64,000 nucleotides of DNA, taken from NCBI GenBank assembly GCA_004431415.1, contig QPMI01000500.1, positions 6,294 to 70,293 on the forward strand, given 5' to 3'. This stretch comes from Cyanophora paradoxa CCMP329 (lineage: Eukaryota; Plantae; Glaucophyta). The position numbers and the translations under genes were made by a program. Below, piece after piece: positions 1 through 64,000 of the stretch. The notes under the pieces were generated by a model. The model saw nothing but the letters and a program-made list of their open reading frames with translations. It had not been told where the DNA came from and ran no database searches. Positions within the stretch are counted from its first letter, which is position 1, and each line of letters opens with the position of its first letter.

Positions 1-2322
1 ATTATAATCTCCTGTGAAAGATATGATTTTCAGTTCACCTCTTCCTACATAATCAGAAGGTAGATCAATCTTAATGGGCATTATTGCTGGATCATCAGGT
101 ATCTCATACTCACCTCCTGGATGTACAACTGGGAATGTTTGATTGCTTTCAGTGTGAACAAAGAAGTTGCATGCTGTCACTGTTCCATCAATAGTCCCAC
201 CTGTCAGAGGGAGGTAATCACCTGTCACACCAATATTTATTCCTGCAATGATTGTATTTAGTTCGGTTTCATCTATGTAGTTTTGGCTTGAAGGTAATCC
301 TCTGTAACTATTCTCGATATGTCTCATTGTGAATATTCTTTGCTGCTGCCCTCTGATTGATTTCTAAGACTCCCTCACCCACTCCACCATTATAATTTGT
401 TTTAATCCATGACACCTCACACTGTTTATAATCGTCTCGATTTCCTAAAAGTGCATCAGGTAGCATTCTCTCTCTGCTGAATATTAATTTCGGTCTTGAT
501 GAATCTAAATCACTCACATCAGTAACATTAATTGGATTGCTGCGTTTTTATCATCATAGTTTGCTGGATCAGATGGTAGAGAGATCAATCCTCCTGTCAT
601 TGGGATGTCATCTGCAAAGTAACTTGTCAAATAGATACCTGGTTTGGTGTCTTTAATTTCAATACCACCACCAAGTCCCAATATTCCATTTCTTGTAGGG
701 GGTCTAATGTATAATTCGCCTTCCATTGTGGTGCCTGCATCTATTCCCTTTCGATTCACATAGTAATCATTTAATTGTAATCTTGCTGGTGTGTCTATAT
801 TTTGATAGAGACTCACACCATTGTTAATATCTCCTAATAATACATTACCTGCTGATGCAAAAGTGGGTTGTTCTCGTATTTCACTCCAAATATGCAAATG
901 GTCTTCTGGTGGAAACTCTGGTGGATCCCATCAATATCACCCCAATTATGCCTGTGATCCTCTGGTGGGAATTTCTCTGGTTTACCTAAGATCTCATCCC
1001 AGTCATGGTTGTGATCCTCTGGTGGAAATCTGGCTGGTTTGTTGTTGATCTGCTCCCAATCTGGGAAGAATTCCCAAATCTCAGGTCGAAATCCATCTGG
1101 TAATAATTCTTCATGGGGTTCATAAGGTTGCTCATAGTCAACAGCTGGTGGATCATGACCATCTGCTAAATATTCCTCATGGGGTTCATAATTCTGCTCA
1201 TACTCATACTCTTGTGGATCTAAACCATCTGGTAAATACTCTTCATCATTGGGATCATATTGATCATATTCATACTCTTGTGGGTCGAAACCATCAGGTA
1301 GGTATTCCTCCTCATCTGGAACGAATTGGTATTCGTCAAGCTCCAAAATATCGATTTCAGGAGGTAAATATTGCTCATCAATTTGCTTTCTTGGTTCAAT
1401 TATCGGTTTATTGCGAACCTGCTCCCAACTAACAATGTGTTGCCCAAAAGGAACTGTCTCATCTGCTGTGTACTCTCTGCCTGGTTGCTTTTTCGGTGTT
1501 AAATCTGGTGGATCCCATGGAAGAGGGAAGGGAACTGGACAGGTCCATAATACTCAAAGATCTCTCTTATGGTCTTCTCACTTACAAGCTTCTCACCATT
1601 TGCATACACATTGCTGCCATGGATATTTCGCCATTGCCTGGTTCGAATTCCAAGGTCTTTCACATTGCTATACAAAGGCAAAAGGTGCCTATCCATTTCG
1701 ACTAAATCAGGATGTAAATGGATTGCTACTGGTTGACTGGGGCTACTGTTGATTGTAATTGATGGCTTTTTTTGATGGACATCTTTTGGAGTAAAGAACC
1801 CAAAAGGCTCATTCCTTGCAAAGTCATATGTAATATCCTTGGGGTAGACATCATTTGTGTAGGAGACCTGATTTGTATTGGCAATGGGACCCACTTGCAA
1901 TACTTGGGGGACCTCAGCTTTTGCAGTGCTGCCCTCATTGTAAATTCGCAAAGCTGTGTTCTGTTTGCCCTGCTCATCTTGAACATTGAAAACCAATCGA
2001 CCACTATCAAACCTGGAAGGTATATCTGGGTGAGTGCCACTGGTTTTTAGTTTCCTAGGTCTCCTTCTTGTTGCTTTGATCTCTGCCACTTGGTTTGCTT
2101 TCACATTACCCAAGCTAAAAGCAACACTAACTTCCTCCTTATCTGGATCGGTTTGATTCACAGACAAAGCATGCTCCCTTGATTGAGTCTTGGATGAATT
2201 ATCGGAACTGTGGTCAATCGAACTGAACCCTTTACTTTAATATTATCAAAGTTCACATGCTTGGTGCTGCTTGCATTATCATCTTGAATGGTTTCTAGAT
2301 TGGGTGGGTAATTGAAGCTCAT
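1..2322 (-). CDS. 5' part of giant modular fibre/adhesin protein (frameshifted; runs off window)
   Basis: ORFs 1499-2167, 834-1346, 514-897 and 308-517 join by single-base frameshifts when compared with the B copy. Acidic EEYLPDG repeats, HxHxW..I..KP repeats, YLPLTGGT motif near 200. Confidence 0.75.
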
Positions 2323-2365
2323 GGCTTTTACTATATGGATTTATAAAATTCCTGATAAGTAAAAG

Positions 2366-3919
2366 ATGCCTCAGAAGATCGTTTTAGCATTGTCAGGGGA
2401 GGTGCAAGGGGCATTATCATAACCAGGCTGCTAAAAGAAATTGAAAATCGAACTGGCAGAAGAATAATCGATCTTGTGGATCTTGTAAGTGGAACTTCCA
2501 CTGGTGGGATCATTGCAATAGGTTTGAATATCAGGCATCCTGATAAACCAGGTGAACCTAAACTGACAGCAAACGATTTACACAATATTTACCTAACTCA
2601 ACTGCCCTTGATTTTTGCAAATCCTCGAAATATAATCGAAAATGCCCTTTTTAACACAAAGTATGATGTCGGACCCTTGGAGACTGCAATCAATTCAGTT
2701 ACTGGTGAATCACTAATACAGGATTCCCTAAAGGACATTGTGATTACATCCTTTGATACTCAGAATATGAAACCAATATTTATCACAAATGATAACAATT
2801 ACAACTTTATGCCTTGTAAGATTGCTGCTAGGGCTACTTCTGCTGCTCCTACATATTTCTCTCCTGTAAGCATTGTTGATTTCAATCGAGGAGTATTTGT
2901 CTGTCTTATTGATGGTGCCATTTCGGGAAACAATAATCCCAGTGTGTGTGTTACAGCCATGCAAAGAAGATTTACAGTGATGATGATGATATTATAGTAA
3001 TAAGCATCTCTTGTGGTGAGGTGGACCCACATTTAGAGTCTGATTATGTGGGTATGCTTATGAGACTGTCAATAGCTGGGGCATTCTCTCATGGATTGCC
3101 TCAACAGATGGAAGCCCATTGATTAACATGCTCATGGCTGCAAGTGAGCTTTCTGCCCTTGATAAGATGGAGGAGTTGTTACCCTACAACTATGATCAGG
3201 ATTATGGGAGATACTATAGGCTATCAGTCCCTCTTCCAAATCATATAGTAAGCTCTCTGGATGACACTTCTAAAATCCCAGATATGATAGCATTCACTGA
3301 AACATACATAGCAGCAAACAATGATATGATTAATAAGCTTTGCAGCCTACTAGTAGCAAACTATGAACTTAAGAACCCTTCAAAGGCTTACATCTCATCC
3401 ACTCTCACTACATCACCTCCTTTGGATGCCAATTGGTATCAGCTTGCAGATGATGCCTTTACTGCCTCATCCTCTGTGACAGGTAAAGAGCCTTTCATGG
3501 CAAGACCTTCAGCATTTGGCTGGGAAGCTGGAGCCTTTGCTCCTGAACAGATATGGGAAACCCCCACTGAATACCTTCAAGTTGCTTTCCCATATACTTT
3601 CGAACTCTCCTCTGTTATTGCCTATGGTTCAGGGGACACCAATGCTTTTATTAAGACTTTCAATGTGGCAACATCCACTGATGGGATCAACTGGTCTTTT
3701 ATTCGATCAGATGGGCAAAACAAAATATATGTCTGTGAGAACATTAACAATGCTCACAACTCTGGTGATGTGGCTCTATTGAGTGGATTTCCTCTCAGCA
3801 TCAAGGATGCTTTTTACATAGGTTTCTCTCTCAGAATTAAATATATTCGCATTTATCCCCTTGTGTATGTGAATGCTCCCACAATGAGAGTTGATTTCAC
3901 AGGTGCCTTTATTCGATAA
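2366..3919 (+). CDS. Patatin-like phospholipase fused to C-terminal F5/8-type-C (discoidin) domain; frameshifted
   Basis: SGGGARG (after a 1-nt G correction), GTSTGG, ARATSAAPTYF, IDGA. C-terminal AFTASSS...EYLQV...STDGINW...YIRIYP...MRVDFTG. Confidence 0.88.
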
Positions 3920-4841
3920 ACTCCAACTGAAACGAATTATCGATTCCATTCATATCAATCAGTTCACCAAAGTAATCTTTAAACTCCACAGTGAGTTCCC
4001 TTATCACCAGGTTTCTGTCATTGATTTGAATAAATTCTGCATGTTCACCACTATGGTAAACATAGCCACCTATATCTTTACTCAATTGCAATCTAAGGAT
4101 AGCCCCCTGGTTGTGTGGTTGCGATTTCGGAATTATATTGTGTCTGCTGGCAAAGGGGGCTAGCTCTTTAATATGCATGTACAGATACTGCTCAGCATTC
4201 ATATCAGACATCTTATTACTGGTGAAATAATACTGCAAGGGCTTTGAGGAGAGTCTGGGTCCTGAGAAGGTGATTCCCCATGCTGGGTGATCAGGTGTCA
4301 TAGGTTTGCCATCATACTTTAAAAGGTTCTCAGGTCGATATGGAGATCCACCAACAGGAGGAGTGCTATAATACCCAGTGGTGTATTCAGTAGAACTTAC
4401 ACCCAAAAGCTTCCCTATTCGCTTGTTGCTTGCAATAAAACGAAACTCATGGTTACTGTAAAACTCCACTTTATAGGTTGTTGGGTTGTAGAATATCTTG
4501 AAGTCGAAAAACACAGTTTTATCTGCAATGGTTTTGAAGCTTGAATAGTTCAGCCCATAATTATAGGGATGTGTGACCCCAAAATGACCCTGGTTAATGT
4601 AGCCACTGGGAAGGGGATACACTTTCTGTGTGATGATTTCATTGTATGAACCATCTTGGTAGTTAAAATCAACTGTTAAATGATCAGTTCCCACACTGTT
4701 ATAGATACTGTTTGGAATCTCTGCATAGAGAACCCTGCATTCTCTTGGTCTCTCTACTGGAGTTGTGAGGGTGACCCTGTAAGAGTTTTCAGATTCCCCT
4801 TGGCTTCTATCCCTGCTATCAATATTAACAAGTCGATTCAT
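3909..4841 (-). CDS. Minor capsid protein (penton) 1
   Basis: N-terminal VNIDSRDR...AEIPNSIYN and C-terminal LTVEFKDYFGELIDMNG..SFQLEF, typical of PLV/virophage single-jelly-roll pentons. Near the MCP. Confidence 0.85.
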   Translation of the reverse strand: MNRLVNIDSRDRSQGESENSYRVTLTTPVERPRECRVLYAEIPNSIYNSVGTDHLTVDFNYQDGSYNEIITQKVYPLPSGYINQGHFGVTHPYNYGLNYSSFKTIADKTVFFDFKIFYNPTTYKVEFYSNHEFRFIASNKRIGKLLGVSSTEYTTGYYSTPPVGGSPYRPENLLKYDGKPMTPDHPAWGITFSGPRLSSKPLQYYFTSNKMSDMNAEQYLYMHIKELAPFASRHNIIPKSQPHNQGAILRLQLSKDIGGYVYHSGEHAEFIQINDRNLVIRELTVEFKDYFGELIDMNGIDNSFQLEFIE

Positions 4842-4870
4842 TTTAATATATAAATATAGATAAAAGAAGA
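4842..4870. promoter_or_regulatory. 29-bp AT-rich spacer, putative bidirectional promoter between the two penton genes
   Basis: TTTTAATATATAAATATAGATAAAAGAAGA-like spacer between divergent ATGs, identical in B (38972-39000). Confidence 0.55.
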
Positions 4871-5877
4871 ATGCCTGTGGATTACATCGAGGTTAGCTCA
4901 TTTAATACAATCTCTGGTGATGGTCCCACATCAAGCTTTGTGGCTAGACTCCCAGTAGTTATGAGAATGTGAGGGCTGTAAGACTGGTATCAGCCGAATT
5001 TATAACAGCATCCCTATGGTGAGTGGGAAACCAAAGTAGGAGATGTAACAATCGACAATTCATTTAGTATTTACTATTCTGAAGAACTTGCAGGAGCTGG
5101 AATTGATGGTATCCCACAGTTCGCCCAGCTGAGGACTTTGAACAGTGGAAACAAATCATTATAAGTCGCAAAGCCCCCATCCAAAGCCACCAACAACTGG
5201 TGAATGTTATTAATGAAAAGTTCGATTTAAAAAATCCTAAACCATCTCTTCGCTGCAAATGGGATGAGTCACTGAAACGAATAGTATTCCATTCCGAAAA
5301 AAAGTTTTACCTGGCTTTCTCACTTGCTGTAAATCCAAACCTGCAAACAATTCAAAAGCTATTGAGTTCAGGTAGACTGCTTGGTCTTGATCCTGGAAGA
5401 TATGGCAATTCCTCAATCCAATCACAAGTTTATGATGCTCTCACTGATGGTATCTTTACTGGGACTCGAGTGAACGGTATTCTATCTTCTTTTGAGCCTG
5501 AGAAGACCAGGGACAGTGTTTTGTTTGTGAGAGTAAAGGAGCTGGGTGATCTGGTGCAATGTGGGGATGGTCTTTTGACTGGTTACTTCCATAAAATAGT
5601 GGTCCCTGACAAAGACTATGGTGAGCATGTAGTTTACAATTCAACAGAGGCTCATCCACTTTACAAATACTATAATAAGAAAGTTGGATTATCCACTTTC
5701 TCGGTTGATATTGTAAATGCTATTAATGAACCAATTGATTTTGAGGGTCAACCTGTTCATCTTACCTTTGAAATTCGCTATGGTGATGAGCCAGCTGGGG
5801 ACCCAGTTTATGAATACTTTAAGATGAGAATGTCACAGCTTCACCCTTCCTATCCAGTTATTACAAGCTTCGCATAA
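4871..5877 (+). CDS. Minor capsid protein (penton) 2 (frameshifted in A, intact in B)
   Basis: B copy reads SSFVARLPSSYENVRAVRLVSAEFYNSIP; C-terminal FSVDIVN...IDFEGQPVHLTFEI. Confidence 0.75.
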
Positions 5878-5930
5878 ATTAAGGATCATTGGTAGATTTT
5901 TTATGTTGCAGTATAATAAAAGAGAATATA

Positions 5931-7298
5931 ATGGATATCACTTCCACTCTTCAAAGACTTTCGCTGAAAGAAGCCCTAACAACCCCAGAGGAGGCGAAAG
6001 CCTTTTTCCTGGATAACTCCCTTATGCTTGGTCTCGAATCCAAGTCTAAGCCAGTTCTAGTTGTTGTGAATCCCAGCAATACTTTTGAGAATAATGTAGG
6101 AAATCGCATTTCCTTCAAGCTACCTCGCTACAATTTCTGTGGAAAACTCGAACTTGCTTTCGACCTACCAGAAATCACTTTTGCTGGTGAAGATCTAGTT
6201 CGCAATGGATACACTCGCCCAGTTGGTGCTTTAGTTCAGCGACTTGAAATTACCTATGGATCTTACACCTACCACATCCCTTCTGATTTCCTTGCTCATT
6301 TCCCCCTGGTCTATTATTCGGAGGATCAACTAGCTAAAAAGAAACGCTCAATGGGCATGGTTCATGGTATCCCTGCTCATGGAACCAACCGACTTGGTGG
6401 CTCATTTTTCGTTGAGATCCCAGTGCCTTGGCTAAATCACTATCTTCCCCTTGGTGCTTTATCTGGTGAAATGGTTGTTACTGTTTGGTTTAAGGATGCT
6501 GGAAAGGGTTATGTTGAAACTTCCTATGGTGGTCGCTCTCTCCCTGTTGTTGGTGGGACAGCTGCTGATAAGACAGAAGATGATGGTCTTGGTGATACTG
6601 CTAATGCTACACTTGCCCATGTTGGTCAAAACATCACCACTTTCAGTCTTGGTGCAACAACCCCTGCTATTTCAATTACTTCTCCTCGCCTTTAAATGCA
6701 TGCTATTAATGTTTCTGATGAGCTTTTCGCTACTGTAATTGAAAAAGTAAAGACAACTGGCATGGCTATTCCCTCCCTTGATATTGGATTTGTAGATGCC
6801 ATTGCTTTTGCTGCCAAGGGCAATGCCCAGCCCAATCGAATTAACCTCTCTCAAATCTCAGGTCTTGTCTATGCTCTGCTTGTTTCAGTTCGTGATTATG
6901 AGACTGTTGACAAATCCAATGGCTCCCACAGTGTTCTTAAGACCTATGCCAACTCCAAAGAGATAACATTCACTGTGGAAATAAATGGTCAGCGTCTCTA
7001 TGCCACTGAGCCAATTTCCCTACTCAAAGGTGCTGAGCTTATTGCTGATGCCTTCAAATGCTCTAACATGGACAAGGTTGCAGATAAATATGTCCTTTCA
7101 GGTTTAAGTTTCTGCATTGATGGAGAGAAGGCGATTCGAAATATTGCTCAAAGTGGATTTGTTGACCTGACAAATTCCTCATCTTCATTCCTCACACTCT
7201 ACATGCCCACAGATAAGACAATCAATGTTCAAGTTCGCGCTCTCATGCATAGTTTCCTCATTATAGACGGTTCAGGTGTTCGTAGAATCAATTTATAG
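5931..7298 (+). CDS. Double-jelly-roll major capsid protein, with an in-frame TAA at 6693-6695 (TAC in B)
   Basis: ISFKLPR, YLPLGAL, INLSQISGLVYALLVSVR. Clearly homologous to the C MCP (AFDLPR, YFPLLAL, ISLANVSGLVHAILMTVR). ~455 codons, between penton and ATPase. Confidence 0.85.
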
Positions 7299-7357
7299 AC
7301 CATTTTCAGTCTCCCTGCATTATTTTTATCTGTCTTTATTTAGGAAGATCTACAACA

Positions 7358-8140
7358 ATGCAAGATTTAGAAGAGTTTAATGTCTCTGAAATGATTAAAG
7401 GTGTTTTCAGAGCCATTTTTATAGGCAAAAGTTGTACGGGAAAAAGCGAATGTGTAAAGTATTGGTTAAAGCAATTACATGATGCCAAAGTTATTGATGT
7501 TGTCCTAGTTGTGAGTGGGACCAGCTTCAATCATTTCTGGAGAGAGGTTGCAACAGTAGAACTTGGTAAATGGGATGCCGGTTACATTTCAAAGCTTTTG
7601 GATGAAAGGCAGGAGAAAATCGAAAAGGGTGAACCTGTCAACCACATGTGTGTTGTTTTAGATGATTTAATTGATAATGAGATAATTGATTTAACCAGAG
7701 ACAAGGTGGTGTCATCTCTGTACAGTAGGGGCAGACACTCGAAAATATCCATTATCTGCATCACACAAAAGCTAAGAAAAGTCTCTTCGACTATTCGAGT
7801 TAATTCTGATTATGCTGTTTTCCTGAGTGCTGCTAATCGCAAAGAACTTGAAGCCATAGAGGAAGAATACAATATAATGCGAAACAAGGAGGACTTTTAC
7901 AAAATGTTTGAAGAGTATGTCCACTCCTATCAGTATATCGTTTGGTCCTCTGCTGGCTACTCTGTTAAATACTTTGTAGATAAAGCTGAGCTTGTCAAAG
8001 ACTTCCCATTTCCTCGCTTCCACAGAAAGCCCAAAAAGAAAGAAGATGAACTGAAACCACCAGAAAAAGAGGAAGCCCCAAAAGAAGTGAAAAGCCAAGT
8101 CCATAGCAATAAATTGATGCGATATAAACGCGGTTTATAA
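7358..8140 (+). CDS. A32/FtsK-like genome packaging ATPase
   Basis: Walker A GKSCTGKS, Walker B VVLDD, RGRHSKISIICITQ. Confidence 0.95.
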   Translation: MQDLEEFNVSEMIKGVFRAIFIGKSCTGKSECVKYWLKQLHDAKVIDVVLVVSGTSFNHFWREVATVELGKWDAGYISKLLDERQEKIEKGEPVNHMCVVLDDLIDNEIIDLTRDKVVSSLYSRGRHSKISIICITQKLRKVSSTIRVNSDYAVFLSAANRKELEAIEEEYNIMRNKEDFYKMFEEYVHSYQYIVWSSAGYSVKYFVDKAELVKDFPFPRFHRKPKKKEDELKPPEKEEAPKEVKSQVHSNKLMRYKRGL

Positions 8141-8168
8141 AATTATCTCTCATTCTAATAAAGATACA

Positions 8169-8903
8169 ATGCCTCCCAAACGAAAAATAGGGATCCCAGC
8201 TGGGGCTGTTGGCTATTCAGGTGGTGGAAACAATGGATCTATTAACACTGAACCAATGAAATTCAATGGTATGAACGAAATCAAACCCTCACAACCCCAA
8301 GAAGACCCCCTAAATGCTGCCTATGAGGAATCAGTCGATGACAAAGCCCCACAAAGTTCAACTGCTGACCAACTCAACATTTCACCAGAAGCCTCAAAAA
8401 TGAAAGCTGTTGCTGAGGGTGCCAGGCGAATTATTGGTGCTGCTGATGATAAAGGTTTAGGCTTGCAAGATCTGTCATTGGCTCGCAAAGGTGAAGGTCT
8501 AAGTAAAGAATCAGACAAGGTTATTCAGTCTATGGCTGGTGAAGTCACATACAAGACTGCTCCCACTCAAAATATTCATCGAATTCCCAAGGCTCAATGG
8601 GATGAGATGACTGCTAAACTCAAAGATCTGGAAGCCAAATCCAGTGCTTTGGAGCAGTATGTTACTGAGAAGAAAGAGAGAGCCAAGCTAAAGGAGATGC
8701 TTCGAAAGGAAGTTTATAAAATGGGAATCACTGGTGTCCCAGATAAACAGTTTATTGCTAAGAAAGAGAACCAAATCGATGAGCAGGCAGTAGATGAAAT
8801 GAAAACAAAGACCCAAAAGGGAACCATTGAACCTGGTGCCACCAAAGCTGAAGTAGAAAAGGGAGTAGCCCCAGCAGTATATAAAAGACGAGTTTGGCTT
8901 TAA
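8169..8903 (+). CDS. Hypothetical protein (possible virion core protein; N-terminal PPKRK NLS-like)
   Basis: 244-aa ORF conserved in B (42284-43005). Confidence 0.65.
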   Translation: MPPKRKIGIPAGAVGYSGGGNNGSINTEPMKFNGMNEIKPSQPQEDPLNAAYEESVDDKAPQSSTADQLNISPEASKMKAVAEGARRIIGAADDKGLGLQDLSLARKGEGLSKESDKVIQSMAGEVTYKTAPTQNIHRIPKAQWDEMTAKLKDLEAKSSALEQYVTEKKERAKLKEMLRKEVYKMGITGVPDKQFIAKKENQIDEQAVDEMKTKTQKGTIEPGATKAEVEKGVAPAVYKRRVWL

Positions 8904-8925
8904 TTATCTCTGTTTTATTAGAGAT

Positions 8926-9198
8926 ATGGACATAATACGAAAGTTCTTCGAGATGTTCAGTCTGCATGTGGTGAGCAATTGCCACAGTGGATGTTGTGAC
9001 ACAACAGTGGAGTTTGAGATGTCAGATAATGAGGATAATGCCTCAGAAGCAAGAGAGAGAAGGAGGTCTACAGTTTCTGTGGAGTCAATGCCAGCAGACC
9101 CCACAGAGTATACATATGAGCAACAGGAGTATCCAAGGAGAAGTTCTCTGCCAGCAGAAAACGTTTTCTCTGGGAATATAAATGGAGGACACTATTAG
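8926..9198 (+). CDS. Hypothetical small protein (CHSGCC motif)
   Basis: Packed in tandem; conserved in B at ~43027-43290. Confidence 0.5.
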   Translation: MDIIRKFFEMFSLHVVSNCHSGCCDTTVEFEMSDNEDNASEARERRRSTVSVESMPADPTEYTYEQQEYPRRSSLPAENVFSGNINGGHY

Positions 9199-9427
9199 TT
9201 TAATCGAGTTTACCAGTGATGAACCTGTTACTGAGGGTTCTATAAGACACATTCTAGCAATGCAGAAACGATATAGAGACGACCCAGCATATAGAGAGTA
9301 TAAGAAGCAACAAGCCCTGGCATCCTATTATCGCAGAAAAGCCCAAAAAGAGGAGCAGAGACCCAGAGGAAGACCGATTAAATATTATTTGCCAACTGAA
9401 AGTAGCAATGGACCCCCAGGTCTATAA
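9182..9427 (+). CDS. Small basic protein with AT-hook-like motif
   Basis: RPRGRPIK; YRDDPAYREYKKQQALASYYRRK motif shared with 9580-9906. Confidence 0.6.
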   Translation: MEDTISLIEFTSDEPVTEGSIRHILAMQKRYRDDPAYREYKKQQALASYYRRKAQKEEQRPRGRPIKYYLPTESSNGPPGL

Positions 9428-9611
9428 GATAATCGAGAAAAAGCGGTCTCAGTATGCAACTGAGGCAGCTATAAAAGTTTACAGACAGGAACTGGTGTTC
9501 GCAACAAAAAATGACTTAAGGAAAAAGTACATAGGTTGTATTGAGGAAAAATTATTTTCGTATCTACTATTAAAGAGAAATGCCGAATATCCGCAAGATA
9601 CTCACAGATGA
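9408..9611 (+). CDS. Hypothetical protein containing the left breakpoint of the A/B cassette swap
   Basis: First ~23 codons shared with B (43495-43565), then unrelated. Confidence 0.45.
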   Translation: MDPQVYKIIEKKRSQYATEAAIKVYRQELVFATKNDLRKKYIGCIEEKLFSYLLLKRNAEYPQDTHR

Positions 9612-9906
9612 TGAAAAAGCAGAAAAGCTGAGACTGAAAAGGGAGCAAGATGCCCAAAGAAAACGCGAAGCCTATCATAAAAAGAAGGAGGAACGATTAT
9701 CCCAAGGAGCCGCTACAGTTCACACACCAGAAGAACTCAAAAAGATTGCCCTCAGACACCAGAGGAAATACAGGGAAAATGAAGAATATCGCGAACAGAA
9801 AAAGGCAAAAGCGCTGGAATATTACCACAAGAAGAAAGATGAACAACCCAAGACACCCAAAGAGCATAAACCGGTTGGAAGACCTCGGAAATATATCGAA
9901 GAATAA
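9580..9906 (+). CDS. Small basic protein with AT-hook
   Basis: KPVGRPRKY; YRENEEYREQKKAKALEYYHKK. Confidence 0.62.
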   Translation: MPNIRKILTDDEKAEKLRLKREQDAQRKREAYHKKKEERLSQGAATVHTPEELKKIALRHQRKYRENEEYREQKKAKALEYYHKKKDEQPKTPKEHKPVGRPRKYIEE

Positions 9907-10015
9907 ATTCTCGATCAAAACAAATCTTGTAGAAATTGATTTGATCGGAGGCAAAAAAATGACAGCTTTCTTCCCTCTTTTTTAAAACTGTACCTATATA
10001 TCGAGACAGTATCCC

Positions 10016-10064
10016 GACCCAAAACTACTTAAGGACTTGGCAAATAATAGGATATATATAAAAG
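10016..10064 (+). promoter_or_regulatory. Putative promoter: GACCCAAAACTACTTAA ... TATATATAAAAG
   Basis: Same motif upstream of the B helicase (~46376-46418, minus) and 47696; variants upstream of 13386, 13514 and 46824. Confidence 0.6.
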
Positions 10065-10124
10065 ACAATTCCTCCTTCCGAAATTATTTTCTTCGTTAAA
10101 GGTAGAAGTCCCCCAAAATCGAAA

Positions 10125-12719
10125 ATGAACAAAATCGAGAAATTCGCCACCCCTGTTGAAAATGCCACATTCCTTAGTACTCTCATTGGTGATCGCAACA
10201 AGGTCACCCATGTATTTGATTCTGCCGAAGATGCCCTTGAAGCCATTGATAATAGCAAGGTTAAGACCTGGGCTGAATGCATTCAGCCTGAACAAGTCAC
10301 CAGAGTTTACCTGGACCTGGATAAATTCGCTGATTTGAAGGAGAACATTGCTGAAAACTATGCTGAGGCGGAAGCTGTTGTAAGAGAGATGAGAGATAAG
10401 CTATGGAAGCGATCTGGGACCACTTCGATTAACGATATTGCTGTTGCAGTTCGCCATAGAAGGGTTTATTTAATCAAGGAGGATGTCACCAAGTTCAAGA
10501 TCTCAGCCCACTTTATCATTAAATCGCTTGCATGCAAACATGAAGATATCCCCAAGCTTTTCAAAGCAATGGGTTTGGTGAAAAATGAGGATTATGACAG
10601 TGGAGTTTACAGCTCCACACAGAACCTTATCTGCCTCAATTGCTGCAAAGGTGAGACTCTGGATGCTCAAAATAAATCGAAAAAAGATGTTGATAAAAAC
10701 GTTTGCTTTAAGAAATTCGTTGACTGTGACAAAGTGTTAATGCGAAATGAGGACTTCTTTGTATCTTACTTCTCAGCTACTACTAAACTTGTGGATGAAT
10801 CGAATATTTCTGCATTCGCAAATTATAGCCCTGAGCCAAAACCAGTTAAAAAGGAGCCGAAAAGTGATAAAGTGAAGACTGAGAAGGTAGAAGCTGAAAA
10901 AGACACTGAACCCGAAAATCCTGTTACTTTCGAGCTGCTACAAAGTGTTATAATGGGTCTGAATGGTGAGAGAGCTAATGAGTATAAAACTTGGATTGAT
11001 GTAGGACTGGTCATCATCAATGTTGGGGAAGACAACAAGTTCACCCCTAAAATGCAAGCTGAACTCTTCCACCAATTCTCAGAACAGAGTGACAAGTATG
11101 ATTATGATGAATGCCAGGAGAAGTTTACACAACTTCGCAGAAGCAAGAAGAAGGCTGAGCCTGGCAAAGTGTTGACCTTCAAATCCTTGGTTTATTGGTT
11201 GAGCAAAGATAACAATGAGCTTTTCAAGGAACTCTTCCCCAAAAAGTATGCATTCCTACCAGAGGACACAGATGAAATCGATTACAAGACTGCAAGTATC
11301 CCTCCTTTGGCTGAACATTACAATGTGCATAAGAGGTATTTCAATGCTCGAATGCATCATGTTGAAAATGTTGGTTGTGTGATGCTCTGGGATGAACAAC
11401 TACTTTGCTGGATGCCCAAAGATATTGGGAAGCTCTCTACAAAGCATTTCCCCCACTTGATGCATAAGGTGATTGTGAATGAGGGGACAGATAATGAGAA
11501 AGAGAAATGGGAGCAATCATTTAGGAAATGGATTGTGGATCCAACAGCCACAAGATCAACTTACATGGATTTCCTCCCACCTCCTGCTACTCTCAGTGCC
11601 AAATGCAAGTCTGTATTTAATCTCTATCCAGGAATGAAGGTTGACCATCAGCAATTCGAAAATGCTCCAGAGGATGTAACTGCTGAGATGATTAAGCCTT
11701 TCCTAGATCACTTGTTCTTAATGTCTGGTGAGGATCAAAATACTTACGAATATCTATTGAAATGGTTTGCCCACATGCTGCAAAAGCCTGGGGAACTCAA
11801 TGGAGTATCCATAATCTTCATTGGTGAACAGGGTACTGGTAAGAATGTGTTGGTTGATACTTTTCAAAAGAAGATACTTGGAGATGCCCTGAGTTATGCA
11901 ACTGGTAAGCCAAAAGAGGATCTGTTTGGTCGATTTGCCCACAATAGAGAGGATAAGATCTTGATTGTTGTCAATGAAGCCTCAGGCAAGGACACATTCG
12001 AAAATAATGATATGCTTAAGGATCTCATAACTTCTGATAAGATTGTAATTGAACACAAAGGGATAGATTCATACACAAAAAGCAACTTTGCCAGGATTAT
12101 ATTCACCAGCAATAATAACATTCCAGTTAAAATTGAAGCTGGAGATAGGCGATTTGTGGTTGTTGAAGTTAGTAAGAAATTCGCAAAGGATAGGTCATAC
12201 TTCCTTCCACTTGTCAAATGGCTAAATGATCACTGCAATATTCGAAACATTGCCCACTATTTGAGAACCAAAGTTGACTGTGAGGATGTGAACTGGATTG
12301 CTGATAGACCCCTCACAAATAAATACTATTTAGCCCAACAGGTATGCGCCCCAATCATTCTTATGTTCACTAAGTGGCTTGTGGATCGAGGCTTAATTTC
12401 CGAGAATAAATGCAAGTCTGGTAGCCTTGTGGAAACCTGGAAGTGGTTCCAGGAGTTCATTACCAGCAACAAATATAAAAACGATTATAATAGTCGCAGA
12501 TATTATACTGAAATGAGAAGTGTTACATATATTCAAGTGAAAACTACAAATGGCAAACAATACTATCATTTCCTATTCCCACAAGTATTTGAGGAATTCA
12601 GAAAGATGAAACTTGTAGATGATGAGACTATTGAGGAGGAAGCTAATCCAAGGATGAAGCAAGACCTACCTGCTGCTGATCCTGATGCATCAGATTATGA
12701 TTCTGATGTTGAAGTTTAG
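10125..12719 (+). CDS. AEP primase + PriCT-2 + SF3 helicase (type A)
   Basis: RVYLDLD and KISAHFII (AEP), EYKTWIDVG...FSEQSDKYD (PriCT-2), GEQGTGKN, IVVNEA, IIFTSNN, DRRFVV. Confidence 0.92.
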   Translation: MNKIEKFATPVENATFLSTLIGDRNKVTHVFDSAEDALEAIDNSKVKTWAECIQPEQVTRVYLDLDKFADLKENIAENYAEAEAVVREMRDKLWKRSGTTSINDIAVAVRHRRVYLIKEDVTKFKISAHFIIKSLACKHEDIPKLFKAMGLVKNEDYDSGVYSSTQNLICLNCCKGETLDAQNKSKKDVDKNVCFKKFVDCDKVLMRNEDFFVSYFSATTKLVDESNISAFANYSPEPKPVKKEPKSDKVKTEKVEAEKDTEPENPVTFELLQSVIMGLNGERANEYKTWIDVGLVIINVGEDNKFTPKMQAELFHQFSEQSDKYDYDECQEKFTQLRRSKKKAEPGKVLTFKSLVYWLSKDNNELFKELFPKKYAFLPEDTDEIDYKTASIPPLAEHYNVHKRYFNARMHHVENVGCVMLWDEQLLCWMPKDIGKLSTKHFPHLMHKVIVNEGTDNEKEKWEQSFRKWIVDPTATRSTYMDFLPPPATLSAKCKSVFNLYPGMKVDHQQFENAPEDVTAEMIKPFLDHLFLMSGEDQNTYEYLLKWFAHMLQKPGELNGVSIIFIGEQGTGKNVLVDTFQKKILGDALSYATGKPKEDLFGRFAHNREDKILIVVNEASGKDTFENNDMLKDLITSDKIVIEHKGIDSYTKSNFARIIFTSNNNIPVKIEAGDRRFVVVEVSKKFAKDRSYFLPLVKWLNDHCNIRNIAHYLRTKVDCEDVNWIADRPLTNKYYLAQQVCAPIILMFTKWLVDRGLISENKCKSGSLVETWKWFQEFITSNKYKNDYNSRRYYTEMRSVTYIQVKTTNGKQYYHFLFPQVFEEFRKMKLVDDETIEEEANPRMKQDLPAADPDASDYDSDVEV

Positions 12720-12727
12720 GTTTATTC

Positions 12728-12911
12728 AAAAGTGGACTCATAGTTGACTCAAATTTATCATAAAAGACCCAAACAGTCTTTTATTTATGGTTTATTTATC
12801 GATTAGGTTGACTAAGTGGGGAGAGTTGACTCATTTTTTCACAGATTCTTAAAGAGGACTCTGCCCTAAAAAGAAATAAAAAGTGCCTCAACTCCACCCA
12901 CTAAGTCAACT
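12728..12911. repeat. Origin/iteron-like motif 1 (GTTGACT), directly downstream of the type-A helicase
   Basis: AAAGTGGACTCA.AGTTGACTCA, then GGTTGACTAAGTGGG..GAGTTGACTCA 78 bp later, then inverted TCAACT/AGTCAAC. Same motif and spacing in the TIR at 19473/19551. Confidence 0.75.
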
Positions 12912-13386
12912 TAACACTTAGATCACTTCTACATACTGGACATTTGAATTGATCTTTTGATGGCAGCTTTGCTGTGCAGTCACCACATACTTGACTATTA
13001 CACTTGAAACAACTCCATGTCCCAGGGGGTTCATCAGTTTCCAAACAAACAACACATGTTTTATCCTCTTCCCTCTCAAAAGATATGATGACATCATGTA
13101 AGAACGATTTCAGTATACTCTCGGAAATCGATTGAGGAACTAAGTAACCACTGTCTTTAAAGAGAATAAAGCAAAGTTGCTTTCTCTCAGAAGAATATCC
13201 ATTCACCACATTCAAGTTATGAAACATTTTGACATGCTTTTCAGTATAAGAAATCACATAAATTTTGTTTTCATTCAATGAGCGATCTAAGAGATCTCTG
13301 GTTGCATCAGTAAACATACTTGTGGCATCCTCAACAGGTATTGAGGTCAAAGATTTCAGAGTTTCTATGATATCTTGGGAGTTCAT
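12901..13386 (-). CDS. RING-finger protein (putative E3 ubiquitin ligase)
   Basis: CVVC...CFKC...CGDC...CPVCR. Confidence 0.8.
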   Translation of the reverse strand: MNSQDIIETLKSLTSIPVEDATSMFTDATRDLLDRSLNENKIYVISYTEKHVKMFHNLNVVNGYSSERKQLCFILFKDSGYLVPQSISESILKSFLHDVIISFEREEDKTCVVCLETDEPPGTWSCFKCNSQVCGDCTAKLPSKDQFKCPVCRSDLSVKLT

Positions 13387-13513
13387 CGATCCTTTCTACT
13401 AGTAGAAAAGAAAATAATTTTTCCTATATATCCTTTTTTCAAATTCGCTTTAAGCCATTTCTAAAAAATGATTTAAGAGATAGAAAAATATATTTATATG
13501 TTAGAAGTAAGAC

Positions 13514-13864
13514 ATGGCTGGAACAGATCATGATTCTGGATCGATCTATATGATTGAGAGTCAGGAAATGAACAAAATCTACATAGGGAGAACCTCACAA
13601 AAAGTACAAATCCGATGGAAACAACACAAATCAGGTCAAATGCCATCCACAGCAGACCTATGCAAGGCTGCTGATGTGAAGTTTTCAGTCTTGTATTCAA
13701 GTAAGAAGGGTGGGCATGAAGACCTTATGAACAGAGAAGCATACTACATGTATCTGTTTGAACCTTGGATAGTCAATTTACAAAAACCGAAATCGAGATT
13801 TAGGATAAATAGGTTTTTGCGATTCCATTCAGAGGAAGCCAATGGATCCATTAAAACATTTTAA
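13514..13864 (+). CDS. GIY-YIG endonuclease
   Basis: SIYMIES...IYIGRT...IRWKQH...RE. Confidence 0.85.
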   Translation: MAGTDHDSGSIYMIESQEMNKIYIGRTSQKVQIRWKQHKSGQMPSTADLCKAADVKFSVLYSSKKGGHEDLMNREAYYMYLFEPWIVNLQKPKSRFRINRFLRFHSEEANGSIKTF

Positions 13865-13925
13865 AAATGCGTTTAGAACATCCTAAAATAAAATATCCCC
13901 TTAGAATAGGAACAAGTTAGGGATA

Positions 13926-16900
13926 ATGCCCCGAATTACCAACAAACTCATAAGGGAGAAGAAATGGGAACTCATGGGATTGCTGGGAACACTTTATGCA
14001 GCCCATGAAATAACAGAGGCTGAATATGACCGGGAAATAGATTTAATTGCAAAGGGTAGACCCACTTTAGCCAGATTAACCAGAAAAGCAAATAACCTAT
14101 ATGATAAAATTGAAACCTTGGATGAACTGGATAGGCTTAGGCAAATAGAACCAGAGGCAGAAGATGGAACAGCCATGAATGAATTATATCGCTGGCTCAC
14201 TTACAGAGCCAGAAGGGAAGTTGTTGTAGATGTGATTGAATTCCTGGACAGAATTGCTACATCCCTTCCAGATCGATTAAAGCAGGGTTTAGATCAATTC
14301 AGGGCAATCAAGGTTCGCTTGTCTTTTATCTGCAAGTTCGTAAAAGTAAGCAATCCGCAGGTTTGGATATCGAAATACATTTACAGCGATTATTTTGTAC
14401 TAACCAGATCGAGAAATATTCGAACTGAGCTGAATAAAGCAGCCCAAATATGTCAGGAGCAGATGAATGTGGTTGATAGCTATCGCTTAGAAAGAATTGA
14501 AATACTCAGAGTGGCTATTATGAGTTATGCTCCAACAGGTGGATGCTTTCTACAAACCCCAGAGTGGATTGCTAGGAAGAGAGCCACAGTAAATATTCGA
14601 AATATTGATGATTCCTGCTTCGAAAATGCAATTTTGGCATATATTCACAGAAAAGCGATAAACTCCCATAAGAGGAATGAGCTTTCACAGTATCGCAAAT
14701 GGAAATACTCAGCAATCGCTTATAATCCGCTGGCTCTCAATTTCGACAATATCCCATTCCCTGTTGCCTGTGATGCTGAAATAATTGATAAATTCGAATC
14801 TCAAAATGCAGGCATCAGCATAAACATATTTGGAATGGATCGAGATGTTATATATCCCCTACATCAATCCAGCAACCCAGGCAGAAAGCAAAAGATTAAT
14901 CTCATGCTCATTCATGATGATGAAGGGAATGGTCATTATATTACAATCATGTCCCTTTCAAGATTATTGAAAGTAAACCATGAAACATACAATGATCAGA
15001 AGTTACACTACTGTGACACATGCTTATCTCGATTCAGGTCTGAGGCTAAACTCACTGCTCATGTGGACTCAAATAGATGCATTGATTGGAGACTCTCAAA
15101 GGGAATCACACCAAAACCTGAGACCACCATAGAGTTTGGACTGAAAAACCTCAGGAAAACTGTTTGGCTTCCTGTTGTGGTTTACTGCAAGATTGAACAT
15201 AGAAGCATCCCCATTGATGCATCAAAATCTAAGAGGGAAGTCTCAGCAGTCAACCTGAGAGTAGTCACTGGGGCAGATGTTCAGGAGTTTCGATTTGAGG
15301 GTCAGGATCCAATGGGAGGTCTCTTTGAATGCTTGGAGTCCAAAGCAAGAGAACTAATCGATTTCCTGTTTACCAACATTCCTATGAATGAACTCACAGA
15401 TGAGCAGAAAGCAATTTACAGAGCTACCAAACACTGTTACCTTTGCAGTGAGAGGTTCACTAAGGAGAACTTCAAATGCAGGGATCATGATCACCACACA
15501 GGTCATTATATTGCTCCTGCATGCAGAAACTGCAATCTCCATAGGAGAATCTCAAAGCAAACCAAAGTTGCAGTAGTTGTTGACCAAATGGATGACTGTG
15601 GGACATTCATTTTCAGAAAAATAGCAGGCATGGGTGATAAAAATCGAATCGAAATCCTTTCGAAAAACTTTGATCAATACCTTTCATTGCAATGGGGTCT
15701 TTACAAGTTCATTGATGCAAGCAATTTCATGGATTTTGGAGCTGCTGATGTAGATGAGTTAATGAACAAATTCCAAGCCTTCAGAAGGCTTTCACACTCA
15801 GTATATGGACTTGACCCAGTTCATTATGTATCTGCACCTGGGTTATCTTGGGATGCTATGCTTAGGACCACCGAGGCAAAAATAGAGCTTATAAGTGATG
15901 TAGAGCAATACGAATTTGTTGAGAGGGGAATCAGGGGTGGCTTTGCAACAATGCCTTGTAGGTATGCTGAGGCTGATGGTGAGAACTCCCACATTATGCT
16001 GTTTGATGCTAACAACTTGTATGGCTACTGTTTGAGTCAGCCAATTCCAGTTGGTGATTTTAGATGGGAGACCGAATTCAACCCACAAGATAACAGATCC
16101 AGTTTCCTGGAAGTTGATCTGGAATACCCAATAAGGCTATATCTAGACCACAGTGATTTCCCCCTAATTATTAACAAGAAAATAGTAGAATATGCGGAAT
16201 TATCACAATATCAAAAGAGCCTGTTGGATCTTTCAGGAGAAGAGCTTGATAAGACCCCTAAGCTAACTGCAACCTTTGGTTCTGTGGCAAACTATGTGAT
16301 TTCTGAGCCTCTTCTGCAATATCTGTTGGACAAAGGTGTGAAATTAAAGAAAATTCACAGGGTCCTCTCATTTACTGTGGCTCCTGTAATGAAACCCTAC
16401 ATTGAGCTGAACACTGATATGAGAAGGAAAGCAGTGAATAAATTCGAGGCTGATTTCTATAAACTCATGAATAACTCAATCTATGGGAAATGCATTGAAT
16501 CATGTAGAGGTAGATCTGTGGTTAAGATTGCAAACAGTGAGAAACTGTTTATGAAATATGCAGCTTCCCCATTGGTGAAATCAACAAGTCCCATAAACGA
16601 AAAAGCAGTTGCCTTTGAGTTTTACACAAAGCATGTGAAACTAGATAAGCCTGTTGCAATTGGGGCTTATGTTTTGGATGCAGCCAAACTGCATAATTAC
16701 CAGTTCTTCTATGATACTGTAAGGTCCCAATGGACAAAAGCAAAGTTACTATTCCATGATACTGACTCCTTCTGTCTATATATTGAATCTAAGACCTTAC
16801 AAAAAGATATAGAGAATATATCTTATGCCTTGGACCTAGGGGGATCTAACAGAATGACCCCAGGTAAATACAAAAATGAAATGCCTGGCTCTGCAATATT

Positions 16901-17171
16901 GGAGTATGTAGGTCTGAGAGCAAAAGTTTACAGTTTCAGAACTGCTGAGATTGAGAGGAGTAAGCTCTCTGGGACTTCCACTGAGGAACTCCAATTTAAT
17001 GATTTTAAGCAGTGTTTATTTGCAGGTATCAGCAAGACTGTGACTGCAAAGCAGAAGAGAAGGGCAGATCACACAATAATAGATACCGTGAGTAGAAGGG
17101 TTGCCCTAAACTGCTTTGATGCAAAGAGATACATCTTACCAGATGGTATTAATTCTGTTCCTTTTAATTAA
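13926..17171 (+). CDS. polB: Protein-primed family B DNA polymerase (terminal protein/vOTU-like N-terminus, EndoVII-like insert)
   Basis: DANNLYG, KLMNNSIYGK, HDTDS, GLRAKVYS. CYLC...RDHDHHTG...ACRNCN insert. DDSCF/GHY motifs. Confidence 0.96.
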   Translation: MPRITNKLIREKKWELMGLLGTLYAAHEITEAEYDREIDLIAKGRPTLARLTRKANNLYDKIETLDELDRLRQIEPEAEDGTAMNELYRWLTYRARREVVVDVIEFLDRIATSLPDRLKQGLDQFRAIKVRLSFICKFVKVSNPQVWISKYIYSDYFVLTRSRNIRTELNKAAQICQEQMNVVDSYRLERIEILRVAIMSYAPTGGCFLQTPEWIARKRATVNIRNIDDSCFENAILAYIHRKAINSHKRNELSQYRKWKYSAIAYNPLALNFDNIPFPVACDAEIIDKFESQNAGISINIFGMDRDVIYPLHQSSNPGRKQKINLMLIHDDEGNGHYITIMSLSRLLKVNHETYNDQKLHYCDTCLSRFRSEAKLTAHVDSNRCIDWRLSKGITPKPETTIEFGLKNLRKTVWLPVVVYCKIEHRSIPIDASKSKREVSAVNLRVVTGADVQEFRFEGQDPMGGLFECLESKARELIDFLFTNIPMNELTDEQKAIYRATKHCYLCSERFTKENFKCRDHDHHTGHYIAPACRNCNLHRRISKQTKVAVVVDQMDDCGTFIFRKIAGMGDKNRIEILSKNFDQYLSLQWGLYKFIDASNFMDFGAADVDELMNKFQAFRRLSHSVYGLDPVHYVSAPGLSWDAMLRTTEAKIELISDVEQYEFVERGIRGGFATMPCRYAEADGENSHIMLFDANNLYGYCLSQPIPVGDFRWETEFNPQDNRSSFLEVDLEYPIRLYLDHSDFPLIINKKIVEYAELSQYQKSLLDLSGEELDKTPKLTATFGSVANYVISEPLLQYLLDKGVKLKKIHRVLSFTVAPVMKPYIELNTDMRRKAVNKFEADFYKLMNNSIYGKCIESCRGRSVVKIANSEKLFMKYAASPLVKSTSPINEKAVAFEFYTKHVKLDKPVAIGAYVLDAAKLHNYQFFYDTVRSQWTKAKLLFHDTDSFCLYIESKTLQKDIENISYALDLGGSNRMTPGKYKNEMPGSAILEYVGLRAKVYSFRTAEIERSKLSGTSTEELQFNDFKQCLFAGISKTVTAKQKRRADHTIIDTVSRRVALNCFDAKRYILPDGINSVPFN

Positions 17172-17174
17172 GAG

Positions 17175-18560
17175 ATGCCAGCAACTGGAAGAATAGTTAG
17201 GAGAACCACTGAGCAACTACAAGGTAACCTACTGCCTATCACAGTTCCAAAGGAGGAAAAAGGGGAATCTCGAATTGTCAAAAAATCAGAGATGAAAGAG
17301 CTTGTCCCTGTGGAGATCCCAGTTGCTATTGCAGTGAAAGAAACTAGCAAGATTGCCAAGAGATTCTATGATGTGAGGACTGGTTACAAAGGGCTTCAAG
17401 CTATGAGGGCTGAGTTACCAGATGAATCCTATAAGCAGTTGCAAGAGTTCTATAAAAAACAAGAGGTAGTTCAGATCAATGCACCTGCTATATCTAGGAA
17501 GAGAGATCCCATGGTTCCAATAAGGCAACCCCTTGATACCTATGTGATTGATTTGCTCTTTTTCCCAGCTTATAAGAAACAAAACAATGGCTATGATACC
17601 TTTATGACTGCTATGGAATCAACACTGAGAACTGGATATATCATACCTATAAGAGATAAATCAGCTCTCACTACATTAGCTGCATTTAAGCAGCTTGAAA
17701 TGAGAGTGGCAAGACCCATAGTAAAAGTTCAATCAGATGCTGGGAGTGAGTTCCAAAATCGAATATTCCAGGAGTATTTATCTAGTAAATTCATAGAACA
17801 CCAAGTGAGTGGAACTGCAGACCATAGAAGCCAAGGTCGAATTGAAGCCTTTAACAAGCAGATTAAGAGACTGATCACAAACTACTGCATAGCTAATAAC
17901 ACAGCTAGATTCTTTGATGTGTTAGGTGATATTGAGTATAATTACAATAATACAGTTCACTCAGCTACTAAGATGAAGCCAGGCGAAACTACAGAGGAGC
18001 ATTATAGGTATATAGTGGGATTAGAAGATGAAAGATTCAAGAAATCAATAGCTTACCTTGATACCATGCAGCCAGGCATGTTTGTTAGAGTGAAAGTTGA
18101 GAAAAATGCCTTTGCTAAACAGGGTAACAATTGGTCTAGGATGGTTTACACTGTTGATAGTAGGGAAGGCTTTAAGTTTAAGCTAAGGAGTCCCACTGGT
18201 GAGATCATAGAAAACAGGTTTGCTTTCCATGAGCTGTTACCTGTGAATTCAGTTGAGTATCTGGAAACACCTACAGTGGATGCATTAGAGCAAGCCAAAG
18301 AGGAAGCCAAGGTTGATGCTGCTATAAGGAGAGAAGGCATAGAAGCTGCTAATGAAGTCCCAGATAAGCCTTTGATAGAGGCTAGAAAGGAGAAGACTGG
18401 CAAGGTTAATAGGGAACTCAAAAAGCTCACTATAGCAGGGACACAGAAACTTTCTGAGGTTAATAGCCAGAGATGGTATAATGACTTTCAGACTACTAAG
18501 GAGTCATATACAGCCCCTAAACCTCAGAGAACACTAAGAGAAAGGACCAAAACTAGCTAG
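17175..18560 (+). CDS. int: Retroviral-type (rve) DDE integrase
   Basis: YVIDLLF, VQSDAGSEF, QGRIEAFNK, YNNTVHSATKMKP. Confidence 0.95.
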   Translation: MPATGRIVRRTTEQLQGNLLPITVPKEEKGESRIVKKSEMKELVPVEIPVAIAVKETSKIAKRFYDVRTGYKGLQAMRAELPDESYKQLQEFYKKQEVVQINAPAISRKRDPMVPIRQPLDTYVIDLLFFPAYKKQNNGYDTFMTAMESTLRTGYIIPIRDKSALTTLAAFKQLEMRVARPIVKVQSDAGSEFQNRIFQEYLSSKFIEHQVSGTADHRSQGRIEAFNKQIKRLITNYCIANNTARFFDVLGDIEYNYNNTVHSATKMKPGETTEEHYRYIVGLEDERFKKSIAYLDTMQPGMFVRVKVEKNAFAKQGNNWSRMVYTVDSREGFKFKLRSPTGEIIENRFAFHELLPVNSVEYLETPTVDALEQAKEEAKVDAAIRREGIEAANEVPDKPLIEARKEKTGKVNRELKKLTIAGTQKLSEVNSQRWYNDFQTTKESYTAPKPQRTLRERTKTS

Positions 18561-18785
18561 TTTGCTAGGCAAAAACTCGTTTTTTCCAAATATATGTATG
18601 ACTGATATACATATATGCACATGATATACACATAGTCTTGTAGATCTTATCAAGCGCTTCACAGCGATATGCAGAACGTTGCGTTTTGATGATCTGGTGA
18701 TGAGATATAACAGTTTGAAGATGCAAAAGTCACTTGCCATAGTAGACTTGGTGAAACACTAGCCCAGGAGTCGACTTGGAAGTAA

Positions 18786-18904
18786 GTCGCTTTTGGCTCA
18801 GCGGTTAAGGCGCTTGGATTTCCGAGTCGCAATTCAAATCCGCTCGGGAACCTTTACTTCGTTCGCCGTGAAACTTGAAAAGTAAAAAAAAAACGCGGTT
18901 TTTT
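18786..18904 (+). ncRNA. tRNA-like / Pol III-type small RNA or SINE-like remnant
   Basis: Box-A-like TGGCTCAGCGGTTAAGGCG, box-B-like ATTCAAATCC inside a hairpin, no anticodon arm, then A10 and T6. Confidence 0.4.
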
Positions 18905-19456
18905 CTAGATTAATGCTGTACCCGTCTGGAAAATCATTATTCACGTTTGCTACGATATCTCAGCACCAACTTATCAAATCGATGCGCTTTAAACGTCATA
19001 AAATCGAGCATTTCAAGGCGGTCTGAGCGCTTATCAGCCATATCGACATTTCGATAACCCTGACTCGAAATCGCGGTGAAAGCGATTTTGAATTTTATTT
19101 TAAATTCGATTAAAATGCATTAAACGTGAGTTTTTAATATAGATCACCAGGAAGTTATCAAATCGATGCACTGACGATCGAATATAATCACATATATAAT
19201 ACATAACAATAACTTGCAATCACATATACGAATCTCGATGTGTATACATCGCTATTACGATTTAAGCGAGTTTTGAAATTCAAAATAATTCGATTAAATT
19301 CGATTATAACTCAAAAATCGCGAGTTTTAACCATATACTTATCAATTCGATCAACGTATGATATCTTATATTCCGCTATATTGTATTGCTTCGATAAACG
19401 TGATCACATATATGAAAACATCAATCTAACATTGCATTTAGTAAGCATCTCCCCTA

Positions 19457-20565
19457 GATTCCCCCTATAATTAAAGTGGACTCAAGGTTGACTCATATTA
19501 ATCGTAAAAGTAGTAATAGTATATGGATTTTGTTACGAATTCAATGCAAGGGTTGACTAAGTGGGTTGAGTTGACTCAAATTTCACAGGAAATAACAATG
19601 AATCAGAGTATAAAATGCATTTTTTGAATCAACTACACCAACTAACACTGAGAAAGTAGTTTATATCATATAGTATTACCATATATGGTTTGTCAGGCAC
19701 TATAATATAGTTGTCAGGCCCTAATATAGTATGTCAGGCATTGTCAGGCACCTTTTTAGAAAACTTTTATAAAATTGAAATTTCATTGTTAATCCAAACA
19801 ATGACTTAGCCAAAATAAAATACTTTATGAAAATCGATAGATTTAATGCCTGACAAATAAATGCTGCCTGAAAGATTTAACACCAACTAACACTGAGATT
19901 TTCACAATATATGAGGTCCTTACTGAATATGGTTTGTGTGACAGGTGTGACAGGTTTATCCCGTGGATTTTAAAAATCAATTTCTCACTAGGACTTTCCT
20001 TGGGATTGACCTGTCACACCTGTCACACCTGTCACACCCAAAATCCTAAGGGTCCCCCCTTAGACTCAACAAAACAATGATAAAATCATATAAGTTTCAT
20101 GTATAATTACGATTGAATTCAATAAGAGATCGATTTGTTAATATAAACAAATGAATCATTTATGGATCTTAATCGAGTTAAGCGATATATTTCCGATTAA
20201 ATGAATTAAATTTAATTAAATTTAATCGAGAAAGTACATGAATATAATATCGATTAAATCAATTAACAAACAGACCAATCACACATAGTAAAATGCGGAG
20301 TTTTAACCAGAGGCAAGATCTAATTGAGATTCAGTTATATTATTCGGAAATATATACAGATTATCGATTAACTCAGTAAGACTAATCGGAAAATAAGAGA
20401 AATTTACGATAAAATATCGAAAAGAATACAAAATAATCGAAATAAATGAATATTCGATAAGATATACACAGATTATCGATTGATTGAAATAGAATATACG
20501 AGATATATCAACAAAATCAATTAAGATTAAGCCGAGGGTTAAAACTCCGCATTTTACTATGTGTG
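19457..20565. repeat. Right TIR of element A
   Basis: Reverse complement of 26503-27386 and direct homolog of 53394-54444. Confidence 0.92.
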
Positions 20566-21137
20566 GCGCCGCACGCGCGCGCGCGCGTGCGCAGGACGTG
20601 ACGCTCAGGCTCAGTTCGGACTGCGTCGATGCCCTCTCTCAGCGGTCGTTGCGCGCCTGGAGCGGCGTCCGGACCCTGCACCTGCTCACGGATGTGTACG
20701 GCTGGGCGCTCCCCGCCCGCTTCCTCGCGGTGCGTGCGCGCGTCGCCCCGTGCAGCACGTGCAGCCGCAGCGCATCGATTCTCACCCGCACCCGTCCACA
20801 GCGCGTGGCGTCCGAGACGCCCGACCTGAGGGAGCTCGCAGTGGCGGGCGAGCTGGCCGGGGCCCTCCCGCTGCCCGCCGGCGTCCCCGCCGCCCTCGGC
20901 GGCCGCCCCCGCCGCCTGCCGGCGAACGCGGTCGACCCCCGCGCCAGGAAGGCGGCCCATGGCCAGGCCCGGCAGCGCGCCCAGCAGGCCGTGCGCCCGA
21001 TCGCGACGATCGCGACCCGCGCGCGCGTGATTCGCGCTAGCGCGGCCCTCGAGCATGACGCATATATTTGCCGGCCGCAGGAGCTCGAGAGCGCCCTTGG
21101 CATCCGAGTCGAACCTTACTTTCGTTCAGATTTTTGA
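20566..21137 (+). other. Very GC-rich, probably host coding fragment (weak LRR-like pattern), interrupted by element A
   Basis: Sharp composition shift; open frame with VRTLHL / LRELAV motifs. Confidence 0.45.
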
Positions 21138-21167
21138 ATGCAAATACGAAATTCTTTCTTATGAAAA

Positions 21168-21885
21168 AAATGAGATAGTGGGGGTTCCAGCCCACCCACC
21201 TCTTTCTCACCCTCACTCCTCCAAACCACCCCAACCCACACACTCCAACGCCTTCCAACACACATTCTCTTCCATCCCTTCGTTACGTCTACCACCACAA
21301 CCTCTCCAAACCAACCATCCAGCAACCGCTAGGTAGTATCTAACGTCTAGTCCGATCGATTTTGCAAAAGATATAGCAGTGATTTTAGGCGGACCCCCAA
21401 AGCGCCGGTCTCAGAATAATCTTCAGATACAGCTAGACGTTAATTTTGTGTACTTTGAATCTAACAGAGAAAACATGTTTAGCTCAATTCTAGACGATAT
21501 TAATGAGTACAATGAAGCTAACAGAGGAAACACGTTTAGCTCAATTCTAGACGTTAGTTGTGTGTATTTCGAATCAAATGAGATAGTGGGGGTGCCAGCC
21601 CACCCCCCTCTTTCTCACCCTCACTCCTCCAAACCCACCCCAACCCACCCACTCCAACGCCTTCCCAACCACCACTTCCGTCCACTCTCTCCTTACGTCT
21701 ACCACCTTCCTCTCCCTCTGGTCTACCTCTCCTTCCAAACAGCAACCGCTAGGTAATATCCAACGTCTAGACCGATCGATCTTGCAAAAGATATAGCAAT
21801 GATTTGAGGCGGACCCCCAAAGCGCCGGTCTCAGAATCATCTTCAACATCATTTAGACGTTAATTGTGTGTATTTCGAATCTAAA
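21168..21885. repeat. Two ~300-bp direct repeats (period ~408 bp) with C-rich tracts and ~57-bp TAGACG subrepeats; probable terminal region of C
   Basis: AAATGAGATAGTGGGGG..CCAGCCCACCC at 21168 and 21576; GCGGACCCCCAAAGCGCCGGTCTCAGAAT twice. Confidence 0.8.
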
Positions 21886-21978
21886 AAACAAAGAGGTTTC
21901 AAGGGTTATGCTACACGTAATTACTATATCATCGGAATCTAATTACATACTCGAGTTCAGGTTCTAGCTAGACGCTAA

Positions 21979-22611
21979 TTATTCCCACCGATGACGTAGT
22001 CCAAGTTTAGTGAAACCACTTAACATTGGTTTGTATTCGATCGACGGCCCGACAGGATCAGCGCTGCTAGAGGCGATGCGCAAGATCGATGTGTTTGCTA
22101 CAGGTAATTCGCTAGCATTCTCATCCACCTCGGGGATTGCGACGATCGTCTTAGCAGGAACAGCAGATGATGGAGGAGAAAGCTTTTTATCAATTTTGGT
22201 CTTAGCAATCGGTTCGTTTAAAATCTTGTTTTCCATTTTAGTCTCAACCGCTATACCAGCAATAAGATCACCAGCACGCTTCTTTGAAATTGTTTTCAAC
22301 CCAGTCACTGTTTTAATGAAATATCTGCTACGATTACCAGTCTCTGATACATACAGCGGACCATCGTCAGTATCCTTCAGTTTACTAGTTTTGCTTTTCT
22401 TTGTCCGCGAATTTGGGATCTTATCTAGAATAGCGTTTTCGTCGGCAGTAAGAGCAAAATCGATAGACGCACCCTCACCACCAGCAGTCCGACGAACTAA
22501 AGGATAGGATTCAGTATCACCGCTCAAAAATTCAATATTATTCTTTTTATTGGGTGAGTTTGTAAGTTTTCTAGAAGCCGAAGGCAAGTAGCCACTTGTG
22601 CTACGCACCAT
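21979..22611 (-). CDS. Hypothetical protein (element C)
   Basis: 210-aa ORF from MVRSTSG, downstream of the penton. Confidence 0.55.
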   Translation of the reverse strand: MVRSTSGYLPSASRKLTNSPNKKNNIEFLSGDTESYPLVRRTAGGEGASIDFALTADENAILDKIPNSRTKKSKTSKLKDTDDGPLYVSETGNRSRYFIKTVTGLKTISKKRAGDLIAGIAVETKMENKILNEPIAKTKIDKKLSPPSSAVPAKTIVAIPEVDENASELPVANTSILRIASSSADPVGPSIEYKPMLSGFTKLGLRHRWE

Positions 22612-22681
22612 TTGTTTTAAATAAGGAACAGAAAAAAGTCGACAGACAAGCTGCCTCGGCTGCGCATTCGCGAAAGTGAAT

Positions 22682-23557
22682 TTAAGCAAAACTGCGATCA
22701 AACGGATGAAACTCACTATCTGTGTTTCTGATTGACGAGCGAAGTGATGCCTTTGTGTATGAAGAATCTTCAATTTCGAACTCGATAACGAATGAGAATT
22801 CAGTGTTAAAAGCTGCAGTAAATCCATTAAAATAACGTATTGACACATCAAGTTGTTCTAACTCAGAATTATGATCGACGGAAACAGGAACACGTTCATC
22901 AGATGTATATTTGATAAGCTCTCCAAATTTCGCATCGATATGAATCTTTGCCAACGATGTGTTTGTCCAGTTATTTATTGTGTGAATCGAACCACGAATC
23001 TGATCGATATGTAGGAAGAGATAAGTATGATAAAGAAGATCAACAGGTATATCGCCAACGATAGCAAACGCATAATCAACAGCATCAACTGTGATTGGAG
23101 TATCCAGCTGTTCTGCGGAATCTGTAACAGCCTTTGTGAAGCCGAGCAGATTTGCGAGTTCAAGAGTGGAAAACGTCAGAGTAAACTCCGATTCACACAA
23201 GATTGTGATTTTCATTGAAACATCATCAAAAACCGTTAAGAACTTGCGTTGGTAAGTACTCCCCAAATAACTGTATTGTTGTGTTTTCAAAAGAACGTTC
23301 ATATAATTCGCAAGAGATGTTGGAGTATATGATCCAGCTCGAAATAGGTTCGTTCTGGTTTTAATTACATTGCTAGGATCGAGCGTAATGGTTGTTATTG
23401 AAGCATCAGCAGCTAGATTATACATATTGTGAAAAAGTTCTAGCGATTCAATTCTAGCCGACTTCACGTTTGCTAACGCCCGAGGCAGATTAATTTTGAA
23501 ATTCGAGGACGTGCCTTCGAACCGATCTCTAGAATCAACATTTACGCGGAGTTTCAT
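22682..23557 (-). CDS. Minor capsid protein (penton), element C
   Basis: VNVDSRDR..SSNFKINLPRALANVKSARIESLE; C-terminal FSFVIEFE. Confidence 0.85.
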   Translation of the reverse strand: MKLRVNVDSRDRFEGTSSNFKINLPRALANVKSARIESLELFHNMYNLAADASITTITLDPSNVIKTRTNLFRAGSYTPTSLANYMNVLLKTQQYSYLGSTYQRKFLTVFDDVSMKITILCESEFTLTFSTLELANLLGFTKAVTDSAEQLDTPITVDAVDYAFAIVGDIPVDLLYHTYLFLHIDQIRGSIHTINNWTNTSLAKIHIDAKFGELIKYTSDERVPVSVDHNSELEQLDVSIRYFNGFTAAFNTEFSFVIEFEIEDSSYTKASLRSSIRNTDSEFHPFDRSFA

Positions 23558-23600
23558 CTTTACAACAATATACGTGAAATATTCTGTAATATAATATCAA

Positions 23601-24830
23601 ATGGCGCAAGCAGGAACTACTCTGAAAGAGCTCCTAACAACCAAAGGATCGAACGAGCTTTATCTATCGCCAGGTCTAACTGTCGGTGTTAGCCCAAAGT
23701 TTAAGCCTTTCCTTGAGACGATCCGTCCGCGAGGCAACTCATACGGATTCGCACAGACTGCTGCTTTCGACCTTCCGCGCAAGCAACTTCTAAATGGCGT
23801 CTCCCTATATTTTAAGGTAACAGTCGCTGGTGGAGCTGCCGCTTCGGTTCTTCCTAATGGTGCTGGTGCATTTATTGAAAACGTACGCTTTGTTCATGGA
23901 TCTTTCAAAATGGTAATTCCCGGTGATTGGCTTACAGTGAACGCACTGATTGATAACAGCGTCGCATCCGCCCAAGCTTTTGCTAGCAGCTACGGCTTTG
24001 GAAAAGACGCAGCTCTAGAGATTCTCGATGCTAGCCGAGAGTACGTGCTGAAGATCCCATCACAGCTTTGGGACAATTCATATTTCCCTCTGCTAGCACT
24101 TGCGGATATGCCAACCGTCGAGATTGACTTCCGTTCGGCTGGTGTGATTGGAACTGTTGCTGATGCTATTGCGACTCTAACGGATTGTGCCCTGGTTTGT
24201 CAGTTCGTGAATATTCCTAGCGAAGAGGCAGAGTCTATGCTAAAATCTGCGAACGAGTCTGGCGGTATTAGAATTCCCTTTACTGAAATCATTTCAAAGC
24301 GCTCACGCCAGCTTAAGACGGACGACGCAGGAAACGCTGTCGAAATATCCCTTGCTAACGTTAGCGGCCTTGTGCACGCGATCCTGATGACAGTGCGTAA
24401 TGCGAATCACCTGGGCACTCGCAATCATAATTCATTTGCCGGTAACGGTAACGCTTTGAAGATTGATTCGTTTGAGATCATGCACAATAATCGCACTCTC
24501 GATATCAGTAATAAGCCAATCTCTGGATTTGTTTCGAGCTGCTATCATATCCCAACTCAATATCGCGGAGCAACAACTGGTAATTCAGCCCTTGGTTTTG
24601 AAGACGGAAATGTCTATGGTATTGTGCTTTCGAAATCTGGCAAAGACTCCCTCCACAACGCTGTCCTCGGCTACACAGACTTCTTCAACTCAAGCAGCAG
24701 CTACTGCTCCCTCACTGTCACCGGATGTACAAACACCGCACCAGCTGTAGTCGATTTTCACGTCCTGCGCCACAACGTTCTCGTAATTAATTCATATCAA
24801 ATGTCGACTCTAAAAGTAAGTAACTTCTAA
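23601..24830 (+). CDS. Major capsid protein, element C
   Basis: Intact 409 aa, homologous to the A/B MCP. Confidence 0.88.
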   Translation: MAQAGTTLKELLTTKGSNELYLSPGLTVGVSPKFKPFLETIRPRGNSYGFAQTAAFDLPRKQLLNGVSLYFKVTVAGGAAASVLPNGAGAFIENVRFVHGSFKMVIPGDWLTVNALIDNSVASAQAFASSYGFGKDAALEILDASREYVLKIPSQLWDNSYFPLLALADMPTVEIDFRSAGVIGTVADAIATLTDCALVCQFVNIPSEEAESMLKSANESGGIRIPFTEIISKRSRQLKTDDAGNAVEISLANVSGLVHAILMTVRNANHLGTRNHNSFAGNGNALKIDSFEIMHNNRTLDISNKPISGFVSSCYHIPTQYRGATTGNSALGFEDGNVYGIVLSKSGKDSLHNAVLGYTDFFNSSSSYCSLTVTGCTNTAPAVVDFHVLRHNVLVINSYQMSTLKVSNF

Positions 24831-24831
24831 A

Positions 24832-25536
24832 ATGGATATCAAATTGTTTGATCCAGCAGAAGTAAAACTTCCTAAACGGTTCTTGTTTGTCGGCCCCACC
24901 AACTCGGGCAAAAGCACCTACGTAAAACACGTATTAAATGCTGTAGCAAATCAGCTAGACGATATTTACGTCTTCAGCACAACGGCATTTACAGAACAGT
25001 GGGACGATACCACTCGCAAGAGCAATATTTATGAAGAATGGGATACAGTTTTGGTTGAAGAACTTTTAGAACGTCAAAAAGAAAGACGACGCAAGAAAGA
25101 TGATCGAAAAATAGCAATTGTTTTAGATGACTTGCTTGATAATGACCTAGTAAACGTCCACAGTGACCGATTAATGCAAAAGCTTTTTACTAGCGGAAGA
25201 CATTACAATATATCGCTCTTTATCACGACACAACGTCTATGTGGCATTAGTCCGACGATTCGGCGAAATTGCGAATATGTATGCTTTTCGTCGATTCTAT
25301 CGAATATTAAAGAGTTCGATTGCGTCTTTGCCGAATACAACGCCGGAGCGAGTCGAGCAGTTTTAATGCGTCTTTTCCTTGAATGGGGTCATTCGTATCA
25401 GGTTTTGATATTTGAAGCCGCGACCGTGGACCGCGTCTACTCTGTTGATAAATCTTCTGGAGATTTTTCGGCTCTATCAAGCTTTTTACACGCAAGAAAG
25501 CGGCCCGGTCGAAAGCCGGCAACCAATCTTGTCTAA
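24832..25536 (+). CDS. Packaging ATPase, element C
   Basis: GPTNSGKS, IVLDD, SGRHYNISLFITTQ. Confidence 0.95.
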   Translation: MDIKLFDPAEVKLPKRFLFVGPTNSGKSTYVKHVLNAVANQLDDIYVFSTTAFTEQWDDTTRKSNIYEEWDTVLVEELLERQKERRRKKDDRKIAIVLDDLLDNDLVNVHSDRLMQKLFTSGRHYNISLFITTQRLCGISPTIRRNCEYVCFSSILSNIKEFDCVFAEYNAGASRAVLMRLFLEWGHSYQVLIFEAATVDRVYSVDKSSGDFSALSSFLHARKRPGRKPATNLV

Positions 25537-25675
25537 GCAACCAACTAGTATATTCTGGTTTAGCTGAGGCAATCCACAAATAGCTTGCGCCCTTGTAAAT
25601 GCCGAAGCTGATGCAGTGGCATGGTGAAAGTTGTGATCTCCCCGGCCAACATATTTCTAAATCTTCAATATCCAT
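25307..25675 (-). CDS. Small protein with FGxYKG...P.Y..W (DUF3820-like) motif
   Basis: ISFGIYKGASYLWIASAKPEYTSWL; 3' part overlaps the ATPase on the opposite strand, so the end is uncertain. Confidence 0.4.
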   Translation of the reverse strand: MDIEDLEICWPGRSQLSPCHCISFGIYKGASYLWIASAKPEYTSWLLRQDWLPAFDRAAFLRVKSLIEPKNLQKIYQQSRRGPRSRLQISKPDTNDPIQGKDALKLLDSLRRCIRQRRNRTL

Positions 25676-25699
25676 CAAAAAGATAAAGGTGTTATTCCT

Positions 25700-25948
25700 T
25701 CAATTAAACCGTGATTTCGATGTTTGATCTTTATAAGCATCTTCGAATGAATCATAATAACCGATTATCTTCTTGCAACCATTGATTTTGGTTTCTGCTT
25801 TCCATTTATCGGTTCGTTTGTCAAAGGAAACACGGACATAGTGGTTGGTGGGTCGGTGGATTCTCCTCCGGCAATGTTTCAGTAGAAGATATTCAATGTG
25901 TTGCTGGATTGCAAAGGCAACGTATATCGGAAGGTTGATATCGGTCAT
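25700..25948 (-). CDS. AP2-like DNA-binding domain protein
   Basis: VSFDKRTDKWKAETKINGCKKIIGYYDSFEDA. Confidence 0.7.
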   Translation of the reverse strand: MTDINLPIYVAFAIQQHIEYLLLKHCRRRIHRPTNHYVRVSFDKRTDKWKAETKINGCKKIIGYYDSFEDAYKDQTSKSRFN

Positions 25949-26086
25949 CTCTTTTTCGTTACTTTTACATATTGCAATATATTTAAGGCATATTCACGCG
26001 ATTCTACCTTCGAATTCTCTTTGCGTAATATCCAGCGGGTTTGGCGCCTGCTCTGAGCAATGGTTCAGCAGCAATTTCGAGTTTTT

Positions 26087-26502
26087 TTAACTCACGATCC
26101 TTCCGTTTTGACCCGCATACGTTTTCGTTTCAACGAGACCCTCTCTCCGAAGCTGACGATCTTGCTTCGATCTAGCAGTCGCTCTTTCAATCTTAGACTG
26201 GTCAGGTAGTTCTTGTGGCGCACGAATCTCGGATGGTTTAACACGTCTAGAAATTTCCACACCTTGCTTTGTAATTAACCTAACACGGTTCTTATCAACG
26301 CCAGCAACAACGTAGGTCTCTTTGCTTGGTTTCGCCAGACCCTTTGCAAACACGCTTGGCTTAGGCTCAAGTATCTTCACCTCCGAACCTGGTTTAGGCA
26401 TATTTGTGTTCTCTCGTTCAATATCGTTCTGTCGCTGTCGAACTTGATGTAGCTGCTCGGCAACCTGTGTTTTTTCACGCATCCACGTTGGTGATCGCTC
26501 TT
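26087..26502 (-). pseudogene. 3' fragment of the element C integrase, cut by element B
   Basis: PGSEVKILEPKPSVFAKG..PSKETYVV and LRREGL align with PGMFVRVKVEKNAFAKQGNNWSRMVYTV and IRREGI of the A integrase. Confidence 0.75.
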
Positions 26503-27386
26503 CACACATAGTAAAATGCGGAGTTTTAACCCTCGGCTTATCTTAATTGATTTTGTTGATATATCTCGTATATTCTATTTCAATCAATCGATAATCTGTG
26601 TATATCTTATCGAATATTCATTTATTTCGATTATTTTGTATTCTTTTCGATATTTTATCGTAAATTTCTCTTATTTTCCGATTAGTCTTACTGAGTTAAT
26701 CGATAATCTGTATATATTTCCGAATAATATAACTGAATCTCAATTAGATCTTGCCTCTGGTTAAAACTCCGCATTTTACTATGTGTGATTGGTCTGTTTG
26801 TTAATTGATTTAATCGATATTATATTCATGTACTTTCTCGATTAAATTTAATTAAATTTAATTCATTTAATCGGAAATATATCGCTAAACTCGATTAAGA
26901 TCCATAAATGATTCATTTGTTAAATAAAACAAATCGATCTCTTATTGAATCCAATCGTAATTATACATGAAACTTATATGTTTTTATCATGTTTTAATGA
27001 TTCTAAGGGGGGACCCTTAGGATTTTTGAAATAATTGGGTGTGACAGGTGTGACAGGTGTGACAGGTCCATCCCAAGGAAAGTCCTAGTGAGAAATTGAT
27101 TTTGAAAATCCACGGGATAGACCTGTCACACCTGTCACACAAACCATATTCAGTAAGGACCTCATATATTGGTAAAATCTCAGTGTTAGTTGGTGTAGTT
27201 GATTCAAAAAATGCATTTATACTCTGATTCATTGTTATTTCCTGTGAAATTTGAGTCAACTCAACCCACTTAGTCAACCCTTGCATTGAATTCGTAACAA
27301 AATCCATATACTTTTACTACTTTTACGATTAATATGAGTCAACCTTGAGTCCACTTAAATATAAATATAATATAATAGGGGGAATC
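26503..27386. repeat. Left TIR of element B
   Basis: Inverted relative to 53394-54444 and 19457-20565. Confidence 0.92.
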
Positions 27387-27589
27387 AAGGGGAATGTTGA
27401 GTTTTACTGTAATGAAATCGAATAGTATTCGAAATCTTACATTTGTAGGTTTAGGATGCATTCATATTTTGGCTACATCATACAGTAGAATTCTATTGTA
27501 AACAATGTCCGGAATCCGGAAAATAATCATTGTAGAAAGCTATTGTAATAAAAAAGATAAATTACCCTGTTTATCATTATAGAAACCCA

Positions 27590-27988
27590 TCAAAACGGGA
27601 ATCTATCATGTTTATGTCTCTCAGTCTTCTCAAATGTTAAGAAATTCATTGTTTTATCGATCTCATCTGCAACTGCTTGTGTTTTATGCTGAGCTTCTTT
27701 ACCACAACTGAATATATCAATTGCTAACATGCCTTCATTGGAATAACAATGAGCTGTGCAATGGCTTTCATCTAATAGCAGAACCAATGCAAAACCAGGA
27801 GGTGATAGTTTGCCATCAAATATCTCACAATGCTTATGAACAATCCTAATACCTTGTCTCAATACTGCTTGTTCAAGGGTTCCCATAATCCAATTACCTA
27901 GGAAGCTAACATGCTCATAACCTGTTGCTATAGCTGATTTAGCCTTGTAATCAAGCATAACATGAAAGCCTCTGTATTTAGTCTCCAT
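27590..27988 (-). CDS. speD: S-adenosylmethionine decarboxylase-family pyruvoyl proenzyme
   Basis: HVMLD, GFALVLLLDESHCTAHCY (E|SH self-cleavage site), AIDIFSCG; 132 aa, bacterial/archaeal size. Confidence 0.87.
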   Translation of the reverse strand: METKYRGFHVMLDYKAKSAIATGYEHVSFLGNWIMGTLEQAVLRQGIRIVHKHCEIFDGKLSPPGFALVLLLDESHCTAHCYSNEGMLAIDIFSCGKEAQHKTQAVADEIDKTMNFLTFEKTERHKHDRFPF

Positions 27989-28011
27989 TAAGAATACCTT
28001 AGAAAAATTAA

Positions 28012-28284
28012 CTAGTCAAACCTAATGCAAATATCCCTATACTCTACTCTGATTGATGAAGTAGCTCTTTTCCTGTGTGCTTGACTCTTTCTTTTGTTAC
28101 AGTCCCTGCAACCTGATCCCTTCACATGATTAAAGGGATAGGTAAGGATCACCTTATTACACTGCAAACATCTCACAGATACTTTCTCTTGAGCTTTGAT
28201 GTAATGTGTCTCACTGTAATCGAATTTATCTTTACCATGAACTGTCATAGCAGCATCAATAAACTTTTTTGTTTTACTATCCAT
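28012..28284 (-). CDS. Zn-ribbon protein (DUF723-like, homing-nuclease-associated repeat)
   Basis: FI..A..VHG.KFDYS...Y....KV.V.C..C......P.NH..G.GC..C. Confidence 0.7.
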   Translation of the reverse strand: MDSKTKKFIDAAMTVHGKDKFDYSETHYIKAQEKVSVRCLQCNKVILTYPFNHVKGSGCRDCNKRKSQAHRKRATSSIRVEYRDICIRFD

Positions 28285-28306
28285 ACTCTATATATAATCA
28301 ACATTC

Positions 28307-29142
28307 TTATGGAGCAGTATCCTGCCCAAAAATGGGGAAATATCGATTTGTCCCATAGTACTCAGCATAGGTATTCTGCCTTGCAATAAAATCGGTTCTC
28401 TCTGCATATAATACACATTTGTAGATACCAAACTTGGTGGCTCTCACTAAGAACTGATAATCTTCCAAACCGAAATTGACTCCATGATAAGCAATACCAA
28501 AATTATCATATGGGGTGATCACAACAGCAAAATTAGGAGTTCCACCCTCTACTTGGCAAACAGCATAAACATCAGGTGGAATATCAACAACTACCTTATA
28601 GTGGTCACCAATCTCAACAAGAGAGTCTACTACTGCTGTTTGTTCATTCACAACAATTGGGAATATCTTGATTATATAGGGGGCATTCATGCTGGGACAT
28701 AGGTTCGAATTCTTGTATTGGGATCAATGGGATTGGGTTGATCATTCACAAATAGAGGCGCTCCAACAGCCCCACCAACCCTAAGACCATCACCAATATA
28801 TGCTCCCCCCGATTTGCAGTTAATAGCTCCAGACCTAGATTCAAAAGAATAAGTAGACAGAGGATCTCCATAGCTATCTGGGTCTCCATAATGAGCAGAA
28901 AAGTTTGCATTTGTGACAAGTAGCTTAGTTGTCTTAACTATTCCATTATTTTTATCACATCTGAGTTCCTGCAATCTCAGTTTGTGGGTGGAACCAAAAG
29001 TATTCATGGTAGGTTGGACCTCTGTGGATTGGAGACCTTCCACATCATCAAAAGTAGCATGCTGTAAAACATGGTTTGCTGGGGCAGCTAATGATAGCTG
29101 TGGTGTTATAATTCGCTCTATTGGTGTGGGTGCCTCTGCCAT
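28307..29142 (-). CDS. Putative structural/fibre-associated protein, paralog 2 (split at 28687-28690)
   Basis: Both halves align with 29166-30010 (ELR.DKN.G.VKTT.LLVTNANF; ..G.Y...L...RTD). Confidence 0.6.
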
Positions 29143-29165
29143 TTTACATTAAAGGGATATATCTT

Positions 29166-30010
29166 TTATGGGGTTGGGTCATCAATAATATCTGGCTCTT
29201 GGTAAAACCCTGTAACTGAAAGAGTATCAGGAGTTACACCTCTAAGAGCTGATACAGCGGCTATATCTGTTCTCAAACCGATAAGAGTTATAGTATATAA
29301 CCCAATATCTGTAACAAACAAGTCAAAGGTGAAATTATTATTATAAACACAGTAGCCATAACCGAAATGATTATATCCCTGAACATTGAAATAGTATTTA
29401 TGACCTACTTGATTGTTGTTGGCTCTACAAAGGGAAAGCATTGCAGATGGAATCGCAAGACCTCTCAGTACTCTTTTGGTTCCTTCAATTAATTCCGAGT
29501 TTTCAAGAGTAACAGTATATCCAATGTAAAATTGAATTAATGGCTGCTGTGCAACAGGAGTATATAATCGAATTCGTTGGGGTCTTCCACATTTTGCTCT
29601 AGAGTATCTGGGACATCATTATACGAAATGGAGGATGAGAGTTGACCTGACACTCTGCAACCTCCCCCAATAAATGCTCCTCCTGATCTCACAGTAACAG
29701 CAGCAGTATTCTTGTCGAAATCTAGGGCTTTCAGGGCAACACTGTAAGCATCAGGACCTCCATTTGTAGGCTGGAAGAAGTTAGCATTGGTGACAAGAAG
29801 TCGAGTTGTTTTAACCACACCAGAATTCTTATCAGCTCTCAGCTCTTTTACTCGAATAATCGAATTTTTATCAAAGGAGTTACCATTGGAATTGGGTCTC
29901 TCTGTGGATTCTAAACCACGAACCTCATCATTTACTTCATGCTGGCGAAAATGCATTGCAGGGGATCCAAGGGAATATATAGGCAGTTGAACTCGATTAT
30001 ATTCACCCAT
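29166..30010 (-). CDS. Putative structural/fibre-associated protein, paralog 1 (frameshift ~29580)
   Basis: Tandem paralog of 28307-29142. Confidence 0.6.
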
Positions 30011-30059
30011 TGCTTCTTTTACTAAGAAGGAAAGAAAAATAATGCGAAATATGCATTTA

Positions 30060-33000
30060 TTATGGGATTCCATATGCTGTCCAATGGATTGTGCAAGTAA
30101 TACTTCGACTTTCAGATAGAGTAGGGGATGCTATGAATGTCACATAAATTGTTGTATAGGTAGATGTGGAGTTTGAGATTCCAATTCTAAAATCTACATC
30201 CCAGGGTTTGTTGCAGGAGTTCCTTCAAGTGTGGCAGTTACAACAGGTGTCTTAGTGTAAAAAGCAGGATCCCAATTCAAAACCTGTGCATGCTGTGTTC
30301 TCTGACCTGCGCTTATAACACCACTTGTAGCCTGATATTTGCCTGATTAAACCGCCTTTCCATATCATGCCATGAGGGGACTTGGCTAATTGTGTTGGTG
30401 GTTCCTGCATTCATTGCATAAAATGCCCTTGCATAAGCATTTCCTCTGCAGAGCAAGGTTTTATCATAGAAGTTTGCTGAATTGTGGAAGAACCAAGTTT
30501 CCTCATTTGTAGGCGATGCAGGGGCTACTATTTGACCTGATCCTACATACATAGTATTATTTGCAGTGATTGTATTGGCTGTGAATGGGTCTAAACTTGG
30601 AGATCTGTGATTTCTGATTTAGTATGAGTATGGGCGAAATCTGTAATATTTGCCTTTGTGTGAGTATGGCAAAGTCGGTGATATCTGATTTAGTGTGAGA
30701 GTGAGGTCCGACAGTTGTAGAAGCTGTTGGTTTCCATAAATGTTATCCCAATGCAAGAAGCCGCTATGTGAGGATACAGTGGGTTCTTGCTCCAACCTAC
30801 AAGACCCACAAGATAAATCCTTCCTATTCGCCCTTGAACACCCACTTTACTCAGCCCTTCACAATTCACTCCGACATATTGCCTATACTCTACACTTGGG
30901 TCACTACCAGGAGAATAAGCATTTACTCTCGAAAGTGTATAAGAATTCGTTGATGGATAAACTCCCACAACATCGAAGTATCTGCTATTATATTGACACA
31001 CATAGAAGATATAGCATGTTTTCATTCCCGCAGGGACAGTCCATAACATCTTGTAGCCACTACAATCTTCATCACCAGAAGCCCATGTGTTTGCTCCTGA
31101 GTAAGGAGATATAAATGTGAAAAATCTCCAATCGCCTGTGCGATCTGTTGAAAGACCATTTGTGGCATCAAAGTTGATGGGGATGTGTATGTTGGTTTAT
31201 TTATCAGATCATCGTAATTTCCTGTCGTTGCAACAGTTGCAAGATTAGGTCTATCTGTGATATTTGACCAAGCATGAGTATGGTTGCAGGAGGAATGTTA
31301 AAGGTTTATCTGTGATATTGTTCCATGCATGACTGTGAGTTTGAAGTGCAACACCCAATTCGGTTTCATCTATATAATTTTTGCTTTGCAGGTAATCGTC
31401 TGTGACCACACCTGAAAGGGTCTCGTTGTGCAGGTTTTTAGCCGCCATTCTCTGATTGGCTTCAATAGCCCCACCTGATAGCGTTTTAATCCAAGCGATC
31501 TCAGCTTTACTGTAATTATCAGTTGGTTGCCCAACAAGTGGAATATAATTGAGTTTATCCCGAGTGAAAACTATCTTAGGTCTTGATCCATCCAAGCTGC
31601 TTACATCTGTCACATTCACATGGACAGCTGCTGAGAAGTCTTGATAACCCGCAGGATTGGAGGGAACACCGAACCCATCCTTTGGAATATCGTTTTTGTA
31701 ATAGCTTGTCACATAGATATTCGGGAAAGTGTCACCCGGGTTAACATACGCCATATCTTGCACTCGGAATTGAGGCAAGCTTCGGACAAATAGAGGTCCT
31801 GTCATTGCACTGCCCGCATCAGCCCCTTTGAGGTGAACATAATGCTCATTCAAAATAGTTCTTTCCGCAATATTGCAGGATTTATAAAGGGAAACCCCAT
31901 ATTCACAGGTTCGACCTTTGAGAATTCAGGTTGGTTATTGATCTCATCCCATGTATGCTCATGGGTTGTAGGTGGAATATTGAAGGTCTATCTGTGATAT
32001 TCGACCAAGCATGAGTGTGGTTTTGTATCCATCCCTGCACCACATTGGATGTTGTGTAGTTTGGAATTATAGCGTTTGAACCTACTATTAAATTTTTAAT
32101 GTGGACATAGTCAGAAGAAATTCGCAGATTTTCGGGATAATAAAGCGATTGCGTTTTTGGGAAGCCGTAATAATCCTGAATATAGTATCTCACCCTTTGC
32201 TTCTCTTCAAACGTTAATGCTCTATTGAAAATGATGTATTCGGCTATATCACCTATGAAATAGTTAACACCCATCCTACTGAAAGTTGAAGGTGGAAGGT
32301 AATTTGTTCCTGTAAAGGTTCCTACATCTTGTCCTCTGATTCCAAAGGTTATGCTGTTTGAAGTTATGGTGGTGTCCCAATAATTAGCTGAATGGAAGCA
32401 TAATTGGTGTTCACTCGTGGGGCTGTGTAACCCACTCCATTACTTGTGAATGAATACAAACCAAATGATAATGACGATCCATACCCAAACTCTATTTTAT
32501 GGTTCCATCAGGAGAACCAAAATCTAAATGAACTGTTTGCCAATTTGGTGCAGAGTAGTGACTACCTACATAGAACAGTGTCATGCCCTCTGACCAATCA
32601 ACGGATACATTATAGTTAATGAATGCCGAGGCAGTATATCCACCTGACTTTCTTACTACTTTTTGGTTGTTGAATAAAGGATTTGCTACGACAGCACCAC
32701 TGCTCCCGAAAAATGGGAATGTTATCCCTGAAATAAACGGAACAGCTGATGTTGCCCTATTGGGGATGAACTGTGACTGAGGATTTGTATTAACAGGAAG
32801 CCCATCCATTCTCATTGTTAAAAGGCATTTCGGTGTGGTTTTGGCAGGGTCAGTGTTGGAAGTAATGGGGTAATAGGGTGGATCATAGTAGACATCGATT
32901 TCTGTATTTCCGTCTCCTATTTTCAGCTTTCCCTTCACATTCAGGTTACATGTAACTGTAAGATTGCTACCAATCCAAGCGGATCCTGTGTTGCTACTGT

Positions 33001-36000
33001 TTATTGATTTCACTGTTCCATGCACATCCAAATTACTTGTGGTAAGATTGCTTGTTATAATAAGATTTCCATCTATTGTTCCCCCTGATTTTGGCAAGTA
33101 GTTGTTGAGCCACCCTAATGTAACATTACTACTTGTGAGAGGAGCCAAGAGTTCGTTTAATGTAGCTGCACTCACCTTCGAGACAAGCCATCCCTGAACA
33201 GTATTTGAAGAGGTTAGAGGAGCTATTTGAGCATTCACAGTTGCTGTATCAGCCTTAGTAGCAAGCCATCCCTGAACTGTGTTAGAAGAGGTTAGAGGAG
33301 CTATCTGAGCATTCACAGTCGCTGTATCAGCCTTTGGAGCCAACCAACCCTGCACCACATTGGACGTAGTGTAGTTTGGAATGGTAGCGTTTGAACTAAC
33401 TATTATGTTCTCAATGTGAACATAATCAGCAGCGATTCGTAGATTGTCAGGATAATACAGTGATTGCGTTTTTGGAAAACCGTAATAATCCTGAATATAA
33501 TATCTCACCCTTTGCTTCTCCTCAAACGACAAGGCTCTGTTGAAAATGATGTACTCGGCTACATCACCTATGAAATAGTCGACTCCCATTCGATTGAAAG
33601 TTGAAGCGGGAAGGTAATTTGTTCCTGTAAATGTTCCTACATCTTGTCCCCCAATACCAAAGGTTATAGCATTAGAAGTTATGGTGGTGTCCCAATAATT
33701 GGCTGAGTGTGAGGCATAGTTAGTATTTACTCTTGGAGCTGGGTAACTCACCCCATTGCTCGTAAATGAATACAAGCCAAATGATAAAGATGACACATAC
33801 CCAAATGCTATTTTATGGTTTCCATCAGGAGAACCAAAATCTAAATGAACTGTTTGCCAATTTGGTGCAGAGTAGTGACTACCTACATAGAACAGTGTCA
33901 TGCCCTCTGACCAATCAACAGTCACAGAGTAGTTTATGAATGCCGCCGCAGTATACCCACCTGACTTTCTTACCACTTTTCGGTTGTTCAATGCAGCATT
34001 AGCTGCAACAGTTCCACTACTTCCCAAAATGGGAAAGTAATCCCTGAAATAAATGGCACAGCTGCTGTCGCTCTATTGGGGATGAACTGATTGTAAGGAT
34101 TTGTGTTAACAGGAAGCCCATCCATTCTCATTGTATAGAGGCATTTCGAAATGGTTGTAGCAGGGTCAGTGTTGGAATTAATTGGGTAGTAGGGTGTGTC
34201 ATATGTCACATTCAATAGAGTTCCATAGGTTCCTAATTCGAAGTTGCTGGATACTTTCAGACTGCCTGCAATGGTGACATTATTACTTGTATAAATGTTA
34301 CTTGTGTAAAGGTTGCTTGTGTAAATATTACTATTAACTGTCAGGTTTCCTGTGATTGTCCCACCCACCAGAGGAAGATACTTGGATAATTCGGCTGCAA
34401 GTTCATTTTTAGTTACATAATTTGCGAGCATAGCAAGGGTGACTATATTCACAAGAACAACAGCAGTAAGGTAATCCTCTGTGACTACTCTCGAAATGCT
34501 CTCATTGTGTATGTTTTTTGCAGCCATTCTTTGATTGGCTTCAAGAACCCCACCATAATTCGTTTTGATCCATGCAAGCTCTGCCCTCCCATAGTTATCA
34601 TTTGCAGTTCCCACTATGGGAATGTAGGAATATTTATCTCGACTGAAAACTATCATTGGTCTTGAGCCATCTAAACTGCTTACATCTGCAACATGAACCT
34701 GTATAGCAGAGTTAAAGTTTTGGTAGGTTGCTGGGTCTGTTGGGACTCTGAATGTATCTGTGGGAATGTCAGCCTCCATGTAGCTTGACACAAAGATATT
34801 TGGTATGGTCGCTCCTGGTTCAGGTGGTGGATTATAAGAGCCTGGTAGTGTCCTAATATGAAGTGGTCCTCTCATAGCTGAATTTGCAAGTGTCCCATTC
34901 ACATGTACATAGTGTTCATTCAAAAAGATTCTTTCTGGGACATTACAAGTCTGATAAAGAGAAACCCCCAAGTTATCAAGAGGCTCTACCTTTGCGAATT
35001 CTGGTTGGTCATTAATCTCATCCCAAGTGTGTTCATGTTTGATTGGTGGAAATTCTTCTGGTATTCCATCAATTTCTCCCCAATCATGCCTGTGGTCCTC
35101 TGGTGGATACTTTTGAGGTTTACCTAATATCTCATCCCAGTCATGGTTGTGATCCTCTGGTGGATATCTGGCTGGTTTATTGTTGATCTGCTCCCAATCA
35201 GGGAAGAATTCCCAAATCTCTGGGCGAAATCCATCTGGTAATAGTTCCTCATGGGGTTCATAAGGTTGCTCATAATCAACAGCTGGTGGATCATGCCCAT
35301 CTGGCAAATACTCCTCATCAGGTTCATAGTTCTGCTCATACTCAAACTCTTGTGGATCTAAGCCATCTGGTAGTATCTCCTCCTCATTGGGGTCAAACTG
35401 ATCATATTCATATTCTTGTGGGTCAAAACCATCTGGTAAATACTCTTCCTCATCTGGAACGAATTGATATTCATCAAGCTCTAATATGTCGACTTCAGGA
35501 GGTAAATACTGCTCATCTATTTGCTTTCTGGGTTCAATTATAGGTTTATTGCGAACTTGCTCCCAACTCACAATATGCTGCCCAAAGGCTACATCTTCAG
35601 TTGCTGTGTACTCTCTGCCTGGTTGCTTTTTCGGTGTTAAATCCGGTGGATCCCATGGAAGAGGAAGGGAACTGGGACAGGTCCATAATACTCAAAGATC
35701 TCTCTTATGGTCTTCTCACTTACAAGCTTCTCACCATTTGCATACACATTGCTGCCATGGATATTTCGCCATTGCCTGGTTCGAATTCCAAGGTCTTTCA
35801 CATTGCTATACAAAGGCAAAAGGTGCCTATCCATTTCAACAAGATCAGGATGTAAATGGATTGCTACTGGTTGACTGGGGCTACTGTTGATTGTAATTGA
35901 TGGCTTTTTTTGATGGACATCTTTTGGAGTAAAGAACCCAAAAGGCTCATTCCTTGCAAAGTCATATGTAATATCCTTGGGGTAGACATCATTTGTGTAG

Positions 36001-36461
36001 GAGACCTGATTTGTGTTGGCAATGGGACCTACTTGCAATACTTGGGGGACCTCAGCTTTTGCAGTGCTGCCCTCATTGTAAATTCGCAAACCTGTGTTCT
36101 GTTTGCCCTGCTCATCTTGAACATTGAAAATCAATCGACCACTATCAAACCTAGAAGGTATATCTGGGTGAGTGCCACTGGTTTTGAGTTTCCTAGGTCT
36201 CCTTCTTGTTGCTTTGATCTCTGCCACTTGGTTTGCTTTCACATTACCCAAGCTAAAAGCAACACTAACTTCCTCCTTATCTGGATCGGTTTGATTCACA
36301 GATAAAGCATGCTCCCTTGATTGAGTCTTGGATGAATTATCGGAACTGTGGTCAATCGAAACTGAACCCTTTACTTTAATATTATCAAAGTTCACATGCT
36401 TGGTGCTGCTTGCATTATCATCTTGAATGGTTTCTAGATTTGGTGGGTAATTGAAGCTCAT
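30060..36461 (-). CDS. Giant modular fibre/adhesin (~2100 aa after frameshift repair)
   Basis: Consecutive ORFs with HxHxW..I..KP and YLP..GGTI.GNL tail-fibre-type motifs, TSN repeats, two LamG/ConA-like modules (GD.AEYIIFNRAL..EE...V..Y....YG) and a C-terminal ...IHWTAYGIP* domain. Confidence 0.72.
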
Positions 36462-36504
36462 GGCTTTTACTATATGGATTTATAAAATTCCTGATAAGTA
36501 AAAG

Positions 36505-38053
36505 ATGCCCTTGAAAATCTGCCTGTCTTTATCAGGGGAGGTGCAAGGGCATTATCATAACCAGGCTGCTAAAAGAAATCGAAAATCGAACTGGCAGGAG
36601 AATAATCGATCTTGTGGATCTTGTGAGTGGAACTTCCACTGGTGGATCATTGCAATAGGTTTGAATATAAGGCATCCTGATAAACCAGGTGAACCTAAAC
36701 TGACAGCAAACGATTTACACAATATTTACCTAACTCAACTGCCCTTGATTTTCGCAAATCCTCGAAATATAATCGAAAATGCCCTTTTTAATACAAAGTA
36801 TGATGTGGGACCCTTGGAGACTGCAATCAATTCAGTTACTGGTGAATCACTAATACAGGATTCCCTAAAGGACATTGTGATCACATCCTTTGATACTCAG
36901 AATATGAAACCAATATTTATCACAAATGACAACAATTACAACTTTATGCCTTGTAAGATTGCTGCTAGGGCTACTTCTGCTGCTCCTACATATTTCTCTC
37001 CTGTAAGCATTGTTGATTTCAATCGGGAGTATATGTCTGTCTAATTGATGGTGCCATTTCGGGAAACAATAATCCCAGTGTGTGTGGTTACAGCCATGCA
37101 AAGAAAATTTACAGTGATGATGATGATATTATAGTAATAAGTATATCTTGTGGAGAGGTGGACCCACATTTAGAGTCTGATTATGTGGGTTATGCTTATG
37201 AGACTGTCAACAGCTGGGGCATTCTCTCATGGATTGCCTCAACAGATGGAAGCCCATTGATTAACATGCTCATGGCTGCAAGTGAGCTTTCTGCCCTTGA
37301 TAAGATGGAGGAGTTGTTACCCTACAACTATGATCAGGATTATGGGAGATACTATAGGCTATCAGTCCCACTTCCAAATCATATAGTAAGCTCCCTGGAT
37401 GACACTTCTAAAATCCCAGACATGCTTGCATTCACTGAAACATACATTGCAGCAAACAATGATATGATTAATAAGCTTTGCAGCATTCTAGTAGCAAACT
37501 ATGAATTAAAGAACCCTTCAAAGGCTTACATATCATCCACTCTCACTACATCACCTCCTTTGGATGCAAATTGGTATCAGCTTGCAGATGATGCCTTCAC
37601 TGCCTCATCCTCTGTGACAGGTAAAGAGCCTTTCATGGCTAGACCTTCAGCATTTGGCTGGGAAGCTGGAGCCTATGCTCCTGAGCAGATATGGGAAACC
37701 CCACTGAATACCTTCAAGTTGCTTTCCCATATACTTCGAACTCTCCTCTGTTATTGCCTATGGTTCAGGGGACACCAATGCTTTTATTAAGACTTTCAAT
37801 GTGGCAACATCCACTGATGGATCAACTGGTCTTTTATTCGATCAGATGGGCAGAACAAAATATATGTCTGTGAGAACATTAACAATGCTCACAACTCAGG
37901 TGATGTGGCTCTATTGAGTGGATTTCCTCTCAGCATCAAGGATGCTTTTTACATAGGTTTTCTCTCAGAATCAAGTATATTCGCATTTATCCCCTTGTGT
38001 ATGTGAATGCTCCCACAATGAGAGTGGACTTTACAGGTGCCTTTATTCGATAA
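36505..38053 (+). CDS. Patatin-discoidin fusion, B copy (frameshifted)
   Basis: Near-identical to 2366-3919. Confidence 0.85.
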
Positions 38054-38971
38054 ACTCCAACTGAAAAGAATTGTCGATTCCATTCATATCAATCAGTTCA
38101 CCAAAGTAATCTTTAAACTCCACAGTGAGTTCCCTTATCACCAGGTTCTGTCATTTATCTGAATGAATTCGGCATGCTCACCACTATGGTAAACATAGCC
38201 GCCTATATCTTTACTCAATTGCAGTCTAAGGATTGCCCCCTGGTTATGTGGTTGCGATTTCGGGATTATATTGTGTCTGCTGGCAAAGGGGACAGCTCTT
38301 TAATATGCATGTACAGATACTGCTCAGCATTCATATCAGACATCTTCCTGCTGTCAAAATAATATTGCAAGGGCTTTGAGGAGAGTCTGGGTCCTGAGAA
38401 GGTGATTCCCCATGCTGGGTGATCAGGTGTAATAGGTTTGCCATCATACTTTAAAAGGTTCTCAGGTCGATAGGGAGATCCACCAGCAGGAGGAGTGCTA
38501 TAATAACCATTGGTGTATTCAGTAGAACTCACACCCAAAAGCTTCCCTATTCTCTGGTTGCTTGCAATAAAACGAAACTCATGGTTACTGTAAAACTCCA
38601 CTTTATAGGTAGTTGGGTATAGAATATCTTGAACTCAAAAGCTACTGTTTTGCCTGCAATGGTTTGGAAGCTTGAATAGTTCAGCCCATAATTATAAGGG
38701 TGTGTTACCCCAAAATGACCCTGGTTAATGTAGCCACTGGGAAGGGATACACTTTCTGTGTGATGATTTCATTGTATGAACCATCTTGGTAATTAAACTG
38801 AACTGTTAGATGATCAGTTCCCACACTGTTATAGATACTGTTTGGAATCTCTGCATAGAGAACCCTGCATTCCCTTGGTCTCTCTACTGGAGTTGTGAGA
38901 GTGACCCTGTAAGAGTTTTCATTTTGTCCTTGGCTTCTATCCCTGCTATCAATATTAACAAGTCGATTCAT
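38043..38971 (-). CDS. Penton 1, B copy (frameshifted)
   Basis: Homolog of 3909-4841. Confidence 0.83.
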
Positions 38972-39000
38972 TTTAATATATAAATATAGATAAAAGAAGA

Positions 39001-40011
39001 ATGCCTGTGGATTACATCGAGGTTAGCTCATTTAATACAATCTCTGGTGATGGTCCCACATCAAGCTTTGTGGCAAGACTCCCCAGTAGTTATGAGAATG
39101 TGAGGGCTGTGAGACTGGTATCAGCCGAATTTTATAACAGCATCCCTATGGTGAGTGGTGAAACCAAAGTTGGAGATGTGACAGTTGACAATGCATTTAG
39201 CATTTATTATTCTGAACAAACTCCTGGAGCTGGAAGCTCAGGAATTCCAACAGTTCGCCCAGCTGCTGACTATGAACAATGGAAACAATTCATTATAAGT
39301 CGAAACACCCCCATCCAAAGCCACCAACAACTGGTGAATGTAATTAACTCTAAATTCGAAGGCAGAAATCCCCAACCATCCATTCGCTGCAAATGGGATG
39401 AATCACTGAAACGAATTATATTCCACTCAGCAGTACCATTTTACTTGGCTTTCTCAGTAGCTGTGAACCCAAGCCAACAAACAATCCAAAAGCTGTTGAG
39501 TTCAGCTAGACTGCTGGGTCTTGATCCTGGAAGATATGGTAACTCCCCAATCCAATCACAGGTCTATGATGCTCTCACTGATGGAATCTTTACTGGTGGT
39601 CGAGTGAATGGCATTATATCTTCTTTTGAGCCTGAGAAGACCAGGGACAGTGTTTTGTTTGTGAGAGTAAAGGAGCTGGGTGATCTGGTGCAATGTGGGG
39701 ATGGTCTTCTGACTGGTTACTTTCACAAAATAGTGGTCCCTGATAAAGACTATGGTGAGCATGTTGTTTACAATTCAACAGAGGCTCATCCACTTTATAA
39801 ATACTATAACAAAAAGGTTGGATTATCCACTTTCTCGGTTGATATTGTTAATGCTGTAAATGAACCAATTGATTTTGAGGGTCAACCTGTTCATCTGACC
39901 TTTGAAATTCGCTATGGTGATGAGCCAGCAGGAGACCCAGTTTATGAATACTTTAAGATGAGAATGTCGCAGCTTCACCCTTCCTATCCAGTTATTACAA
40001 GCTTCGCATAA
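39001..40011 (+). CDS. Penton 2, B copy (intact, 336 aa)
   Basis: SSFVARLPSSYENVRAVRLVSAEFYNSIP. Confidence 0.8.
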   Translation: MPVDYIEVSSFNTISGDGPTSSFVARLPSSYENVRAVRLVSAEFYNSIPMVSGETKVGDVTVDNAFSIYYSEQTPGAGSSGIPTVRPAADYEQWKQFIISRNTPIQSHQQLVNVINSKFEGRNPQPSIRCKWDESLKRIIFHSAVPFYLAFSVAVNPSQQTIQKLLSSARLLGLDPGRYGNSPIQSQVYDALTDGIFTGGRVNGIISSFEPEKTRDSVLFVRVKELGDLVQCGDGLLTGYFHKIVVPDKDYGEHVVYNSTEAHPLYKYYNKKVGLSTFSVDIVNAVNEPIDFEGQPVHLTFEIRYGDEPAGDPVYEYFKMRMSQLHPSYPVITSFA

Positions 40012-40064
40012 ATTAAGGATCATTGGTAGATTTTTTATGTTGCAGTATAATAAAAGAGAATATA

Positions 40065-41429
40065 ATGGATATCACTTCCACTCTTCAAAGACTTTCGCTG
40101 AAAGAAGCCCTAACAACCCCAGAAGAGGCGAAAGCCTTTTTCCTGGATAACTCCCTTATGCTTGGTCTCGAATCCAAATCTAAGCCAGTTCTAGTTGTTG
40201 TGAATCCCAGCAATACTTTTGAGAATAATGTTGGAAATCGCATTTCCTTCAAGCTACCTCGCTACAATTTCTGTGGAAAACTCGAACTTGCTTTCGACCT
40301 ACCAGAAATCACTTTTGCTGGTGAAGATCTAGTTCGCAATGGATACACTCGCCCAGTTGGTGCTTTAGTTCAGCGACTTGAAATTACCTATGGATCTTAC
40401 ACCTACCACATTCCTTCTGATTTCCTTGCTCATTTCCCCCTGGTCTATTATTCGGAGGATCAACTAGCTAAAAAGAAACGCTCAATGGGCATGGTTCATG
40501 GAATCCCTGCTCATGGAACCAACCGACTTGGTGGCTCATTTTTCGTTGAAATCCCAGTGCCTTGGCTAAATCACTATCTTCCCCTTGGTGCTTTATCTGG
40601 TGAAATGGTTGTTACTGTTTGGTTTAAGGATGCTGGAAAGGGTTATGTTGAAACTTCCTATGGTGGTCGCTCTCTCCTGTTGTTGGTGGGACAGCTGCTG
40701 ATAAGACAGAAGATGATGGTCTTGTGATACTGCTAATGCTACACTTGCCCATGTTGGTCAAAACATCACCACTTTCAGTCTTGGTGCAACAACCCCTGCT
40801 ATTTCAATTACTTCTCCTCGCCTTTACATGCATGCTATTAATGTTTCTGATGAGCTTTTCGCTACTGTAATTGAAAAAGTAAAGACTACTGGCATGGCTA
40901 TTCCCTCCCTTGATATTGGATTTGTAGATGCCATTGCTTTCCCTGCCAAGGGCAATGCCCAGCCCAATCGAATTAACCTCTCTCAAATCTCAGGTCTTGT
41001 CTATGCTCTGCTTGTTTCAGTTCGTGATTATGAGACTGTTGACAAATCCAATGGCTCCCACAGTGTTCTTAAGACCTATGCCAACTCCAAAGAGATAACA
41101 TTCACAACTGAAATAAATGGACAGCGACTTTTTGCCACTGAGCCAATTTCTCTACTCAAAGGAGCTGAGCTAATTGCTGATGCCTTCAAATGCTCTAACA
41201 TGGATAAGGTTGCAGATAAATATGTCCTTTCAGGACTCCCATTCTGCCTTGATGGAGAAAAGGCAATTCGAAATATTGCTCAAGTGGATTTGTAGACCTG
41301 ACTAATTCCTCATCTTCATTCCTCACACTCTACATGCCCACAGATAAGACAATCAATGTTCAAGTTCGCGCTTTAATGCATAGTTTCCTCATTATAGACG
41401 GTTCAGGTGTTCGTAGAATCAATTTATAG
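40065..41429 (+). CDS. Major capsid protein, B copy (about three 1-nt deletions)
   Basis: Near-identical to 5931-7298. Confidence 0.85.
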
Positions 41430-41488
41430 ACCATATTCAGTCTCCCTGCATTATTTTTATCTGTCTTTATTTAGGAAGATCTACAACA

Positions 41489-42255
41489 ATGCAAGATTTA
41501 GAAGAGTTTAATGTTCTGAAATGATAAAAGTGTTTCAGAGCCATTTTTATAGGCAAAAGTTGTACGGGAAAAAGCGAATGTGTAAAGTATTGGTTAAAGC
41601 AATTACATGATGCCAAAGTTATTGATGTTGTCCTAGTTGTGAGTGGACCAGCTTTAATCATTTCTGGAGAGAGGTGCAACAGTAGAACTTGGTAAATGGG
41701 ATGCTGTTACATTTCAAAGCTTTTGATGAAAGGCAGGAGAAAATCGAAAAAGGTGAACCTGTAACCACATGTGTGTTTTTAGATGATTTAATTGATAATG
41801 AGATAGTCGATCTCACAAGGGATAAAATAATCGGATCCTTGTATTCCAGAGGTCGCCATTCGAAAATATCCATTATCTGCATTACACAGAAACTCAGAAA
41901 AGTCTCTTCCACTATTCGAGTTAATTCTGATTATGCTGTTTTCCTAAGTGCTGCTAATCGCAAAGAACTTGAAGCCATAGAGGAAGAATACAATATAATG
42001 CGAAATAAAGAGGATTTCTACAAGATGTTTGAAGAGTATGTTCACTCCTATCAGTATATCGTTTGGTCCTCTGCTGCTACTCAGTTAAATACTTTGTTGA
42101 TAAAGCGACCTTGTGAAAGATTTCCCATTCCTCGCTTCCACAGGAAGCCCAAAAAGAAAGAAGATGAGCTGAAACCCCAGAGAAAGAGGAAGCCCCAAAG
42201 AAGTGAAAGCCAAGTCCATAGCAATAAATTGATGCGATATAAACGCGGTTTATAA
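41489..42255 (+). CDS. Packaging ATPase, B copy (many 1-nt deletions)
   Basis: Homolog of 7358-8140. Confidence 0.88.
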
Positions 42256-42283
42256 AATTATCTCTCATTCTAATAAAGATACA

Positions 42284-43005
42284 ATGCCTCCCAAACGAAA
42301 GATAGGGATCCCAGCTGGGGCTGTTGGCTATTCAGGTGGTGGAAACAGTGGATCTATTAACACTGAACCAATGAAATTCAATGGTATGAACGAAATCAAA
42401 CCCTCACAACCCAAGAAGACCCCTTAATGCTGCCTATGAGGAATCAGTCGATGACAAAGCCCCACAAGTTCAACTGCTGACCAACTGAACATTTCCCGAG
42501 ACAGCAAAGATGAAGTCTGTTGCTGAGGGTGCCAGGCGAATTATTGGTGCTGCTGATGATAAAGGTTTAGGCTTGCAAGATCTGTCATTGGCTCGCAAAG
42601 GTGAAGGTCTAGTAAGGAATCAGACAAGGTTATCAGTCTATGGCTGGTGAAGTCACATACAAGACTGCTCCCACTCAAAATATTCATCGAATTCCCAAGC
42701 TCAATGGGATGAGATGACTGCTAAACTCAAAGACTGGAAGCCAAATCCAGTGCTTGGAGCAGTATGTTACTGAGAAGAAAGAGAGAGCCAAGCTAAAGGA
42801 GATGCTTCGAAAGGAAGTTTATAAAATGGTATTACTGGTGTCCCAGATAAACAGTTTATTGCTAAGAAAGAGAACCAAATCGATGAGCAGGCAGTAGATG
42901 AAATGAAAACAAAAACCCAAAAGGGAACCATTGAACCTGGTGCCACCAAAGCTGAAGTAGAAAAGGAGTGCCCCAACAGTATATAAAAGACGAGTTTGGC
43001 TTTAA
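42284..43005 (+). CDS. Hypothetical protein, B copy of 8169-8903 (frameshifted)
   Basis: Direct nucleotide similarity. Confidence 0.6.
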
Positions 43006-43884
43006 TTTCTCTGTTTTATTAGAGATATGGACATAATACGAAAGTTCTTCGAGATGTCAGTCTGCATGTGGTGAGCAATTGCCACAGTGGATGTTGTGAA
43101 CAACAGTGAGTTTGAGATGTCAGATAATGAGGATAATGCCTCAGAAGCAAGAGAAAGAAGAAGTCTACAGTTTCTGTGGAGTCAATGCCAGCAGACCCAC
43201 AGAGTATACATATGAGCAACAGGAGTATCCAAGGAGAAGTTCTCTGCCAGCAGAAAACGTTTTCTCTGAATATAATGGAGGATACTATTAGTTTAATCGA
43301 GTTTACCAGTGATGAACCTGTTACTGAGGGTACTATAAGACACATTCTAGCAATGCAGAAACGATATAGAGAGGACCAGCATATAGAGAGTATAAGAACA
43401 CAAGCCCTAGCATCCTATTATCGCAGAAAAGCCCAAAAAGAGGAGCAGAGACCAGAGGAGACCGATTAAATATTATTTGCCAACTGAAGTAGCAATGGAC
43501 CCCCAGGTCTATAAGAAAATTGAGAAAAAGCGGTCTCAGTATGCCACTGAGGCAGCTATAAAAATATATACAAAGGAATTGGCTTTATACTTGCAATCAA
43601 GTCACAGATAACTTTTGTAAATATGCTTTTGTTGTTTTTGTTTGCATTCTCAGACACTGAAACAGTAATGTGAATGTTTACTGATCTATTTCTTTTGGTT
43701 TGCTGCATACATATTGTAACCTATCAATCTCTGTGACATTTCGATATATGCTCCAATATCTCCATGCTTATGCATTTATCTAACTCATCATGGTCATCTC
43801 ATCAAGAGTCTTTGCCATTTTGTCTTCACTATACACAATCAAGTAAGCCTTAAGTATTCTTGTCAAATTTTGGTCTTTTCGATC

Positions 43885-44000
43885 GGTGTGTACAGGTGTC
43901 ACAGGTGTCACAGGTCTATCCCATCGATTTTCTAATCAATTTTTATGGACTTTCCTGGGATGGACCTGTCACACCTGTAACAACACCATTTCAGTAAGGC
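43885..44000. repeat. Origin/iteron-like motif 3 (inverted 9-bp ACAGGTGT(C/G) repeats around an AT-rich spacer), directly downstream of the type-B helicase
   Basis: ACAGGTGTCACAGGTGTCACAGGTCTATCCC...GGACTTTCCTGGGATGGACCTGTCACACCTGT. Matches TIR blocks at ~19935-20039, 27039-27140, 53620-53712 and 53816-53920. Confidence 0.8.
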
Positions 44001-44039
44001 TATAAAAATAATATAAATCAATCATTAATCGTTTCGTTT

Positions 44040-46356
44040 AATATTCAACATCCTCTCATTGTCTTCTTGAACCCTTGTTATCTTTCGAATCCAATGTAGC
44101 CCTGCCTGGTTCCATGAATTCGTTTACCTCTGATTTAACATTGAAGATCTCCCTTACTCTCTTCATAACAGATACACATTCAACTTTATCATCAACACTT
44201 TTGTATGATTTGTAAATGATATCACTGGAAACAAAGTCGTTAGCATTATGTGTAACCTCGAAATTATCTCGAAGCCATTCACCAATCTTATCATTTTCAG
44301 CTATAAAGTTAATTCCCTGTTCAATAATCGATTGAGGGGACTTCTTAAGATCTCTTCAACCTCTTTGTTCTTCCACATATCCAGTAATATCTTCATGTGA
44401 GCCATCTTATACTCATCATCATTGTGTAGAAGTGTGAACAGAGTTGGGTCAGCTTTCTTTTGACCAGCTTCTGGCTTCTCTCTGAATATATTATTGAATC
44501 TCTGATAGGAAAGTCTTCTTTGAATTGCAAAGTCTGGTTTATTTATAGTCAAATTGTCATTAGTTGTAATGTAGACCTGAAACATTGGGGTAAGGATAAC
44601 TGGGTCTTTGAACAAGGCTCTCACAGTCATTTCATTTCCACCTGTGACCTCCTTAATCTTGGAGATCTGCAGTTTATCACCATCTTCAGCCTCATTACTG
44701 AATACAAGTCGCTTTCCAAGGAGTTTGGCAAGTTCAGGAGTAGCCTCTGATGAGTTCTTTTTAGGCTTAGTCCAATAGGATATTTCGAGAGGGCTGTAAT
44801 AGCGACCAGATATCTGTTTGCAGTATTCCTGAACAAGTGATTTACCATTAGCACCAGCACCAGTCCACATATAGAACTTCTGGGATTTAGTTGATCCACT
44901 AAGGGCAATTGCAATGGATGCCAGAAGATACTTTCGCTCTGCTGGATCATCCACAATCTCTTTATAAATCTGATTGAGATGCTCCACTTTCTTGGGGTCT
45001 ACATTTTCAGTATAGTCATAACCCACAGTCTTGCTCACCATATCTTCCAGTTTACCCTTTCTGAAAGTCATAGTGGTCAGATCAAATACACCATTTTCGA
45101 ATCCAATCACATATGGAACTGTGTCAATCTTCTCAAAGAATTCATCATCATTCAGCAGTGGGACCAAGTCAGTCAGAAGGGATTTGCGAAATCCTGATTG
45201 TTTAAGATTTTTGGCAATGGTCATCAATGTTTTGGATCTTTCTTCGAAAGCTGCTTTGTTTTCCTCATCCTTTAAAGCTCTTTGACTATAATGCACAGCC
45301 CTTCCAAGGTATTGGGGACAACAAGACGGCTTATATCTAGGTAAATCTTAAGGTTTGTGTCATCAAGCTCCCAAATCCCAGTATCAGTATTGAGTTTGAA
45401 CCATGACTTTTTGGAGTATCTCCAAGTGTGTTTCAGAACCTCTTTGCATACTAAACTTACATCATAATGAGCGCCACCTGAACCAGCGGATTTATCTATA
45501 AGATTAAAGATATCAGATTGCATTCCAATGCAGATGAATCGTTTTTTGCAATTTCCACTGTAGCTTGACACAATGTATTTGTTATCATCTCCTTTAGCTT
45601 TCATAACATACCAGTTATTCGATTCATGTGAACCATTGCAGCATGGGCAATTGAGTCCCTTGTTAGCAGCATCAAAGTTAAAGCCAAGTTCAGTTTTAGA
45701 GATTATATTGGGATGCATAAATCCCATATCCACCAGCTCTTTGATAATATTGTTTTCCAGTTCATCATGTGAGGTAGCATTAGCAGTATACTCACTCTTA
45801 TAGATGTAGTTATCTATTATCCACTTTTTGAAGTCATCAGTAGGCTCATTGAAATCACAGGTATCATCCCATGGGGAGATCACCCAAGCCTTGTTGACAC
45901 TGGACACACATTGATCAATCCAGAAGTACCAGTTCCAGTGATTGTTTTCAGGTCAACCTTTTCAAAGCCTTTAAAGCCAGGAGCCTTATCGGTGATTTTG
46001 AGTTTAGTGAACTCCTCAGGTCGTTTAAAGTAGACATGATAGCCTTTTTTAGTTTTTGCCATGGGCTGATTGGCATCAAAGTCATCAGGAAACATATCCC
46101 GGAATTTCTCAAAGTTCTCCTCATCATCAAAGTCAATAACCATCATGTTGTCTGAGAGCAGAATGCCCCAAGATACATACTGATTAGTTGCCAGCGCTTC
46201 CTCATACTTTTCCCAGGACCAAGCACCTCCCTTATGCTTGAAAACAGGGTCTTTGCTGTCAGGTTTCACCGGGATAATCATGTTTTTGGCTAGATCCTCA
46301 TCAGATCTGAGCCAGTTAGCGAGCGATTTGAGCGATTTAGTCTGTTTGGCGTTCAT
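44040..46356 (-). CDS. Bifunctional Prim-Pol + Zn finger + D5_N + SF3 helicase (type B; frameshifted, 3' end approximate)
   Basis: MVIDFD, KTKKGYHVYF, CPCCNGSH, IGFENGVFDL, WTGAGANGKS, FSNEAE, ITTN, AIQRRL. Confidence 0.9.
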
Positions 46357-46569
46357 TTTCAGCGATTGGGGGTCCCTTTTATATATATAGAAGATTTTTC
46401 TTTAAGTAGTTTTGGGTCCCCCAATCATTTTTTGTTGGAAATCGAGAAAGTATCCCTACGAAATATTTCCACACGACTTATCGAGTGGTTCAGATACAAA
46501 AAGGATGAATGGGTATTTCAGCGAATAAACAGCATATCCCCAGCCTAGTAATATGCTGGGAAAAATAAT

Positions 46570-46824
46570 TTAGACATGTTTCAATTTTCTCCCTCTGTTT
46601 GAGTAAGGGACATCATACAAATACTTGACAAAGCAGACTGCATTGGCTGCATACTTTCGCTGACATGAACTGGCTATTTTCATGGCTCTATAAGTATCAT
46701 CATTGTTATATAGATCTCTTAGCTGTGTGGCTATTTTTTCGTTAAACTTTTTGATTTGAGCCTTACCTTTTTCAGTTTGCTGATATCTTTTCATAGCTCT
46801 CTTCTGGGCTTCACTGAGTGGCAT
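46570..46824 (-). CDS. Small basic hypothetical protein
   Basis: SEAQKRAMKRY; own promoter motif at ~46843-46874. Confidence 0.55.
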   Translation of the reverse strand: MPLSEAQKRAMKRYQQTEKGKAQIKKFNEKIATQLRDLYNNDDTYRAMKIASSCQRKYAANAVCFVKYLYDVPYSNRGRKLKHV

Positions 46825-46880
46825 TTTTCCTTTGTCTCTCTTAATATATATAGAGAATTCTTTAAATCATTTTTTGTTCT

Positions 46881-47696
46881 CTAACCTCTTTGTCCAAATC
46901 GCTCAATATACATAAGTTTGAAATGCTTACCTAGCAATGCTACAAATGGTTCAATTTCCAAGGTCTCCCATGTTTTCTTGTCCTTATTCCATCTGCAATC
47001 TAATCCTTTTGCGATATCTTTTTTAAGATAAGGCACCTGAAACCCAGCAACCAATGTATTTGTTGTACTGAGTTCTGCATACATTTCAATCAATGCAGAT
47101 CTGCCCTCTCTGAACCTCTCTATATCATCTCTGCGAAGATTATCCATTTTCGGAATAAATTGGTTGCACCAAATCAGGAAAAGATTAACTGCATGTTTAT
47201 TCCTTGCTCTTTCTTGTTCTAATTCTCTCTGTCTTCGCTCTCTTTCTTCTAATTCAAGCTGCCTCTTTCGAGCTTCCTCTTGTTTTTCAAGTTCTCTTTT
47301 TCTTTCCAGTTCTTCTTGCTTTAAAGCGATTCTGCACTTATTACAGAAATTATCCTTTCGGTTTTTATGCCGATCTCCACATCTTTCACATATATCTTGA
47401 CCTCTGGCACCCTTCGGAATAAATCGTAAAATGCAGCAATTCCCAACAATGACCACAATCTTTTTATTAACATGCAGAATATAGCATTGCTCTTTAATTG
47501 GATGATCACAGGCGCAATGCTCAGACTCTGGAGGCAGGTCATAGTCACTTAATCCATATTTTGCAAGCTTTGCCCAAAGAGGGAGCGGTTTCCTGTTACT
47601 TCCAAGAGCAACATAATCATTGAAGTTATCAGATCCACAAAGCAACATTAAAGCCGCTTTGAGCTTTTCCAGGCAATACGATTTCTTCTCTGCCAT
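46881..47696 (-). CDS. Zn-binding / coiled-coil / DUF5710-like protein
   Basis: CACDHPI...VGNCCI, CERC...CNKC, VPYLKKDIAKGLDCRWNKDKKTW. Confidence 0.65.
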   Translation of the reverse strand: MAEKKSYCLEKLKAALMLLCGSDNFNDYVALGSNRKPLPLWAKLAKYGLSDYDLPPESEHCACDHPIKEQCYILHVNKKIVVIVGNCCILRFIPKGARGQDICERCGDRHKNRKDNFCNKCRIALKQEELERKRELEKQEEARKRQLELEERERRQRELEQERARNKHAVNLFLIWCNQFIPKMDNLRRDDIERFREGRSALIEMYAELSTTNTLVAGFQVPYLKKDIAKGLDCRWNKDKKTWETLEIEPFVALLGKHFKLMYIERFGQRG

Positions 47697-47805
47697 TTTC
47701 CTTTTATATATATAGAAGATATTTCTTTAAGTAGTTTTCATCAAATTTTGTGTTCAGAATTCCCCATTTAAAACCTCCGCTTTTAATAGGAACAAGTTAG
47801 GAACA

Positions 47806-50800
47806 ATGCCCCGAATTAGCAACAGACTTATTAGAGAAAAGAAATGGGAACTCATGGGATTACTGGGAACACTGTATGCAGCCCATGAAATCACAGAGGC
47901 TGAATATGACCGGGAAATCGGATTTATTTCAAGGGGCAGACCCACTTTAGCAAAATTAACCAGAAAAGCCAATACCCTCTATGATAAAGTTGAAACTCTT
48001 GATGAACTCGATCGCCTGAGGCAAATAGAACCAGAGGCAGAAGATGGAACAGCTATGAATGAATTATATCGTTGGCTCACATACAGAGCCAGAAGGGAAG
48101 TTGTTGTAGATGTGATTGAATATTTAGATAGAATTGCAACCTCTCTACCAAAACGTTTAAGGGATAGTCTGGATCAATTCAGGGCAATCAAAGTTCGCTT
48201 GTCGTTTATCTGCAAGTTCGTAAAAGTCAGCAATCCACAGGTTTGGATATCGAAATACATTTACAGCGATTATTTTGTATTAACCAAATCGAGAAATATT
48301 CGAACTGAGCTGAATAAAGCAGCCCAAATGTGTCAGGAACAGATGAATGTTGTTGATAGCTATCGATTGGAGAGAATCGAAATGCTAAGAGTTGCTATTA
48401 TGAGTTATGCCCCAACTGGTGGCTGCTATGTTAAAACACCAGAATCAATTGCAGCCAAGAGAGCCACAGTGAATATTCGAAATATTGATGATTCTTGCTT
48501 TGAAAATGCCATTTTGGCATGGATCCATAGGAAAGATGTAAATTCCCACAAGAGGAGTGAGCTTACACAATATCGCAAATGGAAATACTCACCATCCACA
48601 TACAATCCTTTGGCTCTCAATTTCGACAATATCCCATTCCCTGTTCCTTGTGATGCTGAAATCATTGATAAATTCGAAGCTCAAAATGCAGGCATTAGCA
48701 TAAACATCTTTGGAATGGATGGAGATGTTATATATCCGCTGCATCAATCCAGCAACCCAGGCAGAAAGCAAAAGATTAATCTCATGCTCATTCATGATGA
48801 TGAAGGGAATGGTCACTATATTACTATTATGTCACTCTCAAGACTTCTAAGAGTTGCCCTTGATAAAACCAAGGATCAAAAGTTACACTACTGTGATACA
48901 TGCTTATCTCGATTCAGGTCTGAGGCTAAACTCACTGCTCATGTGGACTCAAACAGATGCATTGATTGGAGACTCTCAAGGGAGTCACCCCTAAACCTGA
49001 AACCACAATAGAGTTTGGACTCAAAAACCTTAGGAAACTGTTTGGCTTCCTGTTGTGGTCTACTGCAAGATTGAACATAGAAGCATCCCCATTGATGCAT
49101 CGAAATCCAAGAGGGAAGTCTCAGCAGTCAACCTGAGAGTAGTCACTGGGGCAGATGTTCAAGATTTTCGATTTGAGGGGCAGGATCCAATGGGAGGTCT
49201 CTTTGAATGCTTGGAGTCCAAAGCTAGAGAGCTGATCGATTTCCTGTTCACCAATATTCCCATGAATGAACTCACAGATGAGCAAAAGGCTGTTTACAGG
49301 GCTACTAAACACTGTTACCTTTGCAGTGAGAGGTTCACCAAGGAGAACTTCAAATGCAGAGATCATGATCACCACACAGGTCAGTACATTGCTCCTGCAT
49401 GCAGAAACTGCAATCTTCATAGGAGAATCTCAAAGCAAACAAAAGTAGCAGTGGTTGTTGACCAAATGGATGACTGTGGGACATTCATTTTCAGAAAAAT
49501 AGCAGGCATGGGTGATAAAAAGCGAATCGAAATCCTTTCGAAAAACTTTGATCAATACCTTTCATTGCAATGGGTCTTTACAAGTTCATTGATGCAAGTA
49601 ATTTTATGGACTTTGGGGCTGCTGATGTAGATGAGTTAATGAGCAAATTCCAGGCTTTCAGAAGGCTTTCACACTCAGTATATGGATTGGACCCAGTTCA
49701 TTATGTATCTGCACCTGGGTTATCTTGGGATGCTATGCTTAGGACCACCAAGGCAAAAATAGAGCTTATAAGTGATGTAGAGCAATACGAATTTGTTGAG
49801 AGGGGAATCAGGGGTGGCTTTGCAACAATGCCTTGTAGGTATGCTGAGGCTGATGGTGAGAACTCCCATATAATGCTGTTTGATGCTAACAACTTGTATG
49901 GCTACTGTTTGAGTCAGCCAATTCCAGTTGGTGATTTTAGATGGGAGACCGAATTCAACCCACAAGATAACAGATCCAGTTTCCTGGAAGTTGATCTGGA
50001 TTACCCAATTAGGCTATATCTAGACCACAGTGATTTCCCCTAATTATTAACAAGAAAATAGTAGAATATGCCGAATTATCACAATATCAAAAGAGCCTAT
50101 TAGATCTCTCAGGAGAAGAGCTTGATAAGACCCCTAAGCTAACTGCAACCTTTGGTTCTGTGACCAACTATGTGATTTCTGAGCCTCTTCTACAGTATCT
50201 GTTGGACAAAGGGATGAAACTAAAGAAGGTTCACAGGGTCCTATCATTTACTGTGGCTCCTGTAATGAAACCCTACATTGAGCTGAACACTGATATGAGA
50301 AGGAAAGCAGTGAATAAATTTGAGGCTGATTTCTATAAGCTCATGAATAATTCAATCTATGGGAAATGCATTGAATCATGTAGAGGTAGATCTGTGGTTA
50401 AGATTGCAAACAGTGAGAAACTATTTATGAAATATGCAGCCTCTCCATTGGTGAAATCAACAAGCCCCATAAACGAAAAAGCAGTTGCCTTTGAGTTTTA
50501 CACAAAGCATGTGAAACTAGATAAGCCTGTTGCAATTGGGGCTTATGTTTTGGATGCAGCCAAACTGCATAATTACCAGTTCTTCTATGATACTGTAAGG
50601 TCCCAATGGACAAAAGCAAAGTTACTATTCCATGATACTGATTCCTTCTGTCTATATATCGAATCTAAGACCTTACAAAAAGATATAGAGAATATATCTT
50701 ATGCCTTGGACCTTGGAGGTGATTCAAGAATGACCCCAGGTAAATACAAAAATGAGATGCCAGGTTCTGCTATACTGGAGTATGTGGGTCTGAGAGCCAA

Positions 50801-51046
50801 AGTTTACAGTTTCAGAACAGCTGAGATTGAGAGGAGTAAGCTCTCTGGACTTCAACTGAGGAACTCCAATTTAATGATTTTAAACAGTGTTTATTTGCAG
50901 GTATCAGCAAGACTGTGACTGCAAAGCAGAAAAGAAGGGCAGATCACACAATAATAGACACTGTGAGTAGAAGGGTTGCCCTAAACTGCTTTGATGCAAA
51001 GAGATACATCTTACCAGATGGTATTAATTCTGTTCCTTTTAATTAA
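47806..51046 (+). CDS. polB: pPolB, B copy (frameshifted)
   Basis: Highly similar to 13926-17171. Confidence 0.93.
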
Positions 51047-51049
51047 GAG

Positions 51050-52432
51050 ATGCCAGCAACTGGAAGAATAGTTAGGAGAACCACTGAGCAACTACAAGGT
51101 AACCTACTGCCTATCACAGTTCCAAAGGAGGAAAAGGGGAATCTCGAATTGTCAAAAAGTCTGAAATGAAAGAGCTTGTCCCAGTAGAGATCCCAGTTGC
51201 TATTGCAGTGAAAGAAACCAACAAGATTGCCAAGAGATTCTATGATGTGAGAACTGGTTATAAAGGGCTTCAAGCTATGAGGGCTGAGTTACCAGATGAA
51301 TCCTATAAGCAGTTGCAAGAGTTCTATAAAAAACAAGAAGTTGTTCAGATCAATGCACCTGCTATATCTAGGAAGAGAGATCCCATGTCCCAATTAGGCA
51401 ACCCCTTGATACCTATGTGATTGATTTGCTCTTTTTCCCAGCTTATAAGAAACAAAACAATGGCTATGATACATTTATGACTGCAATGGAATCAACACTG
51501 AGAACTGGGTATATTATACCTATAAGAGATAAATCAGCTCTCACTACATTGGCTGCATTTAAACAGCTTGAGATGAGAGTGGCAAGACCAATAGTAAAGG
51601 TTCAATCAGATGCTGGAAGTGAGTTCCAAAATCGAATATTCCAGGAGTATTTATCTAGTAAATTCATAGAACACCAAGTGAGTGGAACTGCTGACCACAG
51701 AAGCCAAGGTCGAATTGAAGCCTTTAACAAGCAGATTAAGAGACTGATCACAAACTACTGCATAGCTAATAACACAGCTAGATTCTTTGATGTGTTAGGT
51801 GATATTGAGTATAATTACAATAATACAGTCCACTCAGCTACTAAGATGAAGCCAGGTGAAACTACAGAGGATCATTATAGGTATATAGTGGGATTAGAAG
51901 ATGAAAGATTCAAGAAATCAATAGCTTACCTTGATACCATGCAGCCTGGCATGTTTGTTAGAGTGAAAGTTGAGAAGAACCCCTTTGCTAAACAGGGTAA
52001 CAATTGGTCTAGGATGGTTTACACTGTTGATAGTAGGGAAGGCTTTAAATTTAAGCTAAGGAGTCCCACTGGAGAGATCATAGATAACAGGTTTGCTTTC
52101 CATGAGCTGTTGCCTGTGAATGCAGTTGAGTATCTAGAAACACCTACAGTGGATGCCTTGGAGCAAGCTAAAGAGGAAGCTAGGGTTGATGCTGCTATAA
52201 GGAGAGAGGGCATAGAAGCTGCTAATGAAGTCCCAGATAAGCCTTTGATAGAGGCTAGAAAGGAGAAGGCTGGGAAAGTTAACAGGGAACTCAAAAAGCT
52301 CACCATAGCAGGGACACAGAAACTTTCAGAAGTGAATAGCCAGAGATGGTATAATGACTTTCAGACTACTAAGGAGTCATATACAGCTCCTAAACCTCAA
52401 AGAACACTAAGAGAAAGGACCAAACTAGCTAG
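51050..52432 (+). CDS. int: rve integrase, B copy (frameshifted)
   Basis: Highly similar to 17175-18560; DDE intact. Confidence 0.92.
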
Positions 52433-52917
52433 TTTGCTAGCCGAAAACTCGTTTTTTCAAAATATATGTATGACTGATATACATATATGCATATGCTATA
52501 CACATAGTCTTGTAGATCTTTTCAAGCGCTTCACAGCGATATGCAGAACGTTGCGTTTTGATGATCTGGTGATGAGATATAACAGTTTGAAGATGCAAAA
52601 GTCACTTGCCATAGTAGACTTGGTGAAACATAGGTTTCCCACTGAGAACGCGATATATACGAATATATCCGCTGGTATATATAAATGCTCCGACTATGAG
52701 AGTCGATGTGACGGGCGCGTTTATACGGTAGAAAAAAGAGGGAATTTTTCCGATTTTTTGATTATATATATGTATATGTATATATATTTTTTAATTATTT
52801 TTTTCCAAACATTTTTCTTGGTCAACCGGCAATACGGAGGTTTTGGTATATATAGTGTATATATGTCGTGACGTCACGTGTATATATACGGTATATATGT
52901 CGTGACGTCATGCAAGA

Positions 52918-53030
52918 TTTGTAATGTAAGAATTGTAAACATTGTAAGAATTGTAATGTAAGAATTGTAAGAATTGTAAGAATTGTAAGAATTGTAAGAA
53001 TTGTAATGTAACTATTGTAAGAATTGTAAT
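52918..53030. repeat. Tandem ~9-bp TTGTAAGAA repeats
   Basis: About a dozen degenerate units, followed by inverted TTACAA copies. Confidence 0.85.
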
Positions 53031-53393
53031 AAGTCGATACCCCCGTCGCACATTACAACCGGGGGAACAAATACAATTACAATTGGAACCCAAGAAATCC
53101 AAGAAAAGCATACAAACTGCTGTAACTCTTCACCAACTCATCCGTTTTAAAAACCGCGACCATCGCCGGAATCCTCTTTGCATCCTCTACACATCTATGC
53201 TACTTTCGCGAACTGGATCGTAGATTTGCCCGGGTTTGTGGGGCTGAATATGTCTCTTTTGTGGTCTGAAAGTCTGTATACCATCTCTGACTGTATGATC
53301 TCGAATAATCCACCTAAATCTACTTTATAGATAATCGTGATTACACCTGTGAAACCATCAATCTAACACTGCATTTAGTAAGCATCTGCCCTA

Positions 53394-54444
53394 GATTCCC
53401 CCTATAATTAAAGTGGAATCAAGGTTGACTCATATTAATCGATAGTATATGGATTTTGTTACGAATTCAATGCAAGGGTTGACTAAGTGGGTTGAGTTGA
53501 CTCAAATTTCACAGGAAATAACAATGAATCAGAGTATAAAATGCATTTTTTTTTGAATCAACTACACCAACTAACACTGAGATTTTCACAATATATGAGG
53601 TCCTTACTGAATATGGTATGTGTCACAGGTGTCACAGGTCTATCCCAAAGTTTTCTATAGCATAAAAATGAACTCTCAAAAGTTTGGGATGGACCTGTGA
53701 CACCTGTGACACTCGATTATTTCATTTGTTTATTCAAGTAGAATTACATAGATAAACTTCTTACTTATTGTTACTGAGTTTTTCATTATAAAAGAGGATC
53801 TTACCATAAATGGTGTTGTTCACAGGTGTCACAGGTCTATCCCAAAGTTTTCACATATATAAAAATCAACTATCAAAAGTTTGGGATTGACCTGTGACAC
53901 CTGTGACACCTGTGACACCCAATTTTCTAAGGGTCCCCCCTTAGACTCAACAAAACAATGATAAAATCATATAAGTTTCATGTATAATTACGATTGAATT
54001 CAATAAGAGATCGATTTGTTAATATAAACAAATGAATCATTTATGGATCTTAATCGAGTTTAGCGATATATTTCCGATTAAATGAATTAATTTAATTAAA
54101 TTTAATCGAGAAAGTACATGAATATAATATCGATTAAATCAATTACCTTTTAGACCAATCACACATAGTAAAATGCGGAGTTTTAACCAGAGGCAAGATC
54201 TAATTGAGATTCAGTTATATTATTCGGAAATATATACAGATTATCGATTGACTCAGTAAGACTAATCGGAAAATAAGAGAAATTTACGATAAAATATCGA
54301 AAAGAATACAAAATAATCGAAATAATTGAATATTCGATAAGATATACACAGATTATCGATTGATTGAAATAGAATATACGAGATATATCAACAAAATCAA
54401 TTAAGATAAGCCGAGGGTTAAAACTCCGCATTTTACTATGTGTG
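53394..54444. repeat. Right TIR of element B
   Basis: Inverted copy of the left TIR, with a different and duplicated iteron block. Confidence 0.92.
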
Positions 54445-57400
54445 ACAAGGCCCGTCCTGTACCAGAGAAGAGCTGACGAGAAGGCGGAGCCGAGTTCCTT
54501 GAGCCGCTCGAGCTGCGTCAGCAGGGGCGCAGGACGGCGCTCTGCTGAGCTCGCAATGCGAGAGAGCAAGGGGGCAGCGCGGCCGTTGATGACTCCTTCA
54601 ACAACGGTCGCTGGCTCGACGGTCTCGAGCGTAGTAGAGTCAGGGTGAGGCTCCCCCGATCGAAGCTCCTCCGGGAGAAGAGGCGGGCGACCGAAGAAGA
54701 GGGTGAAGGGCGAGAAGCCCGTCGTGCTGTTGCGCGAAATTCGATGCTTGTACGTAGCCCAAGGGAGGAGCTTGGCGATGTCGCCGGGCCCCTTCCTGCA
54801 CTGCGTCATCAGAACACGCAAATTCTCAACGAGAGACAAGTGAGCTCGTTCGAGAGCCCCCTTAGTCTGTGGGTGGTAGGCCGTCGCGACGGAGTGCTTG
54901 ACCCCGAGACGAGCCAGCGCTTCAACCAGCGGAGCTGCGATGAAAGCAGAGCCCCCGTCAACCACGATTTTCCGGAAGAAACCGCAGAAGCAAAAAATTT
55001 CGCGGAGGAATCGGGCGACGTCGGTGTGGTCATGGGCCTTGCGCTTCGGGTCGGACGTGAACAGGAAGCCCGAGAAGGCGTCCATGGCGGAGAGAATCCG
55101 CTGAGACCCGATCGGCTGCTGACCGAGGCCTGAGCTGCCGTGGTTCAGGATGGTGGCCGCGTCGCGGGTGCCCTTCTGGCCGGTCGTGAGGAACACTTCG
55201 TCCATGTAGAGGATCTCGCAGGGCCCGTTGGTGATGATGGCGTGCGGAGGAGCTCGCACGAGCTTGGCCTGCTTCGCTTGCTGGCAAATCTCGCACGCAC
55301 CAACGAACTTACGGACGTCGTGATACATCCCGGGCCAGAAGTAAGCCCTCTTGAGGTCGTGAAGCAGGCGGCCGACGCCTTGGTGAGAGGCGATACCCGG
55401 AGGGCCAGCCACTGCGCGAGGCGACGAGGGCGCGACACGCCCACCATGCTTCGAGCGGAGGAGAGCGTCGCGAACGCTGTACGGCACGAAAAACCGCTTT
55501 ACTGCAACCGGGCGATGGGCGTTCGGCGGCGTCTCGTGGTAGAGCGTGCGATCCTTGTCCAGCAAGAAGAATCTGCGGACGTGCTCACGGAAGCTCGTCT
55601 CCCGCGACCGTTCCGCTTCGCCAGCAATCGCATCCAGCGGCTCGGCCTTGCCCTCGAGGATGTTGATGATGCGTCGGCATTCATCATCTGCATGCTGGGC
55701 GAAACGAATGTCACGGACAGAAACGGGCGGTGGCAGCGGGTCGCGGGGTGGGCGATTGTCCGGCGCGACGGGCGGCGCGGCCTGAGGCTTGGGGGCGTTG
55801 GCAACGGCTGGGGGCGACGGCGGAGGGGCCGTGGGCGAGGGAGATGGGCTCCGCGGCCGCTTGGCTCCAACCTTCGGTCGCTCCTGGCTACCCTCGTCCT
55901 TGGCCTGTCGCTGTGCTGCTCGTTCTCGCGGGTCGACCCGAACAGATGGCTTCGTGTAGTAGGGCCCGTCCTGCAGCCCTGTGCCGCACGCAGTCTCCAC
56001 CTTGAGGCACGCCGCCAGCTGCTCCTTCGCCTGAGTGACCGCTGCGGCCATCGAGGGTGAGTTCGGCAGCGGATGGAAACCGCGGTCGAAGGCTCGGAAA
56101 GGGACTCGGGTCGAGTTCGATGGTGAGGACGTCGACTCCAGATCCACCCAGAGGTCTTCGATTTCTTGTTGGATCGACGCCGTCAGCGCAGCGATGTACT
56201 CCTTCCTTTCCGCGCTCTCGGGTTTCACCATCAAGTTCGCAGAGAGCTCTGCGAGGGCATGGATCAGCTCATGCGGGTCTTCGTCGCCGTCGTCGGATGG
56301 GGCGCGGGGTCGACGGGGTGACGCGATAGTCCGTCGACAAACATCTTGCTCCCGGGCTTGTACTCGGAATGATGGTGAAGCCAGCGAAAATCGTGCTCCA
56401 CCGGTTGAATCGCGCGTTGACGTCACGGTTCTCAAGGATCCACCTGAGGGATTGTGATCGGTCTTGTGGATAAAGGGGCGGTGCCTAAGGAAAAATCCAA
56501 AACGCTTTAATCCGTAGAGCAGTGCTCCAGCCTCGAGATCCGTAGCGCCGCGGCTCGACTCTCCATCGGTGAGGCGCCGGCTAGCGTACGCGATGGGACG
56601 TTCGACACCAGTCTTCTTGTCGACCTGCGAGAGGCAGACTCCCAGCCCGATCTTGCTGGCGTCCGTCGTCAGGATCAGGGGGTTGGCGTCGGGACTCCAA
56701 TCGGGAGACGCCAGCACTGGCGCCTTCGTCACGAGGTCCTTGATGCGCTCAAAGGCCTCCATCTGCTCCGGCCCCAGACGAAGGGTGTCTTCTGTCGTGT
56801 CAGCCGAGTGATCGGCTCTGCAACCTCCGCGAGGCGATCGAGCGCGCGTCGCAGAAAATTTATTAGACCATGAATTGCAAAACCTCCTTCTTATTCTTGG
56901 GCGCTTCGTAGTTGCGGACGGCGTCGGTGAAGCGAGGATCAAACCTGACTCCCTCGCCGGAGATGATGTGTGCCAGATGGGGAAGCTCGTCCACGCCGAA
57001 GTCGCTCTTCTCCATCCGCAACTTGATGTTGTTTTCACGGAGACGGTGGAGTACGATCTTCTGATTGACAATTAGTTGATCGGGGTTTTCGGCGGCGATA
57101 GGCAGGTCGTCTATGAATGGGTGCGCGGCGTGGACGACAACGGCGGGCGTCAACGCCGTGTCTAGAGCGTACTGGAAGAACGAGGGCGCGTCCGTGCTAC
57201 CGAAAGGCATACGCGTTGGGCAGAATTTGCCAAACACAGTGTTGATGGCGAGTCTCAGTGATGCCCGCTTGGTGCACTCGAGGAGATTGAAGGCTCCGGG
57301 ACAATCTGTGTATGTGAAATTTTTTTCCCGTGAAATCTCGATAACGACTCCTCCACGGTGGGTTGTGTATATACAAAGGGCTTCCCGTGTTTATTAATTG

Positions 57401-58030
57401 CCTCGTTCAATGGTCTATAATCATTAACCATACGTTCCGTCTGGTTTCTTTGGGACTAAGAACGTGGCGGCGCCCATAAGCTGAAGCATGGTGCGAGTTG
57501 GCCCCTCTTAACTTGTTCTTGGATGATCTCATATAAAAGGGCTTGGTCGGGAGGGAGAGAGCAATAGGGCGGCGGGAAATGGGTTGGCGTCTCCGGTGTC
57601 GACGTCATATTTTAAAAATGGGATGGGGGGACAAGGGTGTCAATTTCGAAAACGTCACCGAACTCATTCAGATGGTTGAACATCCGATCCTTCAGCTCCT
57701 GCGGCCAGTTCTTCTTCTCCAGCTTCTCCCGCAGCAGCTTGCGTTCTTTTCAGACAGCGGCCGCTTGGGATACTCTGCGGGGAGGTAGAACGCGGTGCGA
57801 AGAGAAGGGGTGCGAGTTCATAATCTGGGTCGATGGCAGTCGACCCAGACCACCCTCCGCCTTCGAGGGCTCCAAGATGAAGCCTTCATCAGCAGAGGCG
57901 GCGATCTCGGTGATCCGCGACGCCGAGAGGCTGATGGCTGGCGCCGGGTGCAGATCGATGGTGCCGATGGTCGTGTGATGCATTTGTTGTAAAGGGGAGG
58001 ACCCCCCCCCAAACCAGACCGCCCCCAAAG
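54445..58030 (-). mobile_element. pol: Ty3/Gypsy LTR-retrotransposon pol (RT-RNaseH-IN), frameshifted, 3' end cut by B
   Basis: LVPKKPDG, MPFG..DAP..FQ, FIDD, TTDASKIGLG..LSQ, PIAYASR, HQG...YFWPGM...CEICQ, YHPQTKGALER. GC-rich. No LTRs recognised. Confidence 0.9.
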
Positions 58031-58339
58031 TCTGGTTTTACCTTCAGGGATCCACCCCTTCTAGCGTCATCAATTAGCGATTTTTCTGAGATCAGTTAGG
58101 CGTGTTAATTAGGCGTGATGATGGACGAGCATGGATTTGAAGATTGGAAGGCGTGAGGGCGAGTGCATTGGATCTGAGTAGAGAATATCGAGGAGCTCTA
58201 TCTAGGCGCTATCAGGGGCGACCTCCAAGCGTACGGGCCCCAGAGCGGTCTGGTGCGGCCTCTGGAGATGAGAAACGTCGAGATTAATATGTACAGTACT
58301 AGTGGACCTATAGCTAACTGCTGAACGTAACTGCTCCTC

Positions 58340-61300
58340 ACACAAATCAGAGTCATATATCAGAGTCAGAGTCAGAGTCTGAACGTTCCTTACTGAGTCA
58401 GAGTCAGAGCCATAGAGTATTCTAAGCTAATCATTTGATAGCTATAGAATAATTCAAGATCAATGCGGCCACCGACATGGAGGGCAGTAATCTGATATAT
58501 CGATATATAGGTGTCAGAAAGCATTCAGCAAAGAATGATATATAGTCATTATATAAGTAAACGCACATTTGTGGCGGTCGGGCACGTCCGCATCCTGTAG
58601 AGGACGAGAGTCTGCACACTCGCAGCAAGGGCATACAACCGGACTTGACAAGGGCGCATGCTGCCTTTTCGCGTAACGGTGAATCTTGCGCGACGGCTCG
58701 CACACGTTCATTCTTGCTTCGACGCGCCAGCGGCACGAGGGCAGTAATCTGATGATTTTATTAGCAAGGCACAAATTGTACTAAGTGTACGTAATTGCAC
58801 ACGCACACATATGGTAGCGAGAAGGGATGCTAGACGTTTACTAGAATCCATGCACTCGCAACAGCAGGCAAACAACCGTACTTTACAAGGGCGCATGTGG
58901 ATTCGAAATTGAGCTTGGGACGGCTCGCACAGGAAGCTGGTAATGTGAAGGCAAATCTCTTCTGGAAACGCAGAACCTCAGTCAACAGCTGTGCAACTTC
59001 TGTGACGGTTGCCGATCGCGACATGGCCCAGTGGTCTACTAGGCCGGGCTAGCGCTATACGACTCTGTAGTAGAGTCTGTACGAGTAGGCTACGCCGCTA
59101 TAGGCTACTTACTATACTAAGTTAGCCGCTAGTAGCCGCTACTATAGTACGCCGCGACCCGACTTGCCAGTTGCCAAGTTGCGAGTGTGATAGCTGAAGC
59201 CGCTGAGCACGCCTTTTATACTCGTTTGTTCTTTTATCAAAAGAAAGATAATAATTGCAATTGCCGGCTTAAGAAGGTTCCATCAAGTTCTGCTACTTCA
59301 TATAACAAAATTCGCATTTAACAAAAAGAATTAAATTCTGGGTCCCCGAAGGTTCCAGCTGCCGAGTCAGACGTGGCAGCTTGCCATTGGCCAACGTGGC
59401 AGCTCGCCATTGGCCAACTTCAAGAATTGTGCAATTAGCAAAATGAGTTATATTCGTATTTGTTTGCGCCATGATATTGAAAAACAGTACAATTGTAAGA
59501 TTTGTCTATAGCAATTCTCAATTCTATTGCTGAAGTTCTAGCAATTCTCAATTCTCTACCTGCCAGGCTGTTGCTGCAACTTCAAATTTCAGGCTTGCTA
59601 GCATGCTGGCCTAGCTAGCGCCGCCGTCAAGGCCGACGTACTACTGTAGGCGTAGTTTTTTAGCCGTTGTAAATAATTCGGCAATTTAGTATGACGGCAA
59701 TTGCTTTGGGGGTAGGTAAATGCTCAGCCCGCCATAGAGCAGAAATCTGGATTCGGCAATTTAATACCACGGCAATTCCGGTTTTGGACAAATTCGGCAA
59801 TTTTACTACGCGGCAATTTTAACTACGCCATAACTACTAGCTATAGTAGACTACAGCTATAGCGCGGTACTAGCGCCGCTAGCTATAGCGGCTAGCGTAT
59901 TATAATTACATTTGTACATCAAGTCGAGCTGATGTTAATTTGATGCGGATCGGAGTCATGGGAAAGTTTGCAATTGACTCATTGACTCAGTGATGGCTAT
60001 CATAGTATTTGAAGCCGCCGCCGTCGACGTCAGTAGGCCTGCACCGCGCGCGACTCAGCTCGAGAGTCAGAGGCTCAGAGCTAGCGACGCTCAGGCTACT
60101 AGGCTAACCCATTAATTAGTACAGCTAGCGCTAGCGCAGCGCCACGCACGTTTGATTTTGATAGCTTCCATTTCAACTTCTTCCTTCAGCTTGAGCACGC
60201 GACTGCAGATCGCGTCGAGATGTTGCATGCTACTATCGTGCTCTTGCTGGCTCTGCGCAAGCGCCGCGAGCGTTAGTGCATCGGACTCGCCGACGCCAGC
60301 GCTAGTCGCGCTAGTCTATCTCCTCACCATATTGTGACTCTTGAGCTCGAGATCATGTCTGATTTGCCGCATTCCTGCAGCCATGCTGCTCAAATCCTCG
60401 AAAAGGGCCGCAAACATCTGCTCGCTAATTTCTGCTCGCATCGAAACTCGTATGTCGTCGAGGCGCCGGCGCTTGTTCGACATAGCGTTCTCAAGGCTGT
60501 GCTCGGTGTTGTTGGCCATTGGATTTGGGGGTCTGTACGCTCGCAAAGCTTGCTGCGCACGCGTGTACTCTTCTTTTGCTAGCTCTATTGCCTGCTCTGA
60601 GCGTCCGGATCCTGATTTATCTGCCCGGTCTAATCTGGCCTTCGCGTTTTTGCAGTCTTTCCTCAGCCGTGCCTTCTCCGGGTGCTCCGCCTTTTTCCAC
60701 TTTGCAGTGCGCTCCTTTCCGGGGACTGGCGGCGGCCGCGGCGCTGCAAGGCGCTGGTGCCGGGCTGGACCGCTTACTAGTTTAACTGAGCTTGCCGGTG
60801 CCGCCAGCCTGGCCTAAGAGTCTAGGACTTCCCGGGCCGAAGCTTCGAGGTTTTCCACCGACTTTCTTTAATTGGCTGAAAAGAAAGAAAGAGAGAAAAC
60901 ACGAAAAAACGTGAAGAAACGAGAAACAGTCAAAAACCAATTGCAATTCGAAAAAAGTCACGAGTCTCAAAAAAACAACATATTGAACGTGTACCGTCAC
61001 TACCGTGACATCCGTATCCGACGTACGGCGGGTGTGACGGACGTACGGCGGGTGTGACGGACGTACGGCGGGTGTGACACTGTGACAGTCGACGTCAGGC
61101 CGCTAGTACTAGCCTAGTAGGCCCGCTACACCCGCTAGCGCTAGCGCTAACCTAGCCTAGTAGCTGGTACGGCTTGCGGACGTTCGGCGGGTGTGACGGA
61201 CGTACGGCGAGGGTGACGCGGGCGGTCTGCAGTGACACTGTGCAATCGGCTAGCACAGCAGTAGCGCTAGCGCTAGCGCTAGCTATATATATATAGGTCC
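58340..61300. repeat. Repeat- and palindrome-rich non-coding region (GAGTCA runs, CGGCAATT x5-6, GCTAGC-rich, 20-bp tandem repeats at 61021-61078); possible terminal region of element D
   Basis: Motifs seen directly; element boundary not identifiable. Confidence 0.45.
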
Positions 61301-61381
61301 TAGCAAGTCTTAGAGATAGCTTCACGATCTAGCGCTACAGCTCCGGCCGCGGATCGAGAGCGCCACAATCACTAAGCCAAG

Positions 61382-62311
61382 ATGCCGTCGCACAATCCAA
61401 CAGCGTACCGGCGTGCTCTGAAAGAGGGGCTGAAGCATCTATGTTCGACGGCACTGGAGCGCCAAGTAATAAGCCAGCGCGATTATGCGTATTTTGAGCT
61501 ATTTTTCAGCAGCAACTCGAGGAAAAGTCTTAACTCGATTAACATGTGCATACTATCAATTCACAGAATCATGCGCGACGCAAATCAGCAGTACGTGCAA
61601 ATGATGGAGATAGCTGGGTCGTCCCCTGAGCAAGCTCAACTGCGGGCTGACATCGAACGGGCTTATCAACGAGTTGAAGAAGCTGATCTGACTGCGTTTT
61701 CCCTAGCGAGTATCAAAACGTTCTCGCACCAGGCTGATTCGATTTGCCCAATTCCAGATGTAGGCGTTGAGGATTCACAGTCTATCGCTAATGCGTCAGA
61801 GACAGCGAGCACCGTACTTGGCGAAGCCGAAGAGCCAGCTGCAGCGGAGGGCATAGCCAGCGCCGGCCAAGGCGAAAATGACGAGAATAATAATTCAGCA
61901 CCGGCTGATGCAGCTGCTGAGATCGAACAGGGCTCTGATCGTGAGGAGATCGACGCCACGCGTACGGCTCTAGATCTTGATCCAGTGGTTGATGGCTCCG
62001 TTCCAGGGGGGCTTGGGGGTTGGAGGGAGCGAAGTGGTCCGGCTATAGCTAGCGCTAGCACCGACGCCAGGCGAGCTCAGCAGCCTCGCCGGCAGTTGAC
62101 AGCAGAGGAGCGCGCAGAGCGACTACTGAAGCGTAAGCGTAAGGCGCAGCACGAGCTCTGCCTAAAATTGAAAGCAGCTGGGGTTAGAGTGGCTGTGGTG
62201 GGAATCAGACGAGAAGATGGCGGCCACTATTTCACAGAGCTCGTCCCGACTTCAGAGCAGTTTACAAGATGGTCACAAATCGTGAACACGATCATGCTGG
62301 CCAGCCCTTGA
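61382..62311 (+). CDS. Hypothetical protein (element D)
   Basis: 309-aa ORF downstream of TATATATATA (~61284) and upstream of polB. Confidence 0.6.
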   Translation: MPSHNPTAYRRALKEGLKHLCSTALERQVISQRDYAYFELFFSSNSRKSLNSINMCILSIHRIMRDANQQYVQMMEIAGSSPEQAQLRADIERAYQRVEEADLTAFSLASIKTFSHQADSICPIPDVGVEDSQSIANASETASTVLGEAEEPAAAEGIASAGQGENDENNNSAPADAAAEIEQGSDREEIDATRTALDLDPVVDGSVPGGLGGWRERSGPAIASASTDARRAQQPRRQLTAEERAERLLKRKRKAQHELCLKLKAAGVRVAVVGIRREDGGHYFTELVPTSEQFTRWSQIVNTIMLASP

Positions 62312-62417
62312 CCTCTCTTGCATGGCTTAGAGGTTTCCTGCATTCTATCTAGCAGTCAGAGATTGTTGCGCTGAAATCCGAAATTAATTTCAGTCCCTCT
62401 TCTTGGAAGCGCATGCA

Positions 62418-64000
62418 ATGGCCAGCACTGCAGCACTTAAGGCCGAACTTAGAAATTTAGCGACAGAACTTTATGATCGTGGATATGTTCACGGGACATT
62501 TCGAAACAAACTGATGCGCCTAGCGGACGCTAGCAGCGGGACCTGGGGCCAAACGATTCGCAAATATATAGCGACACTGCTGCGACTGCGGAGCACGATT
62601 CGCCCAGCACGCCGCTTATATGAAGGCCAGCTCGCAGGCCATTTTGGCGCAATTGCAGCAGCTCGCGCAAACGCGGTTCAGGCCGAGGAGGCGATACTGG
62701 AGGACGTTCCTAATATATTTCAGGATGTTGAAGAAATTCCCGTGCCACAAGATCTGGATGGGGTGCTCTCTCACAGGCACCACCGCTATCCGAATTTACT
62801 ATTCGATAAGCACGTATATGCAATCGAGCCCACCTACGATCTGGAGTCCGTAAAGAATTTAACTATCGACGTTCTGGGTCAACTGGGCATTGCAGAGATG
62901 ATAGGGCGATTTGTGTTAATCCGGTTCCGCTTTGACAATAATCACATGTATACGACCCAGCTGATCCAAATAAGACAGAACGGGTTGCAGAGTTTGACTG
63001 AGAGTTTAGATGAGCGGATTGCGCAGTGGATGTCAGCACAAATGTCATATCAGGAGGACGATTTCTGGACGGAACATCGATCGAGGTGTTAATTGCAGAC
63101 AACGCGGCTGGCGCCCTAGGCAATGTTCCGAAATTGCCATTTTATCATAGGACAGTCGATAAGCTATACTGCCCGATGTCCCCAGCGAATGACTGCGTGC
63201 TCGAATGCTTTGAGTACGTTAAATTAAATCCACGCGGACTGAGCCTGAAGACAGTAATCGAAAAGCTGGCAAAGGCACCCTATGCATCTATTCGAGAGCG
63301 GCTCGGACTGGGAAAGGGCATGATATCTCTTGATCGCAGCACAGTAGAAGCAATCTGCGGATTTTATTCGATAGATACAACTGTGACGGAGTGGGCAAAC
63401 ACGAAATTCAAGGAGCTTTTTCGAACCCAGTTTGATTATTCGAAGCGTGCAATTCTCTGCAACATTGATGGGCATTGCTACCTGATTAAAAAGGAGGCGA
63501 CACTAGGTCTGGAGCGGTGCCCTTGCTGCGGAAAGATGTTTGATTTGGCAACGCATGTGGAGCAATGCACGTTCTGCAATAACTGCAAACGCGCGTACGA
63601 CCCCAGAAAAGATCATTCATCAGAGTGCCAGGAGATGACGCGCCGTCAAAACGTGATCGGGCGGCAAATCAAGCCCTGCAAACCGGAGACAGAATTTACA
63701 GCGTTGGACAGCGTTGTCTGCGCGGATTTTGAAACGTTTGCTGCCAACGGCAAGACGCACGTTCCATATGCTGTCAGCTATTGCACGATTGAAAAAGGGG
63801 AGGTCTCGCCATGCGAGTTAATTTATGGTGAGCAAACGTTGGACTTGTTTATGCGCTGGCTTGAGCGCCGCAGCGAAAAGACGACGTTGGTGTTCTACAA
63901 TGGGTCTGGCTTTGACTATATATTTGTCTACAAATGGCTCGTGTTAAATCGACCGAATACAGCATTAAACGTTTCTGCGGTCGAACGGCAAGATCAAGAA
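62418..64000 (+). CDS. polB: Protein-primed PolB of a further Polinton-like element D (frameshift ~63080; runs off window)
   Basis: Manual translation after 63080 gives ANDCVLECF, GHCYLI, CPCC, ExoI VCADFET and ExoII VFYNGSGFDY. Confidence 0.85.

Follow-up and report, generated by a model that had tools for sequence, protein, structure and literature searches.

Results

Two sister elements differ by a non-homologous cassette

The window, that is the whole 64-kb stretch of DNA that was analyzed, contains two elements, A and B, which to judge from their genes and ends are virus-like integrated elements with features of Polintons/Mavericks or of mavirus-type virophages. Element A extends on the plus strand from the start of the window (position 1) to 20565; its left end lies outside the window, and its right end stops at ...CTATGTGTG. 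Element B (26503-54444) is a sister of A, about 94% identical to it outside the cassette described below. By repeat comparison and blastn, the identity was 94.6% over 8598 columns between 907-9495 of A and 35044-43582 of B, and 93.8% between 13889-18758 of A and 47769-52630 of B. The GC content of element A is about 0.40, as compared with 0.49-0.57 in the flanks.

Pfam searches identified in element A an A32-type packaging ATPase (7358-8140), an intact pPolB (13926-17171; DNA_pol_B_2, E 2.7e-13) and an intact rve-like integrase (17175-18560), which in the match to rve scores under the 32.6-bit cut-off (21.7 bits, E 2.5e-4). The integrase was 27-31% identical, by tblastn, to the ORF found 3' of pPolB in loci L011-L014. 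The relatives of pPolB in viral_contigs were only 32-35% identical; they were found in four viral contigs, with an integrase after pPolB in each. The candidate capsid ORFs had no match in Pfam. Terminal inverted repeats (TIRs) are present: the left and right arms of B are 91-98% complementary, and the right TIR of A matches both. No target-site duplication of 5-6 bp was found at B, where the left flank reads GCTCTT and the right flank ACAAGG; a later rearrangement may account for this, since the sequence adjoining B on the left is a piece of another element. The elements belong to a highly repeated family, with thousands of contig pieces that align, and an exact scan of metagenome_contigs with the 27-nt TIR end gave no match.

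Sequences A and B begin to differ at position 9477, where the region singled out in a preliminary description of this DNA starts. Between the conserved flanks, cassette A (9496-13888, 4393 bp, plus strand) is non-homologous by blastn to cassette B (43583-47768, 4186 bp, minus strand). Cassette A comprises a 108-aa basic ORF (9580-9906), helicase A (10125-12719, plus strand), an iteron module (m1) and, both recognized with Pfam, a RING ORF (12901-13386, minus strand) and a GIY-YIG ORF at the cassette edge (13514-13864). In the majority of contigs, 12910 is joined directly to 13463, so that the RING gene is skipped. Cassette B carries, all on the minus strand, an iteron module (m3), helicase B (46401 to 44056) and two ORFs, one of 98 aa (46570-46866) and one of 281 aa with zinc-finger/DUF5710 features (46881-47726).

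Helicase A is an intact D5/P4-family primase-helicase of 864 aa with PriCT-2 and DUF5906 domains (Pfam). Helicase B contains Prim-Pol, D5_N and DUF5906 domains (Pfam) followed by a P4-type C-terminal tail, and is broken here into four frame pieces; in contigs from other genomic copies, single-base differences in length occur at the frame breaks or close to them. No significant similarity between the two helicases was detected by BLASTP (best E 1.6), and they lie in a non-homologous cassette of about 4.3 kb, which confirms the initial proposal that the sisters carry non-orthologous primase-helicases. Both match TIGR01613, the P4 family model, though below its curated cut-off, and the tail of helicase B showed a weak match to the P4-family C-terminus (E 0.013). 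In protein searches, the best relatives of helicase A shared 30% identity with it across 69% of its length, or 38% across 29% (11 matches), and the best relative of a helicase B piece was 43% identical (113 matches); viral_contigs contained no close relative of helicase A or of the helicase B piece. Both are putative initiators.

The two helicases end 7.8 kb (A) and 10.4 kb (B) from the right terminus, with pPolB and the integrase in between. In runs X1, X2 and X8, the helicase A and helicase B regions each accounted for about one quarter to one third of the summed contig depth of the shared flanks, and together for about 60%. The shortfall might point to additional cassette types, but contig depth differs from copy number and does not permit a conclusion. 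Among the loose ends listed at the cassette borders, three matched, all to A-type sequence; beyond this listing, a third type may exist.

Structural model of helicase A

The model of helicase A had a mean pLDDT of 59.8 and was confident over residues 500-830. It aligned with the C-terminal region of NrS-1 (Z 25.5, 325 residues), with SaPI5 PriRep (Z 20.4, residues 391-814 of the model, C-terminal domain included) and with PriRep1-dsDNA (Z 16.2), the structural alignments reaching residue ~817. A winged-helix domain is predicted at the C-terminus, where the model shows a confident helix/beta-hairpin fold (~730-830) that is matched in the alignments by the C-terminal domains of SaPI5 PriRep and PriRep1.

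A different iteron module follows each helicase

The window contains 8 copies of motif 1, GTTGACTC, where 1.79 would be expected (a count of 8 was reached in 0 of 100 shuffles), and all 8 copies sit in four modules, at 12729-12832, 19473-19577, 27253-27350 and 53410-53503. The spacing within pairs is 82-83 bp, or 72 bp in the right TIR of B, and not the 78 bp reported at first. Motif 3, ACAGGTGTSACAGGT, is present 14 times against 0 expected; all copies are found in five modules, at 43885-44005, 19935-20039, 27040-27140, 53620-53715 and 53815-53920.

One module of each type is internal, and each of these lies just 3' of a helicase gene on the same coding strand. Internal module m1 (12725-12915, plus strand) starts 10 bp past the stop codon of helicase A, in agreement with the preliminary description; it consists of direct iteron blocks, AAGTGGACTCATAGTTGACTCA and GGTTGACTAAGTGGGGAGAGTTGACTCA, around a 77% AT spacer, and then of a tail homologous to the TIR junction. 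The different motif that had been noticed after helicase B was indeed found at 43885-44005 (internal module m3, minus strand, as is the gene with its four frame pieces), ~50-75 bp past the last helicase B piece. It has opposed arms of 9-bp ACAGGTGT(C/G) iterons, a 69% AT spacer and a header, CCTTACTGAAATGGT, on the helicase side. Contigs from DNA runs X1, X2 and X8 bridge the 3' end of helicase B into the m3 arm, and one X8 contig (12666-12910) bridges the stop codon of helicase A through m1.

In the m3 modules, each arm has 2-3 iterons, in opposite orientation to those of the other arm, and the spacers are 66-79% AT, compared with 60% for the element; the ninth base of the iteron (C or G) differs between modules and between arms. 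In m1 the iterons are all direct and the spacer is 74-77% AT. Module m3 folds as a DNA hairpin (z of -5.0 for the internal copy, with a range of -5 to -12); no hairpin folding was found for m1 (z of +0.7 and -0.1). An exact scan of viral_contigs with an m1 26-mer gave no match. As candidate origins, the modules measure about 120-190 bp each.

The TIRs contain arrays of modules

The right TIR of A (19455-20565, plus strand) contains, in this order, m1 (19473-19640), a further module, m2 (19654-19888), m3 (19890-20039) and, distally, an end of 525 bp that is rich in TCGAT. The left TIR of B (26503-27385, minus strand) contains m1 (27170-27360) and m3 with G-type iterons (27025-27196), and has no m2. 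In the right TIR of B (53330-54444, plus strand), m1 (53410-53560) is followed by two copies of m3 with C-type iterons (53564-53715 and 53760-53920) and then by the distal end. Thus m1 and then m3 occur in series in the inner part of 3 of the 3 TIRs, as first described, with the addition of m2 in the right TIR of A and of a second m3 in the right TIR of B. Because A and B share their TIRs by descent, the presence of both motifs whichever helicase is encoded needs no selection. Module m2, which was found in the right TIR of A only, consists of four copies of TGTCAGGC and one inverted copy, and is bounded by a 19-bp direct repeat. The distal TIR contains 13 ATCGA/TCGAT in 526 bp. The few contigs of run X15, which is only guessed to be RNA, fell mainly on the TIR and pPolB and carry no weight here.

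The TIR arrays are reminiscent of the multiple transposase sites at the ends of some DNA transposons, and the modules, which in the TIRs stand among several short repeats including those of the TCGAT type, might be subterminal binding sites for the integrase or for a terminal protein, with internal copies that are accidental. We regard this as very unlikely: A and B have a conserved integrase and pPolB (~94% DNA identity), yet there are three iteron types, and it is helicase genes rather than the integrase that the internal copies accompany.

Iterons are conserved and spacers are not

Comparison of internal and TIR copies of m1 showed that 46 of 50 positions are identical in the iteron blocks, versus 26 of 55 in the spacer and 37 of 71 in the tail (Fisher p 4.8e-8). 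Among the five copies of m3, compared pairwise, 206/220 and 250/270 positions are identical in the arms, versus 176/390 in the spacers. Between internal and TIR copies, the iterons are thus 92-94% identical and the spacers about 45-47% by these counts, the spacers of the internal modules ranging over about 30-47%. Because the iterons are conserved and the spacers have diverged, the module copies are old paralogues in which only the iterons have been held constant.

This selective conservation of iterons versus spacers, together with the precise location of modules after helicase stop codons, is difficult to reconcile with neutral repeat clutter spread by gene conversion. A highly repeated family would be a favorable setting for such spreading, the number of modules per TIR varies even within B, and contigs revealed further arrangements (a joint from 19954 to 19880, and loose ends at 19918 and 12806); we nevertheless hold this explanation to be extremely improbable.

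The conservation bears also on the possibility that the internal modules are relics of a donor TIR, an outward-reading helicase having been moved inside by recombination together with the first TIR module; the real origins would then be in the TIRs only and the internal copies would be idle. Several observations fit such an origin. The internal modules correspond to those of the TIRs along their full length, including the tail/junction of m1 and the header of m3; their orientation relative to the gene is that of the TIR modules read toward the terminus; m1 begins ~20 bp or less from the inner edge of the TIR; and primase-helicase genes adjoin inverted repeats in other Polinton-like viruses, according to the part of PMC11296320 that was consulted. 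An idle copy would, however, not be expected to keep its iterons 92-94% conserved while its spacers diverge, and such a history would still leave the module as the cognate origin of the helicase. We therefore consider idle relics unlikely.

The m3 iteron in other genomes

Reverse look-up of a 24-nt m3 iteron array yielded 48 loci, of which 8 were viral and 40 came from prokaryotic genomes, so that the m3 iteron is also present in mobile elements of prokaryotes. The array was inside an ORF of at least 160 aa in 31 of them and outside in 17. By tblastn, a primase-helicase match was found for 6 of the 17 non-coding arrays, versus 1 of the 31 coding-repeat loci (p 0.0055), and Pfam added a seventh. 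In all seven loci (L003, L007, L048, L022, L032, L029 and L035), a primase or helicase-operon gene was separated by 84-473 bp from the array on its 3' side. The C-termini of the prokaryotic helicases adjoining an m3-type iteron showed no detectable likeness, except for L003 with L048, and helicase B matched the C-terminus of L003 weakly (E 0.06-0.23). Since the C-termini are not detectably alike, a DNA-binding specificity common to the m3-associated helicases is not supported. The m3 9-mer could be shared by chance among very many iteron origins; the prokaryotic arrays speak for the class of element and not for the specificity.

No iteron array was found 3' of the helicase A-like genes of L009 and L010 (30% identity); L010 had a 23-nt inverted repeat 5' of the gene and nothing more. 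In the four elements with a 32-35% identical pPolB, no D5-like helicase was detected by tblastn, nor by Pfam among 13 of the 31 ORFs of at least 180 aa.

The data obtained on other genomes are also relevant to a role of the modules in transcriptional control, as sites for a transcription factor of the virus or of a helper virus, or as bidirectional terminators. The modules are intergenic, between convergent or tandem genes, and m3 is the kind of strong palindrome that is common in terminators and operators. Such a role would not be expected to leave the iteron words of m1 and m3 without any other occurrence in the 64-kb window, including all other intergenic regions of both elements, nor to place arrays in the TIRs, beyond the last gene. 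It would also have to accommodate two different modules after two different helicases, and the presence of this type of array 3' of primase-helicase genes in seven prokaryotic elements. Transcriptional control seems to us quite unlikely.

Discussion

On balance, and largely by analogy, we lean toward the view that each iteron module serves as origin and loading site for the D5/P4-family primase-helicase whose gene immediately precedes it, the two forming a swappable rep-ori cassette of the SaPI type. Through its C-terminal domain, each helicase would recognize its own iterons, and would open the AT-rich spacer and load itself there, like the SaPI Rep proteins. The cassette would move between siblings through recombination in the conserved flanks, possibly assisted by the GIY-YIG gene with which cassette A ends. 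Many virophages, Polintons and Polinton-like viruses encode both a protein-primed polymerase and a primase-helicase; by way of the module copies in the TIRs, a helicase would be able to open the ends of the element, from which the protein-primed polymerase starts. Because every TIR contains more than one type of module, replication of an element in trans by the helicase of a sibling is also possible, and is the least supported step.

The preliminary description had proposed that helicase and cognate origin travel as a unit. This part of it held to the extent that a distinct module lies 3' of each helicase in a SaPI-like layout, that contigs link the two, and that the helicase A model matches SaPI5 PriRep; it is limited by there being two cassette types only. 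Co-variation is thus seen with n=2, and the copies of each type share one ancestor and do not count as independent cases. Module m2 has no known partner helicase, and m1, with its direct repeats and lack of a hairpin, fits the SaPI layout less well.

A more tentative idea, which we think rather doubtful, is that the TIRs are multi-origin landing pads, in which m1, m2 and m3 would be interchangeable on a shared header-plus-iteron frame, with one module per circulating helicase type. Under this scheme, one or more additional helicase types should exist whose gene is followed by TGTCAGGC iterons. If it were true, any resident copy, the decayed B included, would be replicable by an expressed sibling helicase, or possibly by the D5-like helicase of a helper giant virus, and helicase-origin cassettes would be traded among siblings like plasmid incompatibility groups. 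Cross-replication through the TIR arrays could explain the persistence and amplification of hundreds of partly decayed copies per genome, as well as the ready turnover of replicon genes in this group of viruses.

In the literature searched, no origin has been defined for a virophage, a Polinton or a Polinton-like virus, and a search on iterons combined with polinton, virophage, polinton-like or Maverick retrieved no described iteron origin or helicase-linked module. The modules are concrete candidates for such origins, each paired with a named protein.

Among known systems, the alpha protein of phage P4 is a P4-family primase-helicase whose C-terminal domain binds repeated iterons, the same ones being present at two separated sites of the genome, ori and crr. 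The P4 replicon is bacterial and circular, has a single type of iteron and lacks terminal repeats. The present elements resemble it in that both helicases are of the P4 family and the iterons are at separated sites, and differ from it in having several iteron types and terminal repeats.

The SaPIs offer a closer parallel. According to the sections consulted of PMC9371898, their origins consist of iterons immediately downstream of the helicase ORF, with an AT-rich center and at least 2 iterons on each side, in opposed orientation. Similarly, m3 is formed of opposed iterons around an AT-rich center and both internal modules are just 3' of a helicase; moreover, different islands have different Rep/ori pairs, and Rep and PriRep5 are self-loading SF3 helicases. 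The differences are that the host is here a eukaryote and the replicon, a virus-like provirus, carries pPolB, an rve-like integrase and TIRs of 1 kb; that the iterons measure 8-9 bp, as against 5-6 bp in SaPIs; that m1 has direct repeats only; and that the TIRs hold additional copies of modules, of more than one type. Binding of iterons would apply here by analogy.

Mavirus-type virophages/EMALEs and Polintons/Mavericks, whose TIRs measure 0.2-2.3 kb, have pPolB, a primase/helicase, an ATPase of the A32 type and TIRs in common with elements A and B; their rve integrase has a putative counterpart here, with a match below the cut-off. In EMALE virophages, Hackl et al. (2021) noted that the primase/helicase can be replaced by a non-homologous one, in the portion consulted of PMC8547959. 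For Polinton-like viruses, Barth et al. (2024; PMC11296320, consulted in part) proposed that the inverted repeats serve as an origin for the primase-helicase, that replicon genes are exchanged among related elements, and that GIY-YIG nucleases may drive this turnover; the novelty claimed in the preliminary description was thus overstated. Cassette A, which ends with a GIY-YIG gene, agrees with their scheme. In the elements described in the consulted part of their study, the helicase is at the element end, next to the inverted repeats and with a tyrosine recombinase, and no iterons are defined, whereas in A and B a distance of 7-10 kb separates the helicases from the end, an internal module of its own accompanies each of them, and several module types are present in the TIRs.

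Two sister elements with non-homologous helicase cassettes

The window contains AT-richer insertions (GC ~0.40) within GC-richer DNA (0.49-0.57). Repeat finding and blastn delimited two sister elements, A, whose left end precedes the window and whose right end is at 20565, and B (26503-54444), with a common terminus, ...CTATGTGTG, at all three TIR ends present in the window. By blastn, A 907-9495 and B 35044-43582 were 94.6% identical, and A 13889-18758 and B 47769-52630 were 93.8% identical. Both elements encode a protein-primed PolB, an rve-like integrase and a packaging ATPase of the A32 type, and are members of the Polinton / mavirus-like virophage world; candidate capsid ORFs had no Pfam match. 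The replication genes are intact in A, while the PolB and helicase of B are broken into several frames. We also noted cargo-like genes in both, for a patatin-like phospholipase and an F5/8 type C (discoidin) domain protein (2476-2997 and 3119-3919; in B about 36610-37790), 66-bp tandem coding repeats in a common ORF without Pfam match (A, 1093-1394; B, 35231-35532), and a 300-bp internal duplication in the left-hand large ORFs of B (32029-33643; no Pfam match).

In the A-B interval, GC-rich DNA is accompanied by part of a third element, unlike A and B (21979-26509). Within this virus-like stretch (21400-26509) are an ATPase of the A32 type (24832-25536), a pair of large ORFs that had no Pfam match (22682-23557 on the minus strand, and 23601-24830) and tandem repeats of 57 bp (21433-21600 and 21853-21909). 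The left end of B adjoins it without a target-site duplication.

Between conserved flanks, A and B contain cassettes of 4393 bp (9496-13888) and 4186 bp (43583-47768), respectively, with no blastn similarity to each other. Cassette A encodes a basic 108-aa ORF, an intact 864-aa primase-helicase (helicase A, 10125-12719, plus strand; PriCT-2 and DUF5906), a RING-finger ORF on the opposite strand (12901-13386, minus) and a GIY-YIG endonuclease. The genes of cassette B are read on the minus strand: a zinc-finger/DUF5710 ORF (46881-47726), a 98-aa ORF and a helicase (Prim-Pol, D5_N and DUF5906) in four frame pieces. The DUF5710 ORF lies directly upstream of pPolB, as does one (842-1381) in L014, a distant viral contig whose pPolB is 32% identical. 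Helicases A and B both matched TIGR01613, a P4-family model, below its curated cut-off, and showed no significant BLASTP similarity (best E 1.6). The preliminary description was correct in calling them non-orthologous, though it overlooked the minus-strand position and frame breaks of helicase B.

The predicted model of helicase A (mean pLDDT 59.8) was confident over residues 500-830. Foldseek and VIA matched it to the C-terminal region of the NrS-1 primase-helicase (Z 25.5, rmsd 4.8, 325 residues), SaPI5 PriRep (Z 20.4, model 391-814), ASFV PrimPol (Z 17-19), PriRep1 with dsDNA (Z 16.2) and poxvirus D5/E5 (Z about 15-16). The structural alignments included the C-terminal helix/beta-hairpin domain of the model.

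Iteron modules next to the helicases and in the TIRs

Module m1 starts 10 bp past the helicase A stop and comprises a pair of direct iteron blocks at 82-bp spacing, a 77% AT spacer between them, and a tail. Module m3 follows the final piece of helicase B after about 50-75 bp, with two to three 9-bp ACAGGTGT(C/G) units per side, opposed, around a 36-41 bp AT-rich spacer. DNA folding gave a strong hairpin for m3 (z -5 to -12) and no such hairpin for m1. The words of both are restricted to the modules within the window: the m1 word GTTGACTC had 8 matches (1.79 expected; 0/100 shuffles as high) and an m3 15-mer had 14 (0 expected). A third module, m2, has four direct and one inverted copies of TGTCAGGC around an 80% AT spacer, and is flanked by 19-bp direct repeats, copies of the junction that elsewhere links m1 to m3. 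Its word count is weak alone (3/100 shuffles reach 5 matches), yet all five lie within 165 bp.

The modules recur as m1, m2, m3 in the A right TIR, m1, m3 in the B left TIR and m1, m3, m3 in the B right TIR; an adjacent helicase gene is known for m1 and m3 only. The earlier observations of both motifs in all three TIRs, and of non-orthologous helicases followed by distinct motifs that recur in the TIRs, were confirmed. Because a header (CTTAC..ATGGT) directly 5' of the first iteron is common to m2 and m3, and in one contig an m2/m3-type header is joined to the second of the m1 iteron blocks (loose end 12806), the three modules look, from their sequences, like one frame with exchangeable iterons.

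The internal m3 spacer (43922-43957) aligned better with a TIR spacer (19962-20002) in the orientation opposite to that of the header (81.5% over 92 bp plus orientation versus 72.8% over 125 bp minus), and the palindrome core appears to have been flipped between its inverted arms. Separately, every TIR has its terminal 29-33 bp (…GGTTAAAACTCCGCATTTTACTATGTGTG) in a second, inverted copy ~250 bp further in, and the AT-rich DNA enclosed by the two copies is dense in TCGAT-type repeats (20280-20565, 26503-26790 and 54160-54444); the end resembles a miniature element, or a terminus able to form a hairpin, embedded in the long TIR.

Since A and B are 94% identical overall, the internal and TIR copies of the modules must greatly predate the separation of A from B. 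Despite this age, their iterons still match. For m1, the iteron blocks of the internal and TIR copies were 46/50 identical, against 26/55 for the spacer and 37/71 for the tail (p 4.8e-8). Pairwise comparison of five m3 copies gave 206/220 and 250/270 identities for the arms and 176/390 for the spacers. Of the in-window arguments that a single protein would have to recognise both internal and TIR copies, this conservation is the strongest.

We lean towards a rep-ori cassette as the best explanation of the helicase-module pairs, their apparent co-variation being based on two pairs (n = 2). The preliminary description had further proposed that the TIRs collect origins, so that sibling helicases would replicate a genome in trans. 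We regard such communal use of TIR modules as rather unlikely; A and B could have inherited m1 and m3 in every TIR from a common ancestor.

Other copies in the same organism

Of 24 listed runs, 14 contained at least half of the query words. Logan contigs of three DNA runs (X1, X2, X8) and of a presumed RNA run were compared with both cassettes, and showed the element family to be highly repeated. Contigs in X1, X2 and X8 continued from the 3' end of helicase B into the proximal arm of m3, and one X8 contig ran from the helicase A stop through both m1 blocks to 12910. Helicase-module linkage holds within each cassette type; the copies are not independent tests of co-variation. At the cassette borders, the alternative sequences among the loose ends listed were all A-type. 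Other helicase B copies had single-base length differences at or near the frame breaks of B, indicating that the damage is specific to the element B copy. Further TIR module arrangements were seen (19954 joined to 19880 with 20 additional letters; loose ends before 19918).

The RING ORF was missing from most helicase A copies (joint 12910 to 13463 in X1, X2 and X8). The better-supported contigs skip it, and it resembles an uncommon insertion separating the GIY-YIG gene from m1.

m3-type arrays in prokaryotic elements

The exact 24-nt m3 array was found in 8 viral contigs and 40 prokaryotic genome contigs. Coding repeats, inside ORFs of 160 aa or more, accounted for 31 of the 48 loci; 17 lay outside. 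In tblastn with 132 primase-helicase queries, 6/17 non-coding and 1/31 coding loci had matches (p 0.0055), and Pfam searches of neighbouring ORFs in the non-coding set confirmed all six and added L035. The array lies 3' of the stop of genes for Prim-Pol + D5_N + DUF5906 (L003, 5880-6200; 198 bp), VapE/DUF5906 behind a Toprim primase (L007, 5860-6100; 86 bp), RepB_primase + D5_N + DUF5906 + Pox_D5 (L048, 3340-3600; 84 bp), DUF3854 + DUF927 (L022, 40-330; 327 bp), DnaG zinc ribbon + DUF927 (L032, 3320-3530; 178 bp) and a Toprim primase (L035, 3420-3700; 473 bp). In L029 (3440-3740), one ORF follows PriCT_1 + DUF5906, and the array is 358 bp after that ORF. Multiple ACAGGTGT(C/G) copies in both orientations are found just 3' of primase/helicase genes of the D5/P4, VapE, DUF927 and Toprim families in prokaryotic viral and genomic contigs, and several of the seven loci have further iteron copies in both orientations. 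The remaining 10 non-coding arrays adjoin unrelated genes.

Non-coding m3-type arrays therefore often lie a short distance 3' of primase-helicase genes. The same 9-mer may have arisen in prokaryotes by chance among very many iteron origins, and the C-terminal domains of the array-linked helicases were not detectably alike, L003 with L048 excepted; the prokaryotic arrays support a class of element, not a common specificity. Among distant relatives (L009, L010 and four elements with a related pPolB), we saw no sign of a helicase-adjacent iteron pattern: the helicase A-like genes of L009 and L010 lacked a 3' iteron array, and in the four elements (pPolB 32-35% identical) no D5-like helicase was detected by tblastn or, in 13 of 31 ORFs of at least 180 aa, by Pfam. 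The exact m1 block had no matches in viral contigs, and the exact TIR end none in metagenome contigs.

Comparison with known systems

In the relevant passages of PMC9371898, SaPI Reps are described as self-loading SF3 helicases whose C-terminal winged-helix domain recognises iterons immediately downstream of rep, the ori having an AT-rich centre with at least two iterons on each side, in opposite directions. Module m3 fits the description in those passages point by point, whereas m1 fits it solely in position and AT-rich spacer. Non-homologous primase/helicase replacement is known among virophages and EMALEs, according to the corresponding part of PMC8547959.

The novelty claim of the preliminary description goes too far. 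Full-text literature searches found no description of iteron origins in polinton, virophage, polinton-like or Maverick elements among the papers listed, and the relevant passages of Bellas et al. 2023 (PMC10120064) do not discuss origins. However, passages of Barth et al. 2024 (PMC11296320) already propose that inverted repeats of Polinton-like viruses are origins for the primase-helicase, as well as a turnover of replicon modules in which GIY-YIG nucleases may take part. Relative to these known systems, the probable helicase-origin pairs of the SaPI/P4 type would be a variant set in virophage-like proviruses of a eukaryote, whose TIRs hold paralogous modules in series.

Follow-up and report, generated by a model that had tools for sequence, protein, structure and literature searches.

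The window, by which we mean the whole stretch of 64,000 nucleotides that was analysed, contains a cluster of endogenous Polinton-like elements, here called A, C, and B in their order along the DNA, followed by a Ty3/gypsy pol gene (Table 1). The features of Polinton-like viruses that we found comprise a capsid, an A32 ATPase, pPolB with an integrase of the rve type, and terminal inverted repeats; pPolB, the integrase, and the ATPase are encoded by both A and B. Element C (21168-21892 and 21979-26509) has an intact capsid gene and ATPase and its own repeated end region of ~400 bp.

Table 1. Features of the elements, the two cassettes, and the hairpins (positions in the window)
Feature	Position	Strand	Remarks
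Element A	from before base 1 to ~20566		left end outside the window
Major capsid gene of A	5931-7298	+	one in-frame stop at 6693-6695
A32 packaging ATPase	7358-8140	+	Pox_A32, E 3.4e-12
Cassette A	9477-13904		slot between the 9182/9408 ORFs and polB; alignment and depth steps at both edges
Small basic protein, 108 aa	9580-9906	+	paralogue of flank ORF 9182-9427 (42% over 48 aa)
Primase-helicase, AEP (C962R-like)-PriCT2-SF3, 864 aa	10125-12719	+	intact
Type-A element	12729-12913		short repeats and ~110-bp hairpin (12803-12913) that begins 83 bp past the helicase stop; predicted origin
RING-finger gene	12901-13386	-	Pfam; inserted at the foot of the type-A hairpin
GIY-YIG nuclease, single domain, 116 aa	13514-13864	+	PF01541, E 7.3e-10; domain at 9-84
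pPolB with EndoVII-like insert	13926-17171	+	DNA_pol_B_2, E 2.7e-13; common to A and B; exonuclease motifs lost
rve-type integrase	17175-18560	+	E 2.5e-4, under the curated cut-off; common to A and B
Array, right terminal repeat of A	19473-20037		type A 19473-19645 (stem decayed), type C 19734-19871, type B 19936-20037
Element C	~22000-26500
Element B	~26503-54445
Array, left terminal repeat of B	27040-27365		type B 27040-27146, type A 27196-27365
Cassette B	43564-47784		same slot; alignment
Type-B hairpin, 9-bp repeat arms	43897-43982		begins 73 bp past the helicase stop; predicted origin
Primase-helicase, Prim-Pol/Zn-motif/D5_N/SF3	44056-46356	-	split over four frames here
Small basic protein, 84 aa	46570-46824	-	directly upstream of helicase B
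Cys/His-rich coiled-coil protein, 271 aa	46881-47696	-	weak DUF5710 match; score 0.87, a lead only
Array, right terminal repeat of B	53410-53918		type A 53410-53574, type B 53620-53712 and 53820-53918

A structural model of the element C capsid (pLDDT 54.6, pTM 0.61) matched the capsids of iridovirus and PBCV-1 (E 4e-16), the double jelly-roll matches being headed by the NCLDV/polinton type with virophage capsids lower. The capsids of A and B aligned to that of C (tblastn, E 3e-9 and 1e-7), those of C and A being ~23% alike, and the nearest capsid homologue was a EukProt protein of the glaucophyte Cyanophora paradoxa with 57-63% identity to the two capsid pieces of A, which makes a unicellular eukaryote the probable host. 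A pattern search of metagenome contigs with the capsid alignment returned 571 matches and no related locus. Upon scanning 30 proteins, a part of the ORFs (many frames of B are broken), we found no protease family among them; an adenain-type capsid protease is a mark of canonical (group 1) Maverick-Polinton elements. The terminal inverted repeats of B (26502-27360 against 53407-54445, inverted) are 84-89% identical, and the right end of A matches both. We found no target-site duplication around B, whose two flanks differ; its left end (26503) cuts into an ORF of element C that resembles an integrase, and its right end (54445) into the Ty3/gypsy pol gene. B may accordingly have arisen by recombination between two insertions, or be an assembly join. 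The outermost ~285 bp of every terminal repeat (20280-20565, 26503-26790, and 54160-54445) are bounded by inverted arms of 42 bp, like a small element or a doubled end. Further downstream lie GC-rich short repeats with two TGTGACA units (61020-61242) and ORFs that by eye resemble the start of another pPolB-type gene (62418-64000), and this region (61020-64000) is possibly a fourth element.

The initial annotation proposed that a replication cassette of A is precisely replaced by another in its sister B, between highly similar flanks and with breakpoints inside the 9408 ORF and just before polB. Self-BLAST confirmed the replacement, as the flanks align (907-9495 with 35044-43582 at 94.6%, 13889-18758 with 47769-52630 at 93.8%) and the inserts do not, their sole alignment being a short motif that is also present in the terminal repeats. 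On the right, identity restarts at AATAGGAACAAGTTAGG (13905-13921 in A, 47785-47801 in B), so that the cassettes end at 13904 and 47784, where that breakpoint had been placed; on the left, the last identical run stops at 9476/43563, within the 9408 ORF as proposed. The swap thus stood and its sharpness did not: weaker in-frame likeness extends beyond the identical run up to 9495/43582, and a looser match begins near 13889/47769, indicating that the edges are slightly graded and not razor-sharp. The comparison also narrows what was exchanged, as it supports a swapped unit that consists of the primase-helicase module only, with pPolB and the integrase fixed in both copies. A second replaced segment lies between the integrase and the terminal repeat (18760-19390 in A, 52630-53330 in B), where A has three repeats spaced by 184 bp, and in B a short tandem array is found along with part of the integrase end in inverted orientation.

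Pfam searches bore out the gene content given for both cassettes, with an AEP-PriCT2-SF3 helicase, RING, and GIY-YIG in A and a Prim-Pol-D5-SF3 helicase in B, and the two helicases showed no significant BLASTP match to each other (best E 1.6). Helicase A matched PriCT_2 and DUF5906, and its N-terminus was AEP_C962R-like (score 0.96; E 3.6e-5 against 0.082 for the best of 20 shuffles); it had four homologues at 26-32% and no related locus among viral contigs, and single-sequence folding gave no usable model (pLDDT 33.6). Helicase B matched Prim-Pol, D5_N, and DUF5906, and its four pieces are colinear with a homologue of 775 aa (P0005). The 108-aa basic protein of A, previously named an AT-hook protein, does carry a GRPRK motif, which we take to be what that label denotes, and matched no Pfam or PHROG family; it is likely DNA-binding. 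The DUF5710-like assignment in B likewise held in part, the match being present at 21.7 bits against a curated cut-off of 26.5. The RING and GIY-YIG matches were above or at the Pfam cut-offs.

Reads bear on cassette A alone, as short-read contigs of 4 runs (out of 24) were placed on 8000-15500. In all four, depth drops at ~9500 and rises at ~13900, and the depth over helicase A is 0.13-0.24 of that over the left flank, a rough figure that gives no copy number; hence, most copies appear to have another content in the slot. Contigs bridged the right junction of A in three of the four runs, and none among the listed pieces bridged the left one. Within cassette A, a joint from 12910 to 13463 occurred in all four runs at a depth of 967-2486, with the bulk of the A-type depth skipping 12911-13462 and the RING gene at 0.06-0.23 of the helicase depth, indicating that most A-type copies are without the RING gene. 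In one contig (1/4 runs), the RING gene is followed by the polB leader with GIY-YIG missing (joint from 13455 to 13857). The RING gene is therefore optional cargo, and the GIY-YIG gene probably is as well.

Divergence between the flanks of A and B is a patchwork of 1% to 12%, with the 5' end of polB as the most diverged part (~11%, compared to 1% left of the slot). The first kilobase of polB (13926-15000) had 0.49-0.69 of the left-flank depth at an 85% threshold, which hints at additional slot types and at polB N-termini of greater divergence. Gaps in the alignment (35044-52630 in B) number 74 in B versus 20 in A; 51 of those in B are single bases in homopolymers, and they are densest at 42000-43500, a pattern like that of long-read errors. 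Long decay as the source of the frameshifts in B was rejected, since the core genes differ mainly at synonymous sites (synonymous to non-synonymous 144:50 in polB, 47:7 in rve, and 34:7 in the ATPase); error-prone sequencing or very recent damage fits better, and frameshifts in such copies can be assembly errors (PMC10120064). Upstream of the cassette genes, a promoter-like YTTAARG motif, picked after the sequences had been seen, lies within 110 bp of 6 out of 7 genes and of none of 17 other genes; with the motif in both, the two cassettes have the look of self-contained units that belong to a single expression class.

The polymerase that flanks the slot may explain why a helicase is kept there. 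In pPolB of both A and B, the exonuclease motifs are missing together with ~100 residues, and they are intact in all four relatives compared. We found no SF3 helicase in the fetched loci of these four relatives with an intact exonuclease. In mavirus-type pPolB, loss of the exonuclease is described as going with gain of a helicase (PMC11161782). We suggest that a pPolB without proofreading would need a helicase, in which case the slot would be refilled and not lost.

Both cassettes follow one order, with a small basic gene, a primase-SF3 helicase, and a hairpin of ~100 bp, the last being absent from the initial annotation. The internal hairpins folded strongly (z -5.61 for type A and -5.79 for type B, with 0 of 200 shuffles each reaching these values), and their stem scores of 16 and 18 compare with 7-10 in all 30 background windows; at loci of distant D5-like helicases, a score of at least 15 occurred only once in 62. 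Types A and B are unrelated (score 24, shuffle mean 26), and for each the terminal repeats contain matching copies (score 119, with shuffles reaching at most 49 and 43), both types being present in all three terminal repeats of the window. The evidence on hairpins thereby covers two cassettes and three ends on a single contig. Likeness to the internal hairpins is 62-66% for the terminal type-A copies and 71-87% for those of type B, which argues that the terminal copies are not assembly duplicates. Folding of the four type-B copies in the terminal repeats gave z -7.0 to -11.8, and in their stems two pairs are changed on both arms; this covariation amounts to one or two events among related copies, was matched in 11 of 500 shuffles (324 of 500 for pair counts), and could result from arm-to-arm copying. 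In the three terminal type-A copies the stem is lost (z -0.8 to -1.5), and given their 62-66% likeness they may be relics. Contigs in three of the four runs contain the type-A hairpin arm 12806-12839 with other flanks that are absent from the window, one of which is similar to the beginning of the type-C loop, a hint that the genome has additional hairpin variants.

The association of hairpin repeats with helicase genes extends beyond this locus. In IMG/VR, the type-B repeat occurs at 48 loci on 47 contigs and lies 9-432 bp past the stop of an SF3-type helicase on 14 of these contigs, compared to 3.1 expected even with such a gene on every contig (P 5.5e-6; some are near-duplicates), and at the 3' end of AAA_25 helicases on 5 further contigs. 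Strong stems were found at 12 of the 14 SF3-linked loci, versus 1 of the 62 distant D5-like loci. These helicases emerged from a Pfam scan of 54 out of 79 neighbouring ORFs, with shorter overlapping frames dropped; a first helicase profile had been positive at only 1 of the 48 loci. The D5-like negative set derives from a scan with helicase B, which yielded 80 loci at 29-38% identity, 62 of them with a match and 400 nt past the stop; at this identity, the relatives are too distant for a test of cognate pairing. A permuted 9-bp control repeat was not null, as it follows SF3 helicases in 4 of 15 loci, three of them near-identical (24 of 30 ORFs scanned). The 9-bp repeats hence seem a generic mark of the 3' side of mobile primase-helicases, which counts against one-to-one specificity, and the data suggest a broad class of 9-bp-repeat candidate origins in phage-like contigs. 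Permuted-repeat loci past SF3 primase-helicase genes are L057, L061, L062, and L065. The type-A pattern gave no informative match in IMG/VR (0, 0, and 1 loci), and the type-C pattern gave two loci with no helicase. In the archaeal plasmid pRN1, replication requires a 100-bp stem-loop that lies 54 bp past the Prim/Pol-SF3 gene and stays functional when moved (PMC4234260).

We lean, with somewhat better than even confidence, towards a reading in which the basic protein, the primase-helicase, and the origin hairpin form interchangeable modules that are exchanged by recombination in the shared flanks, the terminal repeats carrying origins for both. By analogy with pRN1, each hairpin would be the loading site of its own helicase. 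The cassettes would move via crossover or gene conversion among the many copies in one genome or cell, with which the patchwork of flank divergence is consistent. The terminal repeats would have acquired their hairpin units singly, through duplication and invasion by helicases; of these, type-B units at least are presumably still in use, and the presence of both types would let either cassette drive replication after a swap. More speculatively, and with rather less probability than its negation, the terminal repeats may act as a multi-origin adapter, an expandable hairpin array with one type per circulating helicase cassette (A, B, and an unseen third), such that any helicase replicates any member of the family, in cis following a swap or in trans out of a sister copy. 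The internal hairpin of each cassette may make such terminal copies needless. If the adapter existed, one could read from the array which helicase cassettes the family has had and still has, and a type-C cassette would be expected at another place in the host genome.

The terminal hairpins could instead be dead scars of mobile helicase-origin units that had invaded the terminal repeats or been located next to them, with replication starting only by protein priming and at the internal hairpin. The decayed terminal type-A stems and the differing content of the three arrays (A+C+B, A+B, and A+B+B) would suit this idea, for which a model of mobile helicases invading terminal repeats is in print (PMC11296320), but in both sequence variants the terminal type-B stems match or surpass the internal one, and they are good even in element A, which has no B-type helicase gene. 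Hence, we consider it improbable that the whole array is dead.

Similarly unlikely, in our judgement, is that a nuclease spreads cassette A, as the initial annotation had inferred for GIY-YIG. The enzyme at the right edge of A would cut B-type alleles, probably in the 5' region of polB, and repair would copy in the whole of cassette A (intronless or collaborative homing). The GIY-YIG gene lies 61 bp from the polB start, and the adjacent end of polB is diverged, with 40 non-synonymous differences in 396 codons over codons 1-400 versus 8 in 576 over codons 501-1080, and with only 0-2 differences per 100 in the kilobase left of the slot. The protein has a weak PHROG 'homing endonuclease' match (E 1.8e-4), and by eye its catalytic residues look present against the motif, which we counted in favour of homing. 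Free-standing endonucleases of T4 cut within neighbouring genes, at distances of hundreds to thousands of bp (PMC2988022), and homing has already been put forward for related viruses (10.64898/2026.10.13.758929; PMC11296320). Raised divergence beside a non-homologous insert is, however, equally given by plain linkage. A homing endonuclease requires a separate DNA-binding domain with a long recognition site, for which this lone catalytic domain leaves no room, and we found no other family in the protein in Pfam or PHROGs and no useful match to PDB sequences. In addition, the RING gene occurs without GIY-YIG in the one contig mentioned, the A type is a minority by the rough depth figure, and homing would leave the hairpins and their terminal copies unexplained. 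With a single, apparently optional domain in a minority cassette, the proposal was not supported.

That cassette B owes its place in the slot to an assembly join between repeats is very improbable: despite the excess of alignment gaps in B, its unrelated flanks without a target-site duplication, and the restriction of read support to A, both junctions carry short diverged homology in register that a misjoin would not yield, the depth steps at both edges of A in all four runs imply other slot content in most copies, two short loose-end contig strings match the polB allele of B exactly, and the B genes have the same promoter-like motif as the A genes.

Returning to the exchange of helicase-origin modules, the swap and the homing idea are already known in kind; what is new is the paired hairpins and the terminal array. 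Replicase mosaicism has been described in Polisuviricotina (Barth, Ha, Aylward, bioRxiv 10.64898/2026.10.13.758929), including replicase swaps between tandem sister genomes and collaborative homing (10.64898/2026.10.13.758929; 10.64898/2026.06.19.733378; for further known work, see PMC12220804). The present locus shares with those cases sister genomes in tandem that agree in their morphogenetic genes but differ in their replicases, the nearby endonucleases, and the repeats around replication genes, but here pPolB and the integrase stay and the primase-helicase alone is exchanged. It also differs from the text of the mosaicism preprint, whose Fig. 6 marks palindromes and repeat arrays, in having its own hairpin for each helicase and both types in the terminal repeats. 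An end-module model has been presented for entomopoxvirus-associated PLVs, mavirus, and Gezel-14T, with inverted repeats proposed as the primase-helicase origin (PMC11296320); our locus resembles it in the variant helicase and GIY-YIG alleles beside pPolB, and resembles Gezel-14T, which has a repeat of >300 bp both in its terminal repeat and downstream of its module. Unlike in those systems as described there, the helicase slot here is internal, with ~6 kb between it and the nearest hairpin array, and one family contains two helicase-hairpin pairs that are unrelated as well as a third hairpin type.

A close parallel to the cassette layout is the Sulfolobus minimal replicon of pRN1 (orf56/orf904), with a small DNA-binding gene, a Prim-Pol-SF3 helicase, and a stem-loop of ~100 bp some tens of bp past the stop (PMC4234260), and cassette B has the same Pfam Prim-Pol domain; pRN1 is, however, an archaeal plasmid with a tested origin, whereas ours is a predicted origin in a eukaryotic virus that also has pPolB. 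As in the Seg family of T4, a free-standing GIY-YIG gene lies beside a conserved replication gene with a diverged near end (PMC2988022), but here it is a lone catalytic domain known from sequence alone. The locus is like mavirus-type pPolB in that loss of the proofreading domain goes with a helicase gene (PMC11161782), and differs in having a primase domain on the helicase and two exchangeable kinds of the latter, and in a capsid fold nearer to the NCLDV/polinton type (element C model). Modular terminal repeats are known (10.1101/2022.07.28.501842), as are terminal palindromes, which in the text concerned are not helicase-cognate arrays (10.64898/2026.07.28.741278). In the texts consulted, we found no description of terminal repeats with an array of two hairpin types that are each cognate to a helicase; the figures and supplements, above all Fig. 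6 of the mosaicism preprint, may bear on this.

Swaps of replication modules are common in Polinton-like viruses, and an incoming helicase must find an origin in the genome that it enters; beyond the proposal that the terminal repeats serve, the literature consulted on these viruses names no origin. The present locus offers short, concrete candidate origins that accompany two unrelated helicases between flanks of 94% identity, and through it origin use, the specificity of the helicases, and homing can be put to a direct test, both in vitro and by surveying the copies. Overall, such a pairing of hairpin and helicase would provide a simple explanation for the viability of swaps.

Follow-up and report, generated by a model that had tools for sequence, protein, structure and literature searches.

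The module that lies between two copies of a 19-bp word in the right terminal inverted repeat (TIR) of a Polinton-like element of Cyanophora paradoxa, here called X, is best explained as one member of a series of paralogous cassettes that stand in tandem in the subterminal part of the TIR. It is also a candidate origin of the SaPI/P4 type, present or past, which would be bound by the C-terminal winged helix of a D5/VapE-type primase-helicase, with a specificity predicted for neither of the two helicases of the window (the whole stretch of DNA analysed, 64 kb in length). Judged from sequence and structure prediction, we hold the chances of this complete statement to be about even. The origin-cassette reading of X as such is plausible because of the cassette layout, the association of the iterons of the neighbouring cassette Y with helicase genes in viral contigs, and the pairing of a helicase with X-type iterons in one viral locus (L054).

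The window contains two integrated Polinton-like elements (A and B), each with its own, differing D5-type primase-helicase. Profile searches matched the Pfam families DNA_pol_B_2 (pPolB), rve integrase, and Pox_A32 (A32 ATPase), and the hallmarks of Polinton-like viruses (PLVs) and Polintons are thus represented by TIRs, a protein-primed PolB, an rve integrase, and a packaging ATPase; none of the Pfam matches to the ORFs of the window names a capsid protein. The TIR pair of B is 97 to 100% complementary, in blocks, and a reading of the alignment finds no target-site duplication at the B flanks (5 to 6 bp are expected for Polintons). Element B is pseudogenised, and its right flank is a Ty3-type retrotransposon. 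The TIRs and their parts are as follows:

19470-20527, + strand: right TIR of A, with its outer terminus ...ACTATGTGTG at 20527; homologous to both B TIRs
26502-27360 (reverse complement) and 53444-54445: B TIRs homologous to the right TIR of A, from alignment
19470-19634, + strand: module W in the right TIR of A, with GTTGACT iterons at 19487, 19552, and 19570
27035-27196, - strand: part of the left TIR of B, with one 19-mer and one Y cassette (G-type), without X
53564-53917, + strand: part of the right TIR of B, with the 19-mer and cassette Y' (GTGTCACAG type), then a degenerate 19-mer and cassette Y'', without X

Module W is present in all three TIR copies (A right, B left, and B right), and in the right TIR of B the iteron centre base is changed in both arms. 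The cassettes lie about 480 bp inward from the TIR terminus. The junctions of X, which the earlier note had proposed to map by TIR alignment, fall at the 19-mer: across the three copies, the right TIR of A equals a B TIR plus exactly the X insert, with the 19-mer as the overlapping junction. Each B TIR has a single exact 19-mer (27178-27196 on the - strand and 53564-53582 on the + strand) and no X module, in agreement with what had been claimed. The parts of X, and the cassette Y that follows it, are these:

19635-19653, + strand: 19-mer copy 1, exact match, start of cassette X
19654-19690, + strand: leader of X, with ...TTACCATATATGGTT at its end, a word that the Y and Y'' leaders also have at this offset
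19691-19749, + strand: left iteron arm of X, four copies of TGTCAGGC in 2.5 units of about 21 bp and one 10-bp unit
19750-19847, + strand: AT-rich spacer of X, 98 bp, 20% GC
19848-19873, - strand: right arm of X, an exact inverted iteron at 19848-19855 and a 7-of-8 copy at 19866-19873
19880-19898, + strand: 19-mer copy 2, exact match, start of cassette Y
19899-20045, + strand: cassette Y, consisting of a leader, two copies of GTGTGACAG, a spacer, and three copies of CTGTCACAC, with hairpin or cruciform potential (z -6.3)

The 19-mer (ACACCAACTAACACTGAGA) is exact at 19635-19653 and 19880-19898 with 226 bp between the copies (19654-19879), and it brackets iterons, an AT-rich spacer, and inverted copies as first described, although only one of the inverted copies is exact and the second (GCCTGAAA, 19866-19873) agrees in 7 of 8 letters. 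At up to two mismatches the 19-mer has four matches in the window, compared with none in 100 shuffles. All five exact copies of TGTCAGGC in the 64-kb window are located inside X (19691, 19712, 19732, and 19742 on the + strand; 19848 on the - strand), those of the left arm being spaced 21, 20, and 10 nt from start to start, and no 8-mer reached five copies in 2000 dinucleotide shuffles of the X block. In a single-strand fold the right arm pairs with the last two left iterons to form a long-range stem (-28.9 kcal/mol; z -4.1 against shuffles), and X does not adjoin a gene. Rfam gave no match for X, and a scan for bacterial promoters and terminators remained at chance level. The X spacer weakly resembles a stretch upstream of the first 19-mer, a resemblance reached by 7 of 300 shuffles.

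Cassettes X, Y, Y', and Y'' follow one plan (19-mer, leader of about 37 nt, direct iterons, AT-rich spacer, and inverted iterons), in which the 19-mer and leader are common to all and the cores differ. X and Y have the same 19-mer, letter for letter; the leader word TTACCATA[T/A]ATGGT-TTGT occupies offsets 22-40 in X and 21-40 in Y'', and the leader word ATATGGTTTGT occupies offsets 29-40 in X and 28-39 in Y. Local alignment of X with W, Y, and the internal modules is marginal by score alone (6 to 12 of 300 shuffles equal it), and the homology of X to the other cassettes therefore rests on the shared offset of the leader word rather than on the alignment score. The 19-mer, leader offset, and layout mark X and the adjacent GTGTGACAGG cassette, Y, as paralogues. 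The 19-mer had been taken as the boundary of X. It does flank X, but it also heads Y and Y' and, in degenerate form, Y'', and the more fitting reading is that it forms the conserved 5' portion of each cassette and is not a scar bounding X alone. The perfect 19-bp direct repeat at both ends of X and the "empty site" in B would fit a foreign MITE-like insertion with a 19-bp target-site duplication, or a local assembly error. Either is scarcely credible: X has no terminal inverted repeats at its ends, no other copy or relative of X was found in the 64-kb window, the 19-mer is not confined to X, the leaders of X and of the Y cassettes are homologous, and the sequence and junction of X are reproduced in independent sequencing runs.

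Logan contigs covered X in four of four independent runs (X1, X2, X10, and X17), and its right junction was crossed by contigs in two of them (record 24 of run X17 and record 29 of run X2), so that X is not an assembly artefact. The summed depth over X was about 1000 to 3700, compared with 63 to 97 in the 25-nt host flank bin (0 in run X17); X is thereby roughly at least 10 times as deep as the flank, these depth ratios being rough and not copy numbers. The B-type skip from 19640 to 19885 was found in one contig of run X17, and at least two variants of X are present among the contigs. In the host genome X exists in many copies and is polymorphic, and its recurrence in all four runs rules out the one-off duplication or assembly artefact that the earlier note had named as the refuting case. 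A further cassette form, TGTGACGCC, was met as a loose contig end in the runs.

X could alternatively be a decaying tandem duplicate of a Y-type cassette, its iterons drifted from TGTCACAGG to TGTCAGG, functionless now and surviving in a minor sub-lineage of the element. We regard this as unlikely, though it deserves real weight. X is found in a small share of TIR copies (depth of about 1 to 4 thousand, against 30 to 40 thousand for the common TIR parts), truncated and variant forms of it occur, and both the loose contig ends at 19751 (runs X1, X2, and X17) and the raised depth of the spacer bin fit decay. The common 19-mer and leader of X and Y, the weak right arm of X, and the pseudogenised state of the neighbouring element B would also be expected, and the right TIR of B has just such a tandem duplicate with a degenerate 19-mer. 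The iterons themselves argue otherwise. All five are letter-perfect while the leader and spacer of X have diverged from Y past alignability, and drift would not give the same new word in all copies and in both arms. Not one of the 40 iteron positions is among the 15 variant positions listed within X (p ~0.05, counted on these 15, with 11 further variant rows of the stretch outside the listing), and the same word is helicase-adjacent in L054, as predicted for an origin. The earlier note was right that the architecture of X is that of the other iteron modules and that its core differs, but the core is not wholly new: TGTCAGG(C) resembles TGTCACAGG minus CA, and the putative partner of X may therefore be a specificity variant of the heliB/Y lineage rather than a third "type" of helicase. 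The two helicases of the window and their internal modules are located as follows:

10125-12719, + strand: heliA, an intact 864-aa primase-helicase (PriCT_2 and DUF5906)
12727-12915, + strand: W module in internal position, beginning 8 nt 3' of where heliA stops; one inverted copy occupies 12897-12910
44059-46401, - strand: heliB, a primase-helicase (Prim-Pol, D5_N, DUF5906, and a C-terminal piece) broken into four reading frames
43885-43985, + strand: Y-like module in internal position, 3' of the frameshifted heliB and about 75 nt from its true stop

Sister iteron modules thus stand directly 3' of both primase-helicases, which bears out that part of the earlier interpretation. They lie inside the swapped regions 9495-13889 and 43582-47769, where a 4.3-kb replication module exchanged between A and B holds a helicase together with its 3' module. 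The predicted model of heliA residues 500-864 (pLDDT 89) matches the NrS-1 C-terminal region, SaPI PriRep1 with dsDNA (7pds, E 1.6e-9), and the SaPI5 primase-helicase (7ola). A word-indexed protein search, from whose set the host's own proteins are seemingly absent, returned four matches to heliA, all distant, and a search for related loci found no heliA relatives in IMG/VR. The claim that the window holds no third helicase type was borne out in a scan of 124 ORFs of at least 95 aa, in which helicase families were matched by heliA and heliB only; the helicase stop nearest to X, at 12719, is 6.9 kb away. The TIRs of both elements carry W and Y regardless of the helicase encoded, which indicates that the TIR cassettes do not track the resident helicase.

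Outside the window, the association of iterons with helicase genes is clearest for the Y type. A scan of IMG/VR for the Y pair yielded 51 loci, in 18 of which Y-type iterons lie 0 to 400 nt 3' of a primase/SF3-helicase gene (a VapE/DUF5906/D5_N/Prim-Pol/PriCT_2/Toprim_3/NrS-1-type ORF). These 18 loci represent 12 helicase clusters of less than 40% identity and range in GC from 0.36 to 0.67. The control, a close pair of TGTCAGGC, was helicase-adjacent in 0 of 118 loci when Pfam was run on all 105 nearby ORFs of at least 300 aa (Fisher p = 4e-11 against the Y pair). W-type pairs in IMG/VR had a helicase in 2 of 120 loci (L414 and L429), with the iterons 3' in both; those of L414 look like promoter -35 boxes, and only L429 counts. 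The 19-mer itself was found in three IMG/VR loci, all of them unrelated Thr/Pro-rich coding repeats, and the 18-mer formed by the tight iteron pair, matched without mismatches, gave three loci that are also unrelated.

For X-type iterons, triples were placed no more than 400 nt 3' of a D5/VapE helicase in 1 of 71 IMG/VR loci, and three further triples were near a helicase (two at about +800 and one 2.5 kb 5'). By counts these 4 of 71 loci, L054 included, are not above chance, and L054 is retained for its anatomy. Its 841-aa DUF5906/VapE helicase is followed by GCCTGACA at +8 and by three copies of TGTCAGGC at +210 to +234 past the stop, and is 38% identical over 869 columns to the helicase of L229, whose 3' origin-like array consists of TGTCACAGG. 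The iteron types are kept apart in the two loci, 11 of 11 copies being of one type in L229 and 4 of 4 of the other in L054. No helicase-panel match was found near X triples among at least 120 loci of prokaryote genomes (78 with at least 3 kb). In metagenomes, none of the 120 loci listed among at least 121 matches to the X pattern resembles the TIR or any element protein, and none of the 120 screened among the matches listed has a D5/VapE helicase adjoining its X-type array. The search for iteron blocks 3' of primase-helicase genes, which the earlier note had suggested, thus yielded L054 in outside sequences but nothing among the 120 metagenome loci listed. The origin reading gains outside support from the 18 of 51 Y loci, from L054, and from the SaPI-Rep-like model of heliA, whereas neither helicase of the window is paired with TGTCAGGC. 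Specific binding of X by a cognate winged-helix C-terminal domain is predicted from the heliA model and L054.

A third helicase would be dispensable if X were a working origin-type site for a heliB-type (or heliA-type) protein of relaxed specificity that binds both TGTCAGG and TGTSACAGG. The cores of X and Y' have TGTCA..GG in common, Y-type iterons accompany both heliA-like (PriCT_2+DUF5906: L201 and L222) and heliB-like (Prim-Pol+D5_N+DUF5906: L225) architectures, and G- and C-centred Y variants coexist within single viral loci. We nevertheless consider such a protein quite improbable, as the sister helicases of L229 and L054 keep the iteron types separate, and SaPI Reps are reported, in the available text of PMC9371898, to bind their own origin only.

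It might also be that the same cassettes are not helicase origins and act by virtue of a hairpin or cruciform shape or by way of other factors; the roles to be considered are hairpin-primed end replication or resolution, transcript 3'-end formation, small-RNA precursors against the helicase 3' UTRs, and host transcription-factor arrays. X, Y, and Y' indeed fold far better than shuffles (z -4.1, -6.3, and -10.4), the centre base that differs between Y and Y' has changed jointly in both arms, Rfam returned sub-threshold miRNA-like hairpin matches on Y only (35 bits compared with a gathering score of 100), and a preprint proposes, in its available part, hairpin priming by TIR palindromes (10.64898/2026.07.28.741278). 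However, the cassettes are not terminal, W behaves as Y does although it lacks a hairpin, X does not contain the promoter-like word of the replication genes, and the presence of the same iterons at helicase 3' ends in 12 helicase lineages would be unexpected for these roles. We therefore give this explanation little credence.

The origin-cassette reading can be compared with the SaPI origin, which has 6 to 12 short iterons and a central AT-rich region with at least two iterons on either side, those of one side pointing opposite to those of the other, and is bound by the winged helix of Rep, a self-loading helicase (available text of PMC9371898; Qiao et al. 2022, summarising Ubeda 2007 and 2012). 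X has five exact TGTCAGGC/GCCTGACA iterons and one 7/8 copy in 226 bp, and these flank a central AT-rich tract (98 bp, 20% GC; arms at 19691-19749 and 19848-19873) in opposed directions, with four exact copies on the left and one exact and one 7/8 copy on the right. The place directly downstream of a helicase frame is occupied by W (8 nt) and the Y-like module (about 75 nt) and not by X. Sister modules immediately 3' of a helicase and the matches of the heliA model to PriRep1 and the SaPI5 primase-helicase are further likenesses to SaPI/PICI. Unlike those origins, X is located in the TIR of a Polinton-like element of a eukaryote, with no helicase nearer than 6.9 kb, belongs to a tandem array of differing cores, and has iterons of 8 to 9 nt that are 10 to 21 nt apart. 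The points against the origin reading include the weak right arm of X (one exact and one 7/8 copy), the independence of TIR cassettes from the resident helicase, the rarity of X-type arrays beside D5/VapE helicases outside this genome, and the protein-primed PolB that the element carries as well, for which an internal origin is unnecessary.

Phage P4 carries in crr a second cis site with ori repeats, elsewhere on the replicon, a feature it shares with the elements considered here. SV40 large T antigen and papillomavirus E1 are SF3 helicases that form a pair of hexamers on short inverted repeats to either side of AT-rich or readily melted DNA; in contrast to the case considered here, their origin-binding domains are unrelated and there is a single origin per genome. 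The combination of primase, SF3 helicase, and winged helix is shared with the initiators P4 alpha and pRN1 ORF904. For pRN1 an experimentally determined origin, a 100-nt stem-loop, lies within 166 bp 3' of the PrimPol-SF3-winged-helix gene, according to the available text of Berkner et al. 2014 (PMC4234260). The origin-like place of the sister modules just 3' of the gene and the stem-loop potential of all cassettes recall pRN1 and phage BIP-1, whereas P4 and pRN1, as circular or bacterial/archaeal replicons, have one origin type each and the TIR has several side by side.

In the available text of Barth et al. 2024 (PMC11296320), the inverted repeats of PLVs and virophages are proposed to be an origin recognised by the primase-helicase, and helicase modules are proposed to be mobile; the Gezel-14T TIR holds a direct repeat exceeding 300 bp that recurs just downstream of the primase-helicase module. 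The PLVs described there also have a GIY-YIG gene beside the helicase module, as found here at 13514-13864 beside the replication module. The iteron anatomy, the several specificities per TIR, and the tie to bacterial satellite origins go beyond what that text contains. In Halocafeteria virophages and PLVs, TIR palindromes go with non-PolB replication genes, and that set includes elements with both PolB and a D5 primase-helicase, like element A (10.64898/2026.07.28.741278, available part). Those palindromes sit at the outermost ends of the TIRs, where they adjoin the target-site duplications, and are interpreted in that work as hairpin primers, whereas the structures in A are built of iterons and lie about 480 bp inside the TIR. 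We found no description of iteron cassettes in PLV TIRs or of the TGTSACAGG iteron in the literature searched, the scope of which excluded subscription journals and supplements.

If X and its sister cassettes are origins, the helicase would bind both iteron arms around the spacer, and two rings would load head to head and then melt the AT-rich spacer. With hundreds of element copies per cell, multi-cassette TIRs could be replicated in trans by whichever helicase type the cell expresses, and the presence or absence of X would result from recombination or slippage between 19-mers or from core exchange between cassettes. It is possible, although we rate it clearly below even, that the TIRs are in general multi-socket origin arrays, with a cassette for each type of self-loading primase-helicase, copying in trans by any resident helicase, and gain, loss, and re-coring at the shared 19-mer and leader. 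TGTSACAGG and its 3' place would then be common to bacterial phage and satellite replicons and a eukaryotic virus-like element, and X would mark a helicase specificity still to be found in the host.

Replication in Polinton-like viruses and in virophages, and the role of their long terminal repeats, are largely unknown, and the literature consulted treats them in hypotheses only. This locus yields testable pairs of helicase and site (heliA with W, and heliB with Y) together with the orphan site X, and it shows in the end-repeats of a eukaryotic element the anatomy known from bacterial satellite origins that have been studied by experiment. Should the cassettes prove to be exchangeable sockets for origins, this would account for how often replication genes are swapped among elements and for the cross-mobilisation between elements, and helicase specificities would be readable from TIR sequence.

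The window holds two copies of a Polinton-like element, A and B, which are about 28 kb long, lie in the same orientation, and were delimited from ORFs, Pfam matches, and repeats.

Features of the two elements (window positions)
1 to 20527: element A, with its left end outside the window
7358 to 8140: A32-type ATPase
13926 to 17171: protein-primed PolB
17175 to 18560: rve integrase
26502 to 54445: element B

Further genes encode a patatin lipase, a GIY-YIG nuclease, and a RING protein. Element B has decayed: both its PolB and its helicase are broken across several frames. The two copies are about 94% identical over 907 to 9495/35044 to 43582 and 13889 to 18762/47769 to 52633 but wholly different in a roughly 4.3-kb replication module. 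In A this module contains the primase-helicase gene heliA (864 aa, PriCT_2 and DUF5906), a RING gene, and a GIY-YIG gene; in B it contains the primase-helicase heliB on the opposite strand, with Prim-Pol, D5_N, DUF5906, and a C-terminal piece in four frames (46401 to 44059). The whole module (9495 to 13889 versus 43582 to 47769) has been exchanged between the otherwise 94%-identical flanks, including in A the helicase, its 3′ iteron module, small basic-protein ORFs (9580 to 9906), and the GIY-YIG gene (13514 to 13864), and in B its own small ORF (46573 to 46866). The exchange is compatible with the proposal by Barth et al. that helicase modules are mobile. An AT-rich conserved word (CCTTTTATATATATAGAAGAT.. 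or GGATATATATAAAAG) directly upstream of replication-module genes (46375 to 46413, 47700 to 47738, 10046 to 10070, and 13413 to 13437) is likely a promoter motif, and it is not present in the cassettes of the terminal inverted repeats (TIRs).

Several other features of the elements and their surroundings were observed. The PolB of A contains an insert resembling Endonuclease VII at about residues 492 to 538 (window 14300 to 15600; weak Pfam match, E 2.5e-4), which is found in the broken PolB of B too, and the left part of B has an unusual accessory gene, an AdoMet_dc (S-adenosylmethionine decarboxylase-like) ORF at 27590 to 27988 (E 3e-11). The 6-kb stretch that separates A from B (20528 to 26501) contains GC-rich simple sequence (20560 to 21100), another A32-type ATPase gene (24832 to 25536), and several unassigned ORFs; it is perhaps left over from another virus-like element that received A and B as insertions. 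A GC-rich (60 to 66%) Ty3-type retrotransposon with RT, RNase H, and H2C2 integrase adjoins the right end of B (54183 to 57390), and no target-site duplication of B is visible. We treat the host as eukaryotic.

From the inside outward, the TIRs consist of W (GTTGACT iterons), a linker, at least one cassette, a small palindrome (CTAAGGGTCCCCCCTTAG), and a shared terminal stretch of about 480 bp. The right TIR of A carries cassette X and then Y, the left TIR of B carries Y, and the right TIR of B carries Y′ and then Y″. Every cassette opens with a 19-mer, degenerate ahead of Y″, followed by a roughly 37-nt leader; that of X has TTACCATA[T/A]ATGGT-TTGT in common with Y″ and ATATGGTTTGT with Y, at offsets equal to within one base. 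Because the 19-mer and leader are common to the cassettes, we read the 19-mer as a conserved cassette head and a ready substrate for unequal recombination. It is not read as a target-site duplication. The iteron center base is C, not G, in all ten copies of both arms in the right TIR of B, and the comparison of Y with Y′ (19936 to 20037 versus 53620 to 53918) has G against C in each 9-mer. Because the base is changed in every copy of both arms, inverted symmetry has been preserved by concerted change. An internal Y-like copy (43896 to 43974) is a mixture of the G- and C-centered types.

The earlier note had described X as a module bracketed by two 19-mers in A, at 19635 and 19880, with a single 19-mer in each TIR of B, and this was borne out: alignment of the three TIRs in the window places the common junction at the 19-mer, the right TIR of A being that of B plus an insert, with X lacking in B. 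All five exact copies of TGTCAGGC in the window fall within the 226 bp between the 19-mers of A, with a sixth (7 of 8 letters) at 19866, and none of 2,000 shuffles of the block gave a five-copy 8-mer. The left arm comprises 2.5 units of about 21 bp and one 10-bp unit, the AT-rich spacer is 98 bp long (20% GC), and in the single-strand fold the final two iterons of the left arm base-pair with both of those on the right (z −4.1). The note had also found the architecture of X to match its motifs 1 and 3 with a different core, and that core, TGTCAGG(C), resembles TGTCACAGG of Y′ with CA removed. One of two main rival readings is that X is a decaying duplicate.

Twenty sequencing runs of one organism contain the stretch, and Logan contigs of four were compared with the window. 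X is covered in all four, with contigs spanning the X/19-mer/Y junction; X is real and multi-copy, and the assembly artifact or one-off duplication named in the note's refuting case is excluded. Summed over contigs, and hence to an order of magnitude only, the depth of X is about 1,000 to 3,700, versus 63 to 97 in a 25-nt host flank (0 in run X17) and 30 to 40 thousand in common TIR parts, which would put X at some tens of copies at most, carried by a few percent of the TIRs. Positions 19746 to 19869 occur in two versions, with 0 and 8 differences, and one X17 contig has the B-type skip without X. Loose contig ends include shortened forms of X, with a new left context at 19751 in runs X1, X2, and X17, and additional inverted iterons upstream in X2; the contigs also hold another cassette with a further core, GTGTGACGCCTGTGACG.

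The W core recurs at 12727 to 12840, 8 nt past the heliA stop (inverted copy at 12897), and a Y-like core recurs at 43885 to 43985, about 75 nt past the true end of heliB. Since both internal copies lie within the swapped module, each helicase travels with its site. W and Y are both present in all three TIRs regardless of the element's own helicase. The other main rival reading is that X is a site served by known helicase types. The third helicase type that the note predicts, which may exist elsewhere, was not found in the window: among 124 stop-to-stop ORFs of at least 95 aa, helicase or primase family matches were confined to heliA and pieces of heliB. A search of 1.84 billion representatives with residues 500 to 864 of heliA gave 19,699 relatives at E up to 1e-3 (best, 44% identical). 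In the structure model of these residues (pLDDT 89.4; alignment of 37 relatives), helices at 269 to 282 and 291 to 300 and a beta hairpin at 304 to 317 follow the ATPase core and are read as winged-helix-like. The top Foldseek match is the NrS-1 C-terminal region (E 4e-15), followed by SaPI PriRep1 with double-stranded DNA (7pds, E 1.6e-9), the SaPI5 primase-helicase, ASFV C962R, and poxvirus D5/E5; heliB matches ASFV C962R in sequence.

Known origins offer a comparison. SaPI origins are described as having 6 to 12 iterons immediately 3′ of rep, with an AT-rich region at the center and two or more oppositely directed iterons per side, and as being bound by the Rep winged helix, the helicase being self-loading (PMC9371898); a 2026 preprint presents cryo-EM of origin-bound PriRep5. 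In pRN1 the origin, a stem-loop of 100 nt, lies no more than 166 bp 3′ of the PrimPol-SF3-winged-helix gene, phage BIP-1 is arranged likewise, and the P4 alpha winged helix binds origin repeats (PMC4234260). Barth et al. proposed PLV inverted repeats as the primase-helicase origin and noted that in Gezel-14T one repeat occurs both in the TIR and beside the helicase module (PMC11296320). Palindromes in TIRs have been linked to non-PolB replicases in a 2026 preprint (10.64898/2026.07.28.741278), and TIR substructure is not described in the consulted part of a cryptophyte PLV survey. X has the iteron number and central AT-rich region of a SaPI-type origin, with four exact iterons on the left and one exact and one 7-of-8 copy on the right, but, unlike one, no adjoining rep gene; on this anatomy it would work like such an origin, and is not described as a proven member.

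X-type iterons were sought outside the window as three TGTCAGGC with short gaps in a complete IMG/VR scan (71 loci; Pfam on 97 nearby ORFs). The arrangement that the note had proposed to look for, directly 3′ of a primase-helicase gene, exists in kind but at only 1 of the 71 loci, and no outside X-type locus is related to the window element. At this locus (L054), the DNA after the stop of an 841-aa DUF5906/VapE-type helicase holds, in order, GCCTGACA at +8, one 7-mer copy, roughly 100 nt of spacer, a further 7-mer, and three TGTCAGGC at +210 to +234. The L054 and L229 helicases are 38% identical across 869 aligned columns, and the predicted 3′ origin of L229 has eleven TGTCACAGG copies; as the helicases are related and the iterons different, sister helicases use the X-type and the Y′-type word. 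Elsewhere the triple lies about 800 nt downstream (L008 and L033), 2.5 kb upstream (L029), or about 110 nt 5′ of one CRESS-type Rep. In one phage lineage (about ten loci) it lies 310 to 420 nt 5′ of a gp4-like primase-helicase gene and is probably the origin of that lineage; the lineage comprises IMG/VR loci L013, L017, L028, L038, L041, L050, L062, L064, and relatives, the gene being Toprim_2 plus DnaB_C with an adjoining SNF2-methylase gene. Among the matches listed, X-type iterons stood beside such helicases in 0/120 prokaryote-genome and 0/120 screened metagenome loci. A 6,807-bp metagenome contig (L116) has eight TGTCAGGC copies with a 12-bp period (2163 to 2254) and, 3.4 kb away, at least four inverted copies of the same period from 5605, and may represent a small replicon whose iteron arrays are inverted.

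The sister cassette Y served for an outside test of the framework. A search through all of IMG/VR for tandem Y pairs found 51 loci, and Pfam was applied to 79 of the 80 ORFs of at least 300 aa within 1.2 kb of the motif (one 3,025-aa ORF was left out for its size). In 18 of the 51, the iterons lie 3′ of a primase/SF3-type helicase (VapE-like, DUF5906, D5_N, Prim-Pol, PriCT_2, Toprim_3, or NrS-1 HBD), 0 to 400 nt from its stop, in direct and inverted copies that make up nearly all of each locus's complement; the helicases fall into 12 clusters that are less than 40% identical, on contigs of 36 to 67% GC. Examples among L198 to L243 are L201:8345-8560, L229:4987-5236, L217, and L241. Six more loci have a helicase in another arrangement (L231 at +619, four AAA_25 with iterons within the ORF end, and one DnaB with iterons 5′), and the remainder are mostly coding repeats (collagen and PASTA). 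In the control, close pairs of TGTCAGGC (at least 118 new loci, 78 with at least 3 kb), the 3′ arrangement was found in 0/118 among the matches listed (Pfam on all 105 nearby ORFs; Fisher p = 4e-11 against 18/51), where one D5-type helicase and four gp4-like genes had iterons 5′ in each case. The W pair has a helicase at 2 of 120 loci, with iterons 3′ in both, of which only L429 is convincing: a 31%-GC contig with four GGTTGAC[T/A]AA from 12 nt past the stop, AT-rich DNA, and inverted copies.

The note's cassette and origin reading is plausible and is now backed by the outside test of Y, X itself being a candidate origin. The Y cassettes of the window bear the same word, TGTSACAGG, as the outside arrays. 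TGT[G/C]ACAGG looks like an origin word common to many VapE/D5-type replicons, and our literature search did not find it described. The 18/51 against 0/118 result indicates that helicases of this family are widely accompanied by TGTSACAGG arrays directly 3′ of their genes.

Follow-up and report, generated by a model that had tools for sequence, protein, structure and literature searches.

A perfect 29-bp inverted repeat nested within the ends of Polinton-like elements in Cyanophora paradoxa: a candidate fold-back terminus

Introduction

What might an integrated virus gain from carrying its own terminus twice at the same end, the second time in inverted orientation? This question is raised by a 64-kb stretch of Cyanophora paradoxa CCMP329 DNA (hereafter the window), and it bears on the end replication, end repair and chromosome exit of Polintons, PLVs and integrated virophages. 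The current models of these processes, namely racket or panhandle structures and hairpin priming, have been drawn without sequence-level evidence. Self-complementary TIR extremities are already known from virophages and PLVs of protists, as set out in the available text of a recent preprint (10.64898/2026.07.28.741278). New here, within the literature searched, is a 29-bp terminus that recurs inverted 228 bp inside the same end, around a CpG-rich array, in an element with a pPolB.

The element presents a sharply defined candidate cis-element, consisting of the 29-bp terminus, its inverted copy and the CpG array, with pPolB, primase-helicase and integrase genes beside it. Because strains carrying tens to hundreds of copies of its family have been repeatedly sequenced, the hypothesis that the ends of the element fold back on themselves is directly testable. 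Should the arrangement prove to be only a layout of binding sites or a relic, it would add no more than a small structural detail to the record of a single PLV family.

The two elements and their genes

The window holds two direct copies, A and B, of a low-GC element (~0.40) embedded in GC-rich DNA, with flanks of 0.55-0.84 (Table 1). Judged from sequence, both are Polinton-like integrated viruses. Like Polintons/Mavericks and PLVs, as these are described in the available portions of two reports (PMC12220804; 10.64898/2026.07.28.741278), the element is a 28-kb low-GC island with TIRs of hundreds of bp, and carries a pPolB, an rve integrase, an A32-type ATPase and, here, a lipase. As is the case for Polintons and PLVs in protist genomes, it is multi-copy and its modules have been swapped between copies. 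It differs from them in its CACAC...GTGTG termini, in the absence of a target-site duplication at copy B, and in having its terminal 285 bp bounded by a perfect 29-bp inverted repeat of their own.

Copies A and B correspond over two blocks, 907-9495 of A with 35044-43582 of B (94.7%) and 13889-18762 of A with 47769-52633 of B (93.9%), between which 4.2-4.4 kb are unrelated. These unrelated segments, at 9496-13888 in A and 43583-47768 in B, are replication modules set within flanking sequence that is 94-95% identical. The module of A encodes an 864-aa primase-helicase on the + strand, in addition to a RING-finger ORF, and that of B carries PrimPol and D5_N/DUF5906 ORFs on the - strand.

Relatives of the pPolB were found at four IMG/VR loci, with 32-35% identity. 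Upstream of its polymerase domain lies an Endonuclease VII/HNH-like Cys/His stretch (15399-15539, residues 492-538), for which the Endonuclease_7 match (E value of 2.5e-4 in copy A and 7e-5 in the copy B ORF at 49055-49630) falls just under the Pfam cut-off. The integrase of copy B matches the PFV integrase at 1.3e-7, while that of copy A has 5879 homologues, with D126, D188 and E224 invariant in the integrase alignment. The A32-like ATPase was also recognised in copy B (Pox_A32, 8.2e-8). A Pfam scan of 47 ORFs gave no capsid or protease match at E ≤ 0.01, and PDB sequence searches with two large ORFs gave no match; the Atlas neighbours of the ORF at 39001-40011 are unnamed viral clusters.

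Several cargo-like genes were observed, encoding an S-adenosylmethionine decarboxylase-like protein (27590-27988, - strand), a patatin-like lipase (2476-2997, + strand) and an F5/8 type C (discoidin) protein (3119-3919, + strand). Furthermore, a 66-bp tandem repeat is present in three copies in an ORF region of both elements (1093-1394 and 35231-35532).

No target-site duplication of 5-6 bp was detected at copy B, the left flank of which ends in ...GATCGCTCTT and the right flank of which starts with ACAAGGCCCG. At TIR positions 521-700, the left TIR of copy B is closer to the right TIR of copy A than to its own right TIR, and copy B may therefore be a recombinant.

Table 1. Coordinates of the elements, their termini and selected genes, counted from the first nucleotide of the window.
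Feature	Position	Strand	Basis or remark
Element copy A	1..20565	+	Left part beyond the window
Element copy B	26503..54444 (27.9 kb)	+	pPolB and integrase each split into several ORFs
Terminal unit, copy A right end	20280..20565 (286 bp)		Inner arm 20280-20308 (+), outer arm 20537-20565 (-)
Terminal unit, copy B left end	26503..26787 (285 bp)		Outer arm 26503-26531 (+), inner arm 26759-26787 (-)
Terminal unit, copy B right end	54160..54444 (285 bp)		Inner arm 54160-54188 (+), outer arm 54416-54444 (-)
Right TIR, copy A	19470..20565		Inverted-repeat search and alignment
Left TIR, copy B	26503..27360		Inverted-repeat search and alignment (26502-27360 vs 53444-54445, 91-100% in blocks)
Right TIR, copy B	53444..54444		Longer than left TIR
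CpG-rich T-CG-A-type motif array in AT-rich DNA	26567..26957		Fills the loop of the unit and runs ~170 bp past the inner arm
Second hairpin-forming module inside TIR	19936..20028		Inverted arrays of a 9-nt repeat, CAGGTGTGA-like; fold and alignment columns 563-665
A32-like packaging ATPase, copy A	7358..8140	+	Pox_A32 3.4e-12
Primase-helicase, copy A (PriCT_2 + DUF5906)	10125..12719	+	Pfam
pPolB, copy A, 1081 aa	13926..17171	+	DNA_pol_B_2 2.7e-13, above Pfam cut-off
rve integrase, copy A, 461 aa	17175..18560	+	Pfam rve 2.5e-4, 21.7 bits vs cut-off 32.6 (below)

Anatomy and boundaries of the terminal unit

The original prediction, made from the sequence, described each TIR end as a block of ~285 bp with perfect 29-bp inverted termini of its own, and this description was borne out at all three visible ends. 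A search of the window with the 29-mer CACACATAGTAAAATGCGGAGTTTTAACC, allowing up to three mismatches, returned six matches, every one of them without a mismatch, as compared to none in 100 dinucleotide-preserving shuffles and none expected by chance. The six sites constitute three convergent pairs and delimit units of 286, 285 and 285 bp (Table 1). The idea that this pattern represents chance similarity or an assembly artefact is barely credible in view of the shuffle control, of the presence of the structure three times in the window, and of independently assembled contigs from six public runs, which cover the unit and both junctions.

The predicted TIRs are likewise real, with TIRs of about 860-1100 bp flanking copy B. 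The unit forms the outermost part of the TIR at the three ends (about the outermost third in the case of the left TIR of copy B), always in the same orientation relative to the element, and its only ORF is a low-complexity one of 82 aa.

At each end, the inner arm is an exact inverted copy of the outer arm, located ~227-228 bp further inside. The arms are identical at 29 of 29 positions, while the next 20 positions yield 10 matches in an ungapped comparison; a gapped comparison gives an 82-86% match across 42-49 nt. The probability that all 10 mismatches among 49 positions would land in the inner 20 is 2e-5, and this confinement indicates that the limit of the inverted repeat is sharp at 29 bp. 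The edge of the outer arm is the point at which similarity between the copies stops at the three ends, and corresponds to the physical end of the element. The host flank of copy A begins at 20566, where GC content climbs to 0.72-0.84, and in the contigs of public runs the depth passes from multi-copy to single-copy at the outer boundary.

The terminus starts with 5'-CACACA, a (CA)3 dinucleotide reiteration, and the ends read CACAC...GTGTG at the three visible termini, just as had been predicted. The prediction contrasted these ends with the AG/AGT repeats of classical Polintons. The 29-mer additionally holds a 17-bp imperfect palindrome, TAAAA-N7-TTTTA.

Conservation, composition and predicted folding of the TIRs

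Identity between the TIRs extends 570-800 bp beyond the unit, and the right TIR of copy B exceeds the left in length because of internal duplications. Conservation between ends is higher in the unit than in the TIR next to it: 0-2 substitutions separate the ends within the 285-bp unit, as against 7-15 in the adjoining 232-235 bp of TIR (Fisher p of 1.4e-4, 2.6e-4 and 0.086 for the three pairs of ends). Furthermore, no variant with a share of at least 10% was found inside either arm across the multi-copy family in four runs. All copies are, however, 94-99% alike, so that conservation of the arms is inseparable from the effects of a recent spread or of homogenisation.

The loop between the arms is 72-77% A+T and yet CpG-rich. 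The outer 470 bp contain 19 CG dinucleotides where 7.9 would be expected from composition (Poisson p = 6e-4), with a preceding T in 15 of the 19 cases and a following A in 11, and ATCGA/TCGAT is enriched 6-fold over the interior of the element. The observed/expected CpG ratio reaches 2.12 within the unit and 2.84 over TIR positions 286-480, but is only 0.24 for the inner TIR and 0.34 across the 26-kb interior; the excess in the outer ~480 bp over the interior suggests that CG-containing motifs are being maintained. Spacings of 20-22 bp between CG motifs recur in the loop, although a test for periodicity was not significant (p = 0.17). As a stretch, the CpG-enriched outer ~480 bp (26503-26982, with the other two ends alike) resembles a maintained array of protein-binding or methylation-related sites.

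When the unit is folded as single-stranded DNA (26503-26787), the 29-bp stem is predicted to close a 227-nt loop at -47.3 kcal/mol. Shuffled sequences give a mean of -15.6 (z = -10.6), with none of 200 shuffles as good, and folding of the terminal 666 nt retains the stem.

A second hairpin-forming module, built from 9-nt repeats, was noted at 19936-20028, 27035-27130 and 53660-53910, and is duplicated in the right TIR of copy B, where the repeat unit is CAGGTGTCA instead of CAGGTGTGA. Just inside that same TIR lies a 9-bp tandem repeat (TGTAAGAAT-like; 52916-53033).

Several of these features would also fit a role of the inner arm in double-stranded form, where the integrase or a terminal-protein/polymerase complex would bind it as a second site. 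Each element would then possess four sites, two per end, on which an integration or initiation complex could assemble across a 228-bp DNA loop. Consistent with such a layout, the rve integrase gene adjoins the right TIR, the arm limits are sharp at 29 bp, TCGA-type motifs are repeated in the loop, and the 29-mer holds an imperfect palindrome of the sort often seen at sites for dimeric proteins; moreover, it is the whole unit, and not the arms alone, that is better conserved than the remaining TIR. A parallel is offered by Sleeping Beauty/Tc3-type IR/DR elements, the ~230-bp terminal repeats of which carry a ~30-bp protein-binding site at the outer and inner edge, and which hence share with our unit a ~30-bp site at both edges of each terminal block. 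Those sites are direct repeats served by a Tc1/mariner transposase, however, whereas the repeats described here are inverted and accompanied by an rve integrase. Indeed, the inner copies in the precedents of this kind (Sleeping Beauty IR/DR, Tn7 and Mu) are mostly direct, and no further full or partial copy of the 29-mer was found in the window at up to three mismatches. We consider this layout a somewhat unlikely explanation of the unit.

Population evidence from public sequencing runs

Part of the stretch is contained in 20 public runs, and Logan contigs from six of these were compared, using runs X1-X4 for positions 19800-21100 and runs X1, X2, X5 and X9 for positions 41500-54700. Depths are summed per-contig k-mer depths and not copy numbers, and are thus suited to orders of magnitude and to the detection of steps.

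The host flanks display a summed k-mer depth of 70-110. In every run covering the junctions, flank contigs reach 27 nt into the element, beginning at 20539 and 54418, from which it follows that both insertions and the outer boundary are real; the contig beginning at 54418, single-copy and 3615 bp long, is present in four of four runs. By comparison, the summed depth reaches ~7,000-55,000 in the TIR, ~3,000-31,000 in the pPolB-integrase region and ~500-10,000 in the PrimPol/D5 region of copy B. In rough figures, the family comprises tens to hundreds of copies, in which the polymerase-integrase-TIR part is common and other modules vary.

Two side observations concern these depths. The replication module of copy B is several-fold less deep than the pPolB-integrase part in the public runs. 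In addition, the summed depth of the element interior at 41500-52500 is ~3-5 times lower in X1 than in X2, X5 and X9, with similar TIR and flank depths, which could reflect either strains that differ in copy number or an artefact of contig depth.

The original prediction had also proposed that the unit might move as a MITE-like substrate of the integrase. Under the corresponding explanation, the unit derives from a mini non-autonomous derivative of an ancestral short-TIR element that was fixed at the viral ends in composite-transposon style, and is now either functionless or still movable alone by the integrase. Its structure is that of a MITE, with 285 bp, no convincing gene and outward-facing termini identical to the ends of the element. 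Furthermore, the outermost ~100-150 bp are ~2-3 times deeper than the remaining TIR, and a contig of 978-990 bp, at about half of single-copy depth, shares only 20465-20527 with the region compared, which indicates that the outer part occurs in at least one other context. Mobility of the unit as a whole was nevertheless not apparent. No depth step exists at its inner boundary in X1-X4, where the bins 20240-20283 and 20328-20371 have depths of 18055/15556, 17746/12236, 7158/2581 and 13749/13987, respectively, and the TIR is only ~1-3 times as deep as the integrase gene; this combination argues against a burst of solo units. The 29-mer search (up to three mismatches) likewise revealed no solo copy of the unit within the 64-kb window, identity of the TIRs continues well past the unit, and the unit is more, not less, conserved than its surroundings. 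An origin as a relic or MITE is hence unlikely.

A capacity of the unit to invert, also part of the original prediction, fared no better. If the ends were replicated as hairpin telomeres of the poxvirus/parvovirus type, or were subject to site-specific inversion, the segment between the arms would flip at each round, and inverted arms around a non-palindromic segment indeed have the geometry of a flip/flop terminus. Such a process should generate similar amounts of both forms, however, and a single orientation is present at three of three ends; the contigs of the six runs list no joint with a change of strand at 20308/20537 or 54188/54416, despite tens to hundreds of copies, and the 228-nt loop is not self-complementary. 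This explanation appears very improbable. Rare flipped or solo forms may nonetheless exist, because contigs drop rare variants.

A proposed fold-back terminus or origin module

Our preferred reading, which we hold tentatively and at a probability of roughly 0.4, is that the unit may serve protein-primed replication and the repair of ends, functioning as a fold-back telomere or origin module. The formation of a panhandle or fold-back at the unit is physically plausible, since the 29-bp stem dominates the predicted single-stranded fold, the element encodes a pPolB, intact in copy A, and its terminus is (CA)3. The reading also draws on the sharp 29-bp limit of the arms, the coincidence of the outer arm with the host boundary, the higher conservation of the unit relative to the neighbouring TIR, the lack of arm variants at a share of 10% or more, and the CpG excess of the outer ~480 bp. 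Terminal reiteration is a requirement of the sliding-back and jumping-back modes of protein priming, as in phi29 and in adenovirus, the latter with a reiterated 5' terminus. The (CA)3 start fits the reiteration used in these modes, and is thus consistent with the outer arm as a putative origin.

The outer arm would, in such a mechanism, combine an origin for protein-primed replication with a recognition sequence for the integrase. Whenever the end became single-stranded, be it as a displaced strand or in an opened integrated copy, its 3' terminal 29 nt could pair with the inner arm. This pairing would rebuild a blunt double-stranded terminus, the same as the genome end, without recourse to the other TIR 27 kb away, and pPolB together with a terminal protein could begin the complementary strand from the rebuilt duplex. 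The inner arm might additionally provide a template from which an eroded 3' end is refilled, and the TCGA-type array in the loop is a predicted binding region for a protein of replication or integration. For free genomes, the TIRs of ~0.9 kb could form a conventional panhandle, and a local fold-back would consequently be unnecessary.

A bolder version, which we regard as quite improbable, has the unit serve as a launch pad from which an integrated copy leaves the chromosome. Upon opening of the end, the 29-nt arms would form a stem whose base falls precisely where virus meets host; cleavage at this base by a structure-specific nuclease, for which the Endonuclease VII/HNH-like stretch of the pPolB itself is a possible candidate, would expose a blunt terminus bearing an origin for protein priming. 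If true, such a launch pad would answer the question as to how integrated viruses that encode a pPolB regain free ends, and would account for the presence of an exact terminus copy at each end separately.

Comparison with known systems

The closest described structures are those of virophages and PLVs in Halocafeteria seosinensis, whose self-complementary TIR extremities were proposed to act in hairpin priming or otherwise to support replication (10.64898/2026.07.28.741278, a July 2026 preprint, available text). As in those elements, the self-complementary sequence described here is located at the extreme end of the TIR, adjoining the host junction. According to the same text, the Halocafeteria palindromes are tight (~52 nt, with a gap limit of 10) and occur preferentially with non-pPolB replication genes. 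In contrast, the arms of our unit measure 29 bp and lie 228 bp apart around a loop with a motif array, and a pPolB and a primase-helicase are both present. No description of a nested terminal repeat with a wide loop was found through the literature searches or in the available portions of the papers cited here, including the PLV reports PMC12220804 and PMC11296320, although the TIR/TSD tables S3 and S4 of PMC12220804 could hold similar cases.

In mechanistic terms, the fold-back reading has its nearest counterpart in the 'Rabbit Ears' telomere of Streptomyces, a linear replicon capped by a terminal protein. As outlined in the available part of PMC5449611, the outermost 13 nt are paired with a palindrome further in, forming a 13-nt duplex within 84 nt of packed palindromes, with protein-binding sites in between; the fold-back templates the repair of truncated ends, with Tap/Tpg patching after internal initiation. 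The resemblance is one of mechanism only, given that the Streptomyces system is bacterial and has neither sequence nor protein homology to ours.

The panhandle is the standard model for displaced strands in protein-primed replication, for which direct evidence is lacking according to the available text of PMC11886824. Similar to the ITR panhandle of adenovirus and PRD1, the displaced strand is proposed here to restore a duplex origin by intramolecular pairing. The adenovirus/PRD1 panhandle involves the pairing of the two genome ends, however, while the partner in our unit is situated within the same end.

Relatives of the element family

Database searches show that the lineage is thinly sampled. 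A word-index search with the copy B integrase returned a single match, P0001, at 79% identity (76% to the integrase of copy A). In a full search with the copy A integrase, P0001 was the only close full-length match among the matches listed, the others being one 132-aa fragment at 56% and sequences at 37% or less. The 29-mer is absent from viral_contigs, as is a 21-mer of the terminus from metagenome_contigs, and a related-locus search with the integrase confirmed none of 21 candidates. An alignment of two integrase sequences found one locus in metagenome_contigs, at 35%.

Searching viral_contigs (IMG/VR) with the integrase alignment gave 23 loci, 16 of which span whole contigs, and just one of these 16 has recognisable TIRs. 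This locus (L009) is 12.3 kb in length, with TIRs of 277 bp and an integrase that is ~26% identical, and has no inverted copy of its own terminus within 900 bp. Conservation of the inner copy across family members, on which the original prediction had been staked, is therefore seen within the near-identical family of this genome and fails in the single distant relative with complete TIRs. As the sole fetched relative of that kind, L009 appears to count against the fold-back reading.

Sequences adjoining the elements

The DNA between copies A and B (~21400-26502) holds a fragment of a different virus-like element, whose A32 ATPase (24832-25536) shares only 32% identity with its copy A counterpart. 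The left end of copy B adjoins this fragment, and its right flank is unrelated. On that right side, 54183-57071 on the - strand is occupied by a 962-aa pol ORF, GC-rich and retrotransposon-like, the C-terminal part of which resembles an integrase. The right end of copy B lies inside this ORF or adjoins it, and the ORF is single-copy at k = 31 in four runs.
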